Shown here: positions 1 to 61,048 of the stretch, in pieces
How positions within the stretch are numbered: position 1 is the stretch's first letter
Layout: every line of letters begins with the position of its first letter
From: an uncultured Ectothiorhodospiraceae bacterium
GTDB taxonomy: Bacteria > Pseudomonadota > Gammaproteobacteria > S012-40
Length of the DNA stretch: 61,048 nt
Direction of reading: 5' to 3'
Assembly (NCBI GenBank): GCA_964636675.1
Contig: CAZWUO010000003.1
Location: 1 to 61,048, forward strand
The notes under the pieces: model-generated
Databases searched by the model: none
Told to the model about the DNA's origin: nothing
What the model saw: the letters and a program-made list of their open reading frames with translations, nothing else
Translations under genes and position numbers: made by a program

Positions 1-392
1 GTTGGGTTTGCAGAAACAAACTCAACTTGTACTTTCTCTTTTTTACCAAGTTTACTGCTGCCAAATTTATCATTTTGCTCGATAATTCGGTGAACAACAT
101 CTAACAATGCTTGCTTTGTTACATGAAAATTAATAAACCCCGGCCCTGCTAATTCAGTTTTTTCAATGTATTTTGAACTTGGTAAGTTTTGCACAAAATT
201 TTCCGCGAGCTGCCGCGGATTTTGGTTAACCGTTTTAGCGAGGCGCATAGCAATATTACACGAGAAATCGCCGTATTTTGGATCCTTGGTGCGATCTATA
301 ACAATCTCCAAAACCAAGTTTTTCGGTAGCTCTCCAGACTTTTGTAACTGATGAATAGACTGTCTTATTAAATCAGAAATATGCGACTTCAA
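1..392 (-). CDS. argS: Arginyl-tRNA synthetase, N-terminal part (runs off window start; not in ORF track)
   Basis: Manual translation from TTG at 392: MKSHISDL...KYGDFSCNIAMRLAK...NPRQLAE...AGPGFINF...VEFVSANPT, hallmark ArgRS motifs. Confidence 0.95.
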   Translation of the reverse strand, partial: MKSHISDLIRQSIHQLQKSGELPKNLVLEIVIDRTKDPKYGDFSCNIAMRLAKTVNQNPRQLAENFVQNLPSSKYIEKTELAGPGFINFHVTKQALLDVVHRIIEQNDKFGSSKLGKKEKVQVEFVSANP

Positions 393-520
393 GCGATAAT
401 GTCCTAGATGTGTAATGGATGATTAAATGGGGTTCGGATTTTAACGCGCCCAAGTAAAAAAAACGAGCACTAGACGAAGCTTTACCGCCTAGGAGGCTGT
501 CCGAGAGTCCTTATTTTGAG

Positions 521-1111
521 CTATTCGGTCTTTGGGGGCTTTCCTTCAACCCCGTGCAAGAGGTTTTTAATATTACTCCGGTGTCGCCACACCAACAATA
601 CGGCAATCACTATATTCATAATTATCAATGGACTAGAGTCAGTCACCAGCCACATCAAAATGGGTGACAATGTAGATGCTACCAGAGCAGAAACAGAAGA
701 GATCTTAGTTAGGCCAACAATAATCAACCAAATTAAGAGCACTAATAAACCAACTGGCAATGAAATCGCGAATAATACACCCGCCGCTGTCGCTACTCCT
801 TTGCCACCCTTAAAACCAAAAAAGACAGGGTAAAGATGTCCAAGAAATGCGCCCAGCCCCACTAAAGCCAAAATTTCCGGAGTCACACCAAGACCTACGG
901 CAATAAGCACCGGAATAACGCCCTTCACGCAATCACCCACTAATGTGTAAACTGCGGCTTTTTTTCCACCAACACGTAATATATTGGTAGCCCCCGGGTT
1001 ATTTGAACCTACGGTTCGTGGATCTTCTATACCCATCAATTTCGCCACGATAACCGCCGTCGAAATTGAACCCAACAAATAAGCCATAATAATTAAACTA
1101 AAATCCACCAA
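521..1111 (-). CDS. plsY: Glycerol-3-phosphate acyltransferase PlsY
   Basis: YLLGS, GSNNPGATN, GHLYPVF, FKGGKGVAT, RHRSNI motifs; divergent from folB. Confidence 0.96.
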   Translation of the reverse strand: MVDFSLIIMAYLLGSISTAVIVAKLMGIEDPRTVGSNNPGATNILRVGGKKAAVYTLVGDCVKGVIPVLIAVGLGVTPEILALVGLGAFLGHLYPVFFGFKGGKGVATAAGVLFAISLPVGLLVLLIWLIIVGLTKISSVSALVASTLSPILMWLVTDSSPLIIMNIVIAVLLVWRHRSNIKNLLHGVEGKPPKTE

Positions 1112-1360
1112 TCCCTACCACCTTTTGCAAACACAATAACCAAGCAATATCCCACACAATCCCTACTTACTCTGCGACCTCTAATTATAATGATAGTTTT
1201 CTTTCAAGTCGCGCTAATCGACGATAAACCAATTCGATACATTTGGAATATAGAAACTAAAGGATCAAGCGCTTGTGTTAGAATCGGCGGCCCAATTCAT
1301 GCCTCGCTAAGAGATCGAGGCCATTTTAAGAAACTATTTTATGCATCCTTCGGTTAGAAC

Positions 1361-1717
1361 ATGGATATAATTTACCTTTCACAATTAAAGATCGAAACCA
1401 TTATTGGAATATATGACTGGGAACGCGAAATCAAACAAACCGTGTGCATTGATCTCGAAATGGGGGCAGACATCCGCCAAGCAGCCCATACAGATAGCAT
1501 CCAAGACACTTTAGACTACAAAGCGGTCGCTAAAAGAATTATCAGTTTTGTGGAAACCAGTGAATTTCAACTCGTAGAAACGATGGCAGAAAAAATTACG
1601 GAGATTGTGATGCTCGAATTCCACGTGCCCTGGGTCAAACTGAGGCTAGCTAAGCCAGGGGCAATTACCGGCGCTCAAGATGTCGGGATCTTAATCGAAA
1701 GGGGTAATAATAAGTAG
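1361..1717 (+). CDS. folB: Dihydroneopterin aldolase
   Basis: IGIYDWERE...DTLDY...LVETMAE...KPGA. Confidence 0.96.
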   Translation: MDIIYLSQLKIETIIGIYDWEREIKQTVCIDLEMGADIRQAAHTDSIQDTLDYKAVAKRIISFVETSEFQLVETMAEKITEIVMLEFHVPWVKLRLAKPGAITGAQDVGILIERGNNK

Positions 1718-2199
1718 TGGTTCAAATATTTGTCAGCCTAGGCAGTAATATTAACCCTAAAAAATACCTGCGCAGTGGCTTAAATGAACTGGAAAAACAT
1801 TTCGACGCCGTCACTCTATCACCCATATATGAAAGTATTGCGATTGGGTTTACTGGTGATAATTTTCTCAATCTCGTTGCTCGATACGAAACCGTTCTCG
1901 ATATTCATCATGTATTAAACATCCTCACGAATATTGAAGACCAAAATGGAAGAACCCGCGACAAAATAAAATTCAGCGCCAGAACCTTAGATATCGACTT
2001 GCTGCTATATGGAAATCTTGTAATCAACGAAAAGAATTTCAGCTTACCCCGAGCAGAAATTTATCATAATGCTTTTGTGCTAAAACCACTCTCTGATATC
2101 GCTGGAAATCTCGTTGATGTAAAAACCGGGAAAACCTATAACCAACTATGGCATGCCTTTGATCAGGCGTCTCAAAAATTATGGAAAATAGACTTTTAA
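1717..2199 (+). CDS. folK: 2-amino-4-hydroxy-6-hydroxymethyldihydropteridine diphosphokinase
   Basis: LGSNI, FLN, RTLDIDLLLY motifs; coupled to folB. Confidence 0.95.
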   Translation: MVQIFVSLGSNINPKKYLRSGLNELEKHFDAVTLSPIYESIAIGFTGDNFLNLVARYETVLDIHHVLNILTNIEDQNGRTRDKIKFSARTLDIDLLLYGNLVINEKNFSLPRAEIYHNAFVLKPLSDIAGNLVDVKTGKTYNQLWHAFDQASQKLWKIDF

Positions 2200-2471
2200 A
2201 ATGTGCTTGTTTGCCTTTCCATCTGGGTTAAAAATCCAATGGCATGCTCCCTGTCGTCACCGCACATTTCGGGCTCGGGAGACAAAGACACACACACCAT
2301 CGGACGCCTTTGTTGACCGAAAATCTTACAACGTAGCGCCTCATCGAGCTGGATACATGCTAGGCCAGCGGCTTTTCCTGCAGGCATTCCTCTGCTAATA
2401 CTCGGCACAATGCAACAAGCAGCACACTGTGGACGACACTCCATTTTCAATATTTCGTAGCGGACAACCAC
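2196..2471 (-). CDS. YkgJ-family cysteine-cluster (Zn/Fe-binding) protein
   Basis: CRPQCAACC, GKAAGLACIQL, CKIF, RPMVC; true start probably MECRPQ. Confidence 0.85.
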   Translation of the reverse strand: MVVRYEILKMECRPQCAACCIVPSISRGMPAGKAAGLACIQLDEALRCKIFGQQRRPMVCVSLSPEPEMCGDDREHAIGFLTQMERQTSTF

Positions 2472-2498
2472 CCCTCATAAAACCACCTATTTATTCGG

Positions 2499-3155
2499 TT
2501 ATTCAATCTTCTTCACTCCATTGGGCGTACCCAGAAGAAGCACATCAGCCGGACGACTCGCAAACAGGCCTACGGTCACTACTCCCGTAATTTGATTCAA
2601 CTTACTCTCCATTACCGGTGGATTAAGTATTTCAAGATGATGAATATCAAGGATCTGGTTCCCATTATCCGTGATAAACCCATCTCGATAATGAGGCTGG
2701 CCTCCAAGCTTTACGATTTCTCGCGCCACATAACTCCTCGCCATTGGGATAACCTCAATGGGCAATGGAAACTCACCCAACAAATCAACAACCTTGGACT
2801 CATCCGCAATGCATATAAATTTCCGCGCAACCGCTGCTATTATTTTCTCCCTGGTGAGCGCTCCACCACCACCCTTGATCAAATGCAGATTTTTCGTAGA
2901 CTCATCCGCGCCATCGACGTAAATCTCGATATCATTGACACTATTCAGATCCAGCACGGCAATTCCGTGAGACTTCAGGCGCTCAGTAGAAACATCCGAA
3001 CTCGAAACTGCGCCATCGATTTTATGCTTTATTGTCGCAAGCGCATCTATAAAAAAATTAACCGTAGATCCAGTACCTACTCCGATAACTCCACCGGCTG
3101 GTACATATTCTAGCGCAGCTTCTGCGGCCTGGCGCTTTAAATCATTTTGTGACAT
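2499..3155 (-). CDS. rpiA: Ribose-5-phosphate isomerase A
   Basis: [24 protein letters not shown]; start set at MSQND behind a GGAG RBS. Confidence 0.97.
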
Positions 3156-3353
3156 ATTTTCTCCTACAATGGATAATGGCGTGGGCATAAAAACACCCTC
3201 CTGTTACGGCGTCATGGCTATGTTGACGATGTATTAGAATAGAATACCCTGGTACTTCCTTCGTATAAAGCCCTTATCAAAAACTAAAAGACTTCCTAAA
3301 CTACAATCAATTAGTTAGTTACCAAGCCTCATATATTTGTTAACTTACGCGGT

Positions 3354-4868
3354 ATGAGCATTAATTACTTAGAAAAAATATTACAAGCAAACGTTTACGA
3401 TGTTGCGAACAAAACCCCACTTGAATTAGCCAGCAAACTCTCGCAGCGCTTAAATAATCAGATTTGGTTAAAACGCGAGGATCTACAGCCTGTTTTTTCA
3501 TTCAAACTTCGAGGAGCTTATAACAAGATTATCCAGCTCTCAGAGAATGAACGACAACGAGGTATTATAGCTGCCTCTGCCGGTAATCATGCCCAAGGAG
3601 TAGCCTTAGCGGCTCAAAAACTAGGTATACCCGCGCTTATCGTCATGCCAAAAACGACACCCGGTATTAAAGTGGATGCCGTAAGGTATCTGGGCGCAAA
3701 AGTGATACTCCATGGCAATTCTTATGACGATGCACTTGATCACGCAAAAAAAATCGAAAAATCAGACGGCTTAACATTCATACACCCGTATGATGACCCT
3801 GATGTGATTGCCGGACAGGGCACAGTAGCCATGGAAATGGTATCACAAAAATCATCAGGCTTTGACGCGATATTTGTTCCCGTTGGTGGTGGTGGCCTGA
3901 TCGCCGGAATCACGGCTTATATAAAAGCACTTGCGCCACATACCAAAATTATTGCGGTGGAAGCCGATGATTCCGCTTGCCTAAAAGCAGCCCTTGATAA
4001 CAACCAACGCGTCACTCTTGATCAAGTGGGTATCTTTGCGGATGGCGTGGCCGTTAAGCAAATTGGCAAAGAGCCATTTAATATCATCAGAGACAAAATT
4101 GATGACGTAATTCTTGTTACTTCTGACGAAATATGCGCGTCTATCAAAGATATATTTGATGAAACTCGATCAATCACCGAACCTGCTGGTGCCCTTGCGG
4201 TGGCAGGCATTAAAAAATATGTTGCCCGGGAAAAACTCAGCGGCTGCACACTTGCCGCCATTGTAAGCGGCGCAAACATGAACTTTGACCGCCTGAGACA
4301 TGTCGCTGAGAGAGCGGAACTGGGCAAACAAAGAGAAGCATTATTCGCTGTTACTATTGACGAAAAACCTGGAAGTTTTCAGCGCTTCTGCCACATTATT
4401 GGTCAACGCGGCATTACCGAGTTTAATTATCGGTATGCAGATCCCACTGCCGCACATGTGTTCGCCGGAATTCAATTACGTGAAGGTAAAACCGAAAAAG
4501 ACGCACTCATCGCGAAACTCAAAGAACACGAATACTCGGTTCTTGACATATCCGATGACGATGTCGCCAAATTACATATCCGCTATATGGTAGGTGGGCA
4601 TGCCCCTGGGTTATTGAATGAAATTATTTATCGTTTTGAATTTCCTGAGCGGCCAGGCGCGTTATTATTATTCCTTACTAAAATCGGCCAACGGTGGAAT
4701 ATCAGCATGTTTCATTATCGAAATCACGGCGCTGATTTCGGCAGAACCCTGGTTGGTATACAAGTTCCAGCAAACGAAAAAACCGAATTTGATCGCTTTT
4801 TAGATGACCTAGGCTATCAATATTGGGACGAAACTAATAATCCCGTTTACCGACTGTTTTTAGGATAG
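3354..4868 (+). CDS. ilvA: Biosynthetic threonine ammonia-lyase
   Basis: KREDLQPVFSFKLRGA, SAGNHAQGVA, C-terminal regulatory repeats (FPERPGAL). Confidence 0.97.
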   Translation: MSINYLEKILQANVYDVANKTPLELASKLSQRLNNQIWLKREDLQPVFSFKLRGAYNKIIQLSENERQRGIIAASAGNHAQGVALAAQKLGIPALIVMPKTTPGIKVDAVRYLGAKVILHGNSYDDALDHAKKIEKSDGLTFIHPYDDPDVIAGQGTVAMEMVSQKSSGFDAIFVPVGGGGLIAGITAYIKALAPHTKIIAVEADDSACLKAALDNNQRVTLDQVGIFADGVAVKQIGKEPFNIIRDKIDDVILVTSDEICASIKDIFDETRSITEPAGALAVAGIKKYVAREKLSGCTLAAIVSGANMNFDRLRHVAERAELGKQREALFAVTIDEKPGSFQRFCHIIGQRGITEFNYRYADPTAAHVFAGIQLREGKTEKDALIAKLKEHEYSVLDISDDDVAKLHIRYMVGGHAPGLLNEIIYRFEFPERPGALLLFLTKIGQRWNISMFHYRNHGADFGRTLVGIQVPANEKTEFDRFLDDLGYQYWDETNNPVYRLFLG

Positions 4869-4889
4869 AGGAACAAAATCGGTGTATTT

Positions 4890-5627
4890 TTAGGCATAAG
4901 TAGAGGTTCGACTAAAGGGATTAGAATAACCCGCAGCAGATACCGTTGCGCGCAAAACCTGTTGCTTTTCTTTTTTATCCTCGCCTTCCTCCAGCCAATC
5001 TATCAACGGCTGCCAATCTTGCTTAGATTGTTCTGCAAACGGTGAATCATGCTCCAATACACTTATTCCACTTTCTGCAGCTTGTGCATAATTTTCACTT
5101 TGGTTTAACACCGTGATAAATTCAAAATCTAAATTATTAAATATTCTCTGGAGCGCAAAAAATGACGGCGTATTCTGGTTTGCTCTATTGGCAACAATAC
5201 CAATTACCGCGTTAGTTGGGGAAATTCTAAATAATTTATGGAGTTCCTGGATAAACATCGCTGTTGCTCTAATATCGATAGCAGATTGCTGAACTGGAAT
5301 TAAAATTTTATCCACATTTTTCATAATCGATGAATGGCGCTGTAAATCGATACCTGCTGGTGTATCAATTATAATTCTCTTAGTTTCTGGGGGGATTCGC
5401 ATTTGCCAAGACCGAGTACTGCCAGACTTACTACGAAAAGGTGATATTCCATGGATTACAGGCTTAGAATAAGGACGCTGCTTTAACCACTCAATACTTG
5501 AACCCTGCGGATCAAAATCCTTTAGCACAACGGGCAAACCTATTGCCGCATAATACCCCGCCAAATTCGTAACAATCGTGGTTTTTCCACAACCCCCTTT
5601 CGAATTAAGAACCATTATAGTCCGCAT
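4890..5627 (-). CDS. ParA/MinD-family ATPase (no adjacent parB)
   Basis: Deviant Walker A KGGCGKTT, DFDPQGS, IIDTPAG. Confidence 0.88.
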   Translation of the reverse strand: MRTIMVLNSKGGCGKTTIVTNLAGYYAAIGLPVVLKDFDPQGSSIEWLKQRPYSKPVIHGISPFRSKSGSTRSWQMRIPPETKRIIIDTPAGIDLQRHSSIMKNVDKILIPVQQSAIDIRATAMFIQELHKLFRISPTNAVIGIVANRANQNTPSFFALQRIFNNLDFEFITVLNQSENYAQAAESGISVLEHDSPFAEQSKQDWQPLIDWLEEGEDKKEKQQVLRATVSAAGYSNPFSRTSTYA

Positions 5628-5808
5628 GATAACTTCCTTTTTCTAAATTCCGTATAGTATGCTGCGTATTTAACCCAGTTAGGCCGCGAGTTTATAGCGA
5701 CACCTTCGAACGCAGTCTTTAGTAAAGATAAGGAACAAGAAGTCGCCTACAAAAAGCCTTCCTGCTGGAAAGTTTTCTGTAAGCTTGGATTCGAATTTAA
5801 ATAAGAAG

Positions 5809-6204
5809 TTAGGGCGTGTCGCCAGGAATCACTTGAGCATAATTCAGAGGAAATTTTAGTACGGTTTCTTCCTGCTTGCTATTTCGAACAAAAATATTCA
5901 ATACATCCTTCTGCGGATCAACTACCCGTAACGCGGTACGATAAACACCCATATTGCCATCTTCGATGGCCTGCTTCCATGAGCCAGCGTCACCTAATCG
6001 CAACTTCACGAGTAAATCCCAAGCGGGCTTGCGCCCATCGCGATTAGCTATTATGAGAAACTCAATCATCCCTGGCTTCGGCACCGGCGGCCGCGCTTCC
6101 ACTCTGAACGTCAGACCTTGCCATTCTTGAGCCGGGGTTGTTGGAACCTCTCCGGTACAAGAAATCATTAAACTGACCAGAACTATAATACTAACTCTAA
6201 ACAT
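5809..6204 (-). CDS. Putative lipoprotein, FixH/YtkA-like beta-sandwich
   Basis: Lipobox-like MISC; beta-rich with GVY motif; last gene of the ccoG unit. Confidence 0.55.
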   Translation of the reverse strand: MFRVSIIVLVSLMISCTGEVPTTPAQEWQGLTFRVEARPPVPKPGMIEFLIIANRDGRKPAWDLLVKLRLGDAGSWKQAIEDGNMGVYRTALRVVDPQKDVLNIFVRNSKQEETVLKFPLNYAQVIPGDTP

Positions 6205-6512
6205 TAGGAATCGCTCGCATTTGAGATCAAGTAACTCAGCAATTCGTTTTTATCTTTCTCAGGAATTGCATCCAGTGAATTCATAATTCGATGATTATTC
6301 ATTCGGTATATAACGTTAGACCATTCTAAAGATTTATGCTCGTAGGGCTTTGGTGGGGCATGACAATCATTACAATACTTCATCAACATTGGGTGATTAT
6401 TCGCTTTTAGTTGAGCGAGGTTTTCGCTCATGGTTTTTTCCGTATCTGTGCACGCTGAATTCAAGCCTAATAAAACGATGACAAATAACAAATACCCATT
6501 ATTTTTCTGCAC
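6204..6512 (-). CDS. Monohaem c-type cytochrome, probably a lipoprotein
   Basis: CNDCH followed by W..VIYRM; N-terminal hydrophobic stretch with NSAC. Confidence 0.8.
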   Translation of the reverse strand: MQKNNGYLLFVIVLLGLNSACTDTEKTMSENLAQLKANNHPMLMKYCNDCHAPPKPYEHKSLEWSNVIYRMNNHRIMNSLDAIPEKDKNELLSYLISNASDS

Positions 6513-6915
6513 TATCTTTTGCTTCTTGTTTTTGCTTTAGCTTTTTTTCTTTTTTTTCCGCAAGTTGATGGCGTAAATCAACAAAGTAGTAAATGATAAA
6601 ACTCATAAATACCACCCAGGCCACTCCCGCAGGAATCCCCCAGTCAAACCAGGGGCGCTCATAACCCGGTCGATTTCCCCAAAAAGGAAATGTTAGACCT
6701 ACCGCAACAAGTAATAACACCACAAATATCGCAATAAACCAATAAGGAATAATGACATTATTCTCAGCCATTTCTTCTACCATTTCCCAATCTTCAAGGC
6801 CTCGTCTATCTTTGCGCTCTTCATCAGATTTATATCCAAAATTATCGCTTCGAGACTCTCCCCATTTTGCTCCTCGTGTTGCGTCTGGGTTTACTGTATC
6901 TTTTTTGGTAGGCAT
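6499..6915 (-). CDS. Two-TM membrane protein with CcoP N-terminus-like segment
   Basis: ENNVIIPYWF...TFPFWG and RPWFDWG; resembles 14904-15545. Confidence 0.6.
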   Translation of the reverse strand: MPTKKDTVNPDATRGAKWGESRSDNFGYKSDEERKDRRGLEDWEMVEEMAENNVIIPYWFIAIFVVLLLVAVGLTFPFWGNRPGYERPWFDWGIPAGVAWVVFMSFIIYYFVDLRHQLAEKKEKKLKQKQEAKDSAEK

Positions 6916-6919
6916 AAAA

Positions 6920-8248
6920 CTAACCTCGTGTTACGACATGATTTAAACGTACAAAATTTTTCCAGCCATCGTCTGACTCTGCCCTGACGATGAAGCTATA
7001 TACACCAGGAACCAATTCTGAGCTAAACCGCAAAAAGAGGTCTCGTCGACCAACCGTAGAAAAACTCACAGATTCGCTGCTCAAAGTATAATCGCTCGCA
7101 CTAAGACCTTCAATTTTAAGCCTTACCTTACTCGGTTCAAAAAGCTTATTGGCAATATTTATTCGATATTCAGTGATTTGATTCCCTTGATGAATTTCAG
7201 ATTTATAGACCGCCAAATTGTGCGCATCATAGGTAAACAAACCATATACAAAAATACTGACACCAACCAACCACACGGGCATTACCCAGGCAAGCCTTTG
7301 CTTAGCACTCGCAAGTGGTCTTAACAAGCGGTGTTCGCTTGAAATAGTCGTCCTTTCGCCCAATTTAAAACTCAATAGCCCTGATTTGTGTTCTTTAGCA
7401 TGCATCGTATCACACGCCGAAATACAAGCACCGCAATTTGTGCAGCTATCAAATGTTGTAGTGTTTCTAGGGTCGATCTGAACCATACATTTAGTGACGC
7501 AATACGAACATTTTTCACATTCAGCTGATCGAGTCTTATCATAGTGGATATGTAGAGTATCTTTGGTCTTAAATAAAAACTGCCAGATTCGATAAATACA
7601 CATATAACGACATAAAAAGTGCCTTACCACCGCTAAATTCACAAATACGATAAATGTAAATACCATATAAACCCAGCGCAAGGAAAACGCAGACTCTGTT
7701 TGATCTTGGAATGAAATCAAACCCCATAACTGCGAGGGTTCGATAAAATACAGCAGGGGAATTAAAGCGGCAAGCAATGACAAAGCAATTAGCTTAACTC
7801 CAAGAAAAAGCCAGTTTAAGGTCTTATTTTTGCGGCTCGTTACTTTTGTAGAATTCTGATTTTCCCAATCTATCACCGCCCGCTTACCAAGCGATTTAAA
7901 TGTAAACTTGTCAGCCAGTGATGAAAACGTGTTTTGCGGACACAGCCAACCGCAAAACGCAGTACCTACCGTAGAGTAAAGCATAATAAAAGTACAAGCT
8001 AACGCTAACCAGAAACCAAAAACGAGTGAAAAATCAGCAAACCATACTTGACGCCCTAATACGACGAAACCTGACGAAACGTCAATTCTAAAAATACCCA
8101 ACAAAGGAATCAGTATCAGCAAGAGGATCATTCCAAGCTGGACAACTTGTCGCCCCCAATTGAGGGAACTTCTTCTGGAACCCGGGTCAGTAACAACGGA
8201 TATTTTGCTAAGCGCTTCATTTGCCTTCATAATAGCCGATTCTAACAT
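6920..8248 (-). CDS. ccoG: CcoG/FixG-like membrane 4Fe-4S ferredoxin (cbb3 assembly, cupric reductase family)
   Basis: CGWLCPQ, CRYMC, CEKCSYCVTKC, CTNCGACISACD; multi-TM with C-terminal Ig-like domain. Confidence 0.85.
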   Translation of the reverse strand: MLESAIMKANEALSKISVVTDPGSRRSSLNWGRQVVQLGMILLLILIPLLGIFRIDVSSGFVVLGRQVWFADFSLVFGFWLALACTFIMLYSTVGTAFCGWLCPQNTFSSLADKFTFKSLGKRAVIDWENQNSTKVTSRKNKTLNWLFLGVKLIALSLLAALIPLLYFIEPSQLWGLISFQDQTESAFSLRWVYMVFTFIVFVNLAVVRHFLCRYMCIYRIWQFLFKTKDTLHIHYDKTRSAECEKCSYCVTKCMVQIDPRNTTTFDSCTNCGACISACDTMHAKEHKSGLLSFKLGERTTISSEHRLLRPLASAKQRLAWVMPVWLVGVSIFVYGLFTYDAHNLAVYKSEIHQGNQITEYRINIANKLFEPSKVRLKIEGLSASDYTLSSESVSFSTVGRRDLFLRFSSELVPGVYSFIVRAESDDGWKNFVRLNHVVTRG

Positions 8249-8441
8249 GCCAATAAGCTAACTTCACTGAATAACGTTTGAATTACTGCCATACCCCCTC
8301 ATGAATTCGTAGCAAAACACTCAACAATCGTCAAAATGACAAAAACTACAAAGTGCTTGTATTTAAAATACTAATTCGCTATATTCGGTCAGAGCACATA
8401 GAGTTATGTCGTTTAACAAAAATAATCCGGGGGATTGAATA

Positions 8442-8561
8442 ATGGTTGATAACATTGGAATTAATATCCTTATTCCTTTATTAATATTTGGCTTCATTAT
8501 TGTTGGTTCAATGCTAATGTCAGGTGCCGCTCTTAAAGACACAATGGAGCGCCGCGAGTAA
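8442..8561 (+). CDS. 39-aa single-TM microprotein (not in ORF track)
   Basis: MVDNIGINILIPLLIFGFIIVGSMLMSGAALKDTMERRE; GGGGGA RBS upstream; terminator directly after. Confidence 0.65.
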   Translation: MVDNIGINILIPLLIFGFIIVGSMLMSGAALKDTMERRE

Positions 8562-8581
8562 ACTAACGTATTGCTGGACAT

Positions 8582-8610
8582 AAAAAAGCCCGGTTTACCG
8601 GGCTTTTTTA
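8582..8610. terminator. Bidirectional intrinsic terminator
   Basis: AAAAAAGCCCGGT-TT-ACCGGGCTTTTTT between convergent genes. Confidence 0.88.
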
Positions 8611-8632
8611 TGTTCATTAGAGGCAACTTATA

Positions 8633-11266
8633 TTAATTCACGTGTTGTGGATTCAGCGATTCATACAACGATTTGTAATACCTCGATTGCGTCAAATTAC
8701 CCTCTGTCTCAGCTATTTTCCCTAAGTCTTTTATCGCCAAATAATGATCTGGCCTAATTTTTAGGATCTCTAAAAGTGCATTCTTCGGAGAAAGGCCTTG
8801 CTCCTGCGCTTGACTTTTAGACGCATACATCTGGTCAGCAATACCAAACCCCAGCCAACGATCTTGATTATTTAGCATATAACCCTCGCGTAGCTTCTGA
8901 AACCCCTTATTAAACTCACCACGCAATGAATCAACCATGCCTCCTCCCCATAAATTTGTAGCCTTGAATGCGCTGACAAACTGCGCTAAGCCTTCTCCAG
9001 GAATAGCAAGCTCTCGCGCAATGTCTTGCTCTGCAGAACGCATCGAAAGAACATATAGAAACGTCGTCAAAATGTTAAATTTGCCATCATATTTCGATTG
9101 CGGAATTAGAAATTCAAGTTTAGGAGACCACTCTGACTGTACAAGAACGCCCTCATCTTCTATCTCTCCGATATAACGCCCTAGCCACGTCCAAATCCCC
9201 TCGCCACCCGTTTTGTCCATAATGGCTGAGTCATTGTTTGCAATCTGATGCGCTCTCATTGATGCATAAAAGGACATTTTAGCATTAGAACCCACTAGCG
9301 CGAGCCTAAACCCATCTAAAAACATAGCAGAGTGGGGGAATACACTTCTAAACGTACTCAAGACAATCTTCAACGACTCGACATCGTACTGATTCAGCGC
9401 CACCCATTGTACAAACAAACCCTCGCTACGCAGAATTCCTTTAATCCGTGCAAAATGTTCTACGGACAATAGTGCGCCCCTGCCAACCAAATCAGGATGA
9501 AACAAATCACCAATCACTACGTCGAATTTATCCTGAGTTAGCTTCGTATATCTTCTCGCATCGTCTTTAATGATTCTGATTTTTTCAGTCACATCAAGAT
9601 TAACTGAGGAAAAATAAGTCCCTGCCGCCGCGATTGCTCCAGCAGACAATTCCACCGCCGTTACACTAACTCCAGGAAAAGCCAGCGCACCCGACGCCGT
9701 TATGCCGGTTCCCAGGCCCAAAAACAAGACTTCTTTGGGCTCCCTGTGCAACAGAAGCGCAAGCCGGGCTTGATTTTTTTGCACAGTCACAGCCGTCGGC
9801 TCGGACGAAGCATCCATCCTTTGCAAATCAGAAAGCAAAAGCCGCTCACCTGAAGGCTTGTCTACGACACTGGTTAGTGAGACCGCATCTTCGTAATAAA
9901 AAATATCTTTAGCGTTAGCATATGCCTGAGGAAGCAGGCTGGAAACCGGCGGAAATCCCAGTATAAATAATCCCAGCAACAACACTGTCATGGAGGACAA
10001 CTGATACCATTTAGCCGAAACCCAGGTAAAACTTGAGAATATAACCACGAGTACAGCGATATATATAATGGCCACTGAACCAAATACAGGTAACAAAATA
10101 AATGTTGCAATCAATGCACCCAAGGCACCGCCAATCGAGTTTGCTCCGTAAAGCAAAACAGCGTCTTCTGAGCTACCTGATATATGCCGAATTAATACGG
10201 GAAACCATATTCCAAACAAGAAAGTAACCGGAAAAAATATTACCAACAGAATAAAAAATTGACTTAATATTGCCTCATTAAAACTTTGGAAATTCGCTGT
10301 CTCAGCCCAAGCAGAGACCAATGGAAGCAATAAGATGGAAAGCAAACCAAAAAATGCGATTAACAAAGGAATGACGGCCAATACCGCTTGCTTCTGAAAA
10401 AACCTATGCATAAACGCACCTACCCCAATACCCATAAGAAAAATGGCAAGAAGCATTGCTAATATATATTCAGTCCTTAATAACACCATTCCATAAAGCC
10501 GAACCCATGAAATCTGCAGCATCAAAGCCGCCAAACCTATAAATGCATACGCAATTAGGGAACTCTTTTTCACTGAGCTTGTTTCTTGATTTCTGCTCAC
10601 GGTATTTTCAGCTTGCGAACGCCCAACAAAAAAAGACAATACAAAGCATAACGCAGCAATAAGTAATCCTAATATGGCAATTAGGCGCGTGGAAACGATC
10701 CATCCAAAAACGGGCAATAGGTATATTGGAGTAATTGAACCAAGCACACCACCCAGGGTATTAATCCCATAAATTTGGCCAACCGAAATATTGAACGGCT
10801 TTAATACCTCGAGCAGCAACGCAAACGTTGAACCCATGGCAACTGCTGGAATAAATAGCAGAACAAAACAAATAAAAGATTCTAATAAGAAGAACGAACC
10901 CCAACTATTTTGCGCTGTATTTAAATAAACAAAATTTTCAATTTCTGGGATAAACTTGGGAAGTAGAAACGCAAAAATGGCGATGAAAGCCTCGAGTAAA
11001 GCAAACATTAGCAGCGGCGAAATTTTACGCCTTACTAAATATACACCCAAAAAGCCCCCGACCCCTAGGCCCGCCATAAACGCGGCTACCGTAATTGCTA
11101 CACCAAATATGTTTACCCCAAAAATAAGGGATAACATACGAACCCACAATATTTCGTATGCCAAAGAAGTAAAACCGGTAAAAAAATAAGCCGCCGCAAT
11201 TAGAAGCGCTGTAAATGCGAAAGGGGATTTACCTGAAACTTGCTCTCTGATTAGGCTTTCAGGCAT
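8633..11266 (-). CDS. Membrane-bound spermidine-synthase-like protein (multi-TM domain plus SAM-binding domain)
   Basis: LAYEILWVR and IYGINTLGG repeats in the TM region; LGLGTG, VEL, DDARRY, DVVIGDLFHP. Confidence 0.88.
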   Translation of the reverse strand: MPESLIREQVSGKSPFAFTALLIAAAYFFTGFTSLAYEILWVRMLSLIFGVNIFGVAITVAAFMAGLGVGGFLGVYLVRRKISPLLMFALLEAFIAIFAFLLPKFIPEIENFVYLNTAQNSWGSFFLLESFICFVLLFIPAVAMGSTFALLLEVLKPFNISVGQIYGINTLGGVLGSITPIYLLPVFGWIVSTRLIAILGLLIAALCFVLSFFVGRSQAENTVSRNQETSSVKKSSLIAYAFIGLAALMLQISWVRLYGMVLLRTEYILAMLLAIFLMGIGVGAFMHRFFQKQAVLAVIPLLIAFFGLLSILLLPLVSAWAETANFQSFNEAILSQFFILLVIFFPVTFLFGIWFPVLIRHISGSSEDAVLLYGANSIGGALGALIATFILLPVFGSVAIIYIAVLVVIFSSFTWVSAKWYQLSSMTVLLLGLFILGFPPVSSLLPQAYANAKDIFYYEDAVSLTSVVDKPSGERLLLSDLQRMDASSEPTAVTVQKNQARLALLLHREPKEVLFLGLGTGITASGALAFPGVSVTAVELSAGAIAAAGTYFSSVNLDVTEKIRIIKDDARRYTKLTQDKFDVVIGDLFHPDLVGRGALLSVEHFARIKGILRSEGLFVQWVALNQYDVESLKIVLSTFRSVFPHSAMFLDGFRLALVGSNAKMSFYASMRAHQIANNDSAIMDKTGGEGIWTWLGRYIGEIEDEGVLVQSEWSPKLEFLIPQSKYDGKFNILTTFLYVLSMRSAEQDIARELAIPGEGLAQFVSAFKATNLWGGGMVDSLRGEFNKGFQKLREGYMLNNQDRWLGFGIADQMYASKSQAQEQGLSPKNALLEILKIRPDHYLAIKDLGKIAETEGNLTQSRYYKSLYESLNPQHVN

Positions 11267-11273
11267 TTAACAG

Positions 11274-11621
11274 TCAATAGGGATAAAACCAAACTACAGC
11301 AGTTACCGCATGAGCAACCGTTAAAAATACAGATATGCCCGCAAATATCATATGCGGCACAAAAACATTTTTCCCATAAATCCCCAATGCCAAACCAAAT
11401 GCTGAAGTAGCAAAAATTGAAATCAACAAAATAATACCCATTATAAACAGTATTTCATGCCTACCCTGGTCAAGATCACTAAGCTCCTGCAAGTTGATTT
11501 CTGCACTTTTAAATGGAGCCATAACAGCGGCGCCGCTTGATTCCTCTGCGACAGCACTCAAAGGAAAGGCAAGCAACAGCAGTAAAAGCCCTATAAAAGG
11601 GACCTTAGAAAATTTTAGCAT
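11274..11621 (-). CDS. Small membrane protein with three intramembrane His
   Basis: Signal-like N-terminus, two TM helices; RHE...PHMIFAGISVFLTVAH (H-x13-H). Confidence 0.65.
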   Translation of the reverse strand: MLKFSKVPFIGLLLLLLAFPLSAVAEESSGAAVMAPFKSAEINLQELSDLDQGRHEILFIMGIILLISIFATSAFGLALGIYGKNVFVPHMIFAGISVFLTVAHAVTAVVWFYPY

Positions 11622-11633
11622 TTTGAAAACCTA

Positions 11634-11864
11634 TTATTTTACGTTTTTAGGAGACTTGTCTTTCTTAAATGCGAAATGCCAATATAAAAGCGCCATCAAA
11701 ATTGCAGGCGCCAAAACCATAGGCAAAAGAAAAATAAAGATTGCCCAAGGTGTTTCTATCGTTACATGTAACCAACGATAGCTATCTGTCGCATCAGCAA
11801 AAGAAGAAGTAGAGAATAGCAGTCCAAAAATTGCAGAATATATTATTAACAAATATTTGCTCAT
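11634..11864 (-). CDS. Small membrane protein (signal peptide plus one TM)
   Basis: SSFA cleavage-like site, then hydrophobic helix and basic tail; operonic spacing. Confidence 0.65.
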   Translation of the reverse strand: MSKYLLIIYSAIFGLLFSTSSFADATDSYRWLHVTIETPWAIFIFLLPMVLAPAILMALLYWHFAFKKDKSPKNVK

Positions 11865-11879
11865 AATTACACCAATTTA

Positions 11880-12950
11880 TTATTGATCAACATCTTTTAC
11901 AGTGCGAAAGCCGTAAAAATCAGATGCAAAGTTAGGCCAAGAAAAATTTCGATGATAAGAAGATGTCGAAAATGGATCCCCCTTCCAAGACCCGCCTCTC
12001 ATTACTTTATATCTTTCTTCGGTCTCAAGAAAATCTAGCATTTTTAAGTTTCGTTCTTTCGAGTCTTTTGGGATAACTGGCACTTTGGCTTTAAAAAGTG
12101 AACCTGAGGCCTTGCTTCCCGTGTATGGAAAAAAGTCATCCGTAACCCACTCACTCACATTCCCTGCCATGTCCATCACACCATATGGGCTAGCTCCCTG
12201 AGGGTATGTTGTCACATCTGTCGTAGATCCTACGTGATAGTACGTGTTTAAAAGCTTGGGATCCATACGATTTCCCCAAGGCCAGCGCCTAGAATCATCT
12301 CCTCTCGCGGCTTTTTCCCATTCGGCTTCTAGAGGCAATCTCTTTCCGGCCCATTTTGCATAAGCTCTCGCATCAAACCAAGAAACTAAAACAACAGGAT
12401 GCATTTCCACCCCAAGAGGTATTTTGCCTGATTCCCAATGCAATGGGGGACGATAGTCCGTCGCAGCAACAAATCGAGCGTATTGCGCATTGGTAACCGG
12501 ATATTTATCGATTTCGTAAGCCGTTAACATTACTGGATGTGCTGGTTTATTCTGAGAATCTGCTTTAACATTATCGGTACCCAACATAAACTCACCAGCA
12601 GGAATTAAAATTTGAGTATCAATTTCTTTCCACGTAACGGCATCTAATAGCGCTTCAGCCTCCTCAACCGTATAAGTTATTTTTGCTATCCGCCGATGTT
12701 CTTGCGCTTCGTTCCGATACAAGTCCTCGCCCGCTGCTCGCAGATGGTCGTTAATTTCTGACAGATCATATGCTGCAAGATCCCGCATCTGCGTCATCCT
12801 GTTTAAACCTAGCTCTAATACATGAATAGTCCCCAATACAAGCGCTATTACAATACAAGACACAAAAGTAGCACCGAGAATTTTTTTTCTAAACAATATT
12901 TGCTCTGCAGAAACCTTTTCTTTTTTAAACGCAGGAACTTGCATTAACAT
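11880..12950 (-). CDS. Membrane-anchored formylglycine-generating-enzyme-fold (SUMF1/NirV/PvdO-like) protein
   Basis: IPAGEF, VTNAQY, HPVVLVSWFDA, RLPLEAEWEKAARG, DMAGNVSEW, RGGSW, GFR. Confidence 0.9.
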   Translation of the reverse strand: MLMQVPAFKKEKVSAEQILFRKKILGATFVSCIVIALVLGTIHVLELGLNRMTQMRDLAAYDLSEINDHLRAAGEDLYRNEAQEHRRIAKITYTVEEAEALLDAVTWKEIDTQILIPAGEFMLGTDNVKADSQNKPAHPVMLTAYEIDKYPVTNAQYARFVAATDYRPPLHWESGKIPLGVEMHPVVLVSWFDARAYAKWAGKRLPLEAEWEKAARGDDSRRWPWGNRMDPKLLNTYYHVGSTTDVTTYPQGASPYGVMDMAGNVSEWVTDDFFPYTGSKASGSLFKAKVPVIPKDSKERNLKMLDFLETEERYKVMRGGSWKGDPFSTSSYHRNFSWPNFASDFYGFRTVKDVDQ

Positions 12951-12953
12951 ACC

Positions 12954-13481
12954 TCATAAACTTTCTTTGCGAACATCTGTTTTTGGCGCAACCTCTTTGT
13001 CTGCAGCGTCAACTTGATACCGTATGTGAATATCTGACTTTGCACTGCGCCCGTATGTTTTTTTAATAACATATTCGCCGACGATGCCGCCACCCGCACA
13101 TGCTTCAACACATACAATCACCACCAAAATCCAATAACCAATGGGAAGAACTGACACACCTTCAGTTAAAAAACGCATGTCATAAGACGCGATATACTCG
13201 GGGATTAAAATAATTAACGGTGAAAAATTAGCCAACATTTTCCCGCCCAGCCCATAAATTGCAGACACCACCATTCCCGCCACAAAGGGAACAACAATAA
13301 TGGTAACTATCCACATTGGCCTGAACGTATGCAATAAACCAAAATAGAGTTCCAGATCAACACCGGTTAAGGCTTTTCCCACATAAAATACCAGCGCACC
13401 AGCAAACACTGCAACCAATGCCCACACTACATCGATCAATTTAATCTTACTGGATAATTTCAGCATCATCAGTGTAATCAT
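12954..13481 (-). CDS. Multi-TM membrane protein of unknown function
   Basis: Hydrophobic ORF tightly packed in the operon; exact start uncertain. Confidence 0.7.
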   Translation of the reverse strand: MITLMMLKLSSKIKLIDVVWALVAVFAGALVFYVGKALTGVDLELYFGLLHTFRPMWIVTIIVVPFVAGMVVSAIYGLGGKMLANFSPLIILIPEYIASYDMRFLTEGVSVLPIGYWILVVIVCVEACAGGGIVGEYVIKKTYGRSAKSDIHIRYQVDAADKEVAPKTDVRKESL

Positions 13482-13953
13482 TCCCCGTTAATTTTTCATA
13501 ACGCTTCTTCTTAGCATCGGGTAAATACCAATCTTTGACTTTTAACGTAGCAAGATACCTCGCAATGGTTTTACGCTCATCATCACTTAAATGCGCATAG
13601 GAAGGCATTCTATATTGAGGCTTTAATCTTGTTGCTAACACATCTTGTGGCGTCTCTTGAGAAAGATAGTTAAATAGCCATGGCTCGTCTCTAAACTCTC
13701 CAACCCCATCGAGAGGTGGAGCGGGAACCGCTTTGTCTAAATCTCTAATTCCCCACAGAAAATGGCACTCTCTACAATTATAAACGCGAATAATCTCTCC
13801 GGCTTTTGCAGTCAATTCGGGACTAGCATCGGAAATAAATGGAATATCCATCTCCACTTCATTCACTTCTTCAGCGTTTTTAAACTTTAACACTGCAACG
13901 ATCACCACGCTTATAACCATCGCTACAGCAATGCCTTTCTCACCGGCCCTCAT
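13447..13953 (-). CDS. Membrane-anchored monohaem cytochrome c (CcoO/NorC-like)
   Basis: N-terminal TM, CRECH, PPLDGVG...WL, axial Met in YRMPSY. Confidence 0.85.
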   Translation of the reverse strand: MRAGEKGIAVAMVISVVIVAVLKFKNAEEVNEVEMDIPFISDASPELTAKAGEIIRVYNCRECHFLWGIRDLDKAVPAPPLDGVGEFRDEPWLFNYLSQETPQDVLATRLKPQYRMPSYAHLSDDERKTIARYLATLKVKDWYLPDAKKKRYEKLTGNDYTDDAEIIQ

Positions 13954-14231
13954 TTCTTCTTCCGTGCTTTAGCCTCAACTTTTTCTCGAAGAACATCTCT
14001 GCGTTTTTGCTCTTGTTCTTTTTGAATTTTTAGCATGTATTCGTACTCTTCTGGATCCATTTTGTCTTTGTCTTTTTCATCAAAGACAACATATTTAATA
14101 TCCTCGTCAAATTGTTCATTTTTTGCCGCCCAGCGTAACGCTACACCTGCACCTATTAATATAAATGCGGCGACGACTAACCACAGATAGATCGTCCATC
14201 CATCAGGTAGATTTTGAAAAAATTCAGCCAT
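13950..14231 (-). CDS. ccoS: CcoS/FixS-like cbb3 maturation protein with extended charged tail
   Basis: TM followed by WAAKNEQFDED, matching the CcoS W(A/S)xxxGQFDD pattern. Confidence 0.6.
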   Translation of the reverse strand: MAEFFQNLPDGWTIYLWLVVAAFILIGAGVALRWAAKNEQFDEDIKYVVFDEKDKDKMDPEEYEYMLKIQKEQEQKRRDVLREKVEAKARKKK

Positions 14232-14242
14232 ACATACTTCCT

Positions 14243-14584
14243 CTAAATCAAGTAGCCTTCAATTAGTTGCACATAGCCCATGATAACAGCTAGGAACAAT
14301 CCTATGATTATTGCACCAAACATAATTTTTTCACCGGTTTTTAACTTTTTATCATTACCCTTTGGCATATAAAGATAAATTATAAACCCAAAAACGATTA
14401 AAGAAAGAATTAGAAAGAAAAATATATAATTACTAAAAACCTGCGATCGCAAGCCTTCGATACTCATGTCAACACCAAACACAAGATTGTTATCGGATGT
14501 ACTTTCCGCAACAAACATTGGTAACCAATCAAACACTTGAGCCTGGTTAATGATGGAGAAAAATAGGCTTACAAATACTTCCAT
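14243..14584 (-). CDS. Membrane protein of unknown function
   Basis: Two C-terminal TM helices; first gene after the internal terminator. Confidence 0.65.
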   Translation of the reverse strand: MEVFVSLFFSIINQAQVFDWLPMFVAESTSDNNLVFGVDMSIEGLRSQVFSNYIFFFLILSLIVFGFIIYLYMPKGNDKKLKTGEKIMFGAIIIGLFLAVIMGYVQLIEGYLI

Positions 14585-14676
14585 CGAACCACCTTTAACA
14601 CCTTAATTATAAATATCAAAATTTAAGTGAAGCTTAGACTAACTAAGTTACTGTTAGTTTCCTGTAATTGTTTTAA

Positions 14677-14711
14677 TAAAAGAAAAGCCGCTCCGAAATG
14701 GGAGCGGCTTT
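14677..14711 (-). terminator. Intrinsic terminator ending the ccoNO unit
   Basis: AAAGCCGCTCC-N6-GGAGCGGCTTT stem with U-rich tail on the minus strand. Confidence 0.8.
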
Positions 14712-14744
14712 ATCTCTTACTAAAACGAAACTAGTATCTAATTA

Positions 14745-14891
14745 TTAATTAAATACATCATCGTCAGTGTCTTCTTCAGAATGGCGTTTCCAATGAGCAT
14801 CCACAAGGAATATTCCATACAAAGCAGGACAAACTATAGCAAACACTATCATACCAGCGAAAACACCTGGCGAATAATCGTAATCTATCAT
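14745..14891 (-). CDS. 48-aa single-TM microprotein in a CcoQ-like position (not in ORF track)
   Basis: MIDYDYSPGVFAGMIVFAIVCPALYGIFLVDAHWKRHSEEDTDDDVFN; AAGGAG RBS; acidic tail. Confidence 0.8.
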   Translation of the reverse strand: MIDYDYSPGVFAGMIVFAIVCPALYGIFLVDAHWKRHSEEDTDDDVFN

Positions 14892-14903
14892 TTAAATGAC
14901 TCC

Positions 14904-15545
14904 TTATATTCTACCGATATCGGGTTTTCTGCTGTAATGAGGCAATTGCTTAATAACGATAACCATTGTGATTGTAAAATAGAGCACATAGAAAACGTCA
15001 ATTGTATAGCCTTTATCCCACCATGGCTGCAAACGTTCACGGACTTGCTTGCCATTAATTTCAACATATTCACCTTCAAAGTTAGCAAGGACAATTTTGT
15101 CACCGATAACAGAATACCAACTCAACGGATACAAACCGCCGTTTTGAACTTCACGAATACCAGGTGCAATATTCAAAAGATCATCCCATGAAAGAGGATG
15201 TCTTTCTAACGAACCCTGTCTACGACCGTCAGCCTTATTATAAGCCAGGTTATAGAGATACTCGATTTTCTTCTCGGGATCTGCAATTTTCTGAACCTCG
15301 GGCGAATTCATATTCGCAACAAAGTCAGTATAGTCCTCAGCTGTAGGCCGCTGCCCCCAAATAGGCATCGTTATCATGAAAGCTGTTAGAATAACCAACG
15401 CCATAATTAATACCATCGGCATCGGAAGACGATTATTGCCTTCGCTCAAACCACCATGCTTTTCATTTTCCCAAGCCTCTATTATTTCCTTCTGTTCTTT
15501 ATCGTCAGAAAGACAATATAGCGGCTGATCAAATTTCCAACCCAT
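14904..15545 (-). CDS. Haem-less membrane protein in the ccoP position
   Basis: GLSEGNNRLPMP...TMPIWG resembles the CcoP N-terminal helix; no CxxCH; second TM near the C-terminus. Confidence 0.7.
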   Translation of the reverse strand: MGWKFDQPLYCLSDDKEQKEIIEAWENEKHGGLSEGNNRLPMPMVLIMALVILTAFMITMPIWGQRPTAEDYTDFVANMNSPEVQKIADPEKKIEYLYNLAYNKADGRRQGSLERHPLSWDDLLNIAPGIREVQNGGLYPLSWYSVIGDKIVLANFEGEYVEINGKQVRERLQPWWDKGYTIDVFYVLYFTITMVIVIKQLPHYSRKPDIGRI

Positions 15546-15559
15546 AATTAATTCCCCCG

Positions 15560-16540
15560 TTATCTCAAGCTCGTCATGATCCAGTCAACCAAAGCACGAA
15601 CCTGAGAATCAGGTGCAGGCTCTGGAACCTCTGGTGGATATATTGAGCCACCTTTTAAGTACGTCATATATTCAGCGCGCCATTTAGAATAATCAATTGA
15701 TGCACCGCTTGCATCTCGAGCATCAGAAGGACCTTTACCTATTGGCGCCCAAAGATAATCAAATCGAGGCATAATTGAATTCGGCTGAACTAACCGAGGA
15801 TTGAAAAAATGCATATACATCCATTCTCGCGATGAATTGCGTGAAGCTACGTGCAAAATATCCGGTGCTTTACGATCCGAACCAAATGCTGTAGGCATTT
15901 CACCATTAAAATCACCTAGATATGGCGGCGTACCAAAATACTGCCAATCTTGGGTTTCTTCTGGTAACAATGTATGACACCACCAGCAACCCTCTGTGAT
16001 ATATATAGTCTTGCCTGCCCCAACAAATCGCTTAGCATCATCACCGACAGAACTTAGGACTTTATCAACCGTCCAACCACGTACCGCCGTTGAGTTTTCG
16101 ACATAATCCAGCTCTTCGCCGTTGAATTCACCTTTAACAATAGTGAATACTATGCCGTCTCCCGGTTTAGCATCGTTAATTTTGCCAACATTGACGCTTA
16201 ACTCTTCCACCCCCAAACCAAGCTGATCAGTATGGTTTACGCCAGGTGAAAATGGAGTGCCTGGCTTATATACATAAGCTCGTATAGGTGGATCAATCGC
16301 TGCACCTGTCGCAGGATCTTTATCCAAAATTACCGTCACAGGCTTGCCATCACCACGAACTAAAGGGTCTTCGTAACTAAACCCTATAAGGCGACCAGCA
16401 GAAAGCTGTTTGTCCAAACCAACCCAAGTAGAAACACCAGACCGGAAGTCAAAACTTGGGAAGAACAGTGTAATACTCATTGAAAAGCCCATCATCAAAC
16501 CGATGCCGGCTGTACCAAATTTATGTTGTCTAAAACCCAC
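15560..16540 (-). CDS. ccoO: cbb3-type cytochrome c oxidase subunit II, enlarged
   Basis: GKTIYITEGCWWCHT, FGSDRKAPDI, HFFNPRLVQPNSIMP; GTG start with GGAGGAG RBS. Confidence 0.9.
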   Translation of the reverse strand: MGFRQHKFGTAGIGLMMGFSMSITLFFPSFDFRSGVSTWVGLDKQLSAGRLIGFSYEDPLVRGDGKPVTVILDKDPATGAAIDPPIRAYVYKPGTPFSPGVNHTDQLGLGVEELSVNVGKINDAKPGDGIVFTIVKGEFNGEELDYVENSTAVRGWTVDKVLSSVGDDAKRFVGAGKTIYITEGCWWCHTLLPEETQDWQYFGTPPYLGDFNGEMPTAFGSDRKAPDILHVASRNSSREWMYMHFFNPRLVQPNSIMPRFDYLWAPIGKGPSDARDASGASIDYSKWRAEYMTYLKGGSIYPPEVPEPAPDSQVRALVDWIMTSLR

Positions 16541-16572
16541 TTGTCACTCCTCCCTAGAAGCAATTGTTAATC

Positions 16573-16603
16573 CCGAGGGAAAACCAGAATCTCTTTCCCC
16601 CGG
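16573..16603 (-). other. GC-rich stem-loop in the ccoN-ccoO spacer
   Basis: CCGGGGGAAA pairs with TTTCCCTCGG on the minus strand; no U-tail. Confidence 0.5.
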
Positions 16604-16634
16604 AATTTCAAATGCTGCTATTTCATATTTACGA

Positions 16635-18044
16635 TTACCGCTCGTAAGCCATTTCGTGAGCATAACGTCCGTCAGGTACAATAGTACCTTCACGAGCTGT
16701 CATCCACATATTGTATAACCAAATTGTGTTACCTGTAAAAACCATGGTTCCACCAATCCAACGTGCAATCATATAAGGATGCTCAGCGATAACGACATCA
16801 ATATATGGAACTTCGTAGATTTTACCAGCGCCTTGAATCAATCCGGCAATGGTCATGGATATCCAGTAAATACAGAATCCCACAATAACAAACCAGTAAT
16901 GTAGATTTGCTAAGGCTAATGAATATAGCTTACGACGTAGCATTGCTTGTAAACCGAAATACACCGCAGCAATCTCGAGAAATGTAGACATTCCTAACAG
17001 CGCAAGATGCGCATGCGCAACAATCCAACCAGTACCATGTACATACCAATTGATTGCACGAGTTTGCTGGAAGCCACCTTGCATATTCAATGGAATCGCA
17101 AGCAGAACACCTGTTACAGAGAATTTAATTTCAATATTCTCTACAAACAGACTCCACCTGCCTTTCATTGTTAACAAGATGTTAGCGATAAAAGCAATAG
17201 CTGGGATAAGAATCAATACACCTTCTACCGAAGCAAAAGACTTCAACCACTCTGGCAGCGGAGCTGACATTAAGTGATGCGAAGCTGGTGTTGAGTAGAA
17301 AGCAATGATTGACCAGAAATGCAAATGACCAATTCTATGCGAATAAAGGGGATTACCCGTTATTTTTGGAATTGTGTAATAAGCAATACCCGCAGCGACC
17401 GGCGTGATCCACAGACCAAGCAGATTGTGCGCGTGCCAAAAGGTCAAATAAGCTTCTGTTAAACCAGTTAGATTGAATATCTCTGGTGATTGACCAATTG
17501 TAACGGTGATTATGGTCAAAAATATCATCGAACCAAAAAACCAGTTCGTAATATATATACCTTGGGTTTTACGATGAGCAATTGTCATCCAAACATTAAT
17601 TCCCAAGGGCGTTAAAACACCAAAAATAATCACTAAGTCGATAGGCCAAATCAAGTCGCTATATTCACGACCCGAAGTAATCCCCATCCACAATAGTAAA
17701 AGCCCAAGAGCCAATCCAATGTTCCACAAGAAAACATTCCATAAGCCCAACTTTTCTGACCAAAGTTTGGTATTTCCTAACGACGGCGTCATGTACATCA
17801 TCGTCATCGCAAAAGCCATGGAAATCCAACCAAGAATTACCGCCAGAACATGCACTTGACGCATATGGCCAAACGCAAATAATTCCGTACCAGTAACCCA
17901 GTCAGGAAAAGCAAGTTTTGCAGCGTTAAAAGAGCCTAAGCCCGTTCCCACTACAAACCAAAAAATAGATGAATATCCAAAGAATATGGTAGCCGACCCA
18001 ACCGGTATATCCTCATTCTTTGCAAATAATAATTTTAGCAGCAT
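16635..18044 (-). CDS. ccoN: cbb3-type (family C) haem-copper oxidase subunit I, divergent type
   Basis: All six ligand His (RQVHV, HAHN, SHHL, AHAH), helix-VII Tyr in HFWSIIAFY, GREYSD. Confidence 0.93.
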   Translation of the reverse strand: MLLKLLFAKNEDIPVGSATIFFGYSSIFWFVVGTGLGSFNAAKLAFPDWVTGTELFAFGHMRQVHVLAVILGWISMAFAMTMMYMTPSLGNTKLWSEKLGLWNVFLWNIGLALGLLLLWMGITSGREYSDLIWPIDLVIIFGVLTPLGINVWMTIAHRKTQGIYITNWFFGSMIFLTIITVTIGQSPEIFNLTGLTEAYLTFWHAHNLLGLWITPVAAGIAYYTIPKITGNPLYSHRIGHLHFWSIIAFYSTPASHHLMSAPLPEWLKSFASVEGVLILIPAIAFIANILLTMKGRWSLFVENIEIKFSVTGVLLAIPLNMQGGFQQTRAINWYVHGTGWIVAHAHLALLGMSTFLEIAAVYFGLQAMLRRKLYSLALANLHYWFVIVGFCIYWISMTIAGLIQGAGKIYEVPYIDVVIAEHPYMIARWIGGTMVFTGNTIWLYNMWMTAREGTIVPDGRYAHEMAYER

Positions 18045-18090
18045 TTAAATAGTCCTCCCAATTAATAAACCCTGATAGTAAAACCCAAGA

Positions 18091-18180
18091 TCACTCTTGC
18101 ATTTTATTAAAAAGGTACCAGGAGAAATACATACTAGAAAAAGCAAGCAGTATTCCGCAAGCGCCCGCAAATGTAGCCAT
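18091..18180 (-). CDS. 29-aa single-TM microprotein directly upstream of ccoN (not in ORF track)
   Basis: MATFAGACGILLAFSSMYFSWYLFNKMQE; perfect AAGGAGGT RBS. Confidence 0.78.
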   Translation of the reverse strand: MATFAGACGILLAFSSMYFSWYLFNKMQE

Positions 18181-18196
18181 GCTAAACCTCCTTCAG

Positions 18197-18487
18197 TTAC
18201 CAACCAGTGTTATCGCGCTGAGACTCGATTTCACCATGTTTTTTCATTGCAAGACCAAAGATAATCGCAAAAGCTAACCCAAAGGCAAGCATCATGATAT
18301 CTACGAAACCTGTAAAAGTTGCAGGATTATAAGCTTCTCCGTACCAACCGCCCCAGCTTTCATATGGCCCTCTACCAACCGCGCACATAACTGCGGCACC
18401 AAACACACTCCCGTTCCCCATACCGGTGGTAAATGCACCGATAACAAGAGCCCAGAAAGTTTTACCTATTGTTAACTTATTTTGCAT
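18197..18487 (-). CDS. Gly-rich two-TM membrane protein, first gene of the ccoNO unit
   Basis: Start set at MQNKL behind GGAGG; GAFTTGMGNGSVFG. Confidence 0.75.
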   Translation of the reverse strand: MQNKLTIGKTFWALVIGAFTTGMGNGSVFGAAVMCAVGRGPYESWGGWYGEAYNPATFTGFVDIMMLAFGLAFAIIFGLAMKKHGEIESQRDNTGW

Positions 18488-18616
18488 CTCCACCCTCCGA
18501 AGCAAATGATAAGACCCTATAAATGTAATTTTTCACAGCAAATTATGATAATTAGTTTATGAAAATTTACACATTTCCCATGTAAATAAGGAAACCTTGG
18601 CAGATTGACACAGCTT

Positions 18617-18630
18617 GTGATTAACGTCAA
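18617..18630. promoter_or_regulatory. FNR/CRP-family-like box
   Basis: GTGAT-TAAC-GTCAA versus TTGAT-N4-ATCAA; about 130 bp upstream of the ccoNO unit. Confidence 0.45.
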
Positions 18631-18756
18631 GATAATTGTATGAAAAAACAATTCACGCCAAAAAGTTGGCAATTATGCAACAAAAAATAATACAATCACC
18701 GGCTGCTTCGCGCTATATAGGCAGAACTAGAAATTCAGATCAGAAGGTAGGGTAAT

Positions 18757-18957
18757 ATGCAAAAAAGAGAAATCGCTATTTATGTTTTTGTCGGCTTAAG
18801 TTCGCTCTTAGTTGTCTCATATACAGTGCATATGTTTATTGGTGGACTCGTAAGTGAAGAGCTGGAATCACAAATTACAGTGGGCATAACGATCGTTTGG
18901 GCCTGCCTATTAATAGCAGCAGGAATTGACATCAGCAAGCGCAGACGGCACAACTAA
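18757..18957 (+). CDS. Small two-TM membrane protein
   Basis: Two hydrophobic helices, YTVHMFIGG, basic tail; purine-rich RBS. Confidence 0.7.
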   Translation: MQKREIAIYVFVGLSSLLVVSYTVHMFIGGLVSEELESQITVGITIVWACLLIAAGIDISKRRRHN

Positions 18958-19132
18958 TCGATATAAAAATACGTATGCCAATATACTACAGAAACAATTT
19001 GAATAAGACTCAAGGAGCTGAGTATAAACAACATCAATGAATGCATACAGGAAAGGAGTCGATAGAACTCTGCCTCCCCCCAATCAGAAAAATACTAAAC
19101 TCAAAGCAAGCCCACGCTATGTCACCATAAAA

Positions 19133-19588
19133 CTATCTAAACACTCGCAACAATGCTTTTGCTTCACTAAACACCCCGTCATTAACAAACTGACCCTTGT
19201 GAAACACCTGCTGCTGCTTCCTACCCTCCCCATCTAATCCAGATAAACCGATACTTTTGCCTCCGGTATCTGAGAAAAATCTAACGTTCTTAATCATCTC
19301 AATCGACTCACCACTTTTTAGCTCAAGACGAACCACCTTGTTAGAGACATCCAACGCAATTGCAGAAGATGGCAAAATCATAAGCCGAGTTTTGGCTATA
19401 CGATTGAATGCTATTAAGAAAATCATGGTTGTCATAAAAACCAATAAATACGTAATATTTTGCTCACCATTAAACCAGAACTGAGAAGCAATAGAGATAA
19501 GCGCAATCAGCGTCGGAATGTATAAGAGCAAATCCCACTTTACTCCCTTTATGTCTTGCACCAATTCGAATCTTGTACTTTTTGACAT
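19133..19588 (-). CDS. Two-TM protein with soluble C-terminal domain, unknown function
   Basis: ORF coupled to the upstream operon. Confidence 0.7.
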   Translation of the reverse strand: MSKSTRFELVQDIKGVKWDLLLYIPTLIALISIASQFWFNGEQNITYLLVFMTTMIFLIAFNRIAKTRLMILPSSAIALDVSNKVVRLELKSGESIEMIKNVRFFSDTGGKSIGLSGLDGEGRKQQQVFHKGQFVNDGVFSEAKALLRVFR

Positions 19589-19595
19589 AATCTGC

Positions 19596-20099
19596 CTATC
19601 CTTTTTTTTCCGCCAACACTTGTCTAAGCACTCCGTCTAACTCACCATACAACATGCGTCCCGCTCGGCGAAATACAACTTCACCCTCAGTGTTTATTAT
19701 AAAAGTCCACGGATCACCTTTTACCCGATAAGAAATAAATGCCTCAGGATTCATATACTGATCCATATGAAGAAAAACAACGTCTTTCTCATACTTATCA
19801 ATCATCGCCTTTAACATTTGCAACTGCTTGTCACAAACAGTGCAATGCCCAGGAGTAGCAAACTCAATCACCATTGTCTTTTTCAATGCCAGCGCATCAT
19901 CGACTGAATATTGATACATTCGTGCATCAGGATGGCGATAACTTGTTAACCTGCTTAAGTCACCTCCGACATCATCAATGTACTTGGTTCGCAAGCTTGG
20001 AGCTTCCACACCTAGACCCAAACGACCTGCCGGATCCTCCAAACAACTCGAAAGGAGACTTACTACACCTATAAACAGAGCAAACTTAACGATCCTCAT
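19596..20099 (-). CDS. Thioredoxin-fold lipoprotein
   Basis: Start MRIVKF; lipobox LSSC; EFATPGHCTVC (CxxC) and cis-Pro-like GDPWT. Confidence 0.8.
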   Translation of the reverse strand: MRIVKFALFIGVVSLLSSCLEDPAGRLGLGVEAPSLRTKYIDDVGGDLSRLTSYRHPDARMYQYSVDDALALKKTMVIEFATPGHCTVCDKQLQMLKAMIDKYEKDVVFLHMDQYMNPEAFISYRVKGDPWTFIINTEGEVVFRRAGRMLYGELDGVLRQVLAEKKG

Positions 20100-20622
20100 A
20101 ACCTTTTTCCCAATTTGAGCACGTTTTAAATAAATTATACGCCCATATAAAATTTGCGAGCAACACCAATGTACCAAATATACCCATAATGGCTAACAAG
20201 GGTTTTACTATTACCTCAACTTCTTGAGGTGAAGACGTTACACTTGCCATACCCCCCATTGTTCCCGCCATTACAAAAAACACAACCATTCCTATCACAC
20301 CAACATTATGCACCCAAAAATGAACCTTAACCAAAGTGAGACTATAAATAGGCCTCTTAGTTAGGCGCGGCACAACATAGTAAACAGCGGCGAAAATAGC
20401 CATTTCCACCCAACCAAGTAAATTTATATGAGTGTGACCGCGCACTATTAAATCCCCGTGAAGGCGATGATCAACGAAATAACGAAACTCCGCTATTCCG
20501 CCCATTAAGGCTCCCCAGGAAAACCCTATAATACTGTAGATAATACACGCATAAACAAACCACAAAATATACTTTCGAAATTCAACTTCATTTTCATGCA
20601 ACCATGGCGCAGACATTTGCAA
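20086..20622 (-). CDS. Four-TM single-repeat haem-copper-oxidase homologue
   Basis: GHTHINLLGW, AAVYYVVP...IYS...VHFW, NFIWAYNLFKT align with helices IX-XII of the neighbouring CcoN. Confidence 0.85.
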   Translation of the reverse strand: MQMSAPWLHENEVEFRKYILWFVYACIIYSIIGFSWGALMGGIAEFRYFVDHRLHGDLIVRGHTHINLLGWVEMAIFAAVYYVVPRLTKRPIYSLTLVKVHFWVHNVGVIGMVVFFVMAGTMGGMASVTSSPQEVEVIVKPLLAIMGIFGTLVLLANFIWAYNLFKTCSNWEKGYEDR

Positions 20623-20634
20623 CTACCCTTCTAA

Positions 20635-21231
20635 TTATTTAACTGTCGATTCAACTTCACCCTCTTCAGGTGCTTTTTCTCTAATGTCCTTGTACTTTTC
20701 AGTCCATTCTGCGGGTGCCCACATATTTACCATATTATCAATAAATGCAGAATCTTCGGGGGGCGGTACTTTCGCGACAGAAGACCCAGGGTCGGCCCGA
20801 AGCTCTGACAAAAATACGACAATGGCATGACGATCTTCAGCGCTCATCTCACTGGCATATGCCGCCTCTTTTGGCCGCAACCCATGATCAAGCGTTATCC
20901 CGCCTTCGTAAACCGACTCTGGATGCAGTAAGAATGTTGCCAACCATTCTTGCGAACGCTTCGAACCTATCCCATCAAGAGATAAACCCATACTCGTCCC
21001 TGTTCTCAACGCCCGATGACAAGAATTACAACGTGCCTCACGATATATTTTTGACCCTTCGGCACCTAATGGCGAAAAATCAAAATGCGTAGTTTGCGAA
21101 AACATTGGCTTGTCCGAAGTTAACCTCACGGTTTCTAAGCCTACATACGCGATTAGCGCTAATAAAAAAAAGATACTAAAAACTATAAAAAGAATTTTTT
21201 CACCTGATTTTAAAGATTGTTTTTTTTTCAT
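20635..21231 (-). CDS. Membrane-anchored monohaem cytochrome c (NorC/CcoO-like)
   Basis: N-terminal TM, GSKIYREARCNSCH, LDGIGSKRSQEWL. Confidence 0.85.
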   Translation of the reverse strand: MKKKQSLKSGEKILFIVFSIFFLLALIAYVGLETVRLTSDKPMFSQTTHFDFSPLGAEGSKIYREARCNSCHRALRTGTSMGLSLDGIGSKRSQEWLATFLLHPESVYEGGITLDHGLRPKEAAYASEMSAEDRHAIVVFLSELRADPGSSVAKVPPPEDSAFIDNMVNMWAPAEWTEKYKDIREKAPEEGEVESTVK

Positions 21232-21265
21232 TGTATAACTGTACCAATTTTAGCTTATTAAAAAC

Positions 21266-21299
21266 AAAAAAAAAGCGGGCTAAACGCCCGCTTTTTTTT
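21266..21299. terminator. Intrinsic terminator after the cytochrome c4 gene
   Basis: A9-GCGGGC-N5-GCCCGC-T8. Confidence 0.85.
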
Positions 21300-21311
21300 A
21301 TGGTGCTTTAA

Positions 21312-22073
21312 CTAGTAACCAGCTTCATAGGGCTGCAAAATATTGCCCGTAGAATATGCCGATGCATTAGTTAAGTACGCCGCTGCATTATTAATATCTT
21401 CGTCAGACATATTTTTAGCAACTTTTTGCATTTGACTCATTGGGTCATTTGTTCTAGACCCATCGCGCCACTTTTTCAACTGATTAACGAGGTACACATA
21501 CTTTTGAAGCCCAATTTGCGGATAAATGGGTGGTGCACCACGTCCATTATACCCATGACAAGCTCTGCAAGAAGGTACAGGCTTGGCTCGATTGCCTTGA
21601 CCATACTCTACCAGAGTTTTGCCCTTGTGACTTAAACCAACTTCAACGCCTTGCTCTTTGAGGGCCTTTAAATCAGATCCCTTATATTCATCAACTTTGC
21701 CTGTTGCCAAAGTTGAAAGATAAAAGGCAACGTCATTACGATCCTGCGCAGACAAATTCTTCGCATTATCGTTCATAACAAACATGGTAGTGTCCAGACG
21801 CTTATCAGTTGCATAATCTTCGAGCTGCTTACGCAGAAAAATCCAAAACTGACCCGCGATACGTGGCGTCCCTAATGCATCATCACCCGTGCCATCATTT
21901 CCATGACACGATGAACACGCGGGAACCGAACCCTTACCGTTCTCATATATACTCTTACCATTCGCAACATCGCCACTACCTTTTGGGTATTGCGGCGAAG
22001 ACATTGCTAATGTAGGTACTACTGCCCCTACTACGAAAGCGGCGACAGAAATAGCGGTGACTAACCGTTTCAT
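21312..22073 (-). CDS. Dihaem cytochrome c4-family protein
   Basis: Signal peptide, CSSCH and CRACH, PRIAGQ / YPQIGLQ...YLVNQL, axial Met residues. Confidence 0.92.
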   Translation of the reverse strand: MKRLVTAISVAAFVVGAVVPTLAMSSPQYPKGSGDVANGKSIYENGKGSVPACSSCHGNDGTGDDALGTPRIAGQFWIFLRKQLEDYATDKRLDTTMFVMNDNAKNLSAQDRNDVAFYLSTLATGKVDEYKGSDLKALKEQGVEVGLSHKGKTLVEYGQGNRAKPVPSCRACHGYNGRGAPPIYPQIGLQKYVYLVNQLKKWRDGSRTNDPMSQMQKVAKNMSDEDINNAAAYLTNASAYSTGNILQPYEAGY

Positions 22074-22570
22074 AACGAAGAAGCCCTCCCAAGTTATTTT
22101 TAGCTTCCCAGAAACCTAATAAAAATTTTTATTCTTTCCAACCAAAAACATTCAGCTAATTAATGAAATTGATCCAACACTGAAAGAACCAAAACCAACC
22201 AAAACTCTTACGAATTCATTTTCAGCATAAGCCAAGCAAGCACAAATGCACCTGTGAACCATAAGAGGTATAGAATTGCAACCGATTCTGTTTGTAACAT
22301 GCCCACCTCCCTAAACAGACATAAATACGAATTATTTGTAAAATCGCCGAAATTTATATTACAGCGAACCTAGGCATTCAATCATTAAATGAAAATGGAG
22401 TCAACAGGCATATAAACGCAATTTTACAAACTATTCCAAATAATTACTAAATCCCTAGTCCAAATACTATTTCTTTACCTCAAACATTAAATTCACAGAT
22501 GACGCAGAAATACAATTCCGATATGCTGCAGCTCTTTTTAATCAATAGCGAATTAACCCGGCGAACAAAT

Positions 22571-24064
22571 ATGAATACCAATAAAATACCTGAACAAGTT
22601 TATGCGCTCGGTTTGCTCATTCTTTGGGGCGGAGCGCTACTCACACTTGGCGTATTAAGGCTTGACGCCTTCGGGCTCGACGAAAGCGCAGCCCGTGGAC
22701 TCCTTTTGAATTGGTCTATATCTGACCAAATAATCAGCCCTGTGTTGGTTCTCGGCGTCCCTGATTTTCGTGCCTTATTGTTCGCACCCATTGGTATATA
22801 TTGGTCAGGCAGTATCTTAGCAGCCAAGGTCTTCAGTCTAATCATCAGCTTTTTAGCAATTTATTTTCTTTACAAATGGTGCGAAAAACAGGGCAAACAA
22901 GAAGCCGGACTCGTTGCCAGCGCCTTATTGTTAATCTCACCCGCTTTTATCAGCCAAATCGATTCCATGGGTGCAGCGCCTTACTTGTTACTTGGCTTTG
23001 GGCTAGGCGCATGGCTAGACAACGCTTATCGCGCTCGCGATAAGGATTTCGGTGGATGGTATTTCCTTCAATTACTATGGATCGCAATCCTCGTCACCCT
23101 ACACCCTATTGGACTCGCCTATCCCATAGCACTGGCTATTTGGTGGAAAACAAACCCCGATAAAGTAAAAAAGAGCAAGCATATATATGTCGGGATACTC
23201 ATCGCAACATTACTCGCTATTGCCATAAAAATGGGCTGGCAAGACCTAAGCTGGTTTGCAAACCCAATAGAACAACTCGCGAAGGCCTTGCAAGGCTCCG
23301 TCATTTGGAGCACCGAAGACGTTCGCTGGCTTCCTGGCATTATTGCTGCCGCACTACTCGTGACCATCATTCTCGTTGACTACAAAAAGCTAATTCAAGA
23401 TCTTCTTGGGATGATGTTGTTCGCAGCCTTACTGCTCGGCCTACTAGTCGCAGACGACGTATGGGCAACCATTGCGCTGGTTCTCATCGTCTTTCGCGGC
23501 TTAACAATACTTATCGATTTGCAAAAGTCCACAGCAAGATCTTCTTTCATTGGACAGCGCGGCATATTCGTAGTCATCGCTTTTTTGGTCTCGACCCTTT
23601 TTATGCTTGAGGCAAAAACCCATGCTTTAGCGATCAAATATGGAATATTAAGCCCTCAAGATGCGCTGATACTCTCGCTGACTGAAATTGCAAAAAATGA
23701 AAACGAGCCTTTTCGGGCGGCCAGCCAGTGGCCCGGACGAACCGTCATCGCGACCAAGCGAGACGTCCTACCCCTGCCTCCTGGGTTTGATACCTCAGAA
23801 GCCTTTTGGGAAAATGCAGGTAAAAATTTAACCCACATTATATTTGACCCTAAAGCACCTGAAAACCAAGGGTTAACGGAAAACTTAGCCAATCTTGTTG
23901 GAAAAACCGATACATTAGCACTCATAAAAGGTGGCGCATTAATCAAGCTCGTCGATCACGAGGTTCAGTTATTTATCCGACCCGATGAAAAAATTGCTGA
24001 GGATACCAACTCCCGCCATCCCACACCTCCGATACATACAAACAATGAAGAAACAGCTAGGTGA
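22571..24064 (+). CDS. Multi-TM GT-C-fold (ArnT/PMT-like) glycosyltransferase candidate
   Basis: DE motif (GLDES) after the first TM, about 11-12 TMs, soluble C-terminal domain. Confidence 0.6.
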   Translation: MNTNKIPEQVYALGLLILWGGALLTLGVLRLDAFGLDESAARGLLLNWSISDQIISPVLVLGVPDFRALLFAPIGIYWSGSILAAKVFSLIISFLAIYFLYKWCEKQGKQEAGLVASALLLISPAFISQIDSMGAAPYLLLGFGLGAWLDNAYRARDKDFGGWYFLQLLWIAILVTLHPIGLAYPIALAIWWKTNPDKVKKSKHIYVGILIATLLAIAIKMGWQDLSWFANPIEQLAKALQGSVIWSTEDVRWLPGIIAAALLVTIILVDYKKLIQDLLGMMLFAALLLGLLVADDVWATIALVLIVFRGLTILIDLQKSTARSSFIGQRGIFVVIAFLVSTLFMLEAKTHALAIKYGILSPQDALILSLTEIAKNENEPFRAASQWPGRTVIATKRDVLPLPPGFDTSEAFWENAGKNLTHIIFDPKAPENQGLTENLANLVGKTDTLALIKGGALIKLVDHEVQLFIRPDEKIAEDTNSRHPTPPIHTNNEETAR

Positions 24065-24207
24065 TAACTATTTGCCTCTCAATGAACTGTGAATTATGCA
24101 GATTAATAGGGGCACTTTGAACACAATTAACGCGTAAAAATCAACCAACATAACTATAATTTGAGATAACCAAAGACCCCATAATATTTTTTTATATGAC
24201 GACTTAC

Positions 24208-24221
24208 TTGACTCAGGTCAA
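24208..24221. promoter_or_regulatory. FNR-type operator
   Basis: Perfect palindrome TTGAC-TCAG-GTCAA about 110 bp upstream of the motA-like gene. Confidence 0.65.
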
Positions 24222-24332
24222 CAACATGGATTAGTTTTGCTAATCCTTGCACTACTAATTAAGCATTAAAAAGCCGAATAGCCTACGCCTCCATGATATA
24301 TCACCTCTAAAGGTGAAAGGATAATACAAAGT

Positions 24333-25334
24333 ATGAACCGCGCATACCGAACGTTTGTTCTGTGGCTAATCTGGGGATCTGCCGCAACAACCATTTATTT
24401 AGGATTATATCTAGACACCGACATACTCACTTTTTTTCGCCAAGATGAAAGTAAAATTACATGGATTATTATGTTTTTATTCCTATTTGGCGTAGCCGCA
24501 AGTTTTTTTCTTACCGTTGCACTCACCAAGGAAAGCATAGAGGCTGAGCTGCAAGATCAATTAGCCAGTGAAAAAGGAATTGCCGGCCTAGAACCCAGCG
24601 GCCGTAGAAAAAAAACGGTTAACCGTTTTTATGACTCACTAAAAATTATCGCATTATCCAATGAAAAACCACACATAGAAGCACTGATCGACGTTGAGTT
24701 CTCCGCATTCTCACGTATGAGTCATGGCATAGAAGTATTAGGCAATCTTCTCATTACCTTAGGACTCATTGGAACCGTGATGGGACTCACCCTAACACTG
24801 ACAGGGCTGACAACGTCACTCGATGCACTCGGACACGATCAGGACATGCTCTTGTCGGGATTACGTAAAGCAATGGGAGGCATGGGAACCGCTTTCTATA
24901 CGACACTGCTCGGTGCAGTACTTGGCGGTGTGTTACTGCGTATTTTTGCGCTCATCACCGAAAATGGCGTCGCTTTTTTGCAAGAAATAGTCTCTAAGAC
25001 CTGTATGATTCATTGCGCTGCAGATTTTAAACAAACCGTAGAACGCGATATACGTTTTTTAAATGTCGAAGTTGAAGCGCTTGGTGATAGAGTCAAGAGC
25101 CTAAAAGGCGCTTTTGACGACTCTAAACACTCTGTCAATGAATTCCATAAAGCCATTAAAAACCTGTATGAACTCGGCGGAAGTGAAGATGGAGTATACA
25201 CATTGCGCGAAACCCTACATATGCAAAAATATTATCGTGCGCTATTGCGCCAAGAACTTCAGCTTATGAACAAGCTCAATCGATCTTGGTGGGCGAGATT
25301 CAAAGAGTATTTAATCGGCAGCAAAAAAAAATAG
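24333..25334 (+). CDS. MotA/TolQ/ExbB-family ion channel subunit with C-terminal helical tail
   Basis: LGLIGTVMGL and GMGTAFYTTLLGAV helices; heptad-like tail. Confidence 0.85.
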   Translation: MNRAYRTFVLWLIWGSAATTIYLGLYLDTDILTFFRQDESKITWIIMFLFLFGVAASFFLTVALTKESIEAELQDQLASEKGIAGLEPSGRRKKTVNRFYDSLKIIALSNEKPHIEALIDVEFSAFSRMSHGIEVLGNLLITLGLIGTVMGLTLTLTGLTTSLDALGHDQDMLLSGLRKAMGGMGTAFYTTLLGAVLGGVLLRIFALITENGVAFLQEIVSKTCMIHCAADFKQTVERDIRFLNVEVEALGDRVKSLKGAFDDSKHSVNEFHKAIKNLYELGGSEDGVYTLRETLHMQKYYRALLRQELQLMNKLNRSWWARFKEYLIGSKKK

Positions 25335-25349
25335 AAGACGAATCATCCT

Positions 25350-26123
25350 ATGAGGAGCCGACGCACTAAAAGCACTAATATCTACGAAAGTTTTTCAGAC
25401 GTATCCCTGCTGATGCTAGCGACTTTTATTTTCTTGATGGTAACCATACTGATTACTTCACGAATGGCACAAGAATATGAAGTTCCCAAGCTCAAAGCAG
25501 AAATTGAGACCTTGAAAAATAAACTCGCTGCTGCCGAACTCGATAAACAATCATTTAGCAGCGCATTAGAGGAAATGGTCGTAGCAGGCGAGGGTAGCGC
25601 AAGCGCGCTTGACAAAGTCGTGGAAACAGCAACCTTTGGACGCAAAGATTTTGATTTATTCATCAAAGGCTTAAAGGAATTGCCGGGTACAGATTTACAT
25701 CTAGTGATTGATGCTTCGGGATCCATGCACGGCCTTACCACGTTCCTCATCCCGATACTCAGGGCAATCGTCATTCGTTCAAATAAAGAGCTTTCAGCCA
25801 TTACATGGTTTTCCGACGGAATCGCTGAAACCTATACGGGAACTCTCGGAGAAATGTTTGACAAGCTAATGTCAGGTGCGCCATTTGGTGGCAACCGTGA
25901 AACCATCGGGAAAGCACTACGCGTAGCCGCACGCAATTCACACGCACCTGGAGCTTACATACTTGTTGGTGACGAACCTTCTGATGACGTTATTTATTAT
26001 TCAGATGTTCCAAGCCCCGTTTTCACCCTACCTTTAGGCCGCTCTGACCCAGAAACCACCCAGGAATACAAAAAAATTGCAGAAAAAACTGATGGACAAA
26101 TGCTTCATCTCGATTTTAAATAG
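25350..26123 (+). CDS. MotB/ZorB-like TM helix plus coiled coil plus von Willebrand A domain
   Basis: YESFSDVSLLMLATFIFL (Asp17); vWA MIDAS LVIDASGSM...VGDEP. Confidence 0.8.
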   Translation: MRSRRTKSTNIYESFSDVSLLMLATFIFLMVTILITSRMAQEYEVPKLKAEIETLKNKLAAAELDKQSFSSALEEMVVAGEGSASALDKVVETATFGRKDFDLFIKGLKELPGTDLHLVIDASGSMHGLTTFLIPILRAIVIRSNKELSAITWFSDGIAETYTGTLGEMFDKLMSGAPFGGNRETIGKALRVAARNSHAPGAYILVGDEPSDDVIYYSDVPSPVFTLPLGRSDPETTQEYKKIAEKTDGQMLHLDFK

Positions 26124-26282
26124 CGATACTTGAAGCTTCGTTTTTTTCATTGACCCTTGGTAGCTATAAGAACCACCCCAGCAAATATATCAAATTGAAA
26201 AACAAGCGGAACGTTTTAGCTATGCGACACATTTTAGGCATAGCATTCCATATATACCTATAAAACAGAGGGACTAATTACT

Positions 26283-26672
26283 GTGATCACTATTCCCGTT
26301 GACACAAAAATAATCGGAAAAATAAAAAGCAAAGGCCCGATTTGTATCGATGGCCACATATCAGGGGATGGCGAAATAAACGGCTATCTGCAATTAGGTA
26401 AAAGTTGCTTATGGCAAGGCGACATCGTAGCCGACTCGATACTCATCGAAGGCAGAGTCGAAGGAAACATCATTGCAACAAAACAACTTAGCATTGCTAC
26501 CGAAGCAGTTATCCATGGTAATATAATCAGCCCAAATATTTTAATAATAAGTGGTGCTGTGGTAAATGGACACCTTATTATGAAAAAACCTGAGACACCT
26601 ATTCGTTTTATCAACCAATCACATGCTTCAACCCCTCGGGCAAATCAGGATAAACAAAAAGCAACGGCATGA
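26283..26672 (+). CDS. Bactofilin (polymer-forming cytoskeletal protein)
   Basis: IDGHISG, GDIVADSILIEGRVEGNI, GAVVNG beta-helix repeats. Confidence 0.88.
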   Translation: MITIPVDTKIIGKIKSKGPICIDGHISGDGEINGYLQLGKSCLWQGDIVADSILIEGRVEGNIIATKQLSIATEAVIHGNIISPNILIISGAVVNGHLIMKKPETPIRFINQSHASTPRANQDKQKATA

Positions 26673-26724
26673 ATTCTAGGGTGTAAGGAATTAACACGCT
26701 ATTCAAAAAGACTACTTTTGTGGC

Positions 26725-28677
26725 TCACATTTTTTTATGATGAGATATTAACAGAACCTCTTCAGACATAGCACCGCTTTCAATTTTCACTAATTTTTTT
26801 TGGCTGGCATCTTCAACGTTATCAAATACAAACCCCGGCCTCACGTCATGCTTAATAGTGACAGGAAAATGCGCGAAGCTACCGATGCTGAGCAGTTTTT
26901 GTTGCGAAATATTGCCTAACCACACCATTTTATTTTCGTTGGTTTCCAGTGTTACTGCTGGCCAGAATCTAATCGTATACTGCGCGTCATCATCTAATCC
27001 TCTTTTGGTAAATTGCAGTGTTTCAAACTTTCCGGCATAAATTTTTGGCAATATCGGCAACTGGTTAATTTCTTTAGTTGCGGAAAACCATTTAAGAAAG
27101 CTAGAAAATGTAAGCTCAATCGGCTCCTCCCACTTTGCTACTTTCAATGTTTGTCTAATTTGATCTGCCGTTGCTGCCCATTGAAACGTAATTGGCAGAA
27201 GGTGCAAATGTTCATCTTTATACACATCGCGCCATGCTCCTTCCCACCAATAATCTGTGTTTACAATACCTAAACCAGCACTTGCGGTTTTTCGATATTC
27301 ATCTTGTAGAAAACCAAAAATTATTCCTATACCAAGCACCACAGCGAGTCCTGAACAGCTGATAAGCAAATGTAATCTCGTAGGAGAACTATGCGCATGG
27401 CGGCGATACGATAAACCAGCAAACACAACCATCATTAACGCAAAAGATAAACCGAATAACCAAGTCGAAACAGAAACATCTCCGTAGTACAAGGCCGAAA
27501 AACTAATCATAAAGGCTAATACACTAGCGATAGAATAAAATACTCTACGCAAAGTTTTACCTAACTCACTCCCTAGCAAAACGGCGAGCACACCCAGCAA
27601 ACCACCACTAACCACTATATGCCAAAGCTTCACATCAAATACAAATGCTGCCAATGCTACTACCAATATGCTTGCAGCCATGGCAACAACAAAATACCAA
27701 AAAGCCTGCATTAACCTAAAGTAAATAAAACCTATTGTTACAGTAAAAAATACAAGGCCAAGAAAAGCAGGACTGCCTAGCTGATCAAATACGCTAAAAA
27801 CTTGATCTAACCAAGAGAAATGAATAGCACTAAAAAATTGCGTTACTATTGAGTTAATGGATACAAAAAAAGGCGACCGATAAAAGACGACTTGGGATAA
27901 TAAAACGCCGAATGAAACCACCAGCACGGCAAACCAAAAAAACAATGCCCCCTGAGGTTTTTTTTTAGAATCAACGAGCTTAACAACTAAAATTTTCGCC
28001 AATGGATGCGCTTCTCCCCAGTGTATAATACTCAAGACCCAAGCATCTAATTTCGGGCCTATTGACTTAGAGAGCTTCTTAACTGTCCAAACTATTGCGA
28101 CTAATAGTACAACGAGAACCACAAACAATATGCCCAACCGAGTAGCTATTTCTGAAGCTAAGCCCAGTGACGCACCGAACGCCACACCAGGCAATAGATA
28201 AGCCGGCGCCCAACCAGCAGCGGAAATAATGTTAAATAAGAAAAACTTTTTCGGCCGCATTTGCATCATGCCAGCAATCGTGGGAACTACGGCGCGCAAC
28301 GGGCCGACAAAACGTCCTAAAACAACACTCTTGCCGCCATGACGTGCAAAAAAAACTTTTCCGTTTTCTAGCAAATGCTTTTTTTTCTTAAACGGCCATA
28401 TATTAGGAACTAAGTCTTTAAAGTAATAACCGATCCAAAAACTAATGGCATCACCCACTACAGCACCCAGAAAAGCTAACAGCAGAGTCTCCCATAACCC
28501 TAGGAAACCAGTTCCTACGAGCGCACCAAAACTCAGCATAATGAAGGCACCCGGCACGAGCACACCAACCACGAGCAGGGACTCTGCCATAGCAACGATA
28601 AACACCATCACTCCGGCCCATACTGGGTTATCTTGTAACCAGTTAAAGAAAGGTTGTAAGTCGGTTAAGAAATCCAT
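26725..28677 (-). CDS. DedA/VTT family protein fused to degenerate PAP2-like and LssY-like domains
   Basis: AESLLVVGVLVPG, GDAISFWIG, GRFVGPLRA; multi-TM middle; soluble C-terminus. Confidence 0.85.
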   Translation of the reverse strand: MDFLTDLQPFFNWLQDNPVWAGVMVFIVAMAESLLVVGVLVPGAFIMLSFGALVGTGFLGLWETLLLAFLGAVVGDAISFWIGYYFKDLVPNIWPFKKKKHLLENGKVFFARHGGKSVVLGRFVGPLRAVVPTIAGMMQMRPKKFFLFNIISAAGWAPAYLLPGVAFGASLGLASEIATRLGILFVVLVVLLVAIVWTVKKLSKSIGPKLDAWVLSIIHWGEAHPLAKILVVKLVDSKKKPQGALFFWFAVLVVSFGVLLSQVVFYRSPFFVSINSIVTQFFSAIHFSWLDQVFSVFDQLGSPAFLGLVFFTVTIGFIYFRLMQAFWYFVVAMAASILVVALAAFVFDVKLWHIVVSGGLLGVLAVLLGSELGKTLRRVFYSIASVLAFMISFSALYYGDVSVSTWLFGLSFALMMVVFAGLSYRRHAHSSPTRLHLLISCSGLAVVLGIGIIFGFLQDEYRKTASAGLGIVNTDYWWEGAWRDVYKDEHLHLLPITFQWAATADQIRQTLKVAKWEEPIELTFSSFLKWFSATKEINQLPILPKIYAGKFETLQFTKRGLDDDAQYTIRFWPAVTLETNENKMVWLGNISQQKLLSIGSFAHFPVTIKHDVRPGFVFDNVEDASQKKLVKIESGAMSEEVLLISHHKKM

Positions 28678-28794
28678 TTCTCGGCGGAGACGGCTCCTTG
28701 ATCAGAAAGGCTGATGGTTCTTACATCTATTTGCAAAGAACAGCTGAAGAGTGTTCTCTGCTTAAAACAGCTCAAAGCTCTGCGCACAGAAAAG

Positions 28795-30075
28795 CTATAA
28801 TATCGCAAACGCTTTTTCAGCCGCTGCAACTGTCGCTGAAATATCTTCATCCGAATGCGCGCCCGACACAAAACCCGTTTCGTAAGCAGATGGCGCCAGA
28901 TATACACCCAATTCAAGCATTTTGTGATAAAACTTTTTAAACCTCGCAAGATCACATTTTGTCACTTGTTCAAATGTTGTAATAGTGGAATCTTCAGTGA
29001 AGAAGAACCCGAACATCCCGCCCACCTGATTCGTTGTCAATGGAATACCCGCTGATTTTGCGGCTTCTTCAAGCCCAATGCATAATGATTCTGCTTTACG
29101 CGATAAACCCTCATGAAACCCTGGTTGTGCAGCTAATCTTAAAGTCTGCATTCCAGCTGCCATAGAAATCGGATTACCTGACAATGTACCTGCTTGATAT
29201 ACCGGGCCTAAGGGCGCAATCTTTTCCATTATTTCGCGCTTGCCACCAAAAGCCCCTACCGGCATCCCACCACCGATCACTTTACCCAAGGTTGTCATGT
29301 CGGGTCTTACCTCGTAATGCCCCTGCGCTCCACCTAAGGAAACCCGAAACCCAGTCATAACTTCATCAAAAATTAACACGCTGCCAAATTCATCACATAC
29401 ATCGCGCAAACCCTGTAAAAAACCCGGCACAGGCAGTATACAATTCATATTTCCAGCAACCGGTTCCACGATAATACACGCAACTTCATGACCAATTTCG
29501 CTGAAAACCTGCCTAACTTGCGCAATGTCGTTAAAGTTAAGCGTTATCGTATGCTCCGCCAAACTCAGGGGAACACCCGGCGAAGTCGGCACACCTAAGG
29601 TCAATGCTCCGGAGCCTGCTTTTACGAGAAGAGAATCGGAATGACCATGATAACAACCTTCAAACTTAACCACTTTATCTCTGCCCGTAAAACCACGAGC
29701 AAGCCGAATAGCGCTCATGGTTGCTTCAGTACCTGAGTTTACCATGCGCACTAAATCCATGGAGGGCACAAGCTCGCACACCAAATCCGCCATTTCAGTT
29801 TCAATTGAAGTGGGCGCACCAAACCCCAATCCGTTATCCACTGCCGCTTTGACCGCAGCGATGACTTCCGGATGAGCATGTCCCGCAATCATTGGCCCCC
29901 ACGAAGCAACATAATCAATGTAATTATTTCCATCCTCATCGGTAAGATAAGCACCCTGTCCATTTTTGAAAAATACCGGATCTCCGCCGACACCCTTGAA
30001 AGCTCGAACGGGTGAATTAACACCACCCGGAATACATTTTTGGGCTGCTACAAATAAATCGTGTGAGCGCGTCAT
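28795..30075 (-). CDS. hemL: Glutamate-1-semialdehyde 2,1-aminomutase
   Basis: [27 protein letters not shown]. Confidence 0.98.
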
Positions 30076-30076
30076 T

Positions 30077-30697
30077 TTATTTCCTTTTGAATAAATTCAC
30101 ATAAGCCAGCGCCGCTTTTTGCGTATCAGCTGCGCCGAAAATTCCATCAATTACCGCAAGCATGTCTACGCCTGTCGCAATCAATTCTTTACCATTGTCT
30201 GGTGTAATTCCACCAATAGCCACGATGGGAATAACAATTTTTTCTTGTGCAGCCAATAATAACGCCTTGTCTGCTGGCACCGCATTAGGCTTTGTTCGTG
30301 AAACAAAAAATCGACCAAATGCTACATAATCAGCACCTTGCTGCTGTGCTTTGATCGCTAAATTTATATCGTTATAACAAGAAACGCCGATGATTTTATC
30401 CGGCAGCCGATTTCTCGCGACCCGGATATTCACATCATCTTTGCCAATATGCACACCATCAGCAGCCGATTTCACAGCTAAATCAACATCATCATTAATG
30501 ATAAAAAATGCACGATACAGGCTACAGAGTTCTTTCAATTTCAATGCGATACGCAAACTATCATGCGCTACCAAGTTTTTATCACGAAACTGAATGACTT
30601 TAGCGCCCGCTAAAAGTGCTATTTCGATTTTTTGCAGTAAAAAATTATCGTCACGTGTAATAACATATAAACCTTTAAAATCGCTTTTAGTCTTCAT
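30077..30697 (-). CDS. thiE: Thiamine-phosphate synthase
   Basis: QFRDK, IINDD, GVHIG, SRTKP, AIGGI. Confidence 0.95.
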
Positions 30698-31505
30698 CCA
30701 CTAAATCGCTTTGTGCCCAAAAATAGCGATTAGGTAAATATTGCCCCATTCCGAGACGACGCGCATTTTTCAATGCCTGCCAAGTAAACTCCTGAGCCTC
30801 ATGCACCGCAGACAATGGATCGATTCCTTGCGCCAACAAAGCGGCAATTGAGGAGGACAAAGTACAACCGGAACCATGATAGGTTTGCGGCAAACGCTCC
30901 CAAGTATAGGTATCTAAAATTCGGCTGTTGCCATAAAAAGTGTTGATAACTTTTTCGGTATTTTCGTGCGTTCCTGTGATTAACACATACTCACAGCCAA
31001 AATCCATGAGCTCATGAGCACATGCATCCAAATTATCCGCCTCAGAACATAATATTCTTGCTTCCAAACTGTTAGGAGTCATCACCGTGGAAAGTGGTGC
31101 TAACAAACTCAGCATGGCTTGCTGGATCTCCCCATCCGCCAATTCTTCGCCACCGCCCGAGGACAGTATTGGATCAAAAACAACAGGCAAACTAGGATAA
31201 TCTAAAAGAATGGAGTGTATTACTTCTACTGCTTCTACACTGCCAAGCATCCCTATCTTAATCGCACTAACCGGCATATCTTCTAAAACCGCCCGCGCCT
31301 GCTCAGTAATTGTGGTTAAATCAACCGGCATATACCCAAGCACGTTCTGAGTATCTTGAATCGTTAATGCGGTTATTACGGTGGCTGCATGCCCTCCCAT
31401 AGACGCAATAGACTCAATATCTGCCTGAATACCGGCTCCTCCGGTAGGATCATTTCCTGCGAAAGTCATTATCACTGGAATCTCAAACTGGTTCTCAGTC
31501 TCCAC
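30687..31505 (-). CDS. thiD: Hydroxymethylpyrimidine/phosphomethylpyrimidine kinase
   Basis: GNDPTGGAGIQAD, KIGMLG, HGSGCTL. Confidence 0.93.
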   Translation of the reverse strand: METENQFEIPVIMTFAGNDPTGGAGIQADIESIASMGGHAATVITALTIQDTQNVLGYMPVDLTTITEQARAVLEDMPVSAIKIGMLGSVEAVEVIHSILLDYPSLPVVFDPILSSGGGEELADGEIQQAMLSLLAPLSTVMTPNSLEARILCSEADNLDACAHELMDFGCEYVLITGTHENTEKVINTFYGNSRILDTYTWERLPQTYHGSGCTLSSSIAALLAQGIDPLSAVHEAQEFTWQALKNARRLGMGQYLPNRYFWAQSDLVDED

Positions 31506-31634
31506 TGCACACCTCTCGCATAATCAAACGCCTGATTATACCGACACCTTAGGCCTTGCTTCAAAATAAATTCGATGTTAAACATTTGCTACAACGCTTG
31601 CGCGACTTCACCTACTAACACATTGGGAGCCATT

Positions 31635-32291
31635 ATGGTGTACTGGAATGAAATCGAGTCCGTTTTTCTCGATATGGATGGAACCTTGCTCGATTTACAT
31701 TTTGATGATCATTTTTGGCAAGAGTTAGTCCCTCGCGAATACGCCAAAAAGCAGCAGATTACGCTTGAGCGATCTCGCCACCAACTACAACCTATATTTC
31801 GCAAACATGAAGGCACATTGAATTGGTATTGCCTGGATTTTTGGAGCCGAGAATTAAAATTAGACATCCCTAAGCTCAAAGCCGAAATGTCAGACCTTAT
31901 TGCGATTCACGCGGGAGTAATCGAATTTTTGCTCGCTGTCCGCCGTAGCGGTCGACGTATTGCGCTAATTACCAATGCTCATGGCGTTGCTTTAGAATTA
32001 AAGATGAGAGTGACCGGATTAACCAACTATTTTGATAACATCATTTGCGCTCATGATATCGGCTTACCGAAAGAACAGCCAATTTTCTGGGAAAAACTCC
32101 AGGCTATTGAACCCTTTAGCGTCAAAAAAACCTTGTTTATAGATGACAACGTAGCAGTATTGCAAAGTGCTAAACAGGCCGGCCTCCGGCATTTATTGAC
32201 CATACAAAAGCCCTCTAGCAAGAAACCCATCAGAAAGATCAAAGAATTTCCTATGCTTGATAACTTTATCTCTATTTGCCCCAAAAGTTAA
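31635..32291 (+). CDS. yrfG: GMP/IMP nucleotidase (HAD family)
   Basis: LDMDGTLLDLHFD..FW, GTLNWYCLDFW, FIDDN. Confidence 0.9.
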   Translation: MVYWNEIESVFLDMDGTLLDLHFDDHFWQELVPREYAKKQQITLERSRHQLQPIFRKHEGTLNWYCLDFWSRELKLDIPKLKAEMSDLIAIHAGVIEFLLAVRRSGRRIALITNAHGVALELKMRVTGLTNYFDNIICAHDIGLPKEQPIFWEKLQAIEPFSVKKTLFIDDNVAVLQSAKQAGLRHLLTIQKPSSKKPIRKIKEFPMLDNFISICPKS

Positions 32292-32446
32292 TCTCCGTTG
32301 ATGTCGATGTATAAGATAGAAGCCTAAGGACTCTATAAACCAAACACTTTGGGTATATAGGCTCGCTCTTCGAATCCGGCTAACTATCTGCATTAATTAT
32401 TATAGCCCTACAAAAAACCTAGCTTTAGGTGCAAGGAGCATAACGC

Positions 32447-33709
32447 GTGTCACGATTATTCACTGAAGCAAAACGTCGTTTAAAAACCGCTTCGAAGTAC
32501 ATTGATATCGACCCAGATGTATTAGAAAAACTCAAATATCCACAAGAAACCCTATCTGCAAGTTTACTCATTAGAATGGACGATGGTTCTCGAAGATCAT
32601 TCAAGGCCTGGCGCTGTCGATACGATGATACACGTGGCCCGACTAAAGGCGGCATACGGTTTTATCCAACGGTTTGCCTCGATGAAATTATGGCCTTGTC
32701 TTTTTGGATGACCTTTAAGTGTGCGGTGGCAAATCTACCCTTCGGAGGCGGCAAAGGCGGTGTTGCGGTAAACGCTCAAAAGCTCTCAAAATCTGAGCTT
32801 GAAAAACTGTCGCGCACCTATGTAAAAGCCTTTAGCAAATTCATTGGACCAGATCGCGATATCCCTGCCCCTGACATGTACACCAATTCGATGGTAATGG
32901 GATGGATGGCTGATGAATACAGCGCCATCGTCGGCCAACCAAGTCCCGCGGTAATCACCGGAAAACCGATTGAGTTAGGTGGCTCTCAAGGCAGAGATGA
33001 CGCTACTGGATACGGCGGATATCTCGTCATTCGGCACTTAGAAAAAGAAATGGGCCTGCATCCCGAAAAATCTTCCGTTATTGTCCAGGGCTTTGGCAAC
33101 GCTGGGTATCACTGCGCTCGCTTACTACACCAAGATGGCTATACCATTATTGGCATCTCCGATTCCAAAACCGGTTTATATGACCCCAGCGGATTAGATC
33201 CTATCGCCTTATATGCTAACAAAAAAAAATACGGTTCATTATTTAATGAATGTACACCACCAAGCACTACCCAAATGACAAACCATAAACTACTGGAAAA
33301 AAACTGTGATCTACTCATTCCTGCAGCTTTAGAAAATCAGATCACCGTACAAAATGCAGATAATATAAAAGCGTCCATTATTTGCGAACTCGCCAACGGC
33401 CCAATCACCTCAGGAGCAGATGAAATACTGGTAAAAAACAATATCATCGTCATTCCCGATATACTCGCCAACGCTGGAGGAGTGATTGTTTCGTATTTTG
33501 AATGGGTGCAGAATAAAGCAGGCTATTATTGGGAAGAAGACGAAGTAAGATCAAAACTCAAACAACGGATTGAGCCTGAAGCACATAAAATATGGAGCCT
33601 AAAACTCAAACTGAGTGTAGACATGCGCACAGCCGCCTATATTCTTGCTTTAGAAAGAATTAACGCTGCGGTATCAGCCCATGGAACCAAGGCATTTTTT
33701 GTTTCATAA
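32447..33709 (+). CDS. gdhA: Glu/Leu/Phe/Val dehydrogenase, probably glutamate dehydrogenase
   Basis: GPTKGGIRF, PFGGGKGG, DIPAPD, QGFGNAG, NAGGVIVSYFEWVQN. Confidence 0.92.
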   Translation: MSRLFTEAKRRLKTASKYIDIDPDVLEKLKYPQETLSASLLIRMDDGSRRSFKAWRCRYDDTRGPTKGGIRFYPTVCLDEIMALSFWMTFKCAVANLPFGGGKGGVAVNAQKLSKSELEKLSRTYVKAFSKFIGPDRDIPAPDMYTNSMVMGWMADEYSAIVGQPSPAVITGKPIELGGSQGRDDATGYGGYLVIRHLEKEMGLHPEKSSVIVQGFGNAGYHCARLLHQDGYTIIGISDSKTGLYDPSGLDPIALYANKKKYGSLFNECTPPSTTQMTNHKLLEKNCDLLIPAALENQITVQNADNIKASIICELANGPITSGADEILVKNNIIVIPDILANAGGVIVSYFEWVQNKAGYYWEEDEVRSKLKQRIEPEAHKIWSLKLKLSVDMRTAAYILALERINAAVSAHGTKAFFVS

Positions 33710-33768
33710 GAGCTATTTTTGCAAGGGCTTTTTTATAAGAACTGTTTAAAAGAGTTAGTGCGAATCAA

Positions 33769-33933
33769 TCACCCTCCAATGACCCCGTAAAAAGCCCCGA
33801 CTAATAATACAAGCAACACCGTAGCGATGGAAAACATAGCAACAGACAAAACTTGAGAAACTGATCGCAGCTTATATGCAATCAAAAACAATAAACCTAT
33901 AATCAGCAGCAATATCAAATATGCACGAGACAT
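33769..33933 (-). CDS. 54-aa two-TM microprotein (not in ORF track)
   Basis: MSRAYLILLLIIGLLFLIAYKLRSVSQVLSVAMFSIATVLLVLLVGAFYGVIGG; directly downstream of the DUF4340 gene. Confidence 0.55.
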   Translation of the reverse strand: MSRAYLILLLIIGLLFLIAYKLRSVSQVLSVAMFSIATVLLVLLVGAFYGVIGG

Positions 33934-33966
33934 AATGCCCTAGCCCTATAGTCAAATAAATCAAAC

Positions 33967-34989
33967 CTATTCTACCGTTTTATCTTGTACAAGGGCAGCC
34001 CGTGTCATGCGGAAGTTTTCACTCTTATGCTGAGGTATCTCAAACACCCAGGCTTCAAGGTCTTGGGGTAAATCAGCGAGCGAACTATCCGGAGCTACAT
34101 CATTTAGGGCGATATCAAACCACAACATAAGCTTATCATCTATCTCAACACTTGAAACAGTTAATACTTCGCCAGAAATTAAAGAATACTTTGCAGTCAC
34201 TACAGCGAGTGAATCAGCAACAAAATCCGCTTTATTCATAACGTCAATAAATTGCAGACTGTTAAGAGCATTGGCGATATTATCCAGATTTTTACCCGTT
34301 GCCAAGGTTTGATTATCCGCTAAATCGAGCAAAGAAAAATTGATCTCATTTTCACCACGCGTGATATGAACATTACCCCCATCAGCATGAGTGATCTCAA
34401 CTGAGGCAATTTTTTCCTTGTCAATATCCGTTATTTTTTTATCCAACCAATCAAGCGCTTGAGTAGCAAGCGTTACACCGCCGTCAAGCTGCCATACTTG
34501 CGGACTATCGATCCGTCTTGCAAATAAAGTAGACTTCCCTAAACCCTGGCTTTTTTGATTCCCCACAATAATAGCGGCAAGCTCTACGTCATCCTGTCCG
34601 TAAATAGTGACTTGTTTGCTGGTAGCGCCCGCACTCGAAATATCCTCAACACCTAGCTTCGCATAGTTCTTCATTTTTTTGGTTTTTTGGGCCAAAATCG
34701 TCAACTCTGATAACTCAATAAGTAGTTTTCTGAGCTGTGAAAAATCGACAACATAATTGGATTTCTGTTTAAGCTTCCATACACCGCCATCACTATAAAC
34801 TGTTAGTTTCTCACCATCTGCAACCTGAATATCAATGGAAGCAACATCATTAATATTTTTTCCCAACTCGGGTAAAAACAGTTTAGTTTCTTCAGTCACA
34901 TCCTCTTTTTCATCAATGAAAAAAGTTAAACCAGCGAGACCAATAACGACAAAAAATAATACAATAATTCCTTTATTCATAATTTCCAA
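33967..34989 (-). CDS. DUF4340-type periplasmic accessory protein of the ABC system
   Basis: N-terminal TM, LFLPEL, WLDKKI; standard position after a GldG-like gene. Confidence 0.8.
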   Translation of the reverse strand: MEIMNKGIIVLFFVVIGLAGLTFFIDEKEDVTEETKLFLPELGKNINDVASIDIQVADGEKLTVYSDGGVWKLKQKSNYVVDFSQLRKLLIELSELTILAQKTKKMKNYAKLGVEDISSAGATSKQVTIYGQDDVELAAIIVGNQKSQGLGKSTLFARRIDSPQVWQLDGGVTLATQALDWLDKKITDIDKEKIASVEITHADGGNVHITRGENEINFSLLDLADNQTLATGKNLDNIANALNSLQFIDVMNKADFVADSLAVVTAKYSLISGEVLTVSSVEIDDKLMLWFDIALNDVAPDSSLADLPQDLEAWVFEIPQHKSENFRMTRAALVQDKTVE

Positions 34990-34990
34990 C

Positions 34991-36883
34991 TCAAACTTTA
35001 GTCATATTCAATCGTTTAATACGGTACATCCCCACAAACCCGGCGATAATAATGATTAATACAGGGATCAGTGCAATGTTTAATATTTTTAGCGTAGTAC
35101 CCAAGCTTTCGATATTTTTCCCAAGTTCATGCTGAACAGTGCGTAACTCTTTACGTGTTTGCACTTGCTGGTCACGAAATTTTTCAATCTCTGCTTTTTG
35201 CTCAGGACTCAATATCAACGAACTTCCACCCTCTTTTTCGCGCTGCAATTCAGCAAGTTTGCGCTCGGCTTGCTGCAATTTTTCTTGCAGTAATTTTTCA
35301 GTATCACGATATTTGCTTTCAGCTTCTTGTTGCAAATCCAAAACCTTCTGAAAAGGCCTCGCAGACTTTCCACGCCCCCGCAAACTAATAAGATCGTTAT
35401 TTCCACTCAAATTTTCAACCGCATTAATAACAAATGCATCGTTATTAGCACGTGGAATTGCCATTCGGTTACCAAAAAAGTTCTGCAAATTAACCCATTG
35501 TTTGTCTTCCAATAAATCCGTATCGGCAACGACAACCAAATTTATTTCATTCGCTGACTCCAGCAAGCCCGTTTGCTTGTCACCATCAACTTCGATGCCA
35601 TCGGGGAAAGCGCTCTTAACCTTGCCACGAATTCGAGCAGCAATGACCATAGACTCTCCGCTAGGTATAAAATCGCGTAACAATTGCGCTGGATTTGGGC
35701 CAAACTGTACGCTACTCACCGGCACACTCATTGACTTGCTCCCGGTTGACAACAAGGGAGTGAACTCAATATTTGATATTTCATCTTTTTTAATAAAGCC
35801 CGGCGTCGCCACATTAACAACCTTTAAATCAGAAGTAATAAAATCAGCTTGATTAAAATTATTTTCATTGAGTGACAACCAAACAATATAGTCCATGGCT
35901 TGCACACGCTGGCCAGATCTTGCATTCACCCGAGTCGCAGCATCTCTATCCGCAGCAAGGCTATTCGGTACAAACTCAAGCCCCCAGCTTTTAAACAACA
36001 GATCTAAACTCGATGATCTGCTCGCCGTCATAGCAGACATCGGATTTGCTGGATCGGATACCGGCACTTCAACTTCTGAAAAAGGATCTACGAACACTAT
36101 TGCGCGCCCTCCCTGCAGAATAAACTGATCAATTGCAAACAACGCAGACTCAGCTAAATCCTTTGGATGAACTAACATTAAAATATCGATATTCGAAGGA
36201 ATACTCGTAAAATTGGTTTCTAGTTTTTGAACATCAAAAAACTGCCTGAGTTGGTTTACAATAAACCACTCCTGAGAACCTGCATTCTGGTTCATAAACG
36301 GATTATTAGCCGCAGCGCCAAAAATAGGTAAACTTGAGGCTAAACCAAGCACTGGCTGCTTAGAATTTATCAACTTATAAATAAGCCTGGTTAAATCGTA
36401 CTCCAAGGAATCTTCTTTATCCGGCCGAAAAAACACAATCGACTCTTGGTCATCGACACTATTAACGCCAATCAAACCAAAATATCCAGCACCGCCAGAA
36501 TTATCAACGGGAACACCCTGTAACCCATATTGCACTGCTTCATCTTCGGTGTCCGAAAAAGGCTCCGGATCAGCTGCAATAAGCTTAAGTTTTCCGTCAG
36601 CTAAATCAACGTACTCGTCTAATAAATCTCGCACACGATGTCCATATGAAAGCAAACCTGGAACACCGGAAAATACTTTTTCCGAAAAATAAAAACGCAG
36701 CGTTATAGGCTCATCAATCGTCTGCAAAATATTTTCGGTACCTTCCGATACGGTAAATAATTTATCCTCGGTCAAATCCAATCGACTGGAGGTAAACAAT
36801 AAACTCGAAACCAAGTTAATCATTAATAGAAATGCAGCAATAAGTAGCAAACCGGAAGTCGAGAAAAAACGTATTTTATTCAT
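34991..36883 (-). CDS. GldG-family ABC transporter accessory/substrate-binding protein
   Basis: RLDLTEDKLFTVS, DPEPFSD, LEYDLT, IDQFILQGG. Confidence 0.9.
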   Translation of the reverse strand: MNKIRFFSTSGLLLIAAFLLMINLVSSLLFTSSRLDLTEDKLFTVSEGTENILQTIDEPITLRFYFSEKVFSGVPGLLSYGHRVRDLLDEYVDLADGKLKLIAADPEPFSDTEDEAVQYGLQGVPVDNSGGAGYFGLIGVNSVDDQESIVFFRPDKEDSLEYDLTRLIYKLINSKQPVLGLASSLPIFGAAANNPFMNQNAGSQEWFIVNQLRQFFDVQKLETNFTSIPSNIDILMLVHPKDLAESALFAIDQFILQGGRAIVFVDPFSEVEVPVSDPANPMSAMTASRSSSLDLLFKSWGLEFVPNSLAADRDAATRVNARSGQRVQAMDYIVWLSLNENNFNQADFITSDLKVVNVATPGFIKKDEISNIEFTPLLSTGSKSMSVPVSSVQFGPNPAQLLRDFIPSGESMVIAARIRGKVKSAFPDGIEVDGDKQTGLLESANEINLVVVADTDLLEDKQWVNLQNFFGNRMAIPRANNDAFVINAVENLSGNNDLISLRGRGKSARPFQKVLDLQQEAESKYRDTEKLLQEKLQQAERKLAELQREKEGGSSLILSPEQKAEIEKFRDQQVQTRKELRTVQHELGKNIESLGTTLKILNIALIPVLIIIIAGFVGMYRIKRLNMTKV

Positions 36884-36899
36884 TATATGATTCCTCCCT

Positions 36900-37634
36900 C
36901 TAGTCCGCTTTTTTCATTTCAACGAGAATAACATTGGCAAACAGCCAACAACCTATGAACGAAGTAAAATATATTACGTCGCGCAAATCTATTACCCCTT
37001 TCATTAAAGAATTGAAATGCGTTAGAAAACTCAAAGAGCTTATCGCATTTATCATTACTTGAGGTGCCCAGCCTTTGAAAAAATCGATAACCATTGGAAA
37101 ACCGCTCAACATAAAAATAAAAGAAACGACCACGCCAATCACAAATGCAATAACTTGGTTACGCGTTATCGCAGATATGCAAGAACCAATAGCGAGAAAT
37201 GCGCCTGCCATCAATAAACTTCCTAGATATCCTGCAAAAATAACCGCGTTGTCAGGACTTCCCAAATAATTCACGGTGATCCAAATCGGAAAAGTCAATG
37301 CCAGCGCAATCGCAATAAATATCCAAGCCGCAAAAAACTTACCCAGCACTGCCTGAGTGGTAGAAATAGGCAAGGTCATTAACAGTTCGATGGTACCCGC
37401 TTTGCGTTCCTCAGCCCAAAGCCGCATTGAAATCGCGGGGATGAGAAACAAATAAAGCCATGGATGATACGAAAAAAAGGGTAAAAGATCCGCTTGCCCT
37501 CTTTCAAAAAAACTGCCCAGATAAAAAGTAAAAATGCCGGTCAATAGTAAAAAAATGACAATAAAAACATAAGCAACAGGTGTCGAAAAATAGTTTCCTA
37601 ACTCGCGCTTTAAAATCGCCGTGACATTATTCAT
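36900..37634 (-). CDS. ABC-2 permease (GldF-like)
   Basis: YFSTPVAY, SMRLWAEERKAGTIELLMTLP. Confidence 0.92.
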   Translation of the reverse strand: MNNVTAILKRELGNYFSTPVAYVFIVIFLLLTGIFTFYLGSFFERGQADLLPFFSYHPWLYLFLIPAISMRLWAEERKAGTIELLMTLPISTTQAVLGKFFAAWIFIAIALALTFPIWITVNYLGSPDNAVIFAGYLGSLLMAGAFLAIGSCISAITRNQVIAFVIGVVVSFIFMLSGFPMVIDFFKGWAPQVMINAISSLSFLTHFNSLMKGVIDLRDVIYFTSFIGCWLFANVILVEMKKAD

Positions 37635-38587
37635 GATCGGCCATCTCCCGCAACCTCAATCGAGGTAATATCTCTAAATACTTCATCCAAATGCCCTGTC
37701 TCTACGTTTAAAGCCTCAAATTGCCAGTCATTTTCTTTTGCAATATTGTTTATATCTTTAATAATACTTTGCCCATTTTTTGCCACCACGCGAAAATTAA
37801 AAACACCCGAGTCGGTTTCGCTAAATTCAACATCAACAACATACGAGGCTTGTTTCAGCTTTTGAGCAACTGCACCCGCTGTATCGGTAGTCAATACCAA
37901 ATTTACGGCATTGTGATAACGCGATCTTGCTTCTAGCTCATCTGGCGTTCCATTAAATAAGAGCTTTCCTTGGGCGATGATAATCGCTCGGTTACAAATC
38001 GCATTTACCTCTTCAAGTATATGTGTGGAAATAATAATCGCCTTATCCTTGGCCATATTCTGAATCAGCTCTCTGACTTCGTGTTTCTGGTTTGGATCCA
38101 AACCATCCGTTGGCTCATCCATGATTAAAACCTCGGGATCATGTAATATCGCCTGCGCTATACCCACTCTGCGCTTAAATCCCTTGGATAAGGTCTCGAT
38201 CGATTGATTGAGTATTTTTTCTAGATGCGTTATTTCTATCGCCTGATTGATTCGTCGTTTTTTTTCTTCACCGGAAAAACCACGTATTTCGGCAATAAAA
38301 CTCAAGAAAGTCATTGCCGTCATGTCACCGTATGCAGGGGCGCCCTCAGGCAGATAGCCAATTGATTTTTTTACTTTTAGGGGGTTTTTTAATACATCAT
38401 TGCCACAGATAATAGCGGTACCCGATGACGGCCTAAGAAATCCCGTAATCATTTTCATTGTCGTTGATTTACCGGCACCATTTGGCCCTAAAAAGCCCAA
38501 TACTTCTCCTCGGTTAACGGTAAACGAAACGTCGGAAACAGCTGCATAATTTCCGAAAACCTTTTCCAGATTCTTTACTTCGATCAT
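37631..38587 (-). CDS. ABC transporter ATP-binding protein (GldA-like)
   Basis: GPNGAGKST, LSKG, DEPTDGLDP. Confidence 0.94.
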   Translation of the reverse strand: MIEVKNLEKVFGNYAAVSDVSFTVNRGEVLGFLGPNGAGKSTTMKMITGFLRPSSGTAIICGNDVLKNPLKVKKSIGYLPEGAPAYGDMTAMTFLSFIAEIRGFSGEEKKRRINQAIEITHLEKILNQSIETLSKGFKRRVGIAQAILHDPEVLIMDEPTDGLDPNQKHEVRELIQNMAKDKAIIISTHILEEVNAICNRAIIIAQGKLLFNGTPDELEARSRYHNAVNLVLTTDTAGAVAQKLKQASYVVDVEFSETDSGVFNFRVVAKNGQSIIKDINNIAKENDWQFEALNVETGHLDEVFRDITSIEVAGDGRS

Positions 38588-38928
38588 GTATATTTATCCA
38601 CCACACTTAGTCACTAATGATTGTTTCGAGCCGAAAGCCTCTATACGAGCCTCTCTCCCGCTCCAACTGGTTATAGTTGCTATAAAAATCTTTCCAAAAC
38701 GAACTCTTCCAATTAAAACCGTGAAGTCAATTCTGTTGTTAGGGTTAATGCTGAAGAAATGAGTATTATCAATAGAAAACTTCCGTTGTCAAGATTCTGA
38801 AAGATTTACGCAAGCAATTTAAACAAGTATCCCCCCGCCGATATAATATCCCCAGAAATAATTCCCGCTTTCGACTACCTAGGGTAAAAAAAGTTCGATC
38901 GAAGAACACTCGTGCCACATTGCCATAC

Positions 38929-39897
38929 TTAAAAATCGAGTAATTTTCTCCTCACATCACTAGGAAGACCTTGTAAACCTTGCAAACCTCCTGTATGTAT
39001 CCCAACGATTTTAGATCCTGCCGGGAAATACCCCTGCTCTAGCAAATCAAATATTGCATAAAACAATTTCCCAGTATAAATAGGCTCTAATAAAATATTG
39101 AAGTCTTTTCCAAAGGTATGAATAAAATCAATAAGCTTAGCAGAATACTTTGCATATCCACCAAAATGGTAGGCGTCACAAATTGACCAGCCCGATGCTT
39201 CAGCGATACTAAACGGCTGAATGAACGCCCTCACTGCGTTATTAAGAAAATCTGCATTTTTTAGCGCGGCAACACCCAAAATTTTGGTGTTTTCATGCTT
39301 AGCAATAAGTAAACCACTCAGTGTTCCAGCGGTACCGCAAGCAGTCGCCACATAATCTGGAACAGCATCAAGCTGTTGTGCCAATTCGGTCATAATTTCT
39401 GCACAGCCTTGTAAGGCATGACTATTACTTCCGCCTTCAGGAAGCAGGTAAAATTTTCCGTATTGCTCTATCAATGCATCCAGAAAATCGGCGGTATCTT
39501 TTTTGCGGTATTTCTCTCTCGTAACAAAGTGCAGTTGCATACCGCAAGAACGTGCAAAGGATAAGCTAGGATTATCTTCGTATTTTTGCTCGCCACGAAT
39601 AATTCCTATCGTCGCAAACCCAAATCGCTGACCTGCTGCCGCAAGTGCAACAATATGGTTTGAAAATGCACCGCCAAAAGATAGCAACGTTGAATAGTTT
39701 TTTTCCTTGGCCACCAATAAATTGTATTTAAGTTTTCTCCATTTGTTACCTGAGATAGCGGTATCTAACAAATCGTCACGTTTAATAAAAAGTCTTATTT
39801 TTTGATGTGCGAATAATGGTGAATGCAACTCTTGTATTGGCGAAAAAGGAAGCTCAAGTTTTTGCTTCAAGCTCGAGCTTGTCAATGAATCCAACAT
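38929..39897 (-). CDS. D-cysteine desulfhydrase/ACC deaminase family PLP enzyme
   Basis: KRDD...SGNKWRKL, GGAFSNH, LPEGG, EPIYTGK, HTGG. Confidence 0.9.
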   Translation of the reverse strand: MLDSLTSSSLKQKLELPFSPIQELHSPLFAHQKIRLFIKRDDLLDTAISGNKWRKLKYNLLVAKEKNYSTLLSFGGAFSNHIVALAAAGQRFGFATIGIIRGEQKYEDNPSLSFARSCGMQLHFVTREKYRKKDTADFLDALIEQYGKFYLLPEGGSNSHALQGCAEIMTELAQQLDAVPDYVATACGTAGTLSGLLIAKHENTKILGVAALKNADFLNNAVRAFIQPFSIAEASGWSICDAYHFGGYAKYSAKLIDFIHTFGKDFNILLEPIYTGKLFYAIFDLLEQGYFPAGSKIVGIHTGGLQGLQGLPSDVRRKLLDF

Positions 39898-39927
39898 TTA
39901 AGCCTGCTCAGCGCTCAACAGAAGGGG

Positions 39928-40758
39928 CTAACGTTCAGCGACAATATAAGCCAGCCAAGATTCTTGCTGATCAACTTCTGTGATTTGTTGATATTCACCA
40001 GTACCGGTAAGGTATTCATTGTCCGGATCATCGTCTTCTTCAAACCCTTCCCAATAAATATGCACATTGGAATATCCAGCCTCTAACAAAATTTCCTTTA
40101 TCTCTGGCAGACTCCATAAACGCCATGAATATGAAAAGGCTTTATCCATTCTTGAGCCATCGGTAAACTCAAAATGAATATGACATTCAAGATGTGCATT
40201 GATCGGATTATAGTATTCTTGCTCCCAGATGTAGATAAAATCCTCGTCCTCAATTGGGCGCTCTTCTTCGACCACATCTGTGGTCGATGTACCACCCAGT
40301 AAATCCAGAAAAAACAAGCCATCCTCGGCAAGAGAACTTCGAACATTCGCGAAGTACTGGCGTAGCAAATCACGTGTTTCAAAAATGCAATAGCTAAAAT
40401 TGAATGCACAAGCGACATCTACGTTTTCTGCCTTAACCGATAGCACATTTTCATTCAGCAAAGTCACTCGTTGCGCGATGCCCTTCCCCGCAGGCTTGAT
40501 ATTATTTTTTAACCCCCAATCCAAGGTAGATTGGCATAGGTCTACGCCAATCGCGCGATAGTCCTTCCCTTGCTTAGCCCATTCTGTGCTTAATAAAGCA
40601 GTACCACAGAAATCTTCCCGAAAAATCTCTGGCTCCATTTCGTTGATTTCTCTATAAACCTGCAAAGCGAATTCAATTTCTGTATCCGCAGTCTGTACTG
40701 ATTTCTGATAAAGAATATGCTTGTCGGCCTTTTCAGCCAGTGATTTTTTTTTACTCAT
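39928..40758 (-). CDS. Class I SAM-dependent methyltransferase
   Basis: REDFCGT, GVDL, AFNFSY, YSWRLWSLPE. Confidence 0.85.
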   Translation of the reverse strand: MSKKKSLAEKADKHILYQKSVQTADTEIEFALQVYREINEMEPEIFREDFCGTALLSTEWAKQGKDYRAIGVDLCQSTLDWGLKNNIKPAGKGIAQRVTLLNENVLSVKAENVDVACAFNFSYCIFETRDLLRQYFANVRSSLAEDGLFFLDLLGGTSTTDVVEEERPIEDEDFIYIWEQEYYNPINAHLECHIHFEFTDGSRMDKAFSYSWRLWSLPEIKEILLEAGYSNVHIYWEGFEEDDDPDNEYLTGTGEYQQITEVDQQESWLAYIVAER

Positions 40759-40920
40759 AGATTTCCGCTATTTAGAAACATTGTGTATTCTATGCTCGTG
40801 GCAATTGAGCGCGCCAACTAATCACCGGTAATCTTAGCCAGTATCTTGATGAAATGCTATTCGCTGCCAAAGGCGGTATAATCACCAATTATCAATTCAC
40901 CGCAAAATATAGCGTTATAC

Positions 40921-41424
40921 ATGCATTATTGTACCCCGACAAAAATTGATCAACTCAGAAAATTATTTACATTTTATAAACTAGAGCTAACACTCATCGA
41001 CGAAAAAAAAACCATTCCCGGTAGTTTTTGGGGTGGCTGCGAAGCAGGATTAATAGAGCATACACTTTACGTACGCTACGACACCCCTATCCACTCCGCT
41101 TTACATGAAGCCTGTCATTATATCTGCATGAGCGAAGACCGCAGAAATGAGCTACATACCAATGCCGGTGGCGATTATGCTGAAGAAAATGGCGTATGCT
41201 ATTTGCAAATTCTACTCGGTGAAAAACTTCAAGATATCGATCGCATAACAATGTTCAAGGACATGGATAAATGGGGATATAGCTTCCGACTCGGATCAAC
41301 CGAAAAGTGGTTTTATACAGATGCCGATGACGCCCGAGCATGGTTACTCAAACGACAAATCATCGATATACAGAATAATGTAACCGGTAAACTGCGGAAT
41401 TACCACCCTAATAGAGAGAAATAA
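40921..41424 (+). CDS. Conserved hypothetical protein with HExxH motif
   Basis: IPGSFWG..EAGL, HSALHEACH, WGYSFRLGS. Confidence 0.75.
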   Translation: MHYCTPTKIDQLRKLFTFYKLELTLIDEKKTIPGSFWGGCEAGLIEHTLYVRYDTPIHSALHEACHYICMSEDRRNELHTNAGGDYAEENGVCYLQILLGEKLQDIDRITMFKDMDKWGYSFRLGSTEKWFYTDADDARAWLLKRQIIDIQNNVTGKLRNYHPNREK

Positions 41425-41429
41425 TTTAC

Positions 41430-42197
41430 ATGCTATTTTATCTCGGCAAAATGATAAAAACCCTTATTATTCCACCAGGATTATTGGTGGTCTCTTTAAT
41501 CGTTGGGCTTATCTTACTGAAACACAAACCTCGCTTAGCAAAAAAAATCTTAGCCATTAGCATTACGTTTTTCAGCCTCATGTGCTTGCCTATTATTTCT
41601 AGTCTATTAATGACCAGTATCGAAACATACCCAGCACTTAGTCACCAACAAATTCAACATTCAACGGCGCAAGCCATCGTAGTACTCGGCGGAGGTCGCC
41701 AATACGACGCGGAGGAATATAACGGAGATACCGTTAGTTCTTTTACCCTACTAAGGCTACGTTATGCCGCGACATTGCATAGAAAAACGGGCATACCCCT
41801 ATTAGTAACCGGTGGCAACCCCCTCGACGATAGAGTTTCCGAGGCAGTATTAATGGCGACTGCTCTGCAACAAGATTACGCTATTACTGCAAAATGGCTA
41901 GAAAAAGAAAGCCGGAATACCGCTGAAAATGCAAAGTATAGCGCCCAAATATTAAATGCGGAAAATATCAGCAACATTCTCCTTGTTACCCAAGCATGGC
42001 ATATGCGTCGTGCAGTTCGTTTGTTCGAAAACCAAGGACTTCGTGTCACCGCAGCACCTACTATGTTTGAAGGCTTTAATAAAAATAATACCACGATCAG
42101 AGGTTTTGATTTCTTGCCTAGCATCAACGCTTTTTATGATAGCAGTTATGCCTTACACGAAATAATCGGTCAGCTCTGGTATACTATTCGTTATTAA
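41430..42197 (+). CDS. YdcF/ElyC (DUF218) family protein
   Basis: IVVLGGG, VTGG, SRNTAENA, LVTQAWHMRRA, HEIIG. Confidence 0.9.
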   Translation: MLFYLGKMIKTLIIPPGLLVVSLIVGLILLKHKPRLAKKILAISITFFSLMCLPIISSLLMTSIETYPALSHQQIQHSTAQAIVVLGGGRQYDAEEYNGDTVSSFTLLRLRYAATLHRKTGIPLLVTGGNPLDDRVSEAVLMATALQQDYAITAKWLEKESRNTAENAKYSAQILNAENISNILLVTQAWHMRRAVRLFENQGLRVTAAPTMFEGFNKNNTTIRGFDFLPSINAFYDSSYALHEIIGQLWYTIRY

Positions 42198-42262
42198 CCC
42201 ACACTGCCAAGTATCGTGCTATAAATACTCCGCTAATTAAACCTTATGCATTAACACAGGAC

Positions 42263-43126
42263 GTGACCATGCGCCGACTTTACCTTTTACTCATTTCTAG
42301 CTGCTTGCTCATCACTTCTAGCTGCGCCCTGCTTGAGGTTGTCGAAGAGCAACCACCGTTAGACCTTTCTTTTGAACAAGCCTTTGAATACGCGGAGCTG
42401 GCGAATGTCAGTTATCAGAGTCTTGCTGAGATTAATCAAATAAATGCAAAATATTCATTAGAAGTCATACATTCAAAGCTGGACACTGACACTGCGGTTA
42501 ATTATTTCCTTGCAAAATCAGGCAATCGATACCTCATTAGTGCGCGCGGTACCGCGACGGTAAGCGACGTACTAACCGACTTAAAATTTAAGCTTGTATA
42601 CAATCAACAACTGGGAATGTATTTACACCAGGGCTTTGCCGCCGCTGCAAAGACCATTACCGAAGAACTAAAAGATCGTTTGCCTCGAAATGCGATCATA
42701 GAAGCAACCGGACATAGCTTAGGAGGCGCTGTAGCCGTTGCAATCGCCATTCAGTTACGTCACGAGGGCTATCAAGTCTCCCGTGTTGTCACATTTGGAC
42801 AACCTAAAATCACTGATTTTAGCGGTGCTCAAAAATACGCGACAATAAACGTGATACGATATGTCGCAGAAAAAGACATCGTTCCGTTAATACCCCCTTT
42901 GGCACCTAGAGAATTTAAAAAAGCAGGCCTTTACTGGCATATTGGTAATGCAGTGATACTCAATGACGCGGGAGATTATACCTCGTTAAATAGCACACAG
43001 AGTATGCATCGCGCGATTAGGGCGTCTTATACGAATCTCACCGCACAAGATCTAGACGCACATAAAATGCAAAGCTATTTGCAACTAACGAGTGCACTCG
43101 CGAATAAACCAAGCAGTAACCCGTAG
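42263..43126 (+). CDS. Class 3 lipase family lipoprotein
   Basis: RGT, HQGF, GHSLGG, TFGQP, DIVP, C-terminal His; lipobox-like SSC. Confidence 0.9.
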   Translation: MTMRRLYLLLISSCLLITSSCALLEVVEEQPPLDLSFEQAFEYAELANVSYQSLAEINQINAKYSLEVIHSKLDTDTAVNYFLAKSGNRYLISARGTATVSDVLTDLKFKLVYNQQLGMYLHQGFAAAAKTITEELKDRLPRNAIIEATGHSLGGAVAVAIAIQLRHEGYQVSRVVTFGQPKITDFSGAQKYATINVIRYVAEKDIVPLIPPLAPREFKKAGLYWHIGNAVILNDAGDYTSLNSTQSMHRAIRASYTNLTAQDLDAHKMQSYLQLTSALANKPSSNP

Positions 43127-43145
43127 CGATTGAGATTTAAGTATC

Positions 43146-43595
43146 TCAAAGTCTGTTTTTTATTCTTGAGAACGCGCCCTGGGTTTCTGCCACCCTGTTT
43201 TTTTCTTTTTGCTCGCCCGAAGGTAAAATACCGTCTATTTTGCGTACTATCATTTTTGCCATAGTATTCCCTGTATATTCTCTACTCGATGCTGCTGTAC
43301 GCATTTCCTCTAGAATGGATATTAATTTTCTGTTTTTTCTCTCGAGTTCCTGATATTTTTTTTTCTGTTCCTCTGCTTTTGATTTTAGAGCATTAATTTC
43401 GTCTTTTACCTTTTCTTCTGCGGCAACAGAGGTTTGCCCTAACTGACTCTCAAGCGCTTTTAGCTGGGCATTCTGTTCCGCAATACGCCGCGAAGCATTG
43501 ACCTGCTGCTCAGTAAAAGCACGCACATTAATTTGGGTTGTTAGATAAACCGTCACAATCAGAATAATAAGAAATGAAATGAGAGCAGTTAGCAT
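43146..43595 (-). CDS. Single-TM coiled-coil protein
   Basis: N-terminal hydrophobic helix followed by E/K/Q heptads. Confidence 0.6.
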   Translation of the reverse strand: MLTALISFLIILIVTVYLTTQINVRAFTEQQVNASRRIAEQNAQLKALESQLGQTSVAAEEKVKDEINALKSKAEEQKKKYQELERKNRKLISILEEMRTAASSREYTGNTMAKMIVRKIDGILPSGEQKEKNRVAETQGAFSRIKNRL

Positions 43596-43597
43596 AA

Positions 43598-43833
43598 TCC
43601 TAGATTCCGCAGTTGACCGCTATAAGATATCTTAAGCGGTTGATTAGAAAACGAATGAGCTTGTTTATCGAATGCACTCAGAGGATGCGCGTGCTACGCC
43701 ATGAATAACACGCTCTTAAGCGTGAATAACGTCGTTGCAATCGTTGTATATAGCAGGCTATTCCGTCTCATCGCGTCTTGCTATTCACGATTAAAAGCGT
43801 ACTCTGCACGCCGTTCAACTGCGGATTCTAGGA
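43598..43833. mobile_element. MITE-like element, copy 1 (236 bp)
   Basis: TIR TCCTAGATTCCGCAGTTGA ... TCAACTGCGGATTCTAGGA (1 mismatch in 19); TAA on both flanks. Confidence 0.75.
43710..43800. repeat. Nested inverted repeat inside MITE copy 1
   Basis: ACGCTCTTAAGCGTGAATA ... TATTCACGATTAAAAGCGT (17/19 complementary). Confidence 0.6.
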
Positions 43834-44027
43834 TAATTTTCATTCGGCGACTGATATATGCACTGTTTCGACCAGCTACATCATTGACTTTAACTTAGAT
43901 TTATTTTGTATGATGAGGCCTCGAAGTTAGCGATGACTAACAAATTAAAAAGCTTTACAAAAGCACTTTGCCTAAGCAATATTACGCAGTTTTTTCATAT
44001 TGATTTGCGGCAAAATAGGGAATAATA

Positions 44028-44651
44028 ATGTCCATAACCACAAGTTTTCTTGATTTAATGAGCCGCGGTGGCCCGGTTATGTGGGTAATTTTCGTGGTTG
44101 CGTGGATAGCGATAATTATGCTCGTAGAACGCGCACTCAGAGTCAATGCTTGGCATAGACAAGCATTAAAGGATCAGCAAGCATTCGACAATAGCAAAAC
44201 CTACTTGCCTGAAAAAGTGCTTAGCCAAAATGTGAGTCCTATTGCGATGTTAATTTCTCGCATGGACTGGCAAGAAATAAAAAATAATGACGAGCTAGCA
44301 CAACAACTCAATATTCAACTAGCAGAGCTAATGCCGCGACTTGAAGGCACGTTACCAACCATCGCTATTATTGGCTCTCTATTACCCATGCTCGGTCTTT
44401 TAGGTACCGTCACCGGTATGATAGAAGTATTTGAAGTTATCGCATTACAAGGAACGGGTGAACCCCAAGAAATGGCTCATGGCATTTCACAAGCACTACT
44501 GACAACAGCCAGTGGATTAATCATCGCAATTCCCGTTATTTTTTTTCATCACTTGCTGGTTCGTCAACTACGGCATGTGCTTGCAATTACCGAGCAAAGC
44601 ATGCACGCGGTTTACTCTAAGGACATTAGTACGCTTAAAGAAATAAGATGA
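44028..44651 (+). CDS. exbB: ExbB/TolQ proton channel
   Basis: GGPVM, LPMLGLLGTVTGMI, GISQALLTTASGL. Confidence 0.9.
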   Translation: MSITTSFLDLMSRGGPVMWVIFVVAWIAIIMLVERALRVNAWHRQALKDQQAFDNSKTYLPEKVLSQNVSPIAMLISRMDWQEIKNNDELAQQLNIQLAELMPRLEGTLPTIAIIGSLLPMLGLLGTVTGMIEVFEVIALQGTGEPQEMAHGISQALLTTASGLIIAIPVIFFHHLLVRQLRHVLAITEQSMHAVYSKDISTLKEIR

Positions 44652-45073
44652 ACAATAGAAAAAACCCCATCATTCCGCCAAAACTAGAGGCTGGGACCTC
44701 AGAAATTTCGATGGCTCCGTTGATAGACGTCGTATTTTTATTGTTGATATTTTTCATGGTAACCACGGTTTTTCCAGAAAATCGTGGCCTCATTATTGAA
44801 AAACCAGAGTCAAGACAATCCGAACCATTAGCGTTAAAAAAAATAACTTTCTTAGTTTCTGAAACCGGTAAAATACAGTTCCAAAAACGCACGATTAATT
44901 TGCAAGACATCGAACGCCTGGTCAAAGAAACACTGACAACAACGCCTGATACCGCAGTATTAATGCAAGTCGACCGCAGAGCATCGACAGAAATATTCAT
45001 CCAAGTCTTAGATGCCGCCAAAGCCGGTGGCGCTAAACAAGTCGGTATCGCCACCACCCCCGAAAAACGCTGA
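44648..45073 (+). CDS. exbD: ExbD/TolR
   Basis: ISMAPLIDVVFLLLIFFMV. Confidence 0.92.
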   Translation: MNNRKNPIIPPKLEAGTSEISMAPLIDVVFLLLIFFMVTTVFPENRGLIIEKPESRQSEPLALKKITFLVSETGKIQFQKRTINLQDIERLVKETLTTTPDTAVLMQVDRRASTEIFIQVLDAAKAGGAKQVGIATTPEKR

Positions 45074-45086
45074 AACATTCGGGCAT

Positions 45087-45734
45087 ATGAAAAGAATAAA
45101 TATCAATTACTGGGTCATCGCATTCGTCATCGGCTCGCTACTGAATACAAGCTTATTTGTTCTATTACCTGGCCTAGGCAAAACAGCACCGCCTCAGCCA
45201 GCTCCAATTATCAAATTAGAGTTTATGGCTTGGCAACAACCCGTAGAAAAACAACCACCACCTAAGATCAGGCCTAAGATAAAACCTAAACTAAAACCCA
45301 AAGTAGAAAAACCCAAATCAAAACGAGCGCCACCCCCAGAACCGATTAAAAAACCAATGTTAACCGAGGATCCTGAACCACCTGAAAAAACTGTAATACC
45401 TGAGCCAGCGGTTAAAAATGAACCTGTCGCAGAGGCCTTGCCCGTTCCTGCTCCGATATTCGAGCTGACCAGTATGCCCAGAATGATACACAGAGAAACC
45501 CCCGTATACCCAGCAGAAATGCGCGCCCAAGGTAAAGAAGCCACGGTAAAACTTGAAGTATTACTTGACATTAAAGGTCTTGTGAGAACCATCGTAATAA
45601 AAAAGTCAGGTGGCAACTTATTTGACCAAGCCGCTATCAATGCTATCAATGCATCTACGTTTATGCCAGGGAATATTAATGGAAAACCTGTTGCCGTATT
45701 GATGCGAATACCGGTGAAATTTAGCCTACGCTAA
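45087..45734 (+). CDS. tonB: Energy transducer TonB
   Basis: N-terminal TM, Pro/Lys-rich linker, PVYPAE, FDQAAINA, C-terminal FSLR. Confidence 0.9.
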   Translation: MKRININYWVIAFVIGSLLNTSLFVLLPGLGKTAPPQPAPIIKLEFMAWQQPVEKQPPPKIRPKIKPKLKPKVEKPKSKRAPPPEPIKKPMLTEDPEPPEKTVIPEPAVKNEPVAEALPVPAPIFELTSMPRMIHRETPVYPAEMRAQGKEATVKLEVLLDIKGLVRTIVIKKSGGNLFDQAAINAINASTFMPGNINGKPVAVLMRIPVKFSLR

Positions 45735-45793
45735 GCCCATCGTTCTGTGCCTATAGTTTGCAATGGGTTAAAGAGCACACATACTCTTTTTGA

Positions 45794-46216
45794 CTACGAC
45801 TCAGGTGCCCCGTTGCTAATCCAGTCGCGAACTATATCTATCGCAGACTGTGGCAGCGCAGAACTGTTTCTTGGCATCCTACCGACTGCCGCCGCATTTC
45901 CTTCTAAGGCATCAATTAAGTAGCTATTATCAGGATCACCGGGATCAATACGTGGTATCGAAGGATTTCTGCTACTGGAAACATTAAACAACGATGCATA
46001 AGCATTATCAGCATCCAGCTTAAGACCCAGAGGCGCACTATCTCCGATGTGACAGCCCGATATCGCACAAGTTGGCGTAAACAATTTTGCTTGTATAGAA
46101 GCATAATCGGCTGTCATACTGCTCAAGCTATTATCAGATTCATCAGATGCGCAACCGGTGAAAAAAATACAGATTAGAAAACCAGTTCTTAATAACATTA
46201 ATATCCTCTCCCACAA
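45794..46216 (-). CDS. Lipoprotein with atypical CX4CH haem-binding-like motif
   Basis: Lipobox FTGC; CAISGCH; PGDPDNSYL; GRMP; IVRDWISNGA. Confidence 0.7.
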   Translation of the reverse strand: MWERILMLLRTGFLICIFFTGCASDESDNSLSSMTADYASIQAKLFTPTCAISGCHIGDSAPLGLKLDADNAYASLFNVSSSRNPSIPRIDPGDPDNSYLIDALEGNAAAVGRMPRNSSALPQSAIDIVRDWISNGAPES

Positions 46217-46303
46217 TTATGGACAAACTAAAAACTAAACCACCACTCGGTTAATAAGGGGTTTCATCAAAAATATAACCAAGCGAGTCTCTAGCATTAT
46301 TCC

Positions 46304-48190
<1,887 letters not shown>

Positions 48191-48233
48191 TTATTATATA
48201 ATTTTACGATAATATGTAAAAAGGCAGAAAAAA

Positions 48234-48392
48234 GCTGCCTCCCTACGCTGGTTCTAACCAGATCAGGTTTTAATCTAAGAACCCAACAGGGTTCTCTAGA
48301 TTTAAGGGTATATCTCAGCCTATCTCAAGCATCCATATAACAATCAGACAAAAAACTCATCTTATGCAAGGCTTTTAGGCACCCCTGGTAGC
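48234..48392 (-). promoter_or_regulatory. TPP riboswitch upstream of thiC
   Basis: GGGGTGCC...GGCTGAGA..ACCC...AACCTGATCTGGTTA..ACCAGCGTAGGGA; downstream CTGCCTT can pair with AAGGCAG over the RBS. Confidence 0.93.
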
Positions 48393-48632
48393 CGTCAAAC
48401 CATAACACACAATAGCCAGGCTGGATACGCCAGTAAAAAACATGTCAAAACTCATAATTACTCGCCAAGCGCGGTTTTTTGCGGGATTTCGTTACGCCTA
48501 TAACCAACGTGTTTACATACGTGACCACACCTCTATTAGGAAAATAGTTGCCTATTTACCACAAAGTGCTTAATCTGTTGCGTTCTTACTATGTATAGAA
48601 ATGAACAATCCTTATTGATAGGCGTTTAAATA

Positions 48633-49301
48633 ATGAGCAGCAAGAACCTTGATCTAAACCTCGCTAGATTTAATATGGTTGAACAACAAATTCGAACCTG
48701 GGACGTACTTGATCTAGATGTACTCGATTTACTTCAGAACACTCCACGGGAGAATTTTGTACCAGAAAAATACAAAAATGTTGCTTACTCTGAAATTGAA
48801 ATACCGTTAGATCATGGCGTTAAAATGCTCTCACCGATGATTCAAGGCCATCTTTTGCAAGCTCTAGATGTGAAAAATACTGATGTAGTGCTTGAAATTG
48901 GCACTGGCACAGGTTATGTGGCGGCGATGCTCGCCAAAGCAGCGCAACATGTTTACTGTGTAGACTTCTATGGGGATATGCTGCTCATCGCAACAGAAAA
49001 CCTTAAAAATCTAGGAATTAAAAACTTTACCACTGCAGAGCGAGAGGCATCTCAAGGTTGGGAAGAGCGCGGCCCTTATAATGCTATTGCGGTCAATGGA
49101 TCCATGAAAGAAATACCACAAACGCTTAAAGAACAACTAAAAATCGGTGGACGATTATTTGTTATAGAAGGCGAAGCACCCACAATGCTAAGCAAACTCA
49201 TTACGCGTACCGACGCTAATCAATGGGAGGAACATGTGTTGTTTGAAACGAATGTTTCGGCATTGCTAAATTGTGGAGCGACTCCAAAATTTGTTTTTTA
49301 A
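48633..49301 (+). CDS. pcm: Protein-L-isoaspartate O-methyltransferase family protein
   Basis: ARFNMVEQQIRTWDV, PRENFVP, VLEIGTGTGY, QLKIGGRL. Confidence 0.92.
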   Translation: MSSKNLDLNLARFNMVEQQIRTWDVLDLDVLDLLQNTPRENFVPEKYKNVAYSEIEIPLDHGVKMLSPMIQGHLLQALDVKNTDVVLEIGTGTGYVAAMLAKAAQHVYCVDFYGDMLLIATENLKNLGIKNFTTAEREASQGWEERGPYNAIAVNGSMKEIPQTLKEQLKIGGRLFVIEGEAPTMLSKLITRTDANQWEEHVLFETNVSALLNCGATPKFVF

Positions 49302-49320
49302 TTAAGTTCTCTGCATTGAT

Positions 49321-49638
49321 ATGCAGCATATGCCCCCTAAAGAACTCAAAGGTTTTCTCGCCAATGAGGAAGTGGTAATAATTGATGTTAGGGAAGAATG
49401 GGAATTCGATATTTGTAAAATTGCAGACAATAGCATCAATATCCCAATGGAAAAACTTCAAGAACACATCCACAAACTCGATTCGAATAACACTTACGTC
49501 ATGGTCTGTCATCACGGAATCAGAAGCCTACAAATGGCCTATTATTTAGAGCAATCAGGGTTTAGCCATATTATAAATCTCTCTGGAGGCGTTGCAGCTT
49601 GGGCAAATGAAGTTGATCCTGATATGGCACGTTATTAA
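49321..49638 (+). CDS. Rhodanese-domain protein
   Basis: DVREEWEF, CHHGIRS, NLSGGVAAW. Confidence 0.92.
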   Translation: MQHMPPKELKGFLANEEVVIIDVREEWEFDICKIADNSINIPMEKLQEHIHKLDSNNTYVMVCHHGIRSLQMAYYLEQSGFSHIINLSGGVAAWANEVDPDMARY

Positions 49639-49654
49639 CGGAACTCGCTGCCTC

Positions 49655-50992
49655 GTGAACCCCTTCACACGTAAGCACCTCCACCACCTAAGCATTTTTA
49701 TCATCTTATGTATTAGCAGCAAATTTATTTATGCAACCAATCTGCTTGATAGCTTTCAACAAGCCCTGAAATACGACCCTGAATTTAAAGCCGCTGAAGC
49801 CATCCGAAACGCTGCGGGCGAATTGAAAAAACAAAGTTTTGCTAATTTTCTACCCTCTATTTCTGCCAATGCAAGTGCTGGCCAAACCAATCAAAAACTC
49901 GATAAATCAGCATTTATCCCTAACAATCAGCTGGGCGAGCATTCTTTCACTGATGCCGCATTTTCTCTCGTATTAAACCAGCCCATTATTAACTGGCAAA
50001 CATTTCAGTTACACAAATCAGCAAACGCAAAACAAACAAAATCAGAAGTGGACTACCGTATTGCACAACAAAATCTGCTTTACCGAGTTGCTGCAGCATA
50101 CTTTAACGTACTGTTAAAAAAAGAAGAACTCGCTTTTATACGCGAGGAAAAAAAAGCGATAAATATACAGCTCCAGCTGACAAAAAAGCATTATGATCTC
50201 GGCGGTATTGCCATAACGGAGGTGCATGAAGCATCTGCACGGCTTGATCTCGCTTCTGCCGCCGAAATCATGTTAGCAACAGCTCTACAAATAACAGAAT
50301 CCAATTTGCAAAATATTACACGTTCGGAAACACACAAACTCAAGTTTTTAAAAACTGTGATCCCGCTTGTCCCACCCTCACCACCGAGTATCAACGACTG
50401 GGTTAACGCCGCAAAAGTGCAAAATCTAAATATCGCTGCAGCGCAGTTACAGTCTGACATCGCCAAATTAAAGATCGAAGAAATTCGGGCCAAACGTTTA
50501 CCCACCGTCGATTTAACAACTGTCCTAGCATACAATAATCGAGGTGGCCCTTATCGAGAAGAACGCCAGGAAAGCAAGGTCAGTCTTGACTTGAGCTTAC
50601 CTTTATTTAGTGGAAATCGCATCAGCTCAGAAATTAGACAAGCTCTTTTTTTGTATGACGCTGCGAATCAACATACTGAAGCCGTCGAACGTGTTGCGTT
50701 AGGGCAAACTCGATCAGCCTACTTGAAAGTCATTGCTGCAATGAGCTTTATTAAAGCCATTCGCCAGGCAATAAAATCGACGGAAAAAGCACTCAATGCG
50801 ATAAAAGCTGGCTTTGAAGTAGGGGCAAAATCGACTAAAGATGTACTCGATGCACAAAAATCACTTTACCGTAATAAACGCGAACACGCTCAAGCACGCC
50901 ATGATTATGTATTAAATACGTTTAAACTTAAAATGTCGGCGGGTCTGCTAAGCATAAATGACTTGGAACACGTGAATGCCTGGTTAGAATAA
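49655..50992 (+). CDS. tolC: TolC-family outer membrane channel
   Basis: LPSIS, LNQPI, AYFNVL, LPTVDL, PLFSG, GFEVG..S..DVLDAQ; pcm-rhodanese-tolC order; start approximate. Confidence 0.88.
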   Translation: MNPFTRKHLHHLSIFIILCISSKFIYATNLLDSFQQALKYDPEFKAAEAIRNAAGELKKQSFANFLPSISANASAGQTNQKLDKSAFIPNNQLGEHSFTDAAFSLVLNQPIINWQTFQLHKSANAKQTKSEVDYRIAQQNLLYRVAAAYFNVLLKKEELAFIREEKKAINIQLQLTKKHYDLGGIAITEVHEASARLDLASAAEIMLATALQITESNLQNITRSETHKLKFLKTVIPLVPPSPPSINDWVNAAKVQNLNIAAAQLQSDIAKLKIEEIRAKRLPTVDLTTVLAYNNRGGPYREERQESKVSLDLSLPLFSGNRISSEIRQALFLYDAANQHTEAVERVALGQTRSAYLKVIAAMSFIKAIRQAIKSTEKALNAIKAGFEVGAKSTKDVLDAQKSLYRNKREHAQARHDYVLNTFKLKMSAGLLSINDLEHVNAWLE

Positions 50993-51021
50993 TCCAGTTG
51001 CTTTTTCTTGGGTAATCAAGC

Positions 51022-51576
51022 TCAAGCTTCAAAAGCTTCGCACAAAAAGTGCAACAAAAATATATGGCTCTCTTGAATACGCGATGTTCTTTGGCCATCA
51101 ACAATAATGGCTATATCCACAAGCGATGCAATACGCCCCCCTTTTCTACCGAGCAAACCAAGCGTTTTAATATTCATTTGTTTGGCTTGCGCCACAACAC
51201 GACACAAGTTAGCGGACTCGCCAGATGTGCTAATGACCAACAAGACATCACCCTCTTGCCCTAGAGACTCCAATTGTCGTGAGAAAACATGCTCAAAACC
51301 GTAGTCGTTACCAATTGCGGTAAGTGCGGATGAATCTGTCGTTAACGCCACCGCCGGATAGCCTTTACGATCTCTTTCAAAGCGTCCGGTTAACTCTGAT
51401 GCAAAGTGTTGCGCATCTGCGGCAGACCCACCATTGCCACAAACATAAACCGTGCGCTTATTTGCAAAACACGCCGCTAATAATTCAATCACTGCTTGCA
51501 AGCGATCTTCTAGAAAACCTAACTGGTCAATAACGGCATGGTGCTCAACAATGGCCTCTGCCAACTTAATAGACAT
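51022..51576 (-). CDS. gmhA: Phosphoheptose isomerase
   Basis: CGNGGSAADAQHFASEL, NDYG, ISTSG, RIQESH. Confidence 0.93.
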   Translation of the reverse strand: MSIKLAEAIVEHHAVIDQLGFLEDRLQAVIELLAACFANKRTVYVCGNGGSAADAQHFASELTGRFERDRKGYPAVALTTDSSALTAIGNDYGFEHVFSRQLESLGQEGDVLLVISTSGESANLCRVVAQAKQMNIKTLGLLGRKGGRIASLVDIAIIVDGQRTSRIQESHIFLLHFLCEAFEA

Positions 51577-51646
51577 TCTTACTCCCGAACAAATAAGCTA
51601 CAATACTGACATTATCACACTTAAAGCTAATCCTTTCGCAAAATTA

Positions 51647-52561
51647 ATGACTCCACCCAATAAAACTAAACTCTTGCAACCCAAATTTTGGCCTATTTGG
51701 TTCGCCATTTTTTGCATGCGACTAACCGTAATGGCGCCACAAGCTATCCGCATGAAACTCGGTGCTGGCATGGGTTATGTGCTCTACATTTTCAGTAAAA
51801 AAAGAAGAGCGATAGCAAATATCAATTTGCAGCTCTGTTTTCCCGACAACAATGCTGAGTGGCGAAATAACGTTATCAAAAATCATTTTAAATCGCTTGG
51901 CCAAGCGATTTATGAAACGGCCATGACCTGGTGGCTGGCTGATTCGAAACTAGCTCCACTAATAAAAATTGAAGGTATCGAGCATTTAGAAAAGGCGCTT
52001 ACCAAAGACAAAGGTATTATTCTGTTAAGCGCGCATTTTAATTGCTTAGAATTAGGCGTCAGAGCACTACATATTAAAATTGGTAAACAAATTGCGCCAG
52101 TTTACCAAAAAAATAAAAACCCTTTGTTGGATCTCATCATTAATAAAGGCCGTTTAAACCATGCCACCACCATCATTGAGCGCAATGAAGTCCGTACGAT
52201 AATTCGCACTCTAAAACAAAAGAAGTTAATTTGGTACGCACCGGATCAAGCTTACAGTGAAAAAAATAGTGGCATAGTCCCATTTTTTGGACAACCCGCA
52301 ATGAGCAATATGGCAACCCCTCGATTAGCAAGTTTGGGTAACGCTAGCGTTATACCCATGTTTATTCGACAAAATGAGAACCAAACGGGTTATATTATTA
52401 CAATAGCACCGGAGTTAGATAATTATCCCAGCGATGACCCAGTAACAGACACTCAACGATTCCATCATCTGTTAGAAAAAGAGATCGAAAAATCTCCTCA
52501 TCAATATTTATGGGTGCACAAACGATTTAAACGCAGAGCCAATTTACATGATGTTTATTAA
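51647..52561 (+). CDS. lpxL: Lipid A late acyltransferase (LpxL/HtrB family)
   Basis: PKFWPIW, AHFNCLE, WYAPDQ, VPFFG, QYLWVHKRFK. Confidence 0.88.
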   Translation: MTPPNKTKLLQPKFWPIWFAIFCMRLTVMAPQAIRMKLGAGMGYVLYIFSKKRRAIANINLQLCFPDNNAEWRNNVIKNHFKSLGQAIYETAMTWWLADSKLAPLIKIEGIEHLEKALTKDKGIILLSAHFNCLELGVRALHIKIGKQIAPVYQKNKNPLLDLIINKGRLNHATTIIERNEVRTIIRTLKQKKLIWYAPDQAYSEKNSGIVPFFGQPAMSNMATPRLASLGNASVIPMFIRQNENQTGYIITIAPELDNYPSDDPVTDTQRFHHLLEKEIEKSPHQYLWVHKRFKRRANLHDVY

Positions 52562-52647
52562 GGAATAACAACTTCCATGTTTAAACTCTGTATTGTCATT
52601 TGCTTTGCCTTGTTCTCATTCTTGCTTTCTAAATGATCAAAAATCCC

Positions 52648-53268
52648 CTAGCTTTCTTTTTTAACCAAGAAATTAATAACCTTAATCGTATTCGCATTCC
52701 CACCAGTCATTCTATTCGATACCAAATATTTTCCATTAACAATAATCGCGGGCACACCTCTTAAGCCATATCGACTCGCCAACGTCTTTGCTCTTTTAAT
52801 TCGAGTTTCCACTGCAAATGAACGAAAAGTTTTGGTGAATTCTATTTTATCAACACCATGCTCAGCGAAGAAATCTCTCAGCGCTTCTTGAGTATCTAGT
52901 TTTCTTTTTTGCAAATGAAGCGCGTCGAATAATGGTTGATGAACTTTGTCAAATACACCCAATAACTGCGAAGTATAAAAGGCGCGTGCGTGTACTTCCC
53001 AGTCTGCTCTTAATACACCCGGTAATCTCACGAACTCAGCATTCTCAGGTTTTCTTTTTAACCATCGCTCTATGTAGGGTTCGAAACGAAAGCAATGTGG
53101 GCAGCCATACCAGAATACTTCTAGCACCTCTACTTTGCCTTTTGTGCTCGTCGGCTGAGGAGCTGATAGCCGCTCATAGTGCACACCTTCTTTATATTCC
53201 TCGGCGAACACTGGCATGGTAAAAGCCAGGGAAAAAACCACTAAGGTGACTAAACGAAAAACACGCAT
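52648..53268 (-). CDS. dsbA: Thiol:disulfide oxidoreductase DsbA
   Basis: Signal peptide, FWYGCPHC, GVPAIIVNGKY. Confidence 0.95.
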   Translation of the reverse strand: MRVFRLVTLVVFSLAFTMPVFAEEYKEGVHYERLSAPQPTSTKGKVEVLEVFWYGCPHCFRFEPYIERWLKRKPENAEFVRLPGVLRADWEVHARAFYTSQLLGVFDKVHQPLFDALHLQKRKLDTQEALRDFFAEHGVDKIEFTKTFRSFAVETRIKRAKTLASRYGLRGVPAIIVNGKYLVSNRMTGGNANTIKVINFLVKKES

Positions 53269-53473
53269 GCTAAAAAACCCCCTGTAAACGGTACAAACTA
53301 GGTGAATAATAAACTATTTGGTATTATACCTGGATCCTGACACTATCCGCAGGATCTTAATAATATTGATGTAGAACACATTTCTGGAATAATCCAGTGA
53401 CCAGCATCCGGTATAAATATATACGAAATAAACCACATTCCATAATAAATTCCGCAAAAATAGGCCTTAAAAC

Positions 53474-53962
53474 ATGACTTCAGATAAAATTAATTTAGTA
53501 GACTTACTTAAACAACAGCGCTTATGCGACTCACTCACCGTAAAAGAAGTTCAACTTTTCCTCGATTATACCGAGGTTCTTACCTATAAAAAAAATGAAA
53601 TTATCGCTGATATTGGAGAAATAGGTGACTCTTTATTTTTTCTTATTCAAGGTAAAGCAGGCCTATTTCACGATGAAGGAACCGGTGAAACGATAGTAGG
53701 CACAATTCACGAAGGTGAATTGATGGGAGAAATGTCATTTTTTGACATGGAACCACGTTCCGTGAGAATGAAAGCTTTGGATTCTAATACCAAGCTGCTA
53801 ACCCTCTCCCGAAAAATGTATACACGCCTACGCGTTGAACACCCTTATATAGCGGTAAATTTATTAGAACACGCCATTGTAAGCCTAGACCACTTATTCA
53901 GAAGAGTGAGTTCAGATGTCGCTACTTTTTCTACTTATTTGTACGGAAAAGGCAAACGTTAA
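53474..53962 (+). CDS. Stand-alone cyclic-nucleotide-binding domain protein
   Basis: GEIGDSLFF, GELMGEMSFFD..PRS. Confidence 0.85.
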   Translation: MTSDKINLVDLLKQQRLCDSLTVKEVQLFLDYTEVLTYKKNEIIADIGEIGDSLFFLIQGKAGLFHDEGTGETIVGTIHEGELMGEMSFFDMEPRSVRMKALDSNTKLLTLSRKMYTRLRVEHPYIAVNLLEHAIVSLDHLFRRVSSDVATFSTYLYGKGKR

Positions 53963-53968
53963 TCACCA

Positions 53969-54589
53969 ATGCTGTCTCCCACACAAAAAGTATTACGTAC
54001 GGCACGTTTCACCATGGCTGCTGCGGAACCAAAACAATTGCTCAACGATCAAGGCTTGGAAATCGCCTTTGCAGGGCGCTCAAACGCTGGCAAATCCAGT
54101 GCGATTAACGCAATAACCGGCAGACCCTCACTGGCGAGAACGAGTAAAACACCGGGACGTACCCAGCAAATCATTTTTTTTGAATTAGATGAGGCGCGTC
54201 GTCTTGTTGATCTGCCTGGCTACGGTTTTGCCAAGGTACCCAACAGAATCAAAAAACATTGGCGCACGCTGATGGCGGGCTATTTTACAAATCGCGTAGC
54301 GTTACAAGGCTTAATCTTACTTATGGATATTCGTCATCCATTACGCGACGAAGATATTCAGATGATTGACTGGTGTGTAGACACACAAACACCGTTGCAC
54401 ATATTGTTAACCAAGTCTGACAAACTCAGTAAAGGCGCCGCCGCCAACCAGCTTCAGAAAGTAAAAAAAGAACTTGAGAACTTAGGCTTTGAAGGTGCAT
54501 CAATGCAATTGTTTTCCTCGCTAAAAAAAACAGGGCTTGTAGCAACCTTAGACATCATGACCGAATGGCTAAATATTCCTCATGAATAA
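53969..54589 (+). CDS. engB: Ribosome biogenesis GTPase YihA/EngB
   Basis: AGRSNAGKSS, SKTPGRTQ, DLPGYG, LTKSDKL. Confidence 0.96.
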   Translation: MLSPTQKVLRTARFTMAAAEPKQLLNDQGLEIAFAGRSNAGKSSAINAITGRPSLARTSKTPGRTQQIIFFELDEARRLVDLPGYGFAKVPNRIKKHWRTLMAGYFTNRVALQGLILLMDIRHPLRDEDIQMIDWCVDTQTPLHILLTKSDKLSKGAAANQLQKVKKELENLGFEGASMQLFSSLKKTGLVATLDIMTEWLNIPHE

Positions 54590-54612
54590 AAATTATCCCG
54601 GAATTTTTGATT

Positions 54613-54735
54613 AAAAAAAACCCCAGTGGGAGAAACACCAGGGCTTTCAAGATACCCGATTCTGGGTAAATCGGGCTATATGAGTTACCCCTCTCTGGGA
54701 GGAGGAGAGGGGAAAGTAGCAAAAACACCTACTTG
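54613..54735 (-). ncRNA. Putative ~120-nt sRNA downstream of polA with three C-rich-loop hairpins
   Basis: Hairpins at 54688-54712, 54655-54675 and 54621-54643, then U8; sigmaE-type promoter upstream; polA-engB position. Confidence 0.75.
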
Positions 54736-54740
54736 TAAAT

Positions 54741-54768
54741 ATTGACTCACTCCATTCACATTAGTTCC
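54741..54768 (-). promoter_or_regulatory. sigmaE (RpoE/AlgU)-type promoter
   Basis: GGAACT-N16-GTCAAT on the minus strand. Confidence 0.7.
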
Positions 54769-54828
54769 AGTGAATTCATTTTCTAAAATAAATCTTTCGT
54801 AAGTCCAAATATTTCATGAATTGTCGGA

Positions 54829-57609
54829 TTAGTGGGCCTCATCCCAGTTATCTCCAACGCCATGATCAACAATCAATGGCACCGATAGGGATGCCGCGTG
54901 CTGCATGCGATGACTAATTTCTATTACCGAACTATCAATACTACTTGCTTTAATTTCAAACACCAGTTCATCGTGAACCTGCATAATAAGCCTAAGCTCT
55001 GGCGATTCTTGCTGAATCCATTGATCGACTGAAATCATCGCTTGCTTAATAATATCAGCAGCACTACCTTGCATGGGTGCATTGATGGCCGTTCTTTCCG
55101 CATACTGCCTGCGTTGGTGATTTGAGGCATTGATATCCGGTAAATAAAGCCGACGCCCAAACAAGGTCTCTACATAGCCTTTTTCGCGTGCAATTTCTCG
55201 CGTGTTATCCATGTAAACTTTAACCCCCGGATACTCGTCAAAGTATTGATTAATATAAGCTTGTGCTTTTTTTCTCTCTATTCCAAGCTGCTTGCCTAAG
55301 CCAAACGCTGACATTCCGTAAATCAAGCCAAAGTTTACCGCTTTAGCATGCCGACGCTGCTCGGAGGACACCTGTTCTGGCAAGATATTCATGATTTGCG
55401 CAGCAGTGATGCGATGAATATCTTCTCCATTATTAAAAGCTTGCAGTAGGCGCTGGTCTTGGGAAAGATGCGCCATTATCCTGAGTTCAATTTGCGAATA
55501 ATCCGCAGCAAGTATTTTATATCCTGGAGCGGCGATAAAAGCCTGGCGAATACGTCGCCCTTCTGCGGTTCTTATCGGAATATTTTGCAAATTTGGATCG
55601 GAAGATGATAAACGCCCGGTTGCCGCAACCGCCTGATGATAAGAAGTATGCACTCTTCCTGTCACATCACTGATCTGTAAAGGCAGTTTGTCGACATACG
55701 TGGATAACAATTTACTCAAACCTCGATGCTCAAGAAGTATACGTGGCAATGGATAGTCCAAAGCGAGCTCTTGCAACACATCTTCTGCAGTAGACGGCTG
55801 GCCTTTTGGGGTTTTCTTAATAATAGGCAGACGCTGATCTTCAAATAATATTTTCTGGATTTGTTTGGGTGAGGCCAAATTAAAACACTCGCCCGCTAAA
55901 ACATGCGCTTCATCAACGAGGGCTTTCAGTTTAGTACTTAACTCTACGCTCTGCAGGGCAAGCAAATCTTTGTCAATGAGCACACCATTGAGTTCCATAC
56001 GCGATAAAACTGCAATTAGCGGCAATTCGAATTCAGAAAATATTTTGCTCAGACTTTCTTGCTGTTTTAGTTGAGTCCACATAACATGATGCAAACGCAA
56101 GGTAATATCTGCGTCTTCAGCAGCGTAAGGCCCCGCTTGCTCGATAGCGACTTGATTAAAGCTTAGCTGTTTAGCTCCTTTACCCGCCACATCTTCGAAA
56201 TGGATCGTTTTATGACCTAAATATTTTAATGCCAAAGTATCCATGTCATGTCTTGAGCCTACGCTATTCAACACATAAGACTCGAGCATAGTGTCAAATT
56301 CTATCCCGGCAAGGTGAATATCATAACGCGCCAATACGTTCATATCATATTTTAGATTCTGTCCCACTTTTTTGTAACGAGCATTTTCTAATACAGGTTT
56401 TAATGCCTGTAAAACAAAGCTTCGATCTAATTGCTCAGGTGCTTCTGCATAATCATGCCCGCAGGGAACATACGCTGCCTCACCTTCTGCGATTGAAAAT
56501 GAGACACCCACAATTTCCGCCACGATGTAATCCAGACTCGTTGTTTCTGTATCGAAAGCAAACAGTGCTGCGTTCTTTAAGCGCGTTAGCCAAGCCGTAA
56601 ACTCTTCTTTAGAAGTAACGATTTGGTAATTGCTTTTTTGATCAGGCGTCTTTTGTTGCTCGCTAACCGATTCAAGCTGATCGCTTTTGTCGCTATTTGG
56701 ATCTGTTGAATTAAGACCATTCTGCGGCGTAAGAATATTATTGTCGCTGAGCAATTCTCGCAGCCAACGCTTAAACTCGTAAAGTTGAAAATATGTTTTC
56801 AATGCCTCCGTATCAGGTCGAGAAAGCTTGAGCTGGTTAATATTGACGGATAACTCTACATCGCATTTAATTCGAGCCAAGGTTTGTGACAGTGGAATAC
56901 TCGTTAGAGTTGCGCGTAAATTTTCACCCACTTTGCCTTTAATTTCATCCGCTCGCGCCATAATCTCCGCAAGACTGCCGTATTCCCTTAACCACTTAAC
57001 CGCCGTTTTTGGCCCTACTTTGGGAACGCCTGGTATATTGTCTGAGCTATCGCCTACCAAGGCTAAATAATCAACGATATGCTCCGGACCTATCCCAAAT
57101 TTTTCATTGACCCCCGCTACGTCCATCAATGTATCTGTCATCGTGTTAATCAAAGTAACCCGTGAATTAACAAGCTGTGCAAGGTCTTTATCGCCGGTTG
57201 AAATGATTACGTCCCTATCGATCTCACATGCTTGTTTTGCCAACGTTCCAATCACATCATCTGCCTCAACTCCGACGACCGAAAGAATGGGAAAACCCAT
57301 CGCCATTAAGATTTTGTTGATTGGTTCAATTTGAACCGTAAGATCAACCGGCATTGGCGGCCTGTTCGCTTTATATTCTGCATACAAATCATCACGAAAA
57401 GTCTTTCCTTTCGCATCAAATACGACCAGCATCTCATCGGGAGCATAATCTTTAAGCAATTTTTTGAGCATGTTAACCACACCATAAATTGCGCCAGTGG
57501 GCTGCCCTTGAGCATTCGATAAATTCGGCATACCGTGATAGGCACGATACAAATATGACGAACCGTCAACCAGTATAATGGGCTTGTTAGTGAGTTTTAT
57601 TTGATCCAT
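54829..57609 (-). CDS. polA: DNA polymerase I
   Basis: DGSSYLYRAYH, EADDVIG, FDTET, DYSQIELR, AKAVNFGLIYG, QVHDEL. Confidence 0.98.
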   Translation of the reverse strand: MDQIKLTNKPIILVDGSSYLYRAYHGMPNLSNAQGQPTGAIYGVVNMLKKLLKDYAPDEMLVVFDAKGKTFRDDLYAEYKANRPPMPVDLTVQIEPINKILMAMGFPILSVVGVEADDVIGTLAKQACEIDRDVIISTGDKDLAQLVNSRVTLINTMTDTLMDVAGVNEKFGIGPEHIVDYLALVGDSSDNIPGVPKVGPKTAVKWLREYGSLAEIMARADEIKGKVGENLRATLTSIPLSQTLARIKCDVELSVNINQLKLSRPDTEALKTYFQLYEFKRWLRELLSDNNILTPQNGLNSTDPNSDKSDQLESVSEQQKTPDQKSNYQIVTSKEEFTAWLTRLKNAALFAFDTETTSLDYIVAEIVGVSFSIAEGEAAYVPCGHDYAEAPEQLDRSFVLQALKPVLENARYKKVGQNLKYDMNVLARYDIHLAGIEFDTMLESYVLNSVGSRHDMDTLALKYLGHKTIHFEDVAGKGAKQLSFNQVAIEQAGPYAAEDADITLRLHHVMWTQLKQQESLSKIFSEFELPLIAVLSRMELNGVLIDKDLLALQSVELSTKLKALVDEAHVLAGECFNLASPKQIQKILFEDQRLPIIKKTPKGQPSTAEDVLQELALDYPLPRILLEHRGLSKLLSTYVDKLPLQISDVTGRVHTSYHQAVAATGRLSSSDPNLQNIPIRTAEGRRIRQAFIAAPGYKILAADYSQIELRIMAHLSQDQRLLQAFNNGEDIHRITAAQIMNILPEQVSSEQRRHAKAVNFGLIYGMSAFGLGKQLGIERKKAQAYINQYFDEYPGVKVYMDNTREIAREKGYVETLFGRRLYLPDINASNHQRRQYAERTAINAPMQGSAADIIKQAMISVDQWIQQESPELRLIMQVHDELVFEIKASSIDSSVIEISHRMQHAASLSVPLIVDHGVGDNWDEAH

Positions 57610-57658
57610 GATTCTTCCGTACGTCAATAGGCTCTGAGCTAATCATGGTATCAGATTA

Positions 57659-57776
57659 TCCTAGAATCCGCAGTTGAGCGCTCACACGAGGGATAACTTG
57701 TTGTAATGCATGTTATAACAGTGAGCTGGGAGTTTCACCACTATCGGGTGAGCTTGTCCAACGGCGGATTCTAGGA
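57659..57776. mobile_element. MITE-like element, copy 2 (118 bp)
   Basis: TCCTAGAATCCGCAGTTG ... CAACGGCGGATTCTAGGA; TTA on both flanks; same TIR as copy 1. Confidence 0.75.
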
Positions 57777-57789
57777 TTATAATCAGGTT

Positions 57790-58107
57790 ATGAAAAAACT
57801 TTCACCCAAACTAATTCACCCAGCACTAACAATAGTCTTGTTAACTCTTTGCCCGCTGGCTTATGCAAATGACATTGATTCTTTAAATATCGAAGATGGT
57901 GTACAAGGAATAATTATTCAGGAGAAAAAAGATTCTCGTATTCAAGAATTTAAATCTAATGGCCAGGTATATATGATTAAAATCACACCTAAAAAAGGCT
58001 TTCCATACTATTTAGTCGATACAGATGGCGATGGAATATTAGAAAGTCGCAAAAACGGCATGGAACCCAATTTGTTGATTCCTTCTTGGGTCATATTTAG
58101 TTGGTAA
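57790..58107 (+). CDS. DUF2782-type exported protein
   Basis: IQEFKSNGQVYMIKITPKKGFPYYLVD..G, PSWVIFSW; divergent from polA. Confidence 0.85.
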   Translation: MKKLSPKLIHPALTIVLLTLCPLAYANDIDSLNIEDGVQGIIIQEKKDSRIQEFKSNGQVYMIKITPKKGFPYYLVDTDGDGILESRKNGMEPNLLIPSWVIFSW

Positions 58108-58147
58108 AATAGGGCTTCCTTCTTCTAAGTTCTAAGGAAAAACCAAT

Positions 58148-58178
58148 AAAAAAAGCCGGTTAAAAACCGGCTTTTTTT
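58148..58178. terminator. Bidirectional intrinsic terminator
   Basis: A7-GCCGGTT...AACCGGC-T7 between convergent genes. Confidence 0.88.
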
Positions 58179-58196
58179 GCATTATTCTGGTAAGAA

Positions 58197-58532
58197 CTAG
58201 CCTAAACCAAGAATAAAGTCTACTAACTCTCCAATATCCGCGTCATTGACACGTGGAGAATATGGAGGCATTGGCACACCTTTAGTAACTTCAGTCCAGT
58301 TACCTTTTCCGCCTTTCTTGACTTTAGCAATAAGAGTGTCTTTTGCAGCAGCATCGCCTTTATAACGCTTGCCAACATCCGCCCAACTTGGACCAACTAC
58401 TTTTTTGTCAATAGCGTGACAAGCAGTACAACCGCTCTTCTTCGCCAAAGGAGGCATATCAGCAGCTTGTGCTTGAGATACGCCAAAAACTAACATAGCA
58501 GCTGTAGATATACCTAACAACTTTGCCTTCAT
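58197..58532 (-). CDS. Cytochrome c551/c552 (c8 family)
   Basis: Start MKAKLL behind GGAGGAG; signal AQA; CTACHAIDKKVVGP, GGKGNW, PMPP. Confidence 0.93.
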   Translation of the reverse strand: MKAKLLGISTAAMLVFGVSQAQAADMPPLAKKSGCTACHAIDKKVVGPSWADVGKRYKGDAAAKDTLIAKVKKGGKGNWTEVTKGVPMPPYSPRVNDADIGELVDFILGLG

Positions 58533-58808
58533 GATGTCTCCTCCCAAAAAATTAAATTCTAAATGTCCTTGAGAATCGGATGAGCAATTATTGCTCACCA
58601 AGGACTTAAAAAAACCAAGTGCAATGATTACTTTATCAAAACCGCATGGAAGCGCTCTTTATGCCACGGCCTAGAATTAGTGTCAAGTAAAACGTGAACC
58701 TAGGCTTAATATCACGCAATAGATATAAAAATAAAGGGGGTATTCTTACGCTGAGTTTATGGGAAAAAGCACCTCCAGTCATGTTAAAAATGAAACGTCA
58801 ACAAGACC

Positions 58809-60305
58809 CTAATTCCACTCCACAAGCTCACCACCGATATCGACCAAATAACCGGTGCCATCATCATTGGTTTTCATCACATACGACTGAGTAATCCCAG
58901 GTATGGGTTCAACCGTCATCACAATAGTGCCATCATCAATTTGCTCATAAGTCCCGTTAAGTGGCTCTCCTTCGGTAAAGGTTGCACTTGTTTCGCCCCC
59001 AAGATCGAGTGTTCCGGTGAGTGACATCGTGCCATCTTCGTTGAAATTTATACCAACGCTGGAGCCACCACCATCCGCTATATTGATTGGCGAACTCGTA
59101 TCTAAGGATGCTCGCGCACTATAATCCGCACTACTCGCATCTACGTAAGTTCCAGCTAAAAATTTGTTGACTAAACTCGTTAAGCTAAATTTATCATTCT
59201 GTAAATTACTTAAATAGGTCGCAGAATCAGAGTCTGTTGTGGCAGCTTGTAGCGCACGGTTAATCGCATTATTGGGCGCAGTTGTTATGCTATTAGAGCG
59301 CATAAGGTTTACCACAACCTCGATAGCTCTGGCACGACTATAGGCATCGCCCTTCGGGTTATTGGCTGGAAAAGTGAGATCGCTTGTAAATAAAGTTGAA
59401 ATAAATGAGGACAAAGCAACTATCTTGGTAAAGCTTGCCGAATTTGAAGTCGCATTACTTCCAGCTAGATCCGCATTCGTTGACACTTCGCTCATTTTAT
59501 TAATCGCAGCAGCGATAACGGCATTGGTGTTACTCGCTATAAGCTCTTCAATTGTAGCGTTTCCGAGATTCTCTTGAATAGCCAAATACACCAAATGTGT
59601 TGCATCACTCGGCAAGCCTGCCGAATCACCAAAACGATTGTTAAAAAGAGCACTGTTTAAGGTTACAGACATTACATCTGCGGACTTATGTAATAGCAAT
59701 GCCATTTTGAGTAAAGCGGTTCGCTTTGCGGGAGTCAAGTTATTGCTGAAATTCAGATAGTCTGAATTCATATCTGCCGCGGTTAAACCACCTGCCTCCG
59801 TGGTCACAAATCTGGTTATTTCAATATCCGTCATTGTCGACATTAGACTGGTAATAGGAGAAATGACAAGTACCGAATTTGCAGCAATGCTATTTACGGC
59901 TATTTTTCGGCTTATAACACCAACAAACGATTCACTAATCGTTTTACTGTAACCACCAAATACCCTCACCATTGCTTCTGCTTGCCCGGCTGACACCTTA
60001 AAGCAGTTTTCAGGCTCCTTAGCATCCGTAGCACAATGGTCTACACTCACATCAGCCTCTCCTCCTGTCGGGCTACTAGAGGTATATCCGTCTTTGTCCG
60101 TTTGCGCAGCACTACCAACTTCGCCAGTATCTTTAATCCCATCTTGATCAAAATCCTGATAGATTTGTCCTCGGGTTACATAGCCATCAATCGCTCGAAT
60201 ACTCACCTGGATATCCGCTGAGCCGTTGTCTTGGTCGGGTGCCGCACAAGCCACTAAACCTGATACGGCGAGGACAGCGGCAATAAAACTTATTTTTTCA
60301 AACAT
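58809..60305 (-). CDS. Large Ser/Thr/Asn-rich lipoprotein
   Basis: Lipobox LVAC; IDGY...DFDQDG..D.GE...TDKDG motif; ISPITSL. Confidence 0.7.
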   Translation of the reverse strand: MFEKISFIAAVLAVSGLVACAAPDQDNGSADIQVSIRAIDGYVTRGQIYQDFDQDGIKDTGEVGSAAQTDKDGYTSSSPTGGEADVSVDHCATDAKEPENCFKVSAGQAEAMVRVFGGYSKTISESFVGVISRKIAVNSIAANSVLVISPITSLMSTMTDIEITRFVTTEAGGLTAADMNSDYLNFSNNLTPAKRTALLKMALLLHKSADVMSVTLNSALFNNRFGDSAGLPSDATHLVYLAIQENLGNATIEELIASNTNAVIAAAINKMSEVSTNADLAGSNATSNSASFTKIVALSSFISTLFTSDLTFPANNPKGDAYSRARAIEVVVNLMRSNSITTAPNNAINRALQAATTDSDSATYLSNLQNDKFSLTSLVNKFLAGTYVDASSADYSARASLDTSSPINIADGGGSSVGINFNEDGTMSLTGTLDLGGETSATFTEGEPLNGTYEQIDDGTIVMTVEPIPGITQSYVMKTNDDGTGYLVDIGGELVEWN

Positions 60306-60320
60306 TCGCTTATCCCCTTG

Positions 60321-61048
60321 TTAGAACATAAAATTTATGCCGGCACTCAGCGCTATACTACGCGCAGCAAAAGGCACATCTTCTAGACCTTCGATTTTAC
60401 TGGTATCAAAAGGCTTTAATCCGTACGCAACATCAATGTGCGCAATCAACCATGAAACCCCAAAAGTGAGGTAATTCATTTGCGTTCCGACTAAGTTCTG
60501 GCGGTAACCTACACGGATACCTGGCGCCCAAAACCATTTAGTCCAAAGCTTTGGCATGAACGAGGAACTCAGGGTAAACCATTGATATTCATTGGCCACC
60601 ATATCTCTTATCGGATTCACATCTAAAGATGTGGAAAGAGCCCACATCCGACTCATTGAATAGAGCGATCCCTCCAAATTAAGCTGCGGAAACATGGTAT
60701 ATGTTTCTTCTAAATCAATTTCATCTGAAAAGCCCAATGCTGAAAAACAAGCATCGGTTTCACAGTTCTTTCCAATCACCGGATAATCAAACGAAGGCGC
60801 ATTAATATTTTTAAGCGTGCCACCAACCTGGTAATGTGGAGTAACAAACAGTCCGCCGATATCTAAACCAAAGCCAGCTGCCCCCCCGCCCCCAATAGCA
60901 TCTGATATTTCATCTTCCAATAAAGTGGTAGCATCGCTAAACTCCTGAAAACTTATCAAATTTTTTGTCAGCAATACTTGATAATAGGCAAAACGAAACC
61001 CCCCATAAATGATTCCTTCAGGTAGCTCATACATCTCTTTGCTATAGG
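60321..61048 (-). CDS. TraF-like/FadL-like outer-membrane beta-barrel, C-terminal part (5' end off window)
   Basis: FGLDIG, KNINAPSFDY, PGIRVGYRQNL; C-terminal Phe. Confidence 0.65.
   Translation of the reverse strand, partial: YSKEMYELPEGIIYGGFRFAYYQVLLTKNLISFQEFSDATTLLEDEISDAIGGGGAAGFGLDIGGLFVTPHYQVGGTLKNINAPSFDYPVIGKNCETDACFSALGFSDEIDLEETYTMFPQLNLEGSLYSMSRMWALSTSLDVNPIRDMVANEYQWFTLSSSFMPKLWTKWFWAPGIRVGYRQNLVGTQMNYLTFGVSWLIAHIDVAYGLKPFDTSKIEGLEDVPFAARSIALSAGINFMF

Follow-up and report, generated by a model that had tools for sequence, protein, structure and literature searches.

A conserved non-canonical cbb3 oxidase cluster with a haem-less, putatively CcoN-binding protein in an uncultured Ectothiorhodospiraceae bacterium

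What kind of respiratory system is encoded by a long gene cluster that surrounds a cbb3-like oxidase pair and carries neither a haem-bearing CcoP nor a CcoI? This question was raised by positions 5809-26123 of the window, by which we mean the whole stretch of 61,048 nucleotides analysed here (contig CAZWUO010000003.1 of assembly GCA_964636675.1, forward strand), from an uncultured Ectothiorhodospiraceae bacterium. A preliminary description, made from the sequence alone, had listed about 25 genes and proposed a multi-subunit oxidase supercomplex. Pfam and NCBIfam family searches found nearly every item of that list in its place. The minus-strand block (5809-22073) holds 22 supported genes around the C-family haem-copper oxidase pair CcoN and CcoO-like, and three plus-strand neighbours (22499-26123) lie beyond it; all features below are on the minus strand unless marked (+). 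The region is the host's copy of a conserved cbb3 cluster common to Tenderiales-like Gammaproteobacteria, Gallionellaceae and Zetaproteobacteria. As a whole, the best explanation, a conserved non-canonical ('distal'-type) cbb3 cluster with the electron path and the division into core unit and assembly genes set out below, is given a probability of roughly 75%.

Conservation was counted in 44 related loci whose 10-kb flanks were complete and, for some features, in a larger set of 80 loci. CcoN, CcoO and two small proteins, p213 and tm102, were present in all 44, and most other cassette genes in 37-43; counts for genes near or beyond the edge of the flank (CcoG-like, tm138, cytc102 and a 131-aa lipoprotein) are limited by the flank. 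The preliminary description had staked its reading on conservation of the block, and the block was indeed kept across the 44 loci, its gene order being found again, far above chance, in Gamma-, Beta- and (via protein homology) Zetaproteobacteria. The neighbours at 3354-5627 had no match in the related loci. Four open reading frames (18045-18203, 18517-18672, 18780-18953 and 18910-19083) were not conserved and are probably not genes, and a fifth (8363-8626) is doubtful as a gene. Among the other genomes of the host's GTDB family, p213 was found in 15/15 and the cassette-type CcoN in 14/15, compared to only 3/15 for canonical CcoN/CcoP.

The cluster had been put forward as a top candidate for a new system; this does not hold, as the conserved arrangement is already in print. 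The accessible text of a 2022 preprint on the Tenderiales describes the same gene order, with 26 conserved proteins, as 'a sort of alternative complex IV' (bioRxiv 10.1101/2022.05.06.490989). According to the published part of the description, the order shared with 'Candidatus Tenderia electrophaga' starts with dihaem c, monohaem c, truncated CcoN, thioredoxin, small proteins, CcoN and CcoO, and continues with small proteins, monohaem c, FGE-fold protein, small TM proteins, CcoG and monohaem c. The terminal truncated CcoN and its partner differ in place: in our genome they are not at the block end but on contig C63. The conserved 'cbb3-1/cbb3-2' region of the Tenderiales has also been noted in freshwater iron oxidisers, and the accessible text of these papers, supplementary tables aside, gives no roles for the small proteins (bioRxiv 10.1101/2022.05.06.490989; PMC5371394).

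The catalytic subunit CcoN (469 aa, 16635-18044; Pfam COX1, E 2.9e-72) has 3mk7_A as its best solved relative (E 6.1e-61), and in the alignment to this chain all C-family ligands and the helix-VII Tyr are present, with H65, H206, Y250, H256, H257, H344 and H346 kept in 81/81 sequences. Against TIGR00780 it scores 224 bits, where the cut-off is 583 and the canonical copies of related genomes reach 556-801 bits. A score so far under the canonical ccoN cut-off, and the novel nitric oxide reductase families within the superfamily mentioned in the accessible part of a preprint, would suit a nitric oxide reductase or another haem-copper enzyme that does not use O2. We consider this highly improbable, given that none of the 81 sequences departs from the C-family O2 reductases at the three CuB His or the cross-link Tyr, and that the cassette CcoN is the sole full-length haem-copper oxidase (PF00115 match) in a 98.7%-complete genome that otherwise has just a bd oxidase. 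The CcoO-like monohaem subunit (326 aa, 15560-16540) matches FixO with E 8.3e-16, confined to residues 175-264, and has one CXXCH; its CWWCH and M257 are kept in 78-79/79 sequences. Unlike canonical CcoO, it has an extra domain of about 145 residues inserted behind the membrane anchor; this insert was modelled at pLDDT 80-93 (about residues 65-170) and had no fold match in the PDB. Since CcoN, CcoO and CcoG all score far under the NCBIfam equivalog cut-offs, canonical cbb3 properties such as O2 affinity and pumping are not simply transferable.

Two small membrane proteins frame this pair. The Gly/Met-rich tm102 (18197-18505) is encoded always directly upstream of ccoN, in 80/80 loci, and has the conserved motif GMGNGSVFGA..MC..GRG; it matches families only weakly, namely DUF4233 of Pfam (E 3.7e-4, under cut-off) and, in the Atlas, generic look-alikes of MFS fragments, and we regard it as a candidate for an extra oxidase subunit. 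The last gene of the core unit, tm48 (14745-14891), encodes a single TM segment and was detected in 22/44 loci, with detection limited by the short query.

The 'distal' type of cbb3 oxidase is reportedly defined in Ducluzeau et al. 2008. As described in the accessible text of papers on iron-oxidising Zetaproteobacteria and Gallionellaceae, where such oxidases are named 'distal cbb3' (PMC7029218; PMC8788666; bioRxiv 10.1101/2023.01.26.525709), they consist of CcoN and CcoO without CcoQ or CcoP, as in the cassette. The cassette CcoN shares 73% identity with a protein of Mariprofundus ferrooxydans and 77-79% with proteins of Gallionella and Sideroxydans MAGs; the label 'distal' is given to the cassette oxidase by likeness and is provisional. 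Compared to canonical CcoNOQP/CcoGHIS systems (3mk7/5djq, 6xkw, 8smr, 9g6b), it shares the CcoN catalytic residues and the CcoO haem c site and has CcoG-like and CcoS-like counterparts, whereas CcoH and CcoI are missing from the block and about 12 extra conserved genes are present. The absence of the Cu-ATPase CcoI from the cassette, as first described, was borne out; two Cu-ATPases are encoded elsewhere in the genome. Likewise, the cassette has no dihaem CcoP, and no CcoP above the TIGR00782 cut-off was found anywhere in the genome.

In place of the canonical dihaem CcoP, the gene after CcoO encodes p213 (14904-15545), a haem-less protein of 213 aa with two TM segments. A search with the p213 family profile hits a protein, P0147 (E 1.1e-14), which itself scores 33.7 bits against Pfam FixP_N, above the cut-off of 24.9. 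Compared directly with FixP_N, p213 gave an E of 0.39, which does not pass; hhalign against 10 canonical CcoP gave a P of 3.6e-4 with a probability of only 37%, and among 1.84 billion representatives searched with the profile, canonical CcoP did not appear at E <= 0.001. From these profile comparisons, p213 appears to be a relative of the CcoP N-terminal anchor without haem. A short paralogue of its N-terminal module, tm138 (6499-6915; hhalign probability 95%, E 3.7e-8), was found in 22/44 loci. In complex prediction of the kind that the preliminary description had proposed, one uncharacterised protein, p213, was predicted to bind CcoN, with a score of 0.74 compared to 0.00 for the best of three controls. 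This mark was reached by 58/80 solved complexes and 2/110 mismatched pairs, a calibration that is only rough for p213-CcoN because our own alignments were used as input. The runs shared at least 69% of contacts, the partner pLDDT was at least 75, and the predicted interface on CcoN comprises residues 223-249 and 262-291. The model thus points to p213 as a predicted CcoN-binding subunit; the score may stem from a resemblance to CcoN-CcoP structures already solved. A literature search returned no earlier description of p213 as a CcoP-anchor relative predicted to dock on CcoN.

The upstream block of five genes starts with a dihaem c4-type periplasmic cytochrome (21312-22073; Pfam Cytochrom_C, E 1.6e-18, two stretches) with CXXCH at residues 53 and 169 and an N-terminal signal-like segment, found in 38/44 loci. 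Its gene holds the place of the Cyc1-type dihaem gene heading the published cluster, a naming by position, not sequence. It is followed by cytc198 (20635-21231; Cytochrom_C, E 4.1e-8; 37/44 loci), a membrane-anchored monohaem cytochrome c with one TM segment, CXXCH at residue 68 and a weak match to the FixO N-terminus (E 3.2e-4), and by truncN (20086-20622; COX1, E 1.5e-18, profile positions 299-435; 38/44 loci), a truncated CcoN of 178 aa homologous to CcoN helices 9-12 (hhalign against CcoN residues 306-460, probability 100%). Next come a thioredoxin-fold lipoprotein with CxxC (19596-20177; Pfam Thioredoxin, E 1e-5; 38/44 loci), with a conserved GHCTVC motif and a lipobox-like LLSSC after an internal Met at about 20099 that is probably the true start, and tm151 (19133-19588; 38/44 loci), with two TM segments, a C-terminal soluble domain and no Pfam or NCBIfam family. 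A second truncated CcoN, truncN2, is encoded with its partner on contig C63, and each of the two truncated genes adjoins a monohaem cytochrome gene. As partial CcoN copies, these genes and several small ORFs could be taken for decaying remnants of a duplicated cco operon. This seems most implausible to us: truncN is intact in 54/80 loci with a median identity of 70.6%, H63, H65 and H101 are kept in 55/55 truncated orthologues (H55 in 50/55), and a second copy was found in 5/5 other genomes checked, at or just beyond one cassette end. A literature search found no earlier mention of these retained haem-ligand histidines. Haem b binding has probably persisted in the truncated CcoN proteins.

Downstream of the core unit lie tm113 (14243-14584; 42/44 loci), a small membrane protein without significant family match, and a CcoS/FixS-like small membrane protein (13950-14231; Pfam FixS, E 1e-5, 25.6 bits, cut-off 23.1; 43/44 loci) in which D10, W12, Y15 and W17 are kept in 69/69 sequences. 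They are followed by the membrane-anchored monohaem cytochrome cytc168 (13447-13953; Cytochrom_C, E 1.1e-5; 43/44 loci), with one TM segment and CXXCH at residue 60, which is a paralogue of cytc198 (hhalign of cytc198 against the cytc168 family, probability 100%, E 1.1e-50), and by the polytopic tm175 (12954-13481; 40/44 loci), for which no family match was found. The next gene encodes a membrane-anchored FGE-fold protein (11880-12950; Pfam FGE-sulfatase, E 2.8e-53; 43/44 loci) with ToxD, OvsA, EgtB and FGE as closest solved relatives; a function as formylglycine-generating enzyme was rejected, the sole Cys, C32, lying within the anchor. Its position corresponds to that of a gene annotated as 'Ser/Thr kinase' in the accessible description of the Tenderiales cluster. 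Further along are tm76 (11634-11864; 41/44 loci), with a signal-like segment, one TM segment and the conserved motif DSYR.lHV; tm115 (11274-11621; 43/44 loci), a small membrane protein whose helices have H90, M91 and H104 conserved in at least 90% of sequences; and an 877-aa fusion of an MFS-like membrane domain and a spermidine-synthase-like (SAM-fold) domain (8633-11266; Pfam Spermine_synth, E 2.3e-10; NCBIfam NF037959, fused MFS/spermidine synthase, 88.9 bits, cut-off 40; 43/44 loci). The CcoG-like polyferredoxin (6920-8248; Pfam Fer4_18 and Fer4_5 above cut-offs; TIGR02745, E 1.6e-32, 113 bits, cut-off 316.7) has two conserved CxxCxxCxxxC motifs and was found in 28/44 loci, its gene lying at the edge of the 10-kb flank. 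The monohaem lipoprotein cytc102 (6204-6512; CXXCH at residue 47, lipobox-like segment; 10/44 loci) and a 131-aa lipoprotein (5809-6204; 6/44 loci), the last gene of the block in the window, are past the flank in most loci. The latter has no Pfam match at E <= 0.1, and its earlier label 'FixH-like' was dropped for want of a FixH match even at E <= 10; the count of more than 8 small membrane proteins stood, with at least 9 in the cassette.

It is possible, though we hold it only tentatively, that several independent machines are inherited together: the oxidase core, one or two mini cytochrome b/c modules made of a truncated CcoN and a monohaem cytochrome, and a membrane module with a non-oxidase function of its own (cytc168-tm175-FGE-tm76-tm115-877 aa). 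The paralogous modularity (cytc168/cytc198, p213/tm138, truncN/truncN2 beside monohaem cytochromes), the retained haem-ligand His of truncN and the separation of units by terminators argue for it, whereas an order fixed across distant taxa is unusual for unrelated functions.

Of the plus-strand neighbours, a divergently transcribed 12-TM protein (22499-24064 (+)) had been called a GT-C candidate: it is a frequent neighbour (36/44 loci), while the GT-C call rests on a PMT_2 match under cut-off (E 0.0033). For the MotA/ExbB-like and vWA-like pair (24333-26123 (+)), the first assignment stands (24333-25334; Pfam MotA_ExbB, E 1.8e-6) and the second is weak (VWA, E 0.17, and a DxSxS motif seen by eye). 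With MotA in 6/44 and vWA in 7/44 loci, the pair falls outside the conserved set.

The intergenic regions bear on the proposal that the products, roughly 22 in number, are all joined in a single stable respiratory supercomplex. Co-linearity across classes, the membrane or periplasmic nature of most products and the one extra protein, p213, predicted to bind CcoN are in its favour, and the accessible text of the Tenderiales preprint also suggests a membrane-bound complex (bioRxiv 10.1101/2022.05.06.490989). Terminator-like hairpins divide the block, however. One, directly after the dihaem cytochrome gene (21267-21299), has a 14-pair stem followed by a T run, and a hairpin plus T run recurs in this interval in 41/48 related loci, with differing stem sequences; the other, after the tm102-ccoN-ccoO-p213-tm48 unit (14684-14711), has an 11-pair stem with 7 G-C pairs and a T run, and recurs in 58/69 loci, compared to 0/80 for the ccoN-ccoO control interval. 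These conserved hairpins, of which a literature search found no earlier report as splitting the block into transcription units, argue for several units made at different levels. The five-gene upstream block is also detachable, being off the flank in 6/44 loci and, in one genome checked, placed at the opposite end; the genome studied here has its second truncated CcoN on another contig. Proteins of the CcoG, CcoS and thioredoxin types act in assembly in canonical systems, which speaks against their being subunits here. Finally, the proteome of PV-1, in the part of the report available, showed only CcoNO. We thus regard a single supercomplex as unlikely. The upstream block and the ccoN unit are separated by a non-coding gap (18506-19132). 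Among the related loci listed, its length is mostly 300-1100 bp, with two near 2 kb; no ORF was shared among these loci and no FNR-box match was found in the gap, which is probably a promoter or regulatory region.

Under the preferred reading of a 'distal'-type cluster with a core unit and assembly genes, electrons from outside the cell would cross the periplasm on the cluster's own soluble dihaem c4. Their next station would be haem c in the CcoO-like subunit, reached either without an intermediate or through the two membrane-anchored monohaem cytochromes that are paralogues of each other; haem b and the haem b3-CuB site in CcoN would follow, with O2 reduced at the latter. The dihaem domains of CcoP would have been lost and its N-terminal membrane anchor would survive as haem-less p213, which the predicted complex places against helices 6-8 of CcoN, by the cytoplasmic loop. 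We take tm102-CcoN-CcoO-p213-tm48 to be the probable core enzyme, expressed from one transcription unit that ends at the conserved terminator. Downstream genes, with CcoS-like, CcoG-like and thioredoxin-like products among others, would be expressed at lower levels and serve mainly in cofactor insertion and assembly. The presence of CcoG-like, CcoS-like and thioredoxin-like genes inside the block agrees with the assembly machinery of its own that had been ascribed to it. The roles of about 12 cassette genes are guesses.

The earlier hint of lithotrophy was followed elsewhere in the genome, where RuBisCO, Cyc2-like fused cytochrome-porins and, as in the accessible accounts of the Tenderiales, a uet-like multihaem cluster are encoded, all of which fit lithoautotrophy; cytochrome b of bc1 is encoded as well. 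The tie that the preliminary description had drawn to neutrophilic Fe(II)-oxidisers and to electroautotrophs proved correct through the protein relatives and the published Tenderiales cluster. In the available parts of the respective reports, Tenderia has 'Complex IV-2' and cyc1 among its most highly expressed genes, and in S. lithotrophicus ES-1 the distal ccoNO is expressed about 3-fold above the proximal form. There, the distal form is up-regulated on thiosulfate rather than Fe(II), which makes a specific tie to iron doubtful. The cluster itself is real and strongly conserved, and represents an unusual low-oxygen oxidase common to iron-oxidising and electrode-feeding bacteria.

Contig C3, which makes up the window, belongs to a genome assembly of 4.14 Mb in 440 contigs that is 98.7% complete. 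Family scans with Pfam and NCBIfam supported 22 genes on this contig, all arranged in tandem on the minus strand at positions 5809-22073. In the direction of transcription, they code for a dihaem c4-type cytochrome, the membrane-anchored monohaem cytochrome cytc198, a truncated CcoN of 178 amino acids (truncN) matching the COX1 profile over the last third only, a thioredoxin-fold lipoprotein and, as the first of several small membrane proteins that are named here by their length, tm151. A non-coding gap of ~630 bp separates the latter from tm102, which is followed by CcoN (469 aa), a CcoO-like protein (326 aa), a protein of 213 amino acids (p213), tm48, tm113, a FixS/CcoS-like protein, a second anchored monohaem cytochrome (cytc168), tm175, an anchored protein with the fold of formylglycine-generating enzymes (FGE), tm76, tm115, an 877-aa fusion of MFS-like and spermidine-synthase-like parts, a CcoG-like polyferredoxin, tm138, the monohaem cytochrome lipoprotein cytc102 and a lipoprotein of 131 amino acids. 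The neighbours on the plus strand code for a GT-C-like protein with 12 transmembrane (TM) helices, a MotA/ExbB-like protein and a weakly vWA-like protein.

In order to assess how widely this cassette is conserved, relatives of its CcoN were collected and the surrounding loci compared. Among 8000 candidates scored, 546 relatives were found at E <= 0.001; the 120 of these that were listed share 73-90% identity with CcoN, and their source names include metagenome-assembled genomes of Gammaproteobacteria, Betaproteobacteria and Zetaproteobacteria, Mariprofundus ferrooxydans and a mine-drainage metagenome. A scan of one genome per species yielded 346 loci encoding a CcoN relative, of which 80 were kept, and each of their ORFs was assigned reciprocally to its best query from the window. 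In the 44 loci with full 10-kb flanks, CcoN, CcoO, p213 and tm102 were always present, followed by the FGE-fold protein, the 877-aa protein, tm115, cytc168 and the FixS-like protein (43/44 each), tm113 (42/44), tm76 (41/44), tm175 (40/44), dihaem cytochrome c, truncN, thioredoxin and tm151 (38/44 each), cytc198 (37/44), the GT-C-like neighbour (36/44) and the CcoG-like protein, whose gene sits at the edge of the 10-kb flank (28/44). The vWA-like and MotA-like proteins were found in seven and six of these loci, respectively, and the two genes beyond position 5809 in none. The gene order was identical in all 18 loci listed. The upstream five-gene block was absent from the flank in 6 of the 44 loci, one of which (L053 in genome G035) has a weak truncN-like match beyond the opposite end of the cassette. 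The preliminary description had named a lack of conservation as a block in other genomes as what would speak against its proposal of one respiratory cassette; given the counts across the 44 loci and the order kept in them, the cassette has passed this test and is a real, conserved block. With regard to its taxonomic spread, p213 was present in all 15 other genomes of the same GTDB family, cassette-type CcoN in 14 and canonical CcoN plus CcoP in 3. Within the class but outside this family, p213 was found in none of the 15 genomes searched.

Two ORFs abut the cassette end at 3354-5627, one of 504 amino acids (plus strand), which by eye could be a threonine dehydratase (no family search), and one of 245 amino acids (minus strand) with the look, again by eye, of a ParA-type ATPase. 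Since neither has a counterpart in the 80 related loci, we place the cassette boundary there, and the region may be a rearrangement point. Beyond the MotA/vWA pair, a polytopic membrane protein of 650 amino acids is encoded at 26725-28677 (minus strand), with matches in 3 of the 80 loci. The small ORFs in the ~630-bp gap and an ORF overlapping the ccoN start lack counterparts in the related loci. For an 87-aa, non-hydrophobic ORF between the genes for the 877-aa and the CcoG-like protein (8363-8626, minus strand), tblastn gave matches in 7 loci and reciprocal assignment in just 1; it is doubtful as a real gene.

This gene set is already in print. The legend of Fig. 2B in a preprint on Tenderiales (10.1101/2022.05.06.490989) lists 26 conserved proteins in the order dihaem, monohaem, truncated CcoN, thioredoxin, four unnamed, CcoN, CcoO, three unnamed, monohaem, one unnamed, 'serine threonine protein kinase', single-TM protein, two unnamed, CcoG, one unnamed, monohaem, two unnamed and truncated CcoN. 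According to the consulted part of this source, freshwater iron oxidisers had been seen to carry the region before, and 'a sort of alternative complex IV' is suggested as its possible nature. The order of the annotated members of this cbb3-1/cbb3-2 region of Tenderiales and iron-oxidising bacteria matches the order found here, except that the last two genes of the printed order sit on another contig in our genome. The cassette is thus one more example of a cluster whose conservation, though not its function, has been published. In the consulted parts of the related papers, an earlier study on Tenderia (PMC5371394) found 'complex IV-2' and the dihaem Cyc1 to be expressed at very high levels and described synteny with M. 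ferrooxydans, and studies on Zetaproteobacteria, Sideroxydans and Gallionellaceae (PMC7029218, PMC8788666, 10.1101/2023.01.26.525709) distinguish 'proximal' from 'distal' cbb3 oxidases of unlike subunit composition. Distal ccoNO showed ~3-fold higher constitutive expression in Sideroxydans lithotrophicus ES-1 and rose on thiosulfate (PMC8788666), and CcoNO only were detected in the proteome of M. ferrooxydans PV-1. The label 'distal' for the oxidase of the present cassette is putative, with only indirect support from its subunit composition and from homology to the CcoN of iron-oxidising bacteria.

CcoN has the 12-helix COX1 fold (Pfam PF00115, E 2.9e-72, profile positions 3-436), and its residues 22-451 align with the structure of Pseudomonas stutzeri CcoN (3mk7_A) with an E value of 6.1e-61. 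In this alignment, H65, H206, Y250, H256, H257, H344 and H346 fall on what we take to be the histidine ligands of haem b, haem b3 and CuB and the cross-link tyrosine of helix VII, and all seven residues are invariant in 81/81 CcoN sequences. As C-family ligands and tyrosine are kept throughout, an O2 reductase is favoured, and the sequences argue for this activity rather than for that of an NO reductase. The score against the canonical ccoN equivalog TIGR00780 was 224 bits, below the cut-off of 583.15, and scores for this family were bimodal in 30 related genomes, with 556-801 bits for canonical and 216-225 bits for cassette copies. PF00115 has just three matches in the genome, namely CcoN, truncN and, on contig C63, another truncated copy, which leaves CcoN as the sole full-length haem-copper oxidase; a bd oxidase and the cytochrome b of a bc1 complex are also encoded. 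The CcoO-like protein scored 58.6 bits in Pfam FixO (cut-off 29.6), but over residues 175-264 only, and reached 57.8 bits in TIGR00781 (cut-off 200.65). It carries an insert of ~145 residues after the membrane anchor that was modelled at pLDDT 80-93 and gave no fold match.

As the preliminary description had stated, the cassette lacks a haem-bearing ccoP, and this extends to the whole genome, where the best match to TIGR00782 scored 39 bits against a cut-off of 179.95. The candidate for its place is p213, whose model (pLDDT 80.7) shows a haem-free periplasmic domain flanked by two TM helices. In direct tests, its conserved N-terminal motif and first helix bear a weak likeness to the CcoP anchor, as seen with Pfam FixP_N (PF14715; E 0.39, 10.9 bits, cut-off 24.9) and in hhalign comparison with 10 canonical CcoP proteins (P = 3.6e-4, probability 37%). 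A p213 profile built from 29 sequences matched just 39 clusters among 1.84 billion representatives, which indicates a narrow family. None of these 39 is a canonical CcoP; three (P0125, P0126 and P0133) are near full-length matches and many of the others are fragments. One matched cluster, P0147 (E 1.1e-14), itself passes FixP_N with 33.7 bits (cut-off 24.9) and shares with five further matches a layout of motif, helix, 'PLWG.RP', variable linker, 'PWWD.GY' and helix. In addition, tm138, encoded beside the CcoG-like gene, is a short paralogue of p213 (hhalign probability 95%). Complex prediction for CcoN and p213 gave a score of 0.74 (three runs with 0.82, 0.74 and 0.74), compared to 0.00 for the best of three controls, with at least 69% of the contacts common to the runs and a partner pLDDT of at least 75. 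In the calibration, the 0.74 mark was reached by 58/80 solved complexes and 2/110 mismatched pairs, counts that hold only roughly here because our own alignments were used as input. The predicted interface joins residues 24-62 and 153-210 of p213 to residues 223-249 and 262-291 of CcoN, i.e. the loop between helices 6 and 7 plus helix 8. We take this same CcoN surface to be the one that holds the CcoP anchor and the proton-channel entrance in solved cbb3 structures, and the high score may stem from likeness to these structures. Altogether, we regard p213 as probably the surviving haem-less anchor of CcoP, with a probability of about 0.6.

TruncN aligns with CcoN residues 306-460 (hhalign probability 100%) and has kept each of the four histidines in this stretch, with H63, H65 and H101 found in 55/55 truncated orthologues and H55 in 50/55. 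H63 and H65 correspond to ligands of haem b3 and haem b. The retention of these ligands speaks against decay and argues for haem binding by the truncated protein. A second truncated CcoN (C63:13709-14224) has a like histidine pattern by eye. At G000:C63:13077-14224 (minus strand; L003:767-1914), this protein of 171 amino acids and a Cys-containing partner of 211 amino acids are encoded adjoining a thioredoxin gene. In 5/5 other genomes checked, orthologues of the second copy are located at one end of the cassette or just past it, and in 8 of the 80 loci the second copy stands downstream of the 877-aa gene and is directly followed by the gene for the 211-aa partner; the pair has moved away from the cassette in this genome. 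The cytochromes cytc168 and cytc198 are clear paralogues of each other (hhalign E 1.1e-50). In hhalign, neither cytc198 (P = 0.039) nor cytc168 (P = 0.0099) was significantly similar to the CcoO family, so that an origin of the two from CcoO is no more than a possibility, and the pairs tm48/tm76, tm113/tm115 and tm151/tm175 did not match. Rather than one oxidase with helpers, the cluster could comprise three cbb3-derived modules, although we consider this unlikely; these may consist of the full CcoN-CcoO pair with the haem-less CcoP anchor, of truncN with cytc198, and of the second truncated CcoN with cytc102 and tm138. If this division were true, the truncated CcoN with its four to five helices would represent a novel type of haem-b cytochrome in the membrane. 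It would accept electrons from cytochromes c of the periplasm and feed them into the membrane, for example towards quinone, as lithoautotrophs need for reverse electron flow.

We prefer a single oxidase with helpers, to which the assembly-type genes would belong. The CcoG-like protein passes its Pfam domains, keeps both four-cysteine cluster motifs, but scores 113 bits in TIGR02745 (cut-off 316.7), and the CcoS-like protein passes Pfam FixS. The FixH-like gene of the preliminary description was not recovered, as no cassette protein matched CcoH/FixH, while the absence of ccoI was borne out: the block contains no Cu-ATPase, and two are encoded elsewhere in the genome. The FGE-fold protein matches that fold with an E value of 2.8e-53, its closest solved relatives being ToxD, OvsA, EgtB and FGEs. 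Formylglycine-generating enzymes need a catalytic cysteine pair, and as the sole cysteine of this protein (C32) lies in the anchor and the FGE domain has none, it is not such an enzyme. The 877-aa protein passes NF037959 for fused MFS/spermidine synthases (88.9 bits, cut-off 40) and keeps the Gly-rich nucleotide-binding motif; as a spermidine synthase proper (SpeE) it was rejected, all equivalog cut-offs being missed (TIGR00417, 37.9 bits, cut-off 249.55). For tm102, the Atlas returned generic MFS-fragment look-alikes only, with a recognition of 2260 below the guide value of 2300.

On the coding strand, two strong terminator-like hairpins were found directly after the dihaem gene (21299-21267) and after tm48 (14711-14684). 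In a simple scan of our own for a hairpin plus T run in five intervals across related loci, such signals were present between dihaem c end and cytc198 start in 41/48 loci, between p213 end and tm113 start in 58/69 and in the long gap before tm102 in 8/52, compared to 0/80 and 0/6 for the control intervals ccoN-ccoO and FGE-tm76, a contrast that is indicative only, since the control intervals are shorter. The stems vary in sequence between loci and keep their pairing. This arrangement would fit high expression of the dihaem carrier, a core unit made up of tm102-ccoN-ccoO-p213-tm48 and a lower level of read-through into the assembly genes. FNR/Anr boxes (at most one mismatch) numbered 5 in the whole window versus 4.72 expected, with none in 5809-26123, and sigma-70-like sites (44 versus 46.9 expected) were uninformative.

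The rest of the genome was searched for signs of the lithotrophy at which the preliminary description had hinted. It encodes one RuBisCO large subunit of form-I size and, at G000:C18:19847-31579 (L100:1848-13580), a uet-like multihaem cluster with tetrahaem cytochrome, PPIase, an unassigned 595-aa protein, two trihaem c7 cytochromes, an unassigned 525-aa protein, a further trihaem c7, two NHL-repeat proteins and a cytochrome that has 7 CXXCH motifs and is truncated where the contig ends; this is the uetA-J order as printed in the consulted part of the Tenderiales preprint (10.1101/2022.05.06.490989). Another NHL-repeat protein is encoded just upstream. Two proteins, of 422 amino acids (G000:C26:5581-6849, minus strand; L098) and 384 amino acids (G000:C34:17962-19116, minus strand; L099), both combine a signal-like start and a single CXXCH around residue 33 with a porin-like body and Phe as last residue, and by architecture alone are Cyc2-like fused cytochrome-porins; they matched no NCBIfam family, and in the Atlas unnamed cytochrome and porin-like clusters only. 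The gene on C34 directly adjoins a Cu-ATPase gene (C34:19253-21064). SoxB was not found in the genome, DsrA gave a sub-cut-off match only, and NiFe hydrogenase appeared only as large-subunit fragments at contig ends (C277:2755-3240 and C169:3-200), the latter starting at base 3 of its contig, so that the gene may be split by the assembly. An ORF of 455 amino acids at G000:C46:230-1597 (plus strand) has 17 CXXCH motifs. RuBisCO, the uet-order cluster and the two Cyc2-like proteins support, at the level of gene content, a lithoautotroph that takes up extracellular electrons.

Neither a structure nor a subunit list nor kinetics of a cassette-type oxidase was found in the literature searched or by PDB sequence searches. 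The features that go beyond the printed descriptions are computational, namely a family of probable haem-less CcoP anchors that are predicted to dock on CcoN, the conserved haem-ligand histidines of truncN, the paralogous module structure and the conserved terminators, none of which was described in the consulted parts of that literature. The present copy is no new kind of system, but a clean case of the cluster as sole haem-copper oxidase. In a number of iron- and electrode-oxidising autotrophs, oxidases of this type are the principal haem-copper oxidase or the sole one. Identifying the true subunits among the small proteins, the replacement of CcoP and any haem in the truncated CcoN proteins would each open the final step of neutrophilic iron oxidation, and that of electron uptake at biocathodes, to testing.

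Follow-up and report, generated by a model that had tools for sequence, protein, structure and literature searches.

In the 61,048 nucleotides of DNA analysed in this study (the window), a gene on the reverse strand encodes a single-repeat protein of the haem-copper oxidase (HCO) superfamily with four transmembrane helices (4-TM), which raises the question of what one repeat of an oxidase subunit I may do when its gene follows directly on that of a cytochrome c. Read as an open reading frame from a TTG at position 20622, the gene spans 20086-20622 and encodes 178 aa. Since an ATG at 20616 is preceded by a Shine-Dalgarno-like box (gaaggg) at a gap of 8-9 nt and the database copy of the protein (P0001) comprises 176 aa, we placed the start there, so that the true extent of the gene is most likely 20086-20616. 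The first-pass annotation of this DNA had described an intact frame, the motifs HxH and VHFW and a likeness to helices IX-XII of CcoN, all of which was confirmed by ORF analysis, Pfam and PDB sequences. The family COX1 matched with an E-value of 1.5e-18 (67.3 bits, cut-off 34.8), residues 10-151 covering positions 299-435 of 436 and thus only the last third of the profile, while the NCBIfam model for ccoN (TIGR00780), the cut-off of which is 583.15, gave 53.1 bits and was covered at positions 337-460 of 474. CcoN chains were also the best matches among PDB sequences, namely 6xkw_n (7.1e-10) and 3mk7_A (4.8e-09; best alignment of query residues 60-125 with chain residues 342-408), and the GHTH of the 4-TM protein, which carries VHFW as well, was aligned with the GHVH of the CcoN chains. 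Both NCBI and JGI annotate the protein as 'cbb3-type cytochrome c oxidase subunit I'; measured against the twelve core TM helices in one chain that characterise HCO subunit I, it has four. A match to Pfam DUF2871 (PF11070), an uncharacterised family, covered nearly the whole profile and stayed below its cut-off (E=0.0022, 18.7 bits, cut-off 27.4 bits); some close homologues have a precomputed DUF2871 match, and DUF2871 clusters are found among the atlas neighbours.

TM2 contains a glutamate (GWVEM) and has the HxH motif at its periplasmic end; HFWxHN is found where TM3 reaches the cytoplasm. Positively charged loops deduced from the sequence are the N-terminus, the TM2-TM3 loop and the C-terminus, so that HxH and the domain of the neighbouring cytochrome would both be periplasmic. 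No equivalent of the CuB/FeB ligands, i.e., the histidine of helix VI and the HH of helix VII, was found in the 4-TM protein, nor a second or third unit, and 13 residues past HFW it reads VVFF, where the full-length CcoN of the window (469 aa, CcoN469) has HH. Because the CuB ligands are absent, an O2 or NO reductase of the HCO type appears unlikely from the sequence; the 'minimal oxidoreductase' considered in the first-pass annotation is weakened by this and by the histidine pattern, which would predict six-coordinate bis-His haems.

The order of the upstream genes, with a cytochrome directly before the 4-TM gene and a c4 before that, had been recognised correctly. The first gene of the unit (21312-22073, reverse strand) encodes a dihaem cytochrome c4-type protein of 253 aa with two CxxCH motifs and two Cytochrom_C stretches, which fit c4. 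It is followed by a gene for a membrane-anchored monohaem class I cytochrome c of 198 aa (20635-21231, reverse strand; Pfam Cytochrom_C 4.1e-8), the stop of which is separated from the 4-TM start by 12-18 nt. This protein revealed an N-terminal TM helix, one CNSCH, a conserved C-terminal PPxGxSxFID...WAP..W..KY.D.R and the invariant residues C68, C71, H72, M81, D115, and H116, and is presumed to be the electron donor and partner of the 4-TM protein. Its designation as 'NorC/CcoO-like' holds for the architecture, since NorC and CcoO also combine an N-terminal TM anchor with one haem c domain. Membership of either family is unsupported: Pfam FixO matched only 34 N-terminal residues (40-73) below its cut-off (E=3.2e-4, 20.7 bits, cut-off 29.6), NF011055 scored 20.5 against 218, and a NorC chain gave E=0.94. 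Its predicted model (pLDDT 77.8) found no PDB fold match in Foldseek at E<=0.001, with CcoO chains at a TM-score of 0.28 and E>0.1.

Downstream, a thioredoxin-fold lipoprotein with CTVC is encoded (19596-20099, reverse strand; Pfam Thioredoxin 1e-5, 25.9 bits); read from its likely start, the ATG at 20099 (MRIVKF...LLSSC lipobox), this gene shares 14 nt with the end of the 4-TM gene. The last gene of the unit (19133-19588, reverse strand) encodes a membrane protein of 151 aa (hyp151), for which no Pfam family scored above cut-off. Comparison of 80 related loci revealed the cytochrome directly upstream of the 4-TM gene on the same strand and the thioredoxin-like gene directly downstream (median HSP offset of -9 nt) in every one of them, while hyp151 was present in 77 and c4 upstream in 64, being absent mostly from the loci of Zetaproteobacteria. 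Next to this unit, a small ORF of 66 aa with two hydrophobic helices lies on the opposite strand (18757-18957, forward strand), and tblastn matched it in 69 of the 80 loci. Beyond it follow genes for a full-length cbb3-type, CcoN-like subunit I, CcoN469 (16635-18044, reverse strand; Pfam COX1 2.9e-72, positions 3-436 of 436), and for a CcoO-like monohaem subunit of 326 aa with an N-terminal extension of about 170 aa (15560-16540, reverse strand; FixO 8.3e-16, residues 175-264 only). A search of the own genome resulted in three COX1 matches, of which only CcoN469 is full length.

To judge the gene itself, the first-pass annotation had pointed to length and HxH conservation, and both proved to be high. 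Among 760 homologues of the 4-TM protein (E<=0.001), the best 120 measured 169-185 aa (median 175) at 71-100% identity. All 120 share R[GA]HxH[IV]NLLGW and GWVEM, and all carry HF[WY]xHN (HFWxHN in 116, HFY in the remaining four), while H[RK]xHG was found in 114; 'HH' occurs in only two, away from the helix VII position. Against the nearest locus, dN/dS was 0.039 (dN 0.052, dS 1.32, near saturation), with a value of 0.024 for CcoN in comparison; towards farther loci dS was saturated (nan), and some values for the thioredoxin-like gene were frame artefacts and were ignored. Each of the 16 genomes of the order carries the gene free of stops, and the family spans Gamma- and Zetaproteobacteria. 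The relaxed selection or variable length expected of a ccoN fragment was thus not seen, and the 4-TM gene stands alone as one repeat unit that is conserved and under selection. A second 4-TM paralogue is encoded on another contig of the own genome, so that heterotrimers are possible as well.

The relationship to subunit I extends beyond its last third. In CcoN 3mk7_A, the 4-TM protein aligned at three places (12-149, 207-246, and 342-408), with the first His of HxH on the haem ligand of helix II, the CuB His of helix VI one residue past the second His of HxH, and the HFW histidine on His243 of helix VII, which we take to be a proton-path residue. Likewise, an HMM of single units detected all three repeats of true CcoNs, including those of CcoN469 (2.4e-8, 7.6e-10, and 1.6e-21). 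Relatives with three tandem units in one chain also exist, in contrast to the separate unit of the window; they comprise 390-430 aa with HxH in each unit and an identity to the 4-TM protein of up to 40%, namely P0131, L089, and L090 from Proteobacteria MAGs and P0141, P0142, and P0143 from MAGs of Hydrothermarchaeales and Methanobacteriota. The predicted model of P0142 (pLDDT 92.3, pTM 0.92) resembled CcoN 8smr_E with a TM-score of 0.83 (E 3e-11). Neighbours of the three-unit genes encode SCO1/SenC, a hemerythrin-PAS protein and an Fe-S assembly protein, and, differing from the window, no membrane-anchored cytochrome c is adjacent, only L090 having a divergent one of soluble type. The tree groups the three repeats of P0138 with one another (99, starred), and likewise those of the archaeal family (97, starred), which suggests that triplication happened repeatedly and independently. 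The 4-TM family forms a starred clade (96) outside the starred clade of nine of nine CcoN third repeats. Deep nodes are left open by the tree, and an AU test (p 0.525) did not reject a clade that joins the 4-TM family to the third repeats of CcoN, so that the data are compatible with an ancient descent from a C-terminal third but do not demonstrate it.

The first-pass annotation had further suggested that a homotrimer could rebuild a 12-TM haem protein. Co-folding of three 4-TM copies with three haems resulted in ipSAE values of 0.91, 0.91, and 0.91, while the best control gave 0.00; contacts agreed to at least 96% between runs, and partner pLDDT was at least 91. In a benchmark, 20 of 30 proteins solved as one-chain pairs and one of 23 solved single chains scored as high; these counts apply only roughly here, since a custom alignment was supplied and the ligand included. 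Each copy lays its TM4 and TM2 against TM1 and TM2 of its neighbour in the predicted interface, with the TM2 helices in contact at the axis. The homotrimer is thus supported in silico, also by the CcoN-like model of the fused P0142, and stands as a prediction; its score may arise because the model has learnt subunit I from solved structures, themselves pseudo-trimers of this unit, and so speaks for compatibility rather than for assembly.

Based on these data, our preferred reading, which we hold with moderate confidence, is that of a stand-alone HCO unit that would form a copper-free trimer with bis-His haems, be fed by cytochromes and serve as a module of the respiratory system. The 4-TM protein would represent one repeat of the subunit I fold with both termini in the cytoplasm, and three copies would most likely join head-to-tail to a 12-helix ring like that of subunit I, with TM2, the equivalent of helix X, in the centre. 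The two histidines of TM2 would face different sides, and therefore each pocket between protomers would be supplied with the first His by one copy and with the second by the adjacent copy, just as the low-spin haem of real oxidases is bound by the His of helix II together with the second His of helix X. We infer as the product a symmetric, copper-free membrane cytochrome in which as many as three haems b, six-coordinate with bis-His ligation, would be held close to the periplasmic face, although the third pocket is empty in real oxidases, which calls for caution regarding three haems. Electrons would pass from the dihaem c4 via the anchored monohaem cytochrome c on the same side of the membrane to the 4-TM trimer, and the thioredoxin-fold lipoprotein would probably act in maturation. 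This module forms a transcription unit of its own next to an unusual cbb3, the one full-length oxidase of the organism, and would most likely be an electron-accepting or electron-holding part of the respiratory system that does not itself reduce O2 or NO. Expression in a relative speaks for this reading, with logCPM values of 9.3 for Tel_00410 and 8.7 for Tel_00415 in Ca. Tenderia electrophaga (PMC5371394 Table S1).

The tight linkage to CcoN and CcoO is equally compatible with an accessory role. Instead of forming an independent complex, the 4-TM protein might serve the neighbouring cbb3 oxidase as an accessory or assembly factor or as an additional subunit; jointly with hyp151 and the thioredoxin-fold lipoprotein, it would hold haem b and/or copper and pass it to CcoN, or dock there. 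This keeps the haem/Cu delivery factor of the first-pass annotation as a rival. We consider this possible, albeit rather unlikely. Of the 54 loci in which the sequence continues for at least 4 kb downstream of the 4-TM gene, 52 have a CcoN469-type gene about 3 kb downstream, and both genes share a contig in most genomes of the order; L063, on the other hand, has no CcoN within 6 kb, and the conserved opposite-strand gene lies between the 4-TM and cbb3 units. Genes for CcoS/FixS and CcoG-like maturation proteins in the wider cluster would suit an accessory function, as would the SCO1/SenC copper chaperone encoded directly after the bacterial three-unit proteins L089 (2.7e-30) and L090 (2.3e-28), but no similarity of the window's thioredoxin-like lipoprotein to this neighbour was detectable, and single- and three-unit relatives in Nitrospirota and archaeal MAGs adjoin genes for CRP/FNR regulators, hemerythrin-PAS proteins and Fe-S assembly instead. 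Expression fits as well: in Ca. Tenderia electrophaga, transcripts of the 4-TM gene are about 30-fold below those of the adjacent CcoN (PMC5371394 Table S1). Against this reading stand the dedicated cytochrome c and c4 of the unit, for which an assembly factor has no obvious need.

A catalytic role of the trimer with its cytochrome c appears improbable. As a copper-free HCO relative, it would reduce a small molecule, be it NO, O2 or a different oxidant, or transfer electrons between quinone and cytochrome c, taking up protons via the TM2 glutamate and the TM3 histidines. The sequence conservation of GWVEM, HF[WY]xHN and H[RK]xHG described above, together with the alignment to His243, gives a hint in this direction, as the TM2 glutamate and the histidines of HFWxHN may handle protons and would be superfluous for pure electron holding. 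Moreover, the own genome (98.7% complete) harbours a cd1-type NirS/NirN-like gene, while searches for a NorB-type HCO and for nirK resulted in no match; the cd1 gene lies at a contig end and cannot be separated from NirN. A passage in a paper citing Pei et al. (2014) credits that work with linking HCO homologues to denitrification and detoxification, and the Tenderiales preprint refers to this region as 'a sort of alternative complex IV' (10.1101/2022.05.06.490989). Besides the lack of equivalents to the CuB/FeB ligands and the near absence of 'HH', the symmetric trimer predicts six-coordinate bis-His haems only, which are poor gas binders, and places all haems at a single membrane depth. Its strongest form, in which the 4-TM protein and the anchored cytochrome c would make up a copper-free, threefold-symmetric tri-haem enzyme with a respiratory reaction of its own in iron- and electrode-oxidising bacteria, as a living form of the HCO before triplication, we likewise regard as quite doubtful. 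Finally, a decaying or recently truncated ccoN fragment without function, as the COX1 match to the last third and the database name could suggest, is refuted by the narrow length range, low dN/dS, stop-free frames, taxonomic spread and separate clade of the family, and is almost certainly wrong.

Returning to the copper-free bis-His trimer, such a protein, if real, would offer an easily expressed, abundant model of 176 aa for the origin of the 12-helix oxidase subunit from four helices, and a route from a bis-His haem pocket to a haem-copper site would become visible. The 4-TM gene is a strictly conserved yet unassigned part of the respiratory cluster that Zetaproteobacteria, Tenderiales and relatives carry, neutrophilic iron oxidisers and electroautotrophs whose electron path to oxygen has so far been modelled only.

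The gene, the cassette and the idea of trimers are already in print, and what our analysis adds is their consolidation together with in-silico support. In Ca. Tenderia electrophaga, loci of which are among the 80 relatives, the gene is listed as 'truncated CcoN' (ALP51724.1, Tel_00415) within 'Complex IV (1)' (10.1101/2022.05.06.490989; PMC5371394). The order there is dihaem cytochrome, monohaem cytochrome, truncated CcoN, thioredoxin, ... CcoN, CcoO ... CcoG, which shares with the window the succession of dihaem, monohaem, 4-TM and thioredoxin genes before CcoN-CcoO, and differs from it in a second truncated CcoN at the far end, while the paralogue of our genome lies outside the window. These papers only list the genes and speak of 'partial cbb3 oxidases' along with the alternative complex IV quoted above, and a structural or trimer argument for the truncated CcoN was not found in the passages covered. 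The term 'truncated CcoN' occurred in this one preprint only, and an internal-repeat or trimer treatment of this 4-TM family was not found in the literature searched, a body from which most subscription journals were absent.

Compared to CcoN itself (PDB 3mk7, 6xkw, 8smr, 9g6b), the 4-TM protein shares the HxH of helix X and P...YS..L...HFW with helices IX-XII, but it has one unit instead of three, lacks the CuB ligands of helices VI and VII as well as the partner on helix II, reaches 53 bits with TIGR00780, the cut-off of which is 583, and stays outside the CcoN third-repeat clade. Among its closest counterparts are the HCO-homology (HCOH) proteins of a single evolutionary unit, reportedly described by Pei, Li, Kinch and Grishin (Protein Sci 2014;23:1220-1234). 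These are said to have four TM helices, to be encoded by independent genes, to be closest to TM helices 9-12 of HCO/NOR and to keep the histidines of helix X, and it was reportedly proposed that they assemble as homo- or heterotrimers into the fold of subunit I, so that a trimer of single-unit HCO homologues is not a new idea. In a paper citing this work, homotrimers of the four-helix proteins are compared with the HCO core. As an independent 4-TM gene nearest to helices 9-12, the gene of the window falls under the HCOH definition, and it differs from the HCOH proteins in that its unit brings its own cytochrome c, a c4 and a thioredoxin-fold lipoprotein, and is placed beside an unusual cbb3 oxidase.

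Open reading frame analysis of the minus strand revealed a dihaem c4-type protein with two CxxCH motifs (21312-22073, 253 aa), a monohaem cytochrome with an N-terminal hydrophobic helix and one CNSCH (20635-21231, 198 aa), and a four-transmembrane-helix (4-TM) protein (20086-20622, 178 aa). Since gaaggg precedes it and the resulting length equals that of the database copy P0001, the start of the 4-TM gene is most likely the ATG at 20616, giving a product of 176 aa. The Pfam family COX1 covered this protein with the last third of its profile (positions 299-435/436, E 1.5e-18), the NCBIfam ccoN model scored 53 bits versus a cut-off of 583, and CcoN subunits were the top matches among solved chains. 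The protein carries GHTH and VHFW, and the reading frames, COX1, and the solved chains confirmed the first-pass annotation of an ORF resembling CcoN helices IX-XII downstream of a cytochrome and c4. That cytochrome had been called NorC/CcoO-like, which holds for the architecture of an anchor and one haem c domain, while family membership could not be demonstrated: FixO reached 20.7 bits, under its cut-off and over 34 N-terminal residues only, and a NorC chain matched at E 0.94. A PDB search with its AlphaFold model (pLDDT 77.8) gave no fold match at E<=0.001; for CcoO chains, TM did not exceed 0.28.

Alignment of the 4-TM protein to CcoN 3mk7_A revealed three matching regions (12-149, 207-246, and 342-408). 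The first His of HxH falls on the helix II histidine, the low-spin haem ligand of cbb3 CcoN; helix VI His207, a CuB ligand, lies one residue past the second His; and the His of VHFW falls on helix VII His243, a proton-path residue. A counterpart of the helix VII HH was not found in the 4-TM protein, the equivalent position reading VVFF, and among the best 120 of 760 homologues (E<=0.001; 5.8 billion proteins searched) just two possess HH, at other sequence positions. If the histidines are mapped in this way onto a symmetric trimer, every pocket would combine the first His of one protomer with the second His of the next, the same pairing that holds the low-spin haem in real oxidases. The charge pattern of the loops assigns the N- and C-termini and the loop between TM2 and TM3 to the cytoplasm, and therefore HxH and the cytochrome haem domain to the periplasmic side. 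A single-unit HMM made the threefold internal repeat of true CcoNs visible from sequence alone, detecting three repeats in bona fide CcoNs, including P0145 and P0147 among those examined, and in the full-length CcoN of the window (469 aa; 16635-18044, -), each repeat at E<1e-7 (2.4e-8, 7.6e-10, and 1.6e-21).

For a predicted complex of three copies of the 4-TM protein and three haems, ipSAE values of 0.91, 0.91, and 0.91 were obtained versus 0.00 for the best control, with at least 96% contact agreement among runs and a partner pLDDT of at least 91. Of 30 proteins whose solved structure is a pair of one chain, 20 attain this ipSAE mark, as does 1 of 23 known as single chains; both counts apply only roughly to the trimer, which was predicted from a custom alignment and with a ligand. 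In the model, each copy places its TM4 and TM2 against TM1 and TM2 of its neighbour, with the TM2 helices touching at the central axis; subunit I has the same helix arrangement. Because subunit I, as solved, is itself a pseudo-trimer of the 4-TM unit, the pass may rest on likeness to those structures; the homotrimer rebuilding a 12-TM fold, as first proposed, is predicted at the level of compatibility, not of assembly.

An exhaustive representative search resulted in 613 matches at E<=0.001, many of them proteins of 390-530 aa matched in three stretches. These are built of three tandem units with HxH(L/I)xLLGW in each, and the C-terminal third of COX1 matched three times. Such 12-TM proteins with one HxH per unit (P0131, P0138, P0141-P0143, P0158, P0161, P0168, and P0169; loci L084-L091) stem from archaeal (Hydrothermarchaeales, Methanobacteriota) and Proteobacteria MAGs, and they are probably among the three-unit haem-copper oxidase (HCO) homologues described in 2014. 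The model of P0142 (pLDDT 92.3, pTM 0.92) matched CcoN 8smr_E (TM 0.83, E 3e-11), and further cbb3, ba3, NOR, and bo3 subunits ranked below it. P0142-type proteins occur at five loci in Hydrothermarchaeales and Methanobacteriota MAGs, with an Fe-S assembly protein, a CGGC protein, and a DUF438-hemerythrin-PAS protein among their neighbours. The P0131 type, from Proteobacteria MAGs and with at most 40% identity to the query, is directly followed by SCO1/SenC, and Nitrospirota single units of 135-138 aa adjoin CRP/FNR regulators.

FastTree analysis of 112 units (98 columns) and a quick IQ-TREE tree of 64 of them, picked by name after the FastTree result to cover every group, were in agreement. 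CcoN repeats 1, 2, and 3 each formed one starred clade (97, 95, and 96), and the 4-TM family formed another (96) outside the repeat-3 clade; deep nodes lacked support, and an AU test did not reject a single clade of the 4-TM family and CcoN repeat 3 (p 0.525). The repeats of P0138 grouped together (starred, 99), as did those of the archaeal three-unit family (starred, 97), which suggests separate triplications in both, concerted evolution being the alternative.

Synteny was compared in the best 80 of 382 related loci, which belong to Gammaproteobacteria MAGs, Candidatus Tenderia, and Zetaproteobacteria/Mariprofundus. All 80 have the monohaem cytochrome immediately upstream of the 4-TM gene and a thioredoxin-fold gene immediately downstream of it. 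A 151-aa membrane protein (19133-19588, - in the window) comes next in 77, and c4 is located upstream in 64. In the window, the likely ATG of the thioredoxin-fold lipoprotein (20099) leads to a 14-nt overlap with the 4-TM stop. Of the 54 loci in which the sequence extends 4 kb or more downstream, 52 have a gene of the 469-aa CcoN type on that side; one of the other two has it upstream, and L063 has none in 12.5 kb. An opposite-strand ORF of 66 aa with two hydrophobic helices (18757-18957, +; tblastn matches in 69/80 loci) occupies the gap of about 630 bp between the 4-TM and cbb3 units, and because of this conserved ORF the 4-TM unit is probably transcribed separately from ccoNO. The wider cluster comprises FixS/CcoS, another cytochrome c, and a CcoG-like ferredoxin. 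Monohaem cytochromes c of 102 aa (CNDCH; 6204-6512, -) and 168 aa (13447-13953, -) adjoin the CcoG-like protein and FixS, respectively, in the conserved respiratory cluster, and a fused MFS/spermidine-synthase-like gene (8633-11266) lies within the oxidase cluster.

The 4-TM protein most likely forms a copper-free homotrimer, a membrane cytochrome that would carry up to three bis-His haems b. The anchored cytochrome c and c4 would pass electrons to the trimer, which would functionally be part of the neighbouring cbb3 system. The main rival, in which the protein would assist that oxidase as an accessory or in its assembly, appears appreciably less probable: linkage to the cbb3 genes and the thioredoxin/SCO-type neighbours speak for it, but the 4-TM unit has dedicated cytochromes and relatives occur in other gene contexts.

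The genome of the same organism (98.7% complete) revealed three COX1 matches only, namely the 469-aa CcoN, its sole full-length haem-copper oxidase, the 4-TM protein, and a second single unit of 171 aa with AHAHINVIGG (contig C63; L083:1399-1914, -). Next to the latter, on its downstream side, lie genes for a 211-aa Bact_hydrolase-like protein and a thioredoxin; this type of paralogue is present in most genomes of the order, and heterotrimers of both single units are conceivable. The CcoO-like partner of the full-length CcoN (15560-16540, -) has an N-terminal extension of about 170 aa ahead of its FixO domain. A NirS- or NirN-like gene for a cytochrome c with d1 beta-propeller was identified at a contig start (C292; L108:3-1523, +), followed by a polyamine aminopropyltransferase-like protein, and neither nirK nor NorB-type genes were found in this genome. 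This cd1-type gene without NorB, together with a family-specific Glu in TM2 (GWVEM) and HF[WY]xHN, each in 120/120 best homologues, would suit the boldest reading, a catalytic role, which we consider improbable; no metal site is visible besides the haems. A decaying ccoN fragment, as signalled by variable length or relaxed selection, was rejected: the best 120 homologues measure 169-185 aa (median 175; identity 71-100%), dN/dS versus the nearest related locus is 0.039 (dN 0.052; dS 1.32, near saturation, more distant pairs being saturated) compared with 0.024 for the adjacent CcoN, and the gene is stop-free in 16/16 genomes of the order.

Pei, Li, Kinch and Grishin reportedly described in 2014 four-TMH single-unit HCO homologues most similar to TMHs 9-12 and proposed homo- or heterotrimers, so that both the kind of protein and the trimer idea are already in print. 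According to a paper citing this study, homotrimers of 4-TMH proteins are similar to the HCO core, and another paper summarises it as tying HCO homologues to denitrification and detoxification. A Tenderiales preprint (10.1101/2022.05.06.490989) lists the cassette as dihaem cytochrome, monohaem cytochrome, 'truncated CcoN', thioredoxin ... CcoN, CcoO ... CcoG, termed 'a sort of alternative complex IV'. In Table S1 of the Tenderia metatranscriptome (PMC5371394), it appears as 'Complex IV (1)', with logCPM values of 9.3 for Tel_00410, 8.7 for Tel_00415 (the 'truncated CcoN'), and 13.7 for the adjacent CcoN. To these known systems, our analysis adds an in silico trimer prediction run beside controls, a mapping of the histidines, evidence of repeated triplication, and selection and synteny counts for the 4-TM subfamily.

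Follow-up and report, generated by a model that had tools for sequence, protein, structure and literature searches.

The window (the whole 61,048-nt stretch of DNA that was analyzed) contains a polA gene and a convergent engB gene, separated by a spacer of 239 nt; farther neighbors encode a cNMP-binding protein, DsbA, and a DUF2782 protein. On the minus strand of this spacer, a predicted promoter in the sigmaE frame (GAACTA-N16-TCAAT, 54767-54741) precedes the region of a predicted small RNA (sRNA), and a T8 tract (U8 in the RNA) at 54620-54613 closes a 128-nt region (54740-54613). The features of the locus are as follows:

54829-57627, minus strand: polA, the upstream same-strand neighbor, the C-terminus of which retrieves the polA of relatives.
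54768-54763, minus strand: -35 element GGAACT (sigmaE frame GAACTA), identical in the genus-mate G001, with differing flanks.
54746-54741, minus strand: -10 element GTCAAT (TCAAT), 16 nt after the -35 element.
54613-54736, minus strand: predicted sRNA of ~123 nt, with the 5' end placed from the -10 element.
53969-54589, plus strand: engB (yihA), convergent and downstream (Pfam MMR_HSR1; 570 relatives confirmed).

The sequence of the 128-nt region contains no ATG, and the list of open reading frames (ORFs) has none of at least 60 amino acids within the polA-engB spacer.

RNAfold gives positions 54740-54610 a fold of -47.2 kcal/mol (z = -4.46), which none of 200 shuffles equals in stability; four hairpins (SL0 to SL3) are predicted:

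54734-54714, minus strand: SL0, small 5' hairpin AAGUAG/CUACUU (RNAfold; helix 1 of the models below).
54712-54688, minus strand: SL1, with the anti-Shine-Dalgarno-like loop CUCCUCCCA at 54704-54696 (RNAfold; helix 2).
54676-54654, minus strand: SL2, with a conserved 5-bp stem (CCCGA/UCGGG) and loop UUUACCCAGAA at 54670-54660 (helix 3).
54648-54616, minus strand: SL3, terminator hairpin with loop UUUCUCC at 54635-54629, followed by the U8 tract at 54620-54613 (helix 4).

In the minimum-energy fold the SL2 loop is ACCCA, and in the conserved 5-bp form it is UUUACCCAGAA. The traits that distinguish the window RNA are an unusually long CCUCCUCCC loop and the ACCCAG variant of loop 2. The original prediction, of a minus-strand promoter GGAACT-N16-GTCAAT followed by an RNA of three stems with C-rich loops and a U8 end, agrees with these features: the promoter is present at 54768-54741, and all three loops are as it gave them; the RNA is ~123 nt long, where it had put about 120 nt. 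Its three stems were likewise all found, the small 5' hairpin SL0 being the one element that it had not listed.

There are three matches to the strict motif GAACTW-N16-TCWAW in the window (0.37 expected) and 18 in the whole 4.14 Mb genome, both strands counted. One of these 18 matches is the promoter of rpoE in the same genome (GAACTT-N16-TCTAT, ~60 nt upstream of the start codon), the gene itself being identified at 315.7 bits (curated cut-off 236). A sigmaE promoter is expected for rpoE, the operon of which is autoregulated. As judged from its sequence, the sRNA has a sigmaE/AlgU-type promoter that matches the one of rpoE in the same genome, in keeping with the sigma22/sigmaE-type (ErsA-like) promoter that had been claimed for it. 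A search of the genome for rseA and rseB, which encode anti-sigma factors, was negative; rpoE lies ~95 nt from a contig end, so that their absence is uninformative. Two hfq genes are present. A plus-strand sigmaE-like motif inside engB (54478-54504) was dismissed as a chance occurrence, because it is absent from the same place in G001 even with one mismatch.

In G001, the RNA is 82% identical to that of the window and both promoter hexamers are kept, but the stretch from polA to the promoter cannot be aligned with the window. Relative to the window, G001 has a C-G pair of SL2 exchanged for U-A and a U-G pair of SL3 exchanged for C-G. A blastn search with the 191-nt region against 41 genomes found no match beyond the organism's own genome and the genus-mate. 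With MAFFT and RNAalifold applied to 16 copies, only SL2 and the base of SL3 were recovered; sequence alignment thus did not suffice for every helix, and a four-copy seed with a hand-set structure and model-based alignments were used. The window sequence is not among the four copies of this seed, from which the covariance model R1 was built; R1 led to 21 copies and the model R2, and R2 to 60 copies and the model R3. None of the three models includes an sX13 or ErsA sequence.

R1 matches the window at 38.4 bits (E about 5e-10). In the organism's own 4.1 Mb genome, R2 scores 70.2 bits at 54614-54736 (next match 23.6) and R3 scores 68.8 bits at 54614-54739 (next match 20.3), the scores of the window being partly circular because its sequence is in both builds. 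Matches of 14-24 bits in the same genome (contigs C60, C72, and C85) were considered as paralogues and rejected, as they are without SL1 or SL2; the model matches of 20-24 bits in this genome are mostly driven by the terminator.

Within the window organism's family, the RNA is found in 14 of 16 genomes, one copy in each, including all 12 of the high-quality genomes. In a sample of the class with one genome per family, matches at E <= 0.001 were obtained in 81 of 151 genomes (64 of the 123 high-quality ones), usually one match per genome. Of the best 29 class loci, 20 have polA upstream and 24 have engB in convergent orientation; at class loci without polA, the neighbors of the RNA are engB together with a dihaem cytochrome c gene, or the cytochrome gene alone. 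Two unpublished genomes (G054 and G155) are counted in the tallies of class spread, synteny, anti-hemB, and promoters, and no conclusion hinges on them; both were excluded from the alignment (A6) and from R3. With R3, a phylum sample of 151 genomes gave matches in 12, three of them from other classes; these three were not accepted as family members (scores of 30-36 bits, neither polA nor engB at the locus, one of them cuckoo-like).

A set of 80 engB loci was fetched from named Gammaproteobacteria, 18 of which have a convergent polA within 1.5 kb. The same architecture is present in 15 of these 18 convergent loci, which come from diverse Gammaproteobacteria: GAACTT-N16-TCnnA, a small hairpin, two hairpins whose loops contain CCUCCC and CCCCAAG, respectively, and a terminator, the loop of which is C-rich. 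In the remaining three, the spacer measures 0-22 nt. The window RNA shares with this engB/polA-linked set its model score, four hairpins with C-rich loops in SL1 to SL3, the promoter motif, and position. Judged by these models and by synteny, the sRNA family is kept across the whole class in one slot beside engB, usually downstream of polA. The GTDB class Gammaproteobacteria includes the former Betaproteobacteria.

Covariation across the copies, a check that had been proposed for the polA 3' regions of relatives, favors the four-hairpin structure. In the alignment of 21 copies, 90.9% of cells are paired and 26 of 28 pairs show compensatory changes (0 of 500 shuffles; slid controls 30-52%), and in that of 60 copies these values are 94.2% and 27 of 28 (0 of 500 shuffles; slid controls 27-52%); the alignments are fitted to the model and hence biased towards structure, and the margin is large. 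By helix, compensatory changes in the 60 copies affect 7/7 pairs of helix 1 (88.4% of cells paired), 7/7 of helix 2 (95.7%), 5/5 of helix 3 (98%), and 8/9 of helix 4 (95.6%). The pattern of the family is that loops are kept while stems vary. In 52 of 60 copies, loop 1 carries a motif of the CUCCC type; loop 2 has CCCC in 47/60 and CCCAG in 17/60, the form CCCAG(A/G) being typical of the window organism's own family; and loop 3 is C-rich in 52/60. Because the promoter and the hairpins are conserved, the latter with covariation, the element in the polA-engB spacer is, on this comparative evidence, a conserved RNA gene and not merely a set of terminator hairpins.

The strict promoter motif is correctly placed in 45 of 62 copies, compared with 16 of 6221 background windows taken from the same loci, and a loose form of it in 55 of 62 copies, compared with 62 of 6221. 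Among the 45 strict matches, the spacer is 16 nt in 42 and the first hexamer is GAACTT or GAACTA in 43. As a separate observation, sigma70-like promoters take the place of this motif in some of the middle copies of tandem arrays.

These promoter data bear on whether the sRNA might mainly be a processed or read-through 3' end of the polA mRNA, with GAACT...TCAAT serving as a minor or silent start. A simple scan from the polA stop (54829) to the motif found no terminator-like site, so that polA transcripts probably reach SL3, and 20 of the 29 class loci have polA upstream of the RNA in the same orientation. Such an origin is nevertheless unlikely, given that 45 to 55 of the 62 copies retain the promoter motif, its spacer fixed at 16 nt, that the motif likewise persists in the 9 of 29 loci without an upstream polA, and that ErsA, which occupies the same slot, is reported to be transcribed by sigma22 (PMC8575079). 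A search for RNA sequencing runs containing positions 53900-55400 found none. An independently transcribed sRNA is the preferred reading, and the following comparisons with described RNAs concern its family.

At gathering thresholds, Rfam yields no matches in the window and none in 20 engB loci of other Gammaproteobacteria. Below threshold, the best Rfam match to the window is anti-hemB (RF02837), at full length (model positions 1-81) and with 36.1 bits (E 8.7e-7), 13 bits short of the cut-off of 49.5. When 20 of the 29 best class loci were tested, the anti-hemB model exceeded its cut-off in four, all of them with polA and engB, and gave sub-threshold matches in 11 more. Because this model passes its cut-off in polA-engB relatives, the window RNA can be assigned to anti-hemB as a divergent member. 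The original prediction of a new family, to be checked by an Rfam search, therefore does not hold: the search is indeed negative at threshold, and the sub-threshold match to the window, together with the matches above cut-off in 4 of 20 relatives, points to a family already described.

The window RNA and anti-hemB have in common a C-rich UCCC loop in the first modeled hairpin and a C-rich terminator loop, and the anti-hemB-like relatives are preceded by a sigmaE-type motif. They differ in that the flanks in the window are polA and engB rather than a hemB neighborhood, and in that the Rfam anti-hemB model omits the middle hairpin, which the window RNA possesses. Anti-hemB corresponds to ncS04 of Burkholderia cenocepacia J2315 and to the CMfinder hemB/anti-hemB motif (PMC1950547). 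In PMC5688073, ncS04/anti-hemB is reported as a 105-nt RNA on Northern blots, and its binding of Hfq is attributed to earlier work. In published views, anti-hemB is a beta-proteobacterial RNA or an antisense regulator of hemB, the latter being the interpretation in a 2026 preprint. The class-wide occurrence of the predicted family at polA and engB argues against anti-hemB as an antisense regulator of hemB.

For sX13, the Rfam model (RF02232) gave no match at E <= 10 in the 601 bases of the window searched. The class models were run on sX13 and ErsA loci directly: 120 sX13 loci were fetched with a primer-derived 19-mer and 68 ErsA loci with the published probe, and ten sX13 and nine ErsA loci were picked by eye for genus diversity before scoring. 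On these true loci, the Rfam models give 88-140 bits (sX13) and 110-139 bits (ErsA). R2 matches 9 of 10 sX13 loci at 27-43 bits, the tenth being interrupted by a contig end, and R3 matches 9 of 9 at 33.5-48.9 bits; at control loci, R2 matches 0 of 12 and R3 gives nothing above 5.5 bits in 13. In whole-genome searches with R3, the sX13 gene is top-ranked in both genomes searched (40.6 vs. 25.4 bits and 39.2 vs. 20.5 bits).

The alignment of sX13 with the family is hairpin for hairpin, with a common CCCCAAG loop 2 and a common terminator (GCCCCG...CGGGGCUUUUU). Both sX13 and the window RNA follow polA in the same orientation and form three stable stems, each topped by a C-rich loop. The loops themselves differ (CUCCUCCCA, ACCCAG, and UUUCUCC in the window; 4C, 4C, and 5C in sX13), as does the promoter, which is sigma70-like in sX13 (TTCACG-N17-TATAGn) and GAACTT-N16-TCnnA in the family. 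According to PMC3771888, sX13 lies downstream of polA, has three C-rich loops, and is confined to Xanthomonadaceae, and in Xanthomonas the next gene encodes a hypothetical protein, engB not being adjacent. The same source reports that sX13 uses its C-rich loops to repress, without Hfq, mRNAs that carry G-rich motifs near the start codon, and that repression depends on the C-rich loops as well as on the G-rich mRNA motifs. Regulation was not restored by compensatory mutations, and its authors propose an unknown factor binding G-rich motifs (PMC3771888); direct pairing is therefore not fully proven even in sX13. The model scores, alignment, and position firmly support sX13 as a branch of the predicted family to which the window RNA belongs.

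For ErsA, the Rfam model (RF01719, ErsA/Pseudomon-1) has no match in the window at E <= 10. R2 matches 9 of 9 ErsA loci at 25-31.5 bits and R3 matches 9 of 9 at 28.2-32.6 bits, and in whole-genome searches with R3 the ErsA gene is top-ranked in 2 of 2 genomes (32.6 vs. 24.0 bits and 28.2 vs. 24.3 bits), a margin over the genomic background of only 4-9 bits. ErsA and the window RNA occupy the same polA-engB spacer on the same strand, with a promoter that is of the sigma22/sigmaE type at the sequence level (GAACTT-N16-TCAGA in the fetched ErsA loci), and the 5' hairpin and the C-rich-loop terminator of ErsA align with those of the family. The main difference lies between these two hairpins, where ErsA has a 34-nt U-rich unstructured pairing domain II and the window RNA instead has the stable SL1 hairpin with loop CUCCUCCCA. 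ErsA is reported, in PMC8575079, to lie in the polA-engB spacer, to be transcribed by sigma22, induced by envelope stress, and dependent on Hfq, and to pair in vitro with defined mRNAs. ErsA is thus probably a branch of the same family. The original prediction had seen in the window RNA a combination of an ErsA-like promoter with an sX13-like architecture; the R2 and R3 matches suggest, rather, that sX13 and ErsA are themselves related branches of one family.

The RNAs that had been named for this locus were correct, namely Spot 42 in E. coli, ErsA in Pseudomonas, and sX13 downstream of polA in Xanthomonas. Spot 42 (spf) of E. coli has the same slot and orientation, between polA and the convergent yihA/engB. 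It was nonetheless rejected as a relative: position alone is common to the two RNAs, there is no Rfam match, and R2 gives 16.8 bits (with filters off), which is below the genomic background. R3 finds nothing at E. coli spf, its best matches in E. coli (20.7 bits) being elsewhere. Spot 42 also encodes a small protein (SpfP), and its promoter is described, in the title of a paper cited by PMC3771888, as repressed by cAMP-CRP.

The cuckoo RNAs (ar14, RF02344) resemble the window RNA in having adjacent hairpins with anti-Shine-Dalgarno-like loops, and loop 1 of the window RNA contains the cuckoo motif CCUCCUCCC. The ar14 model scores 31.4 bits on the window, short of its cut-off of 58.8. In cuckoo RNAs, CCUCCUCCC is present in each of two to four adjacent loops, as opposed to one loop of three in the window RNA, and the authors who described them found no homology link to sX13. 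This likeness is best read as a convergent use of C-rich loops.

On these comparisons, the described branches of the superfamily are anti-hemB/ncS04 (Burkholderia), sX13 (Xanthomonadaceae), and Pseudomon-1/ErsA (Pseudomonas). In all likelihood, the polA-engB spacer of the window encodes a divergent member of this superfamily: an independently transcribed, non-coding, trans-acting sRNA of ~123 nt that would be driven by envelope stress and would pair with G-rich ribosome-binding sites. By the proposed mechanism, envelope stress would free sigmaE, leading to transcription of the sRNA, the single-stranded C-rich loops of which (CUCCUCCCA, ACCCAG, and UUUCUCC) would pair with G-rich segments of mRNAs, at ribosome-binding sites or close to them. 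Such pairing would reduce translation of the targeted mRNAs, by analogy with the effects of the loop and target mutations in sX13. The 3' hairpin with U8 would terminate the transcript; it probably also stops read-through from polA and may bind Hfq.

Two genes in the window are candidate targets:

58200-58532, minus strand: small cytochrome c gene (Pfam Cytochrom_C), with UGGGAGGAG at Shine-Dalgarno distance (58546-58538).
15566-16540, minus strand: FixO/CcoO-like gene (Pfam FixO, 58.6 bits), with GGGAGGAG at Shine-Dalgarno distance (16554-16547).

With the Shine-Dalgarno region included, these elements span 58200-58548 (cytochrome c) and 15566-16556 (FixO/CcoO-like). Both genes carry GGGAGGAG at Shine-Dalgarno distance, as had been proposed for the G-rich ribosome-binding sites of ccoO and c551. 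In a ranking by duplex energy of loop 1 against positions -20 to -3 of 7708 crude ORFs, several of the top-ranked of which lack a Pfam family and may not be genes, the FixO/CcoO-like gene is in rank 7 and the cytochrome c gene in rank 8. An anti-Shine-Dalgarno-like loop is complementary to any strong Shine-Dalgarno sequence, and the top of the list is mixed, with no clear theme (a sigma factor, an OmpA-family protein, a cold-shock protein, LuxR, L4, and others). For this reason, the ranks of the two genes are a lead rather than evidence, and both genes are regarded as candidate targets only.

CCUCC, the anti-Shine-Dalgarno core of 16S rRNA, lies within loop 1, and the list of predicted targets is unspecific, both of which would fit an sRNA that acts chiefly via a protein or the translation machinery, either as an Hfq sponge or as a 16S rRNA anti-Shine-Dalgarno decoy. 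The reported binding of ncS04 to Hfq (PMC5688073) would suit the former, and the failure of compensatory mutations in sX13, with the unknown factor proposed to act on G-rich motifs (PMC3771888), also leans in this direction. This mode of action is nevertheless highly unlikely to be the principal one: the repression reported for sX13 is independent of Hfq and requires both C-rich loops and G-rich mRNA motifs (PMC3771888), ErsA is reported to pair in vitro with defined mRNAs (PMC8575079), and loop 2 (CCCCAAG; CCCAGAG in the window organism's family) is conserved beyond a simple anti-Shine-Dalgarno core. That the hairpins are mere terminators of the convergent polA and engB, with a promoter-like motif arising by chance, is hardly credible: the spacer does lie between convergent genes, SL3 with U8 has the form of a classical terminator, and the other model matches of 20-24 bits in the genome are mostly terminator-driven, but there are four conserved hairpins with 27 of 28 pairs compensatory and with conserved loop sequences, the promoter is conserved, the element remains beside engB where polA is absent, and the described relatives are discrete RNAs.

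Taking the RNA as an envelope-stress sRNA that pairs with G-rich ribosome-binding sites, a wider reading may be offered tentatively, as one that could prove either right or wrong. The window RNA would be a near-ancestral survivor of an ancient sRNA of the sigmaE regulon that kept its place beside engB for as long as the class has existed, and from which ErsA, sX13, and anti-hemB diverged in place, ErsA by the melting of SL1 into a U-rich arm and sX13 by a promoter swap. The ancestral RNA would have been an envelope-stress brake on the translation of mRNAs with G-rich ribosome-binding sites, including those of exported c-type cytochromes, of which the two candidate targets in the window would be examples. 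In the freely accessible literature searched, no publication was found that names both ErsA and sX13, and within the same scope the publications on anti-hemB draw no link to sX13 or ErsA. As no publication was found that links these RNAs, the uniting of anti-hemB, sX13, and ErsA, together with the conserved sigmaE motif, seems to be new to print.

For the window alone, the gain is one of annotation: one further, divergent member of a family, most members of which, the window RNA included, are missed at current Rfam thresholds. For anti-hemB, the comparisons supply a candidate regulator (sigmaE) and a candidate mode of action (C-rich loops). The data from polA loci also answer the question with which the sX13 paper closes, of whether such RNAs occur at polA in other bacteria (PMC3771888). 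Three sRNAs that have been studied separately would be local forms of one RNA; of these, ErsA affects biofilm, the porin OprD, and anaerobic growth in Pseudomonas, and sX13 affects the virulence of Xanthomonas. The predicted family is present in about half of the class families sampled, behind a conserved promoter motif of the envelope-stress type.

Several genomes carry the sRNA in more than one copy, and across loci the family varies in promoter, in loop sequence and in the position of the C-rich seed. In some genomes the polA–engB spacer holds tandem arrays, with three copies at loci L018 and L069 and two at L068 and L302; counted per genome, there are four sRNA matches in G135 and three each in G046 and G066. 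The middle copy of L018 has a sigma70-like promoter (TTGACT-N17-TATTAT) in place of the sigmaE-type motif.

The sRNA copies of L045, L049 and L058 lack CCUCCC in the loop of the first main hairpin (SL1); UCCUCC occurs instead as a stretch of the single-stranded linker that joins SL1 to SL2. In these copies the C-rich seed seems to have been displaced from loop to linker, and a seed borne on a linker recalls the unstructured arm of ErsA. Shorter relatives were found in the phylum sample, within the same class (L345, L347, L350, and L351); these have the SL1 loop UUUUCCUCCCUG and are without the CCCCAAG hairpin. They adjoin engB at two of the four loci, have polA nearby at none, and may constitute a further reduced branch within the family.

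At sX13 loci (e.g., L085, L093, and L109), a perfect inverted repeat, GACAGGCG-CAA-CGCCTGTC, lies immediately upstream of the match, where it straddles the 5' end of sX13 implied by the published primers and aligns with the 5' hairpin (SL0) of the family. This allows two readings: the "unstructured 5' region" of sX13 represents one half of an ancient hairpin, or the start of some transcripts lies further upstream.

The genome to which the window belongs encodes rpoE, with a sigmaE-type promoter of its own, and two hfq genes, and contains further sigmaE-type motifs (coordinates are those of the window or of contigs C1, C8, and C64):

C8, 48341-48986: rpoE, own promoter GAACTT-N16-TCTAT
C64, 6004-6189: hfq copy (105 bits)
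C1, 65813-65989: hfq copy (65 bits)
Window, 54478-54504, plus strand: second exact GAACTT-N16-TCAAT
C1, ~28672-28760, plus strand: strict sigmaE-type motif, then a hairpin with a CCUCCCAAA loop

No rseA or rseB was found across the whole assembly, in which contig C8 terminates ~95 nt past rpoE. The second exact motif of the window lies within the 3' end of engB, on the opposite strand and directed at the sRNA gene; it has no conserved counterpart in the genus-mate (G001), and probably arose by chance. The C1 element, from which the next terminator-like hairpin is ~250 nt away, may specify a second RNA under sigmaE control, or else be a 5' leader.

Two genes of the window lie upstream of engB:

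53474-53959, plus strand: cNMP-binding protein gene
52651-53268, minus strand: DsbA gene

In relatives, the corresponding place is occupied by genes for a dihaem cytochrome c and DsbA, which links the sRNA to genes for periplasmic redox proteins.
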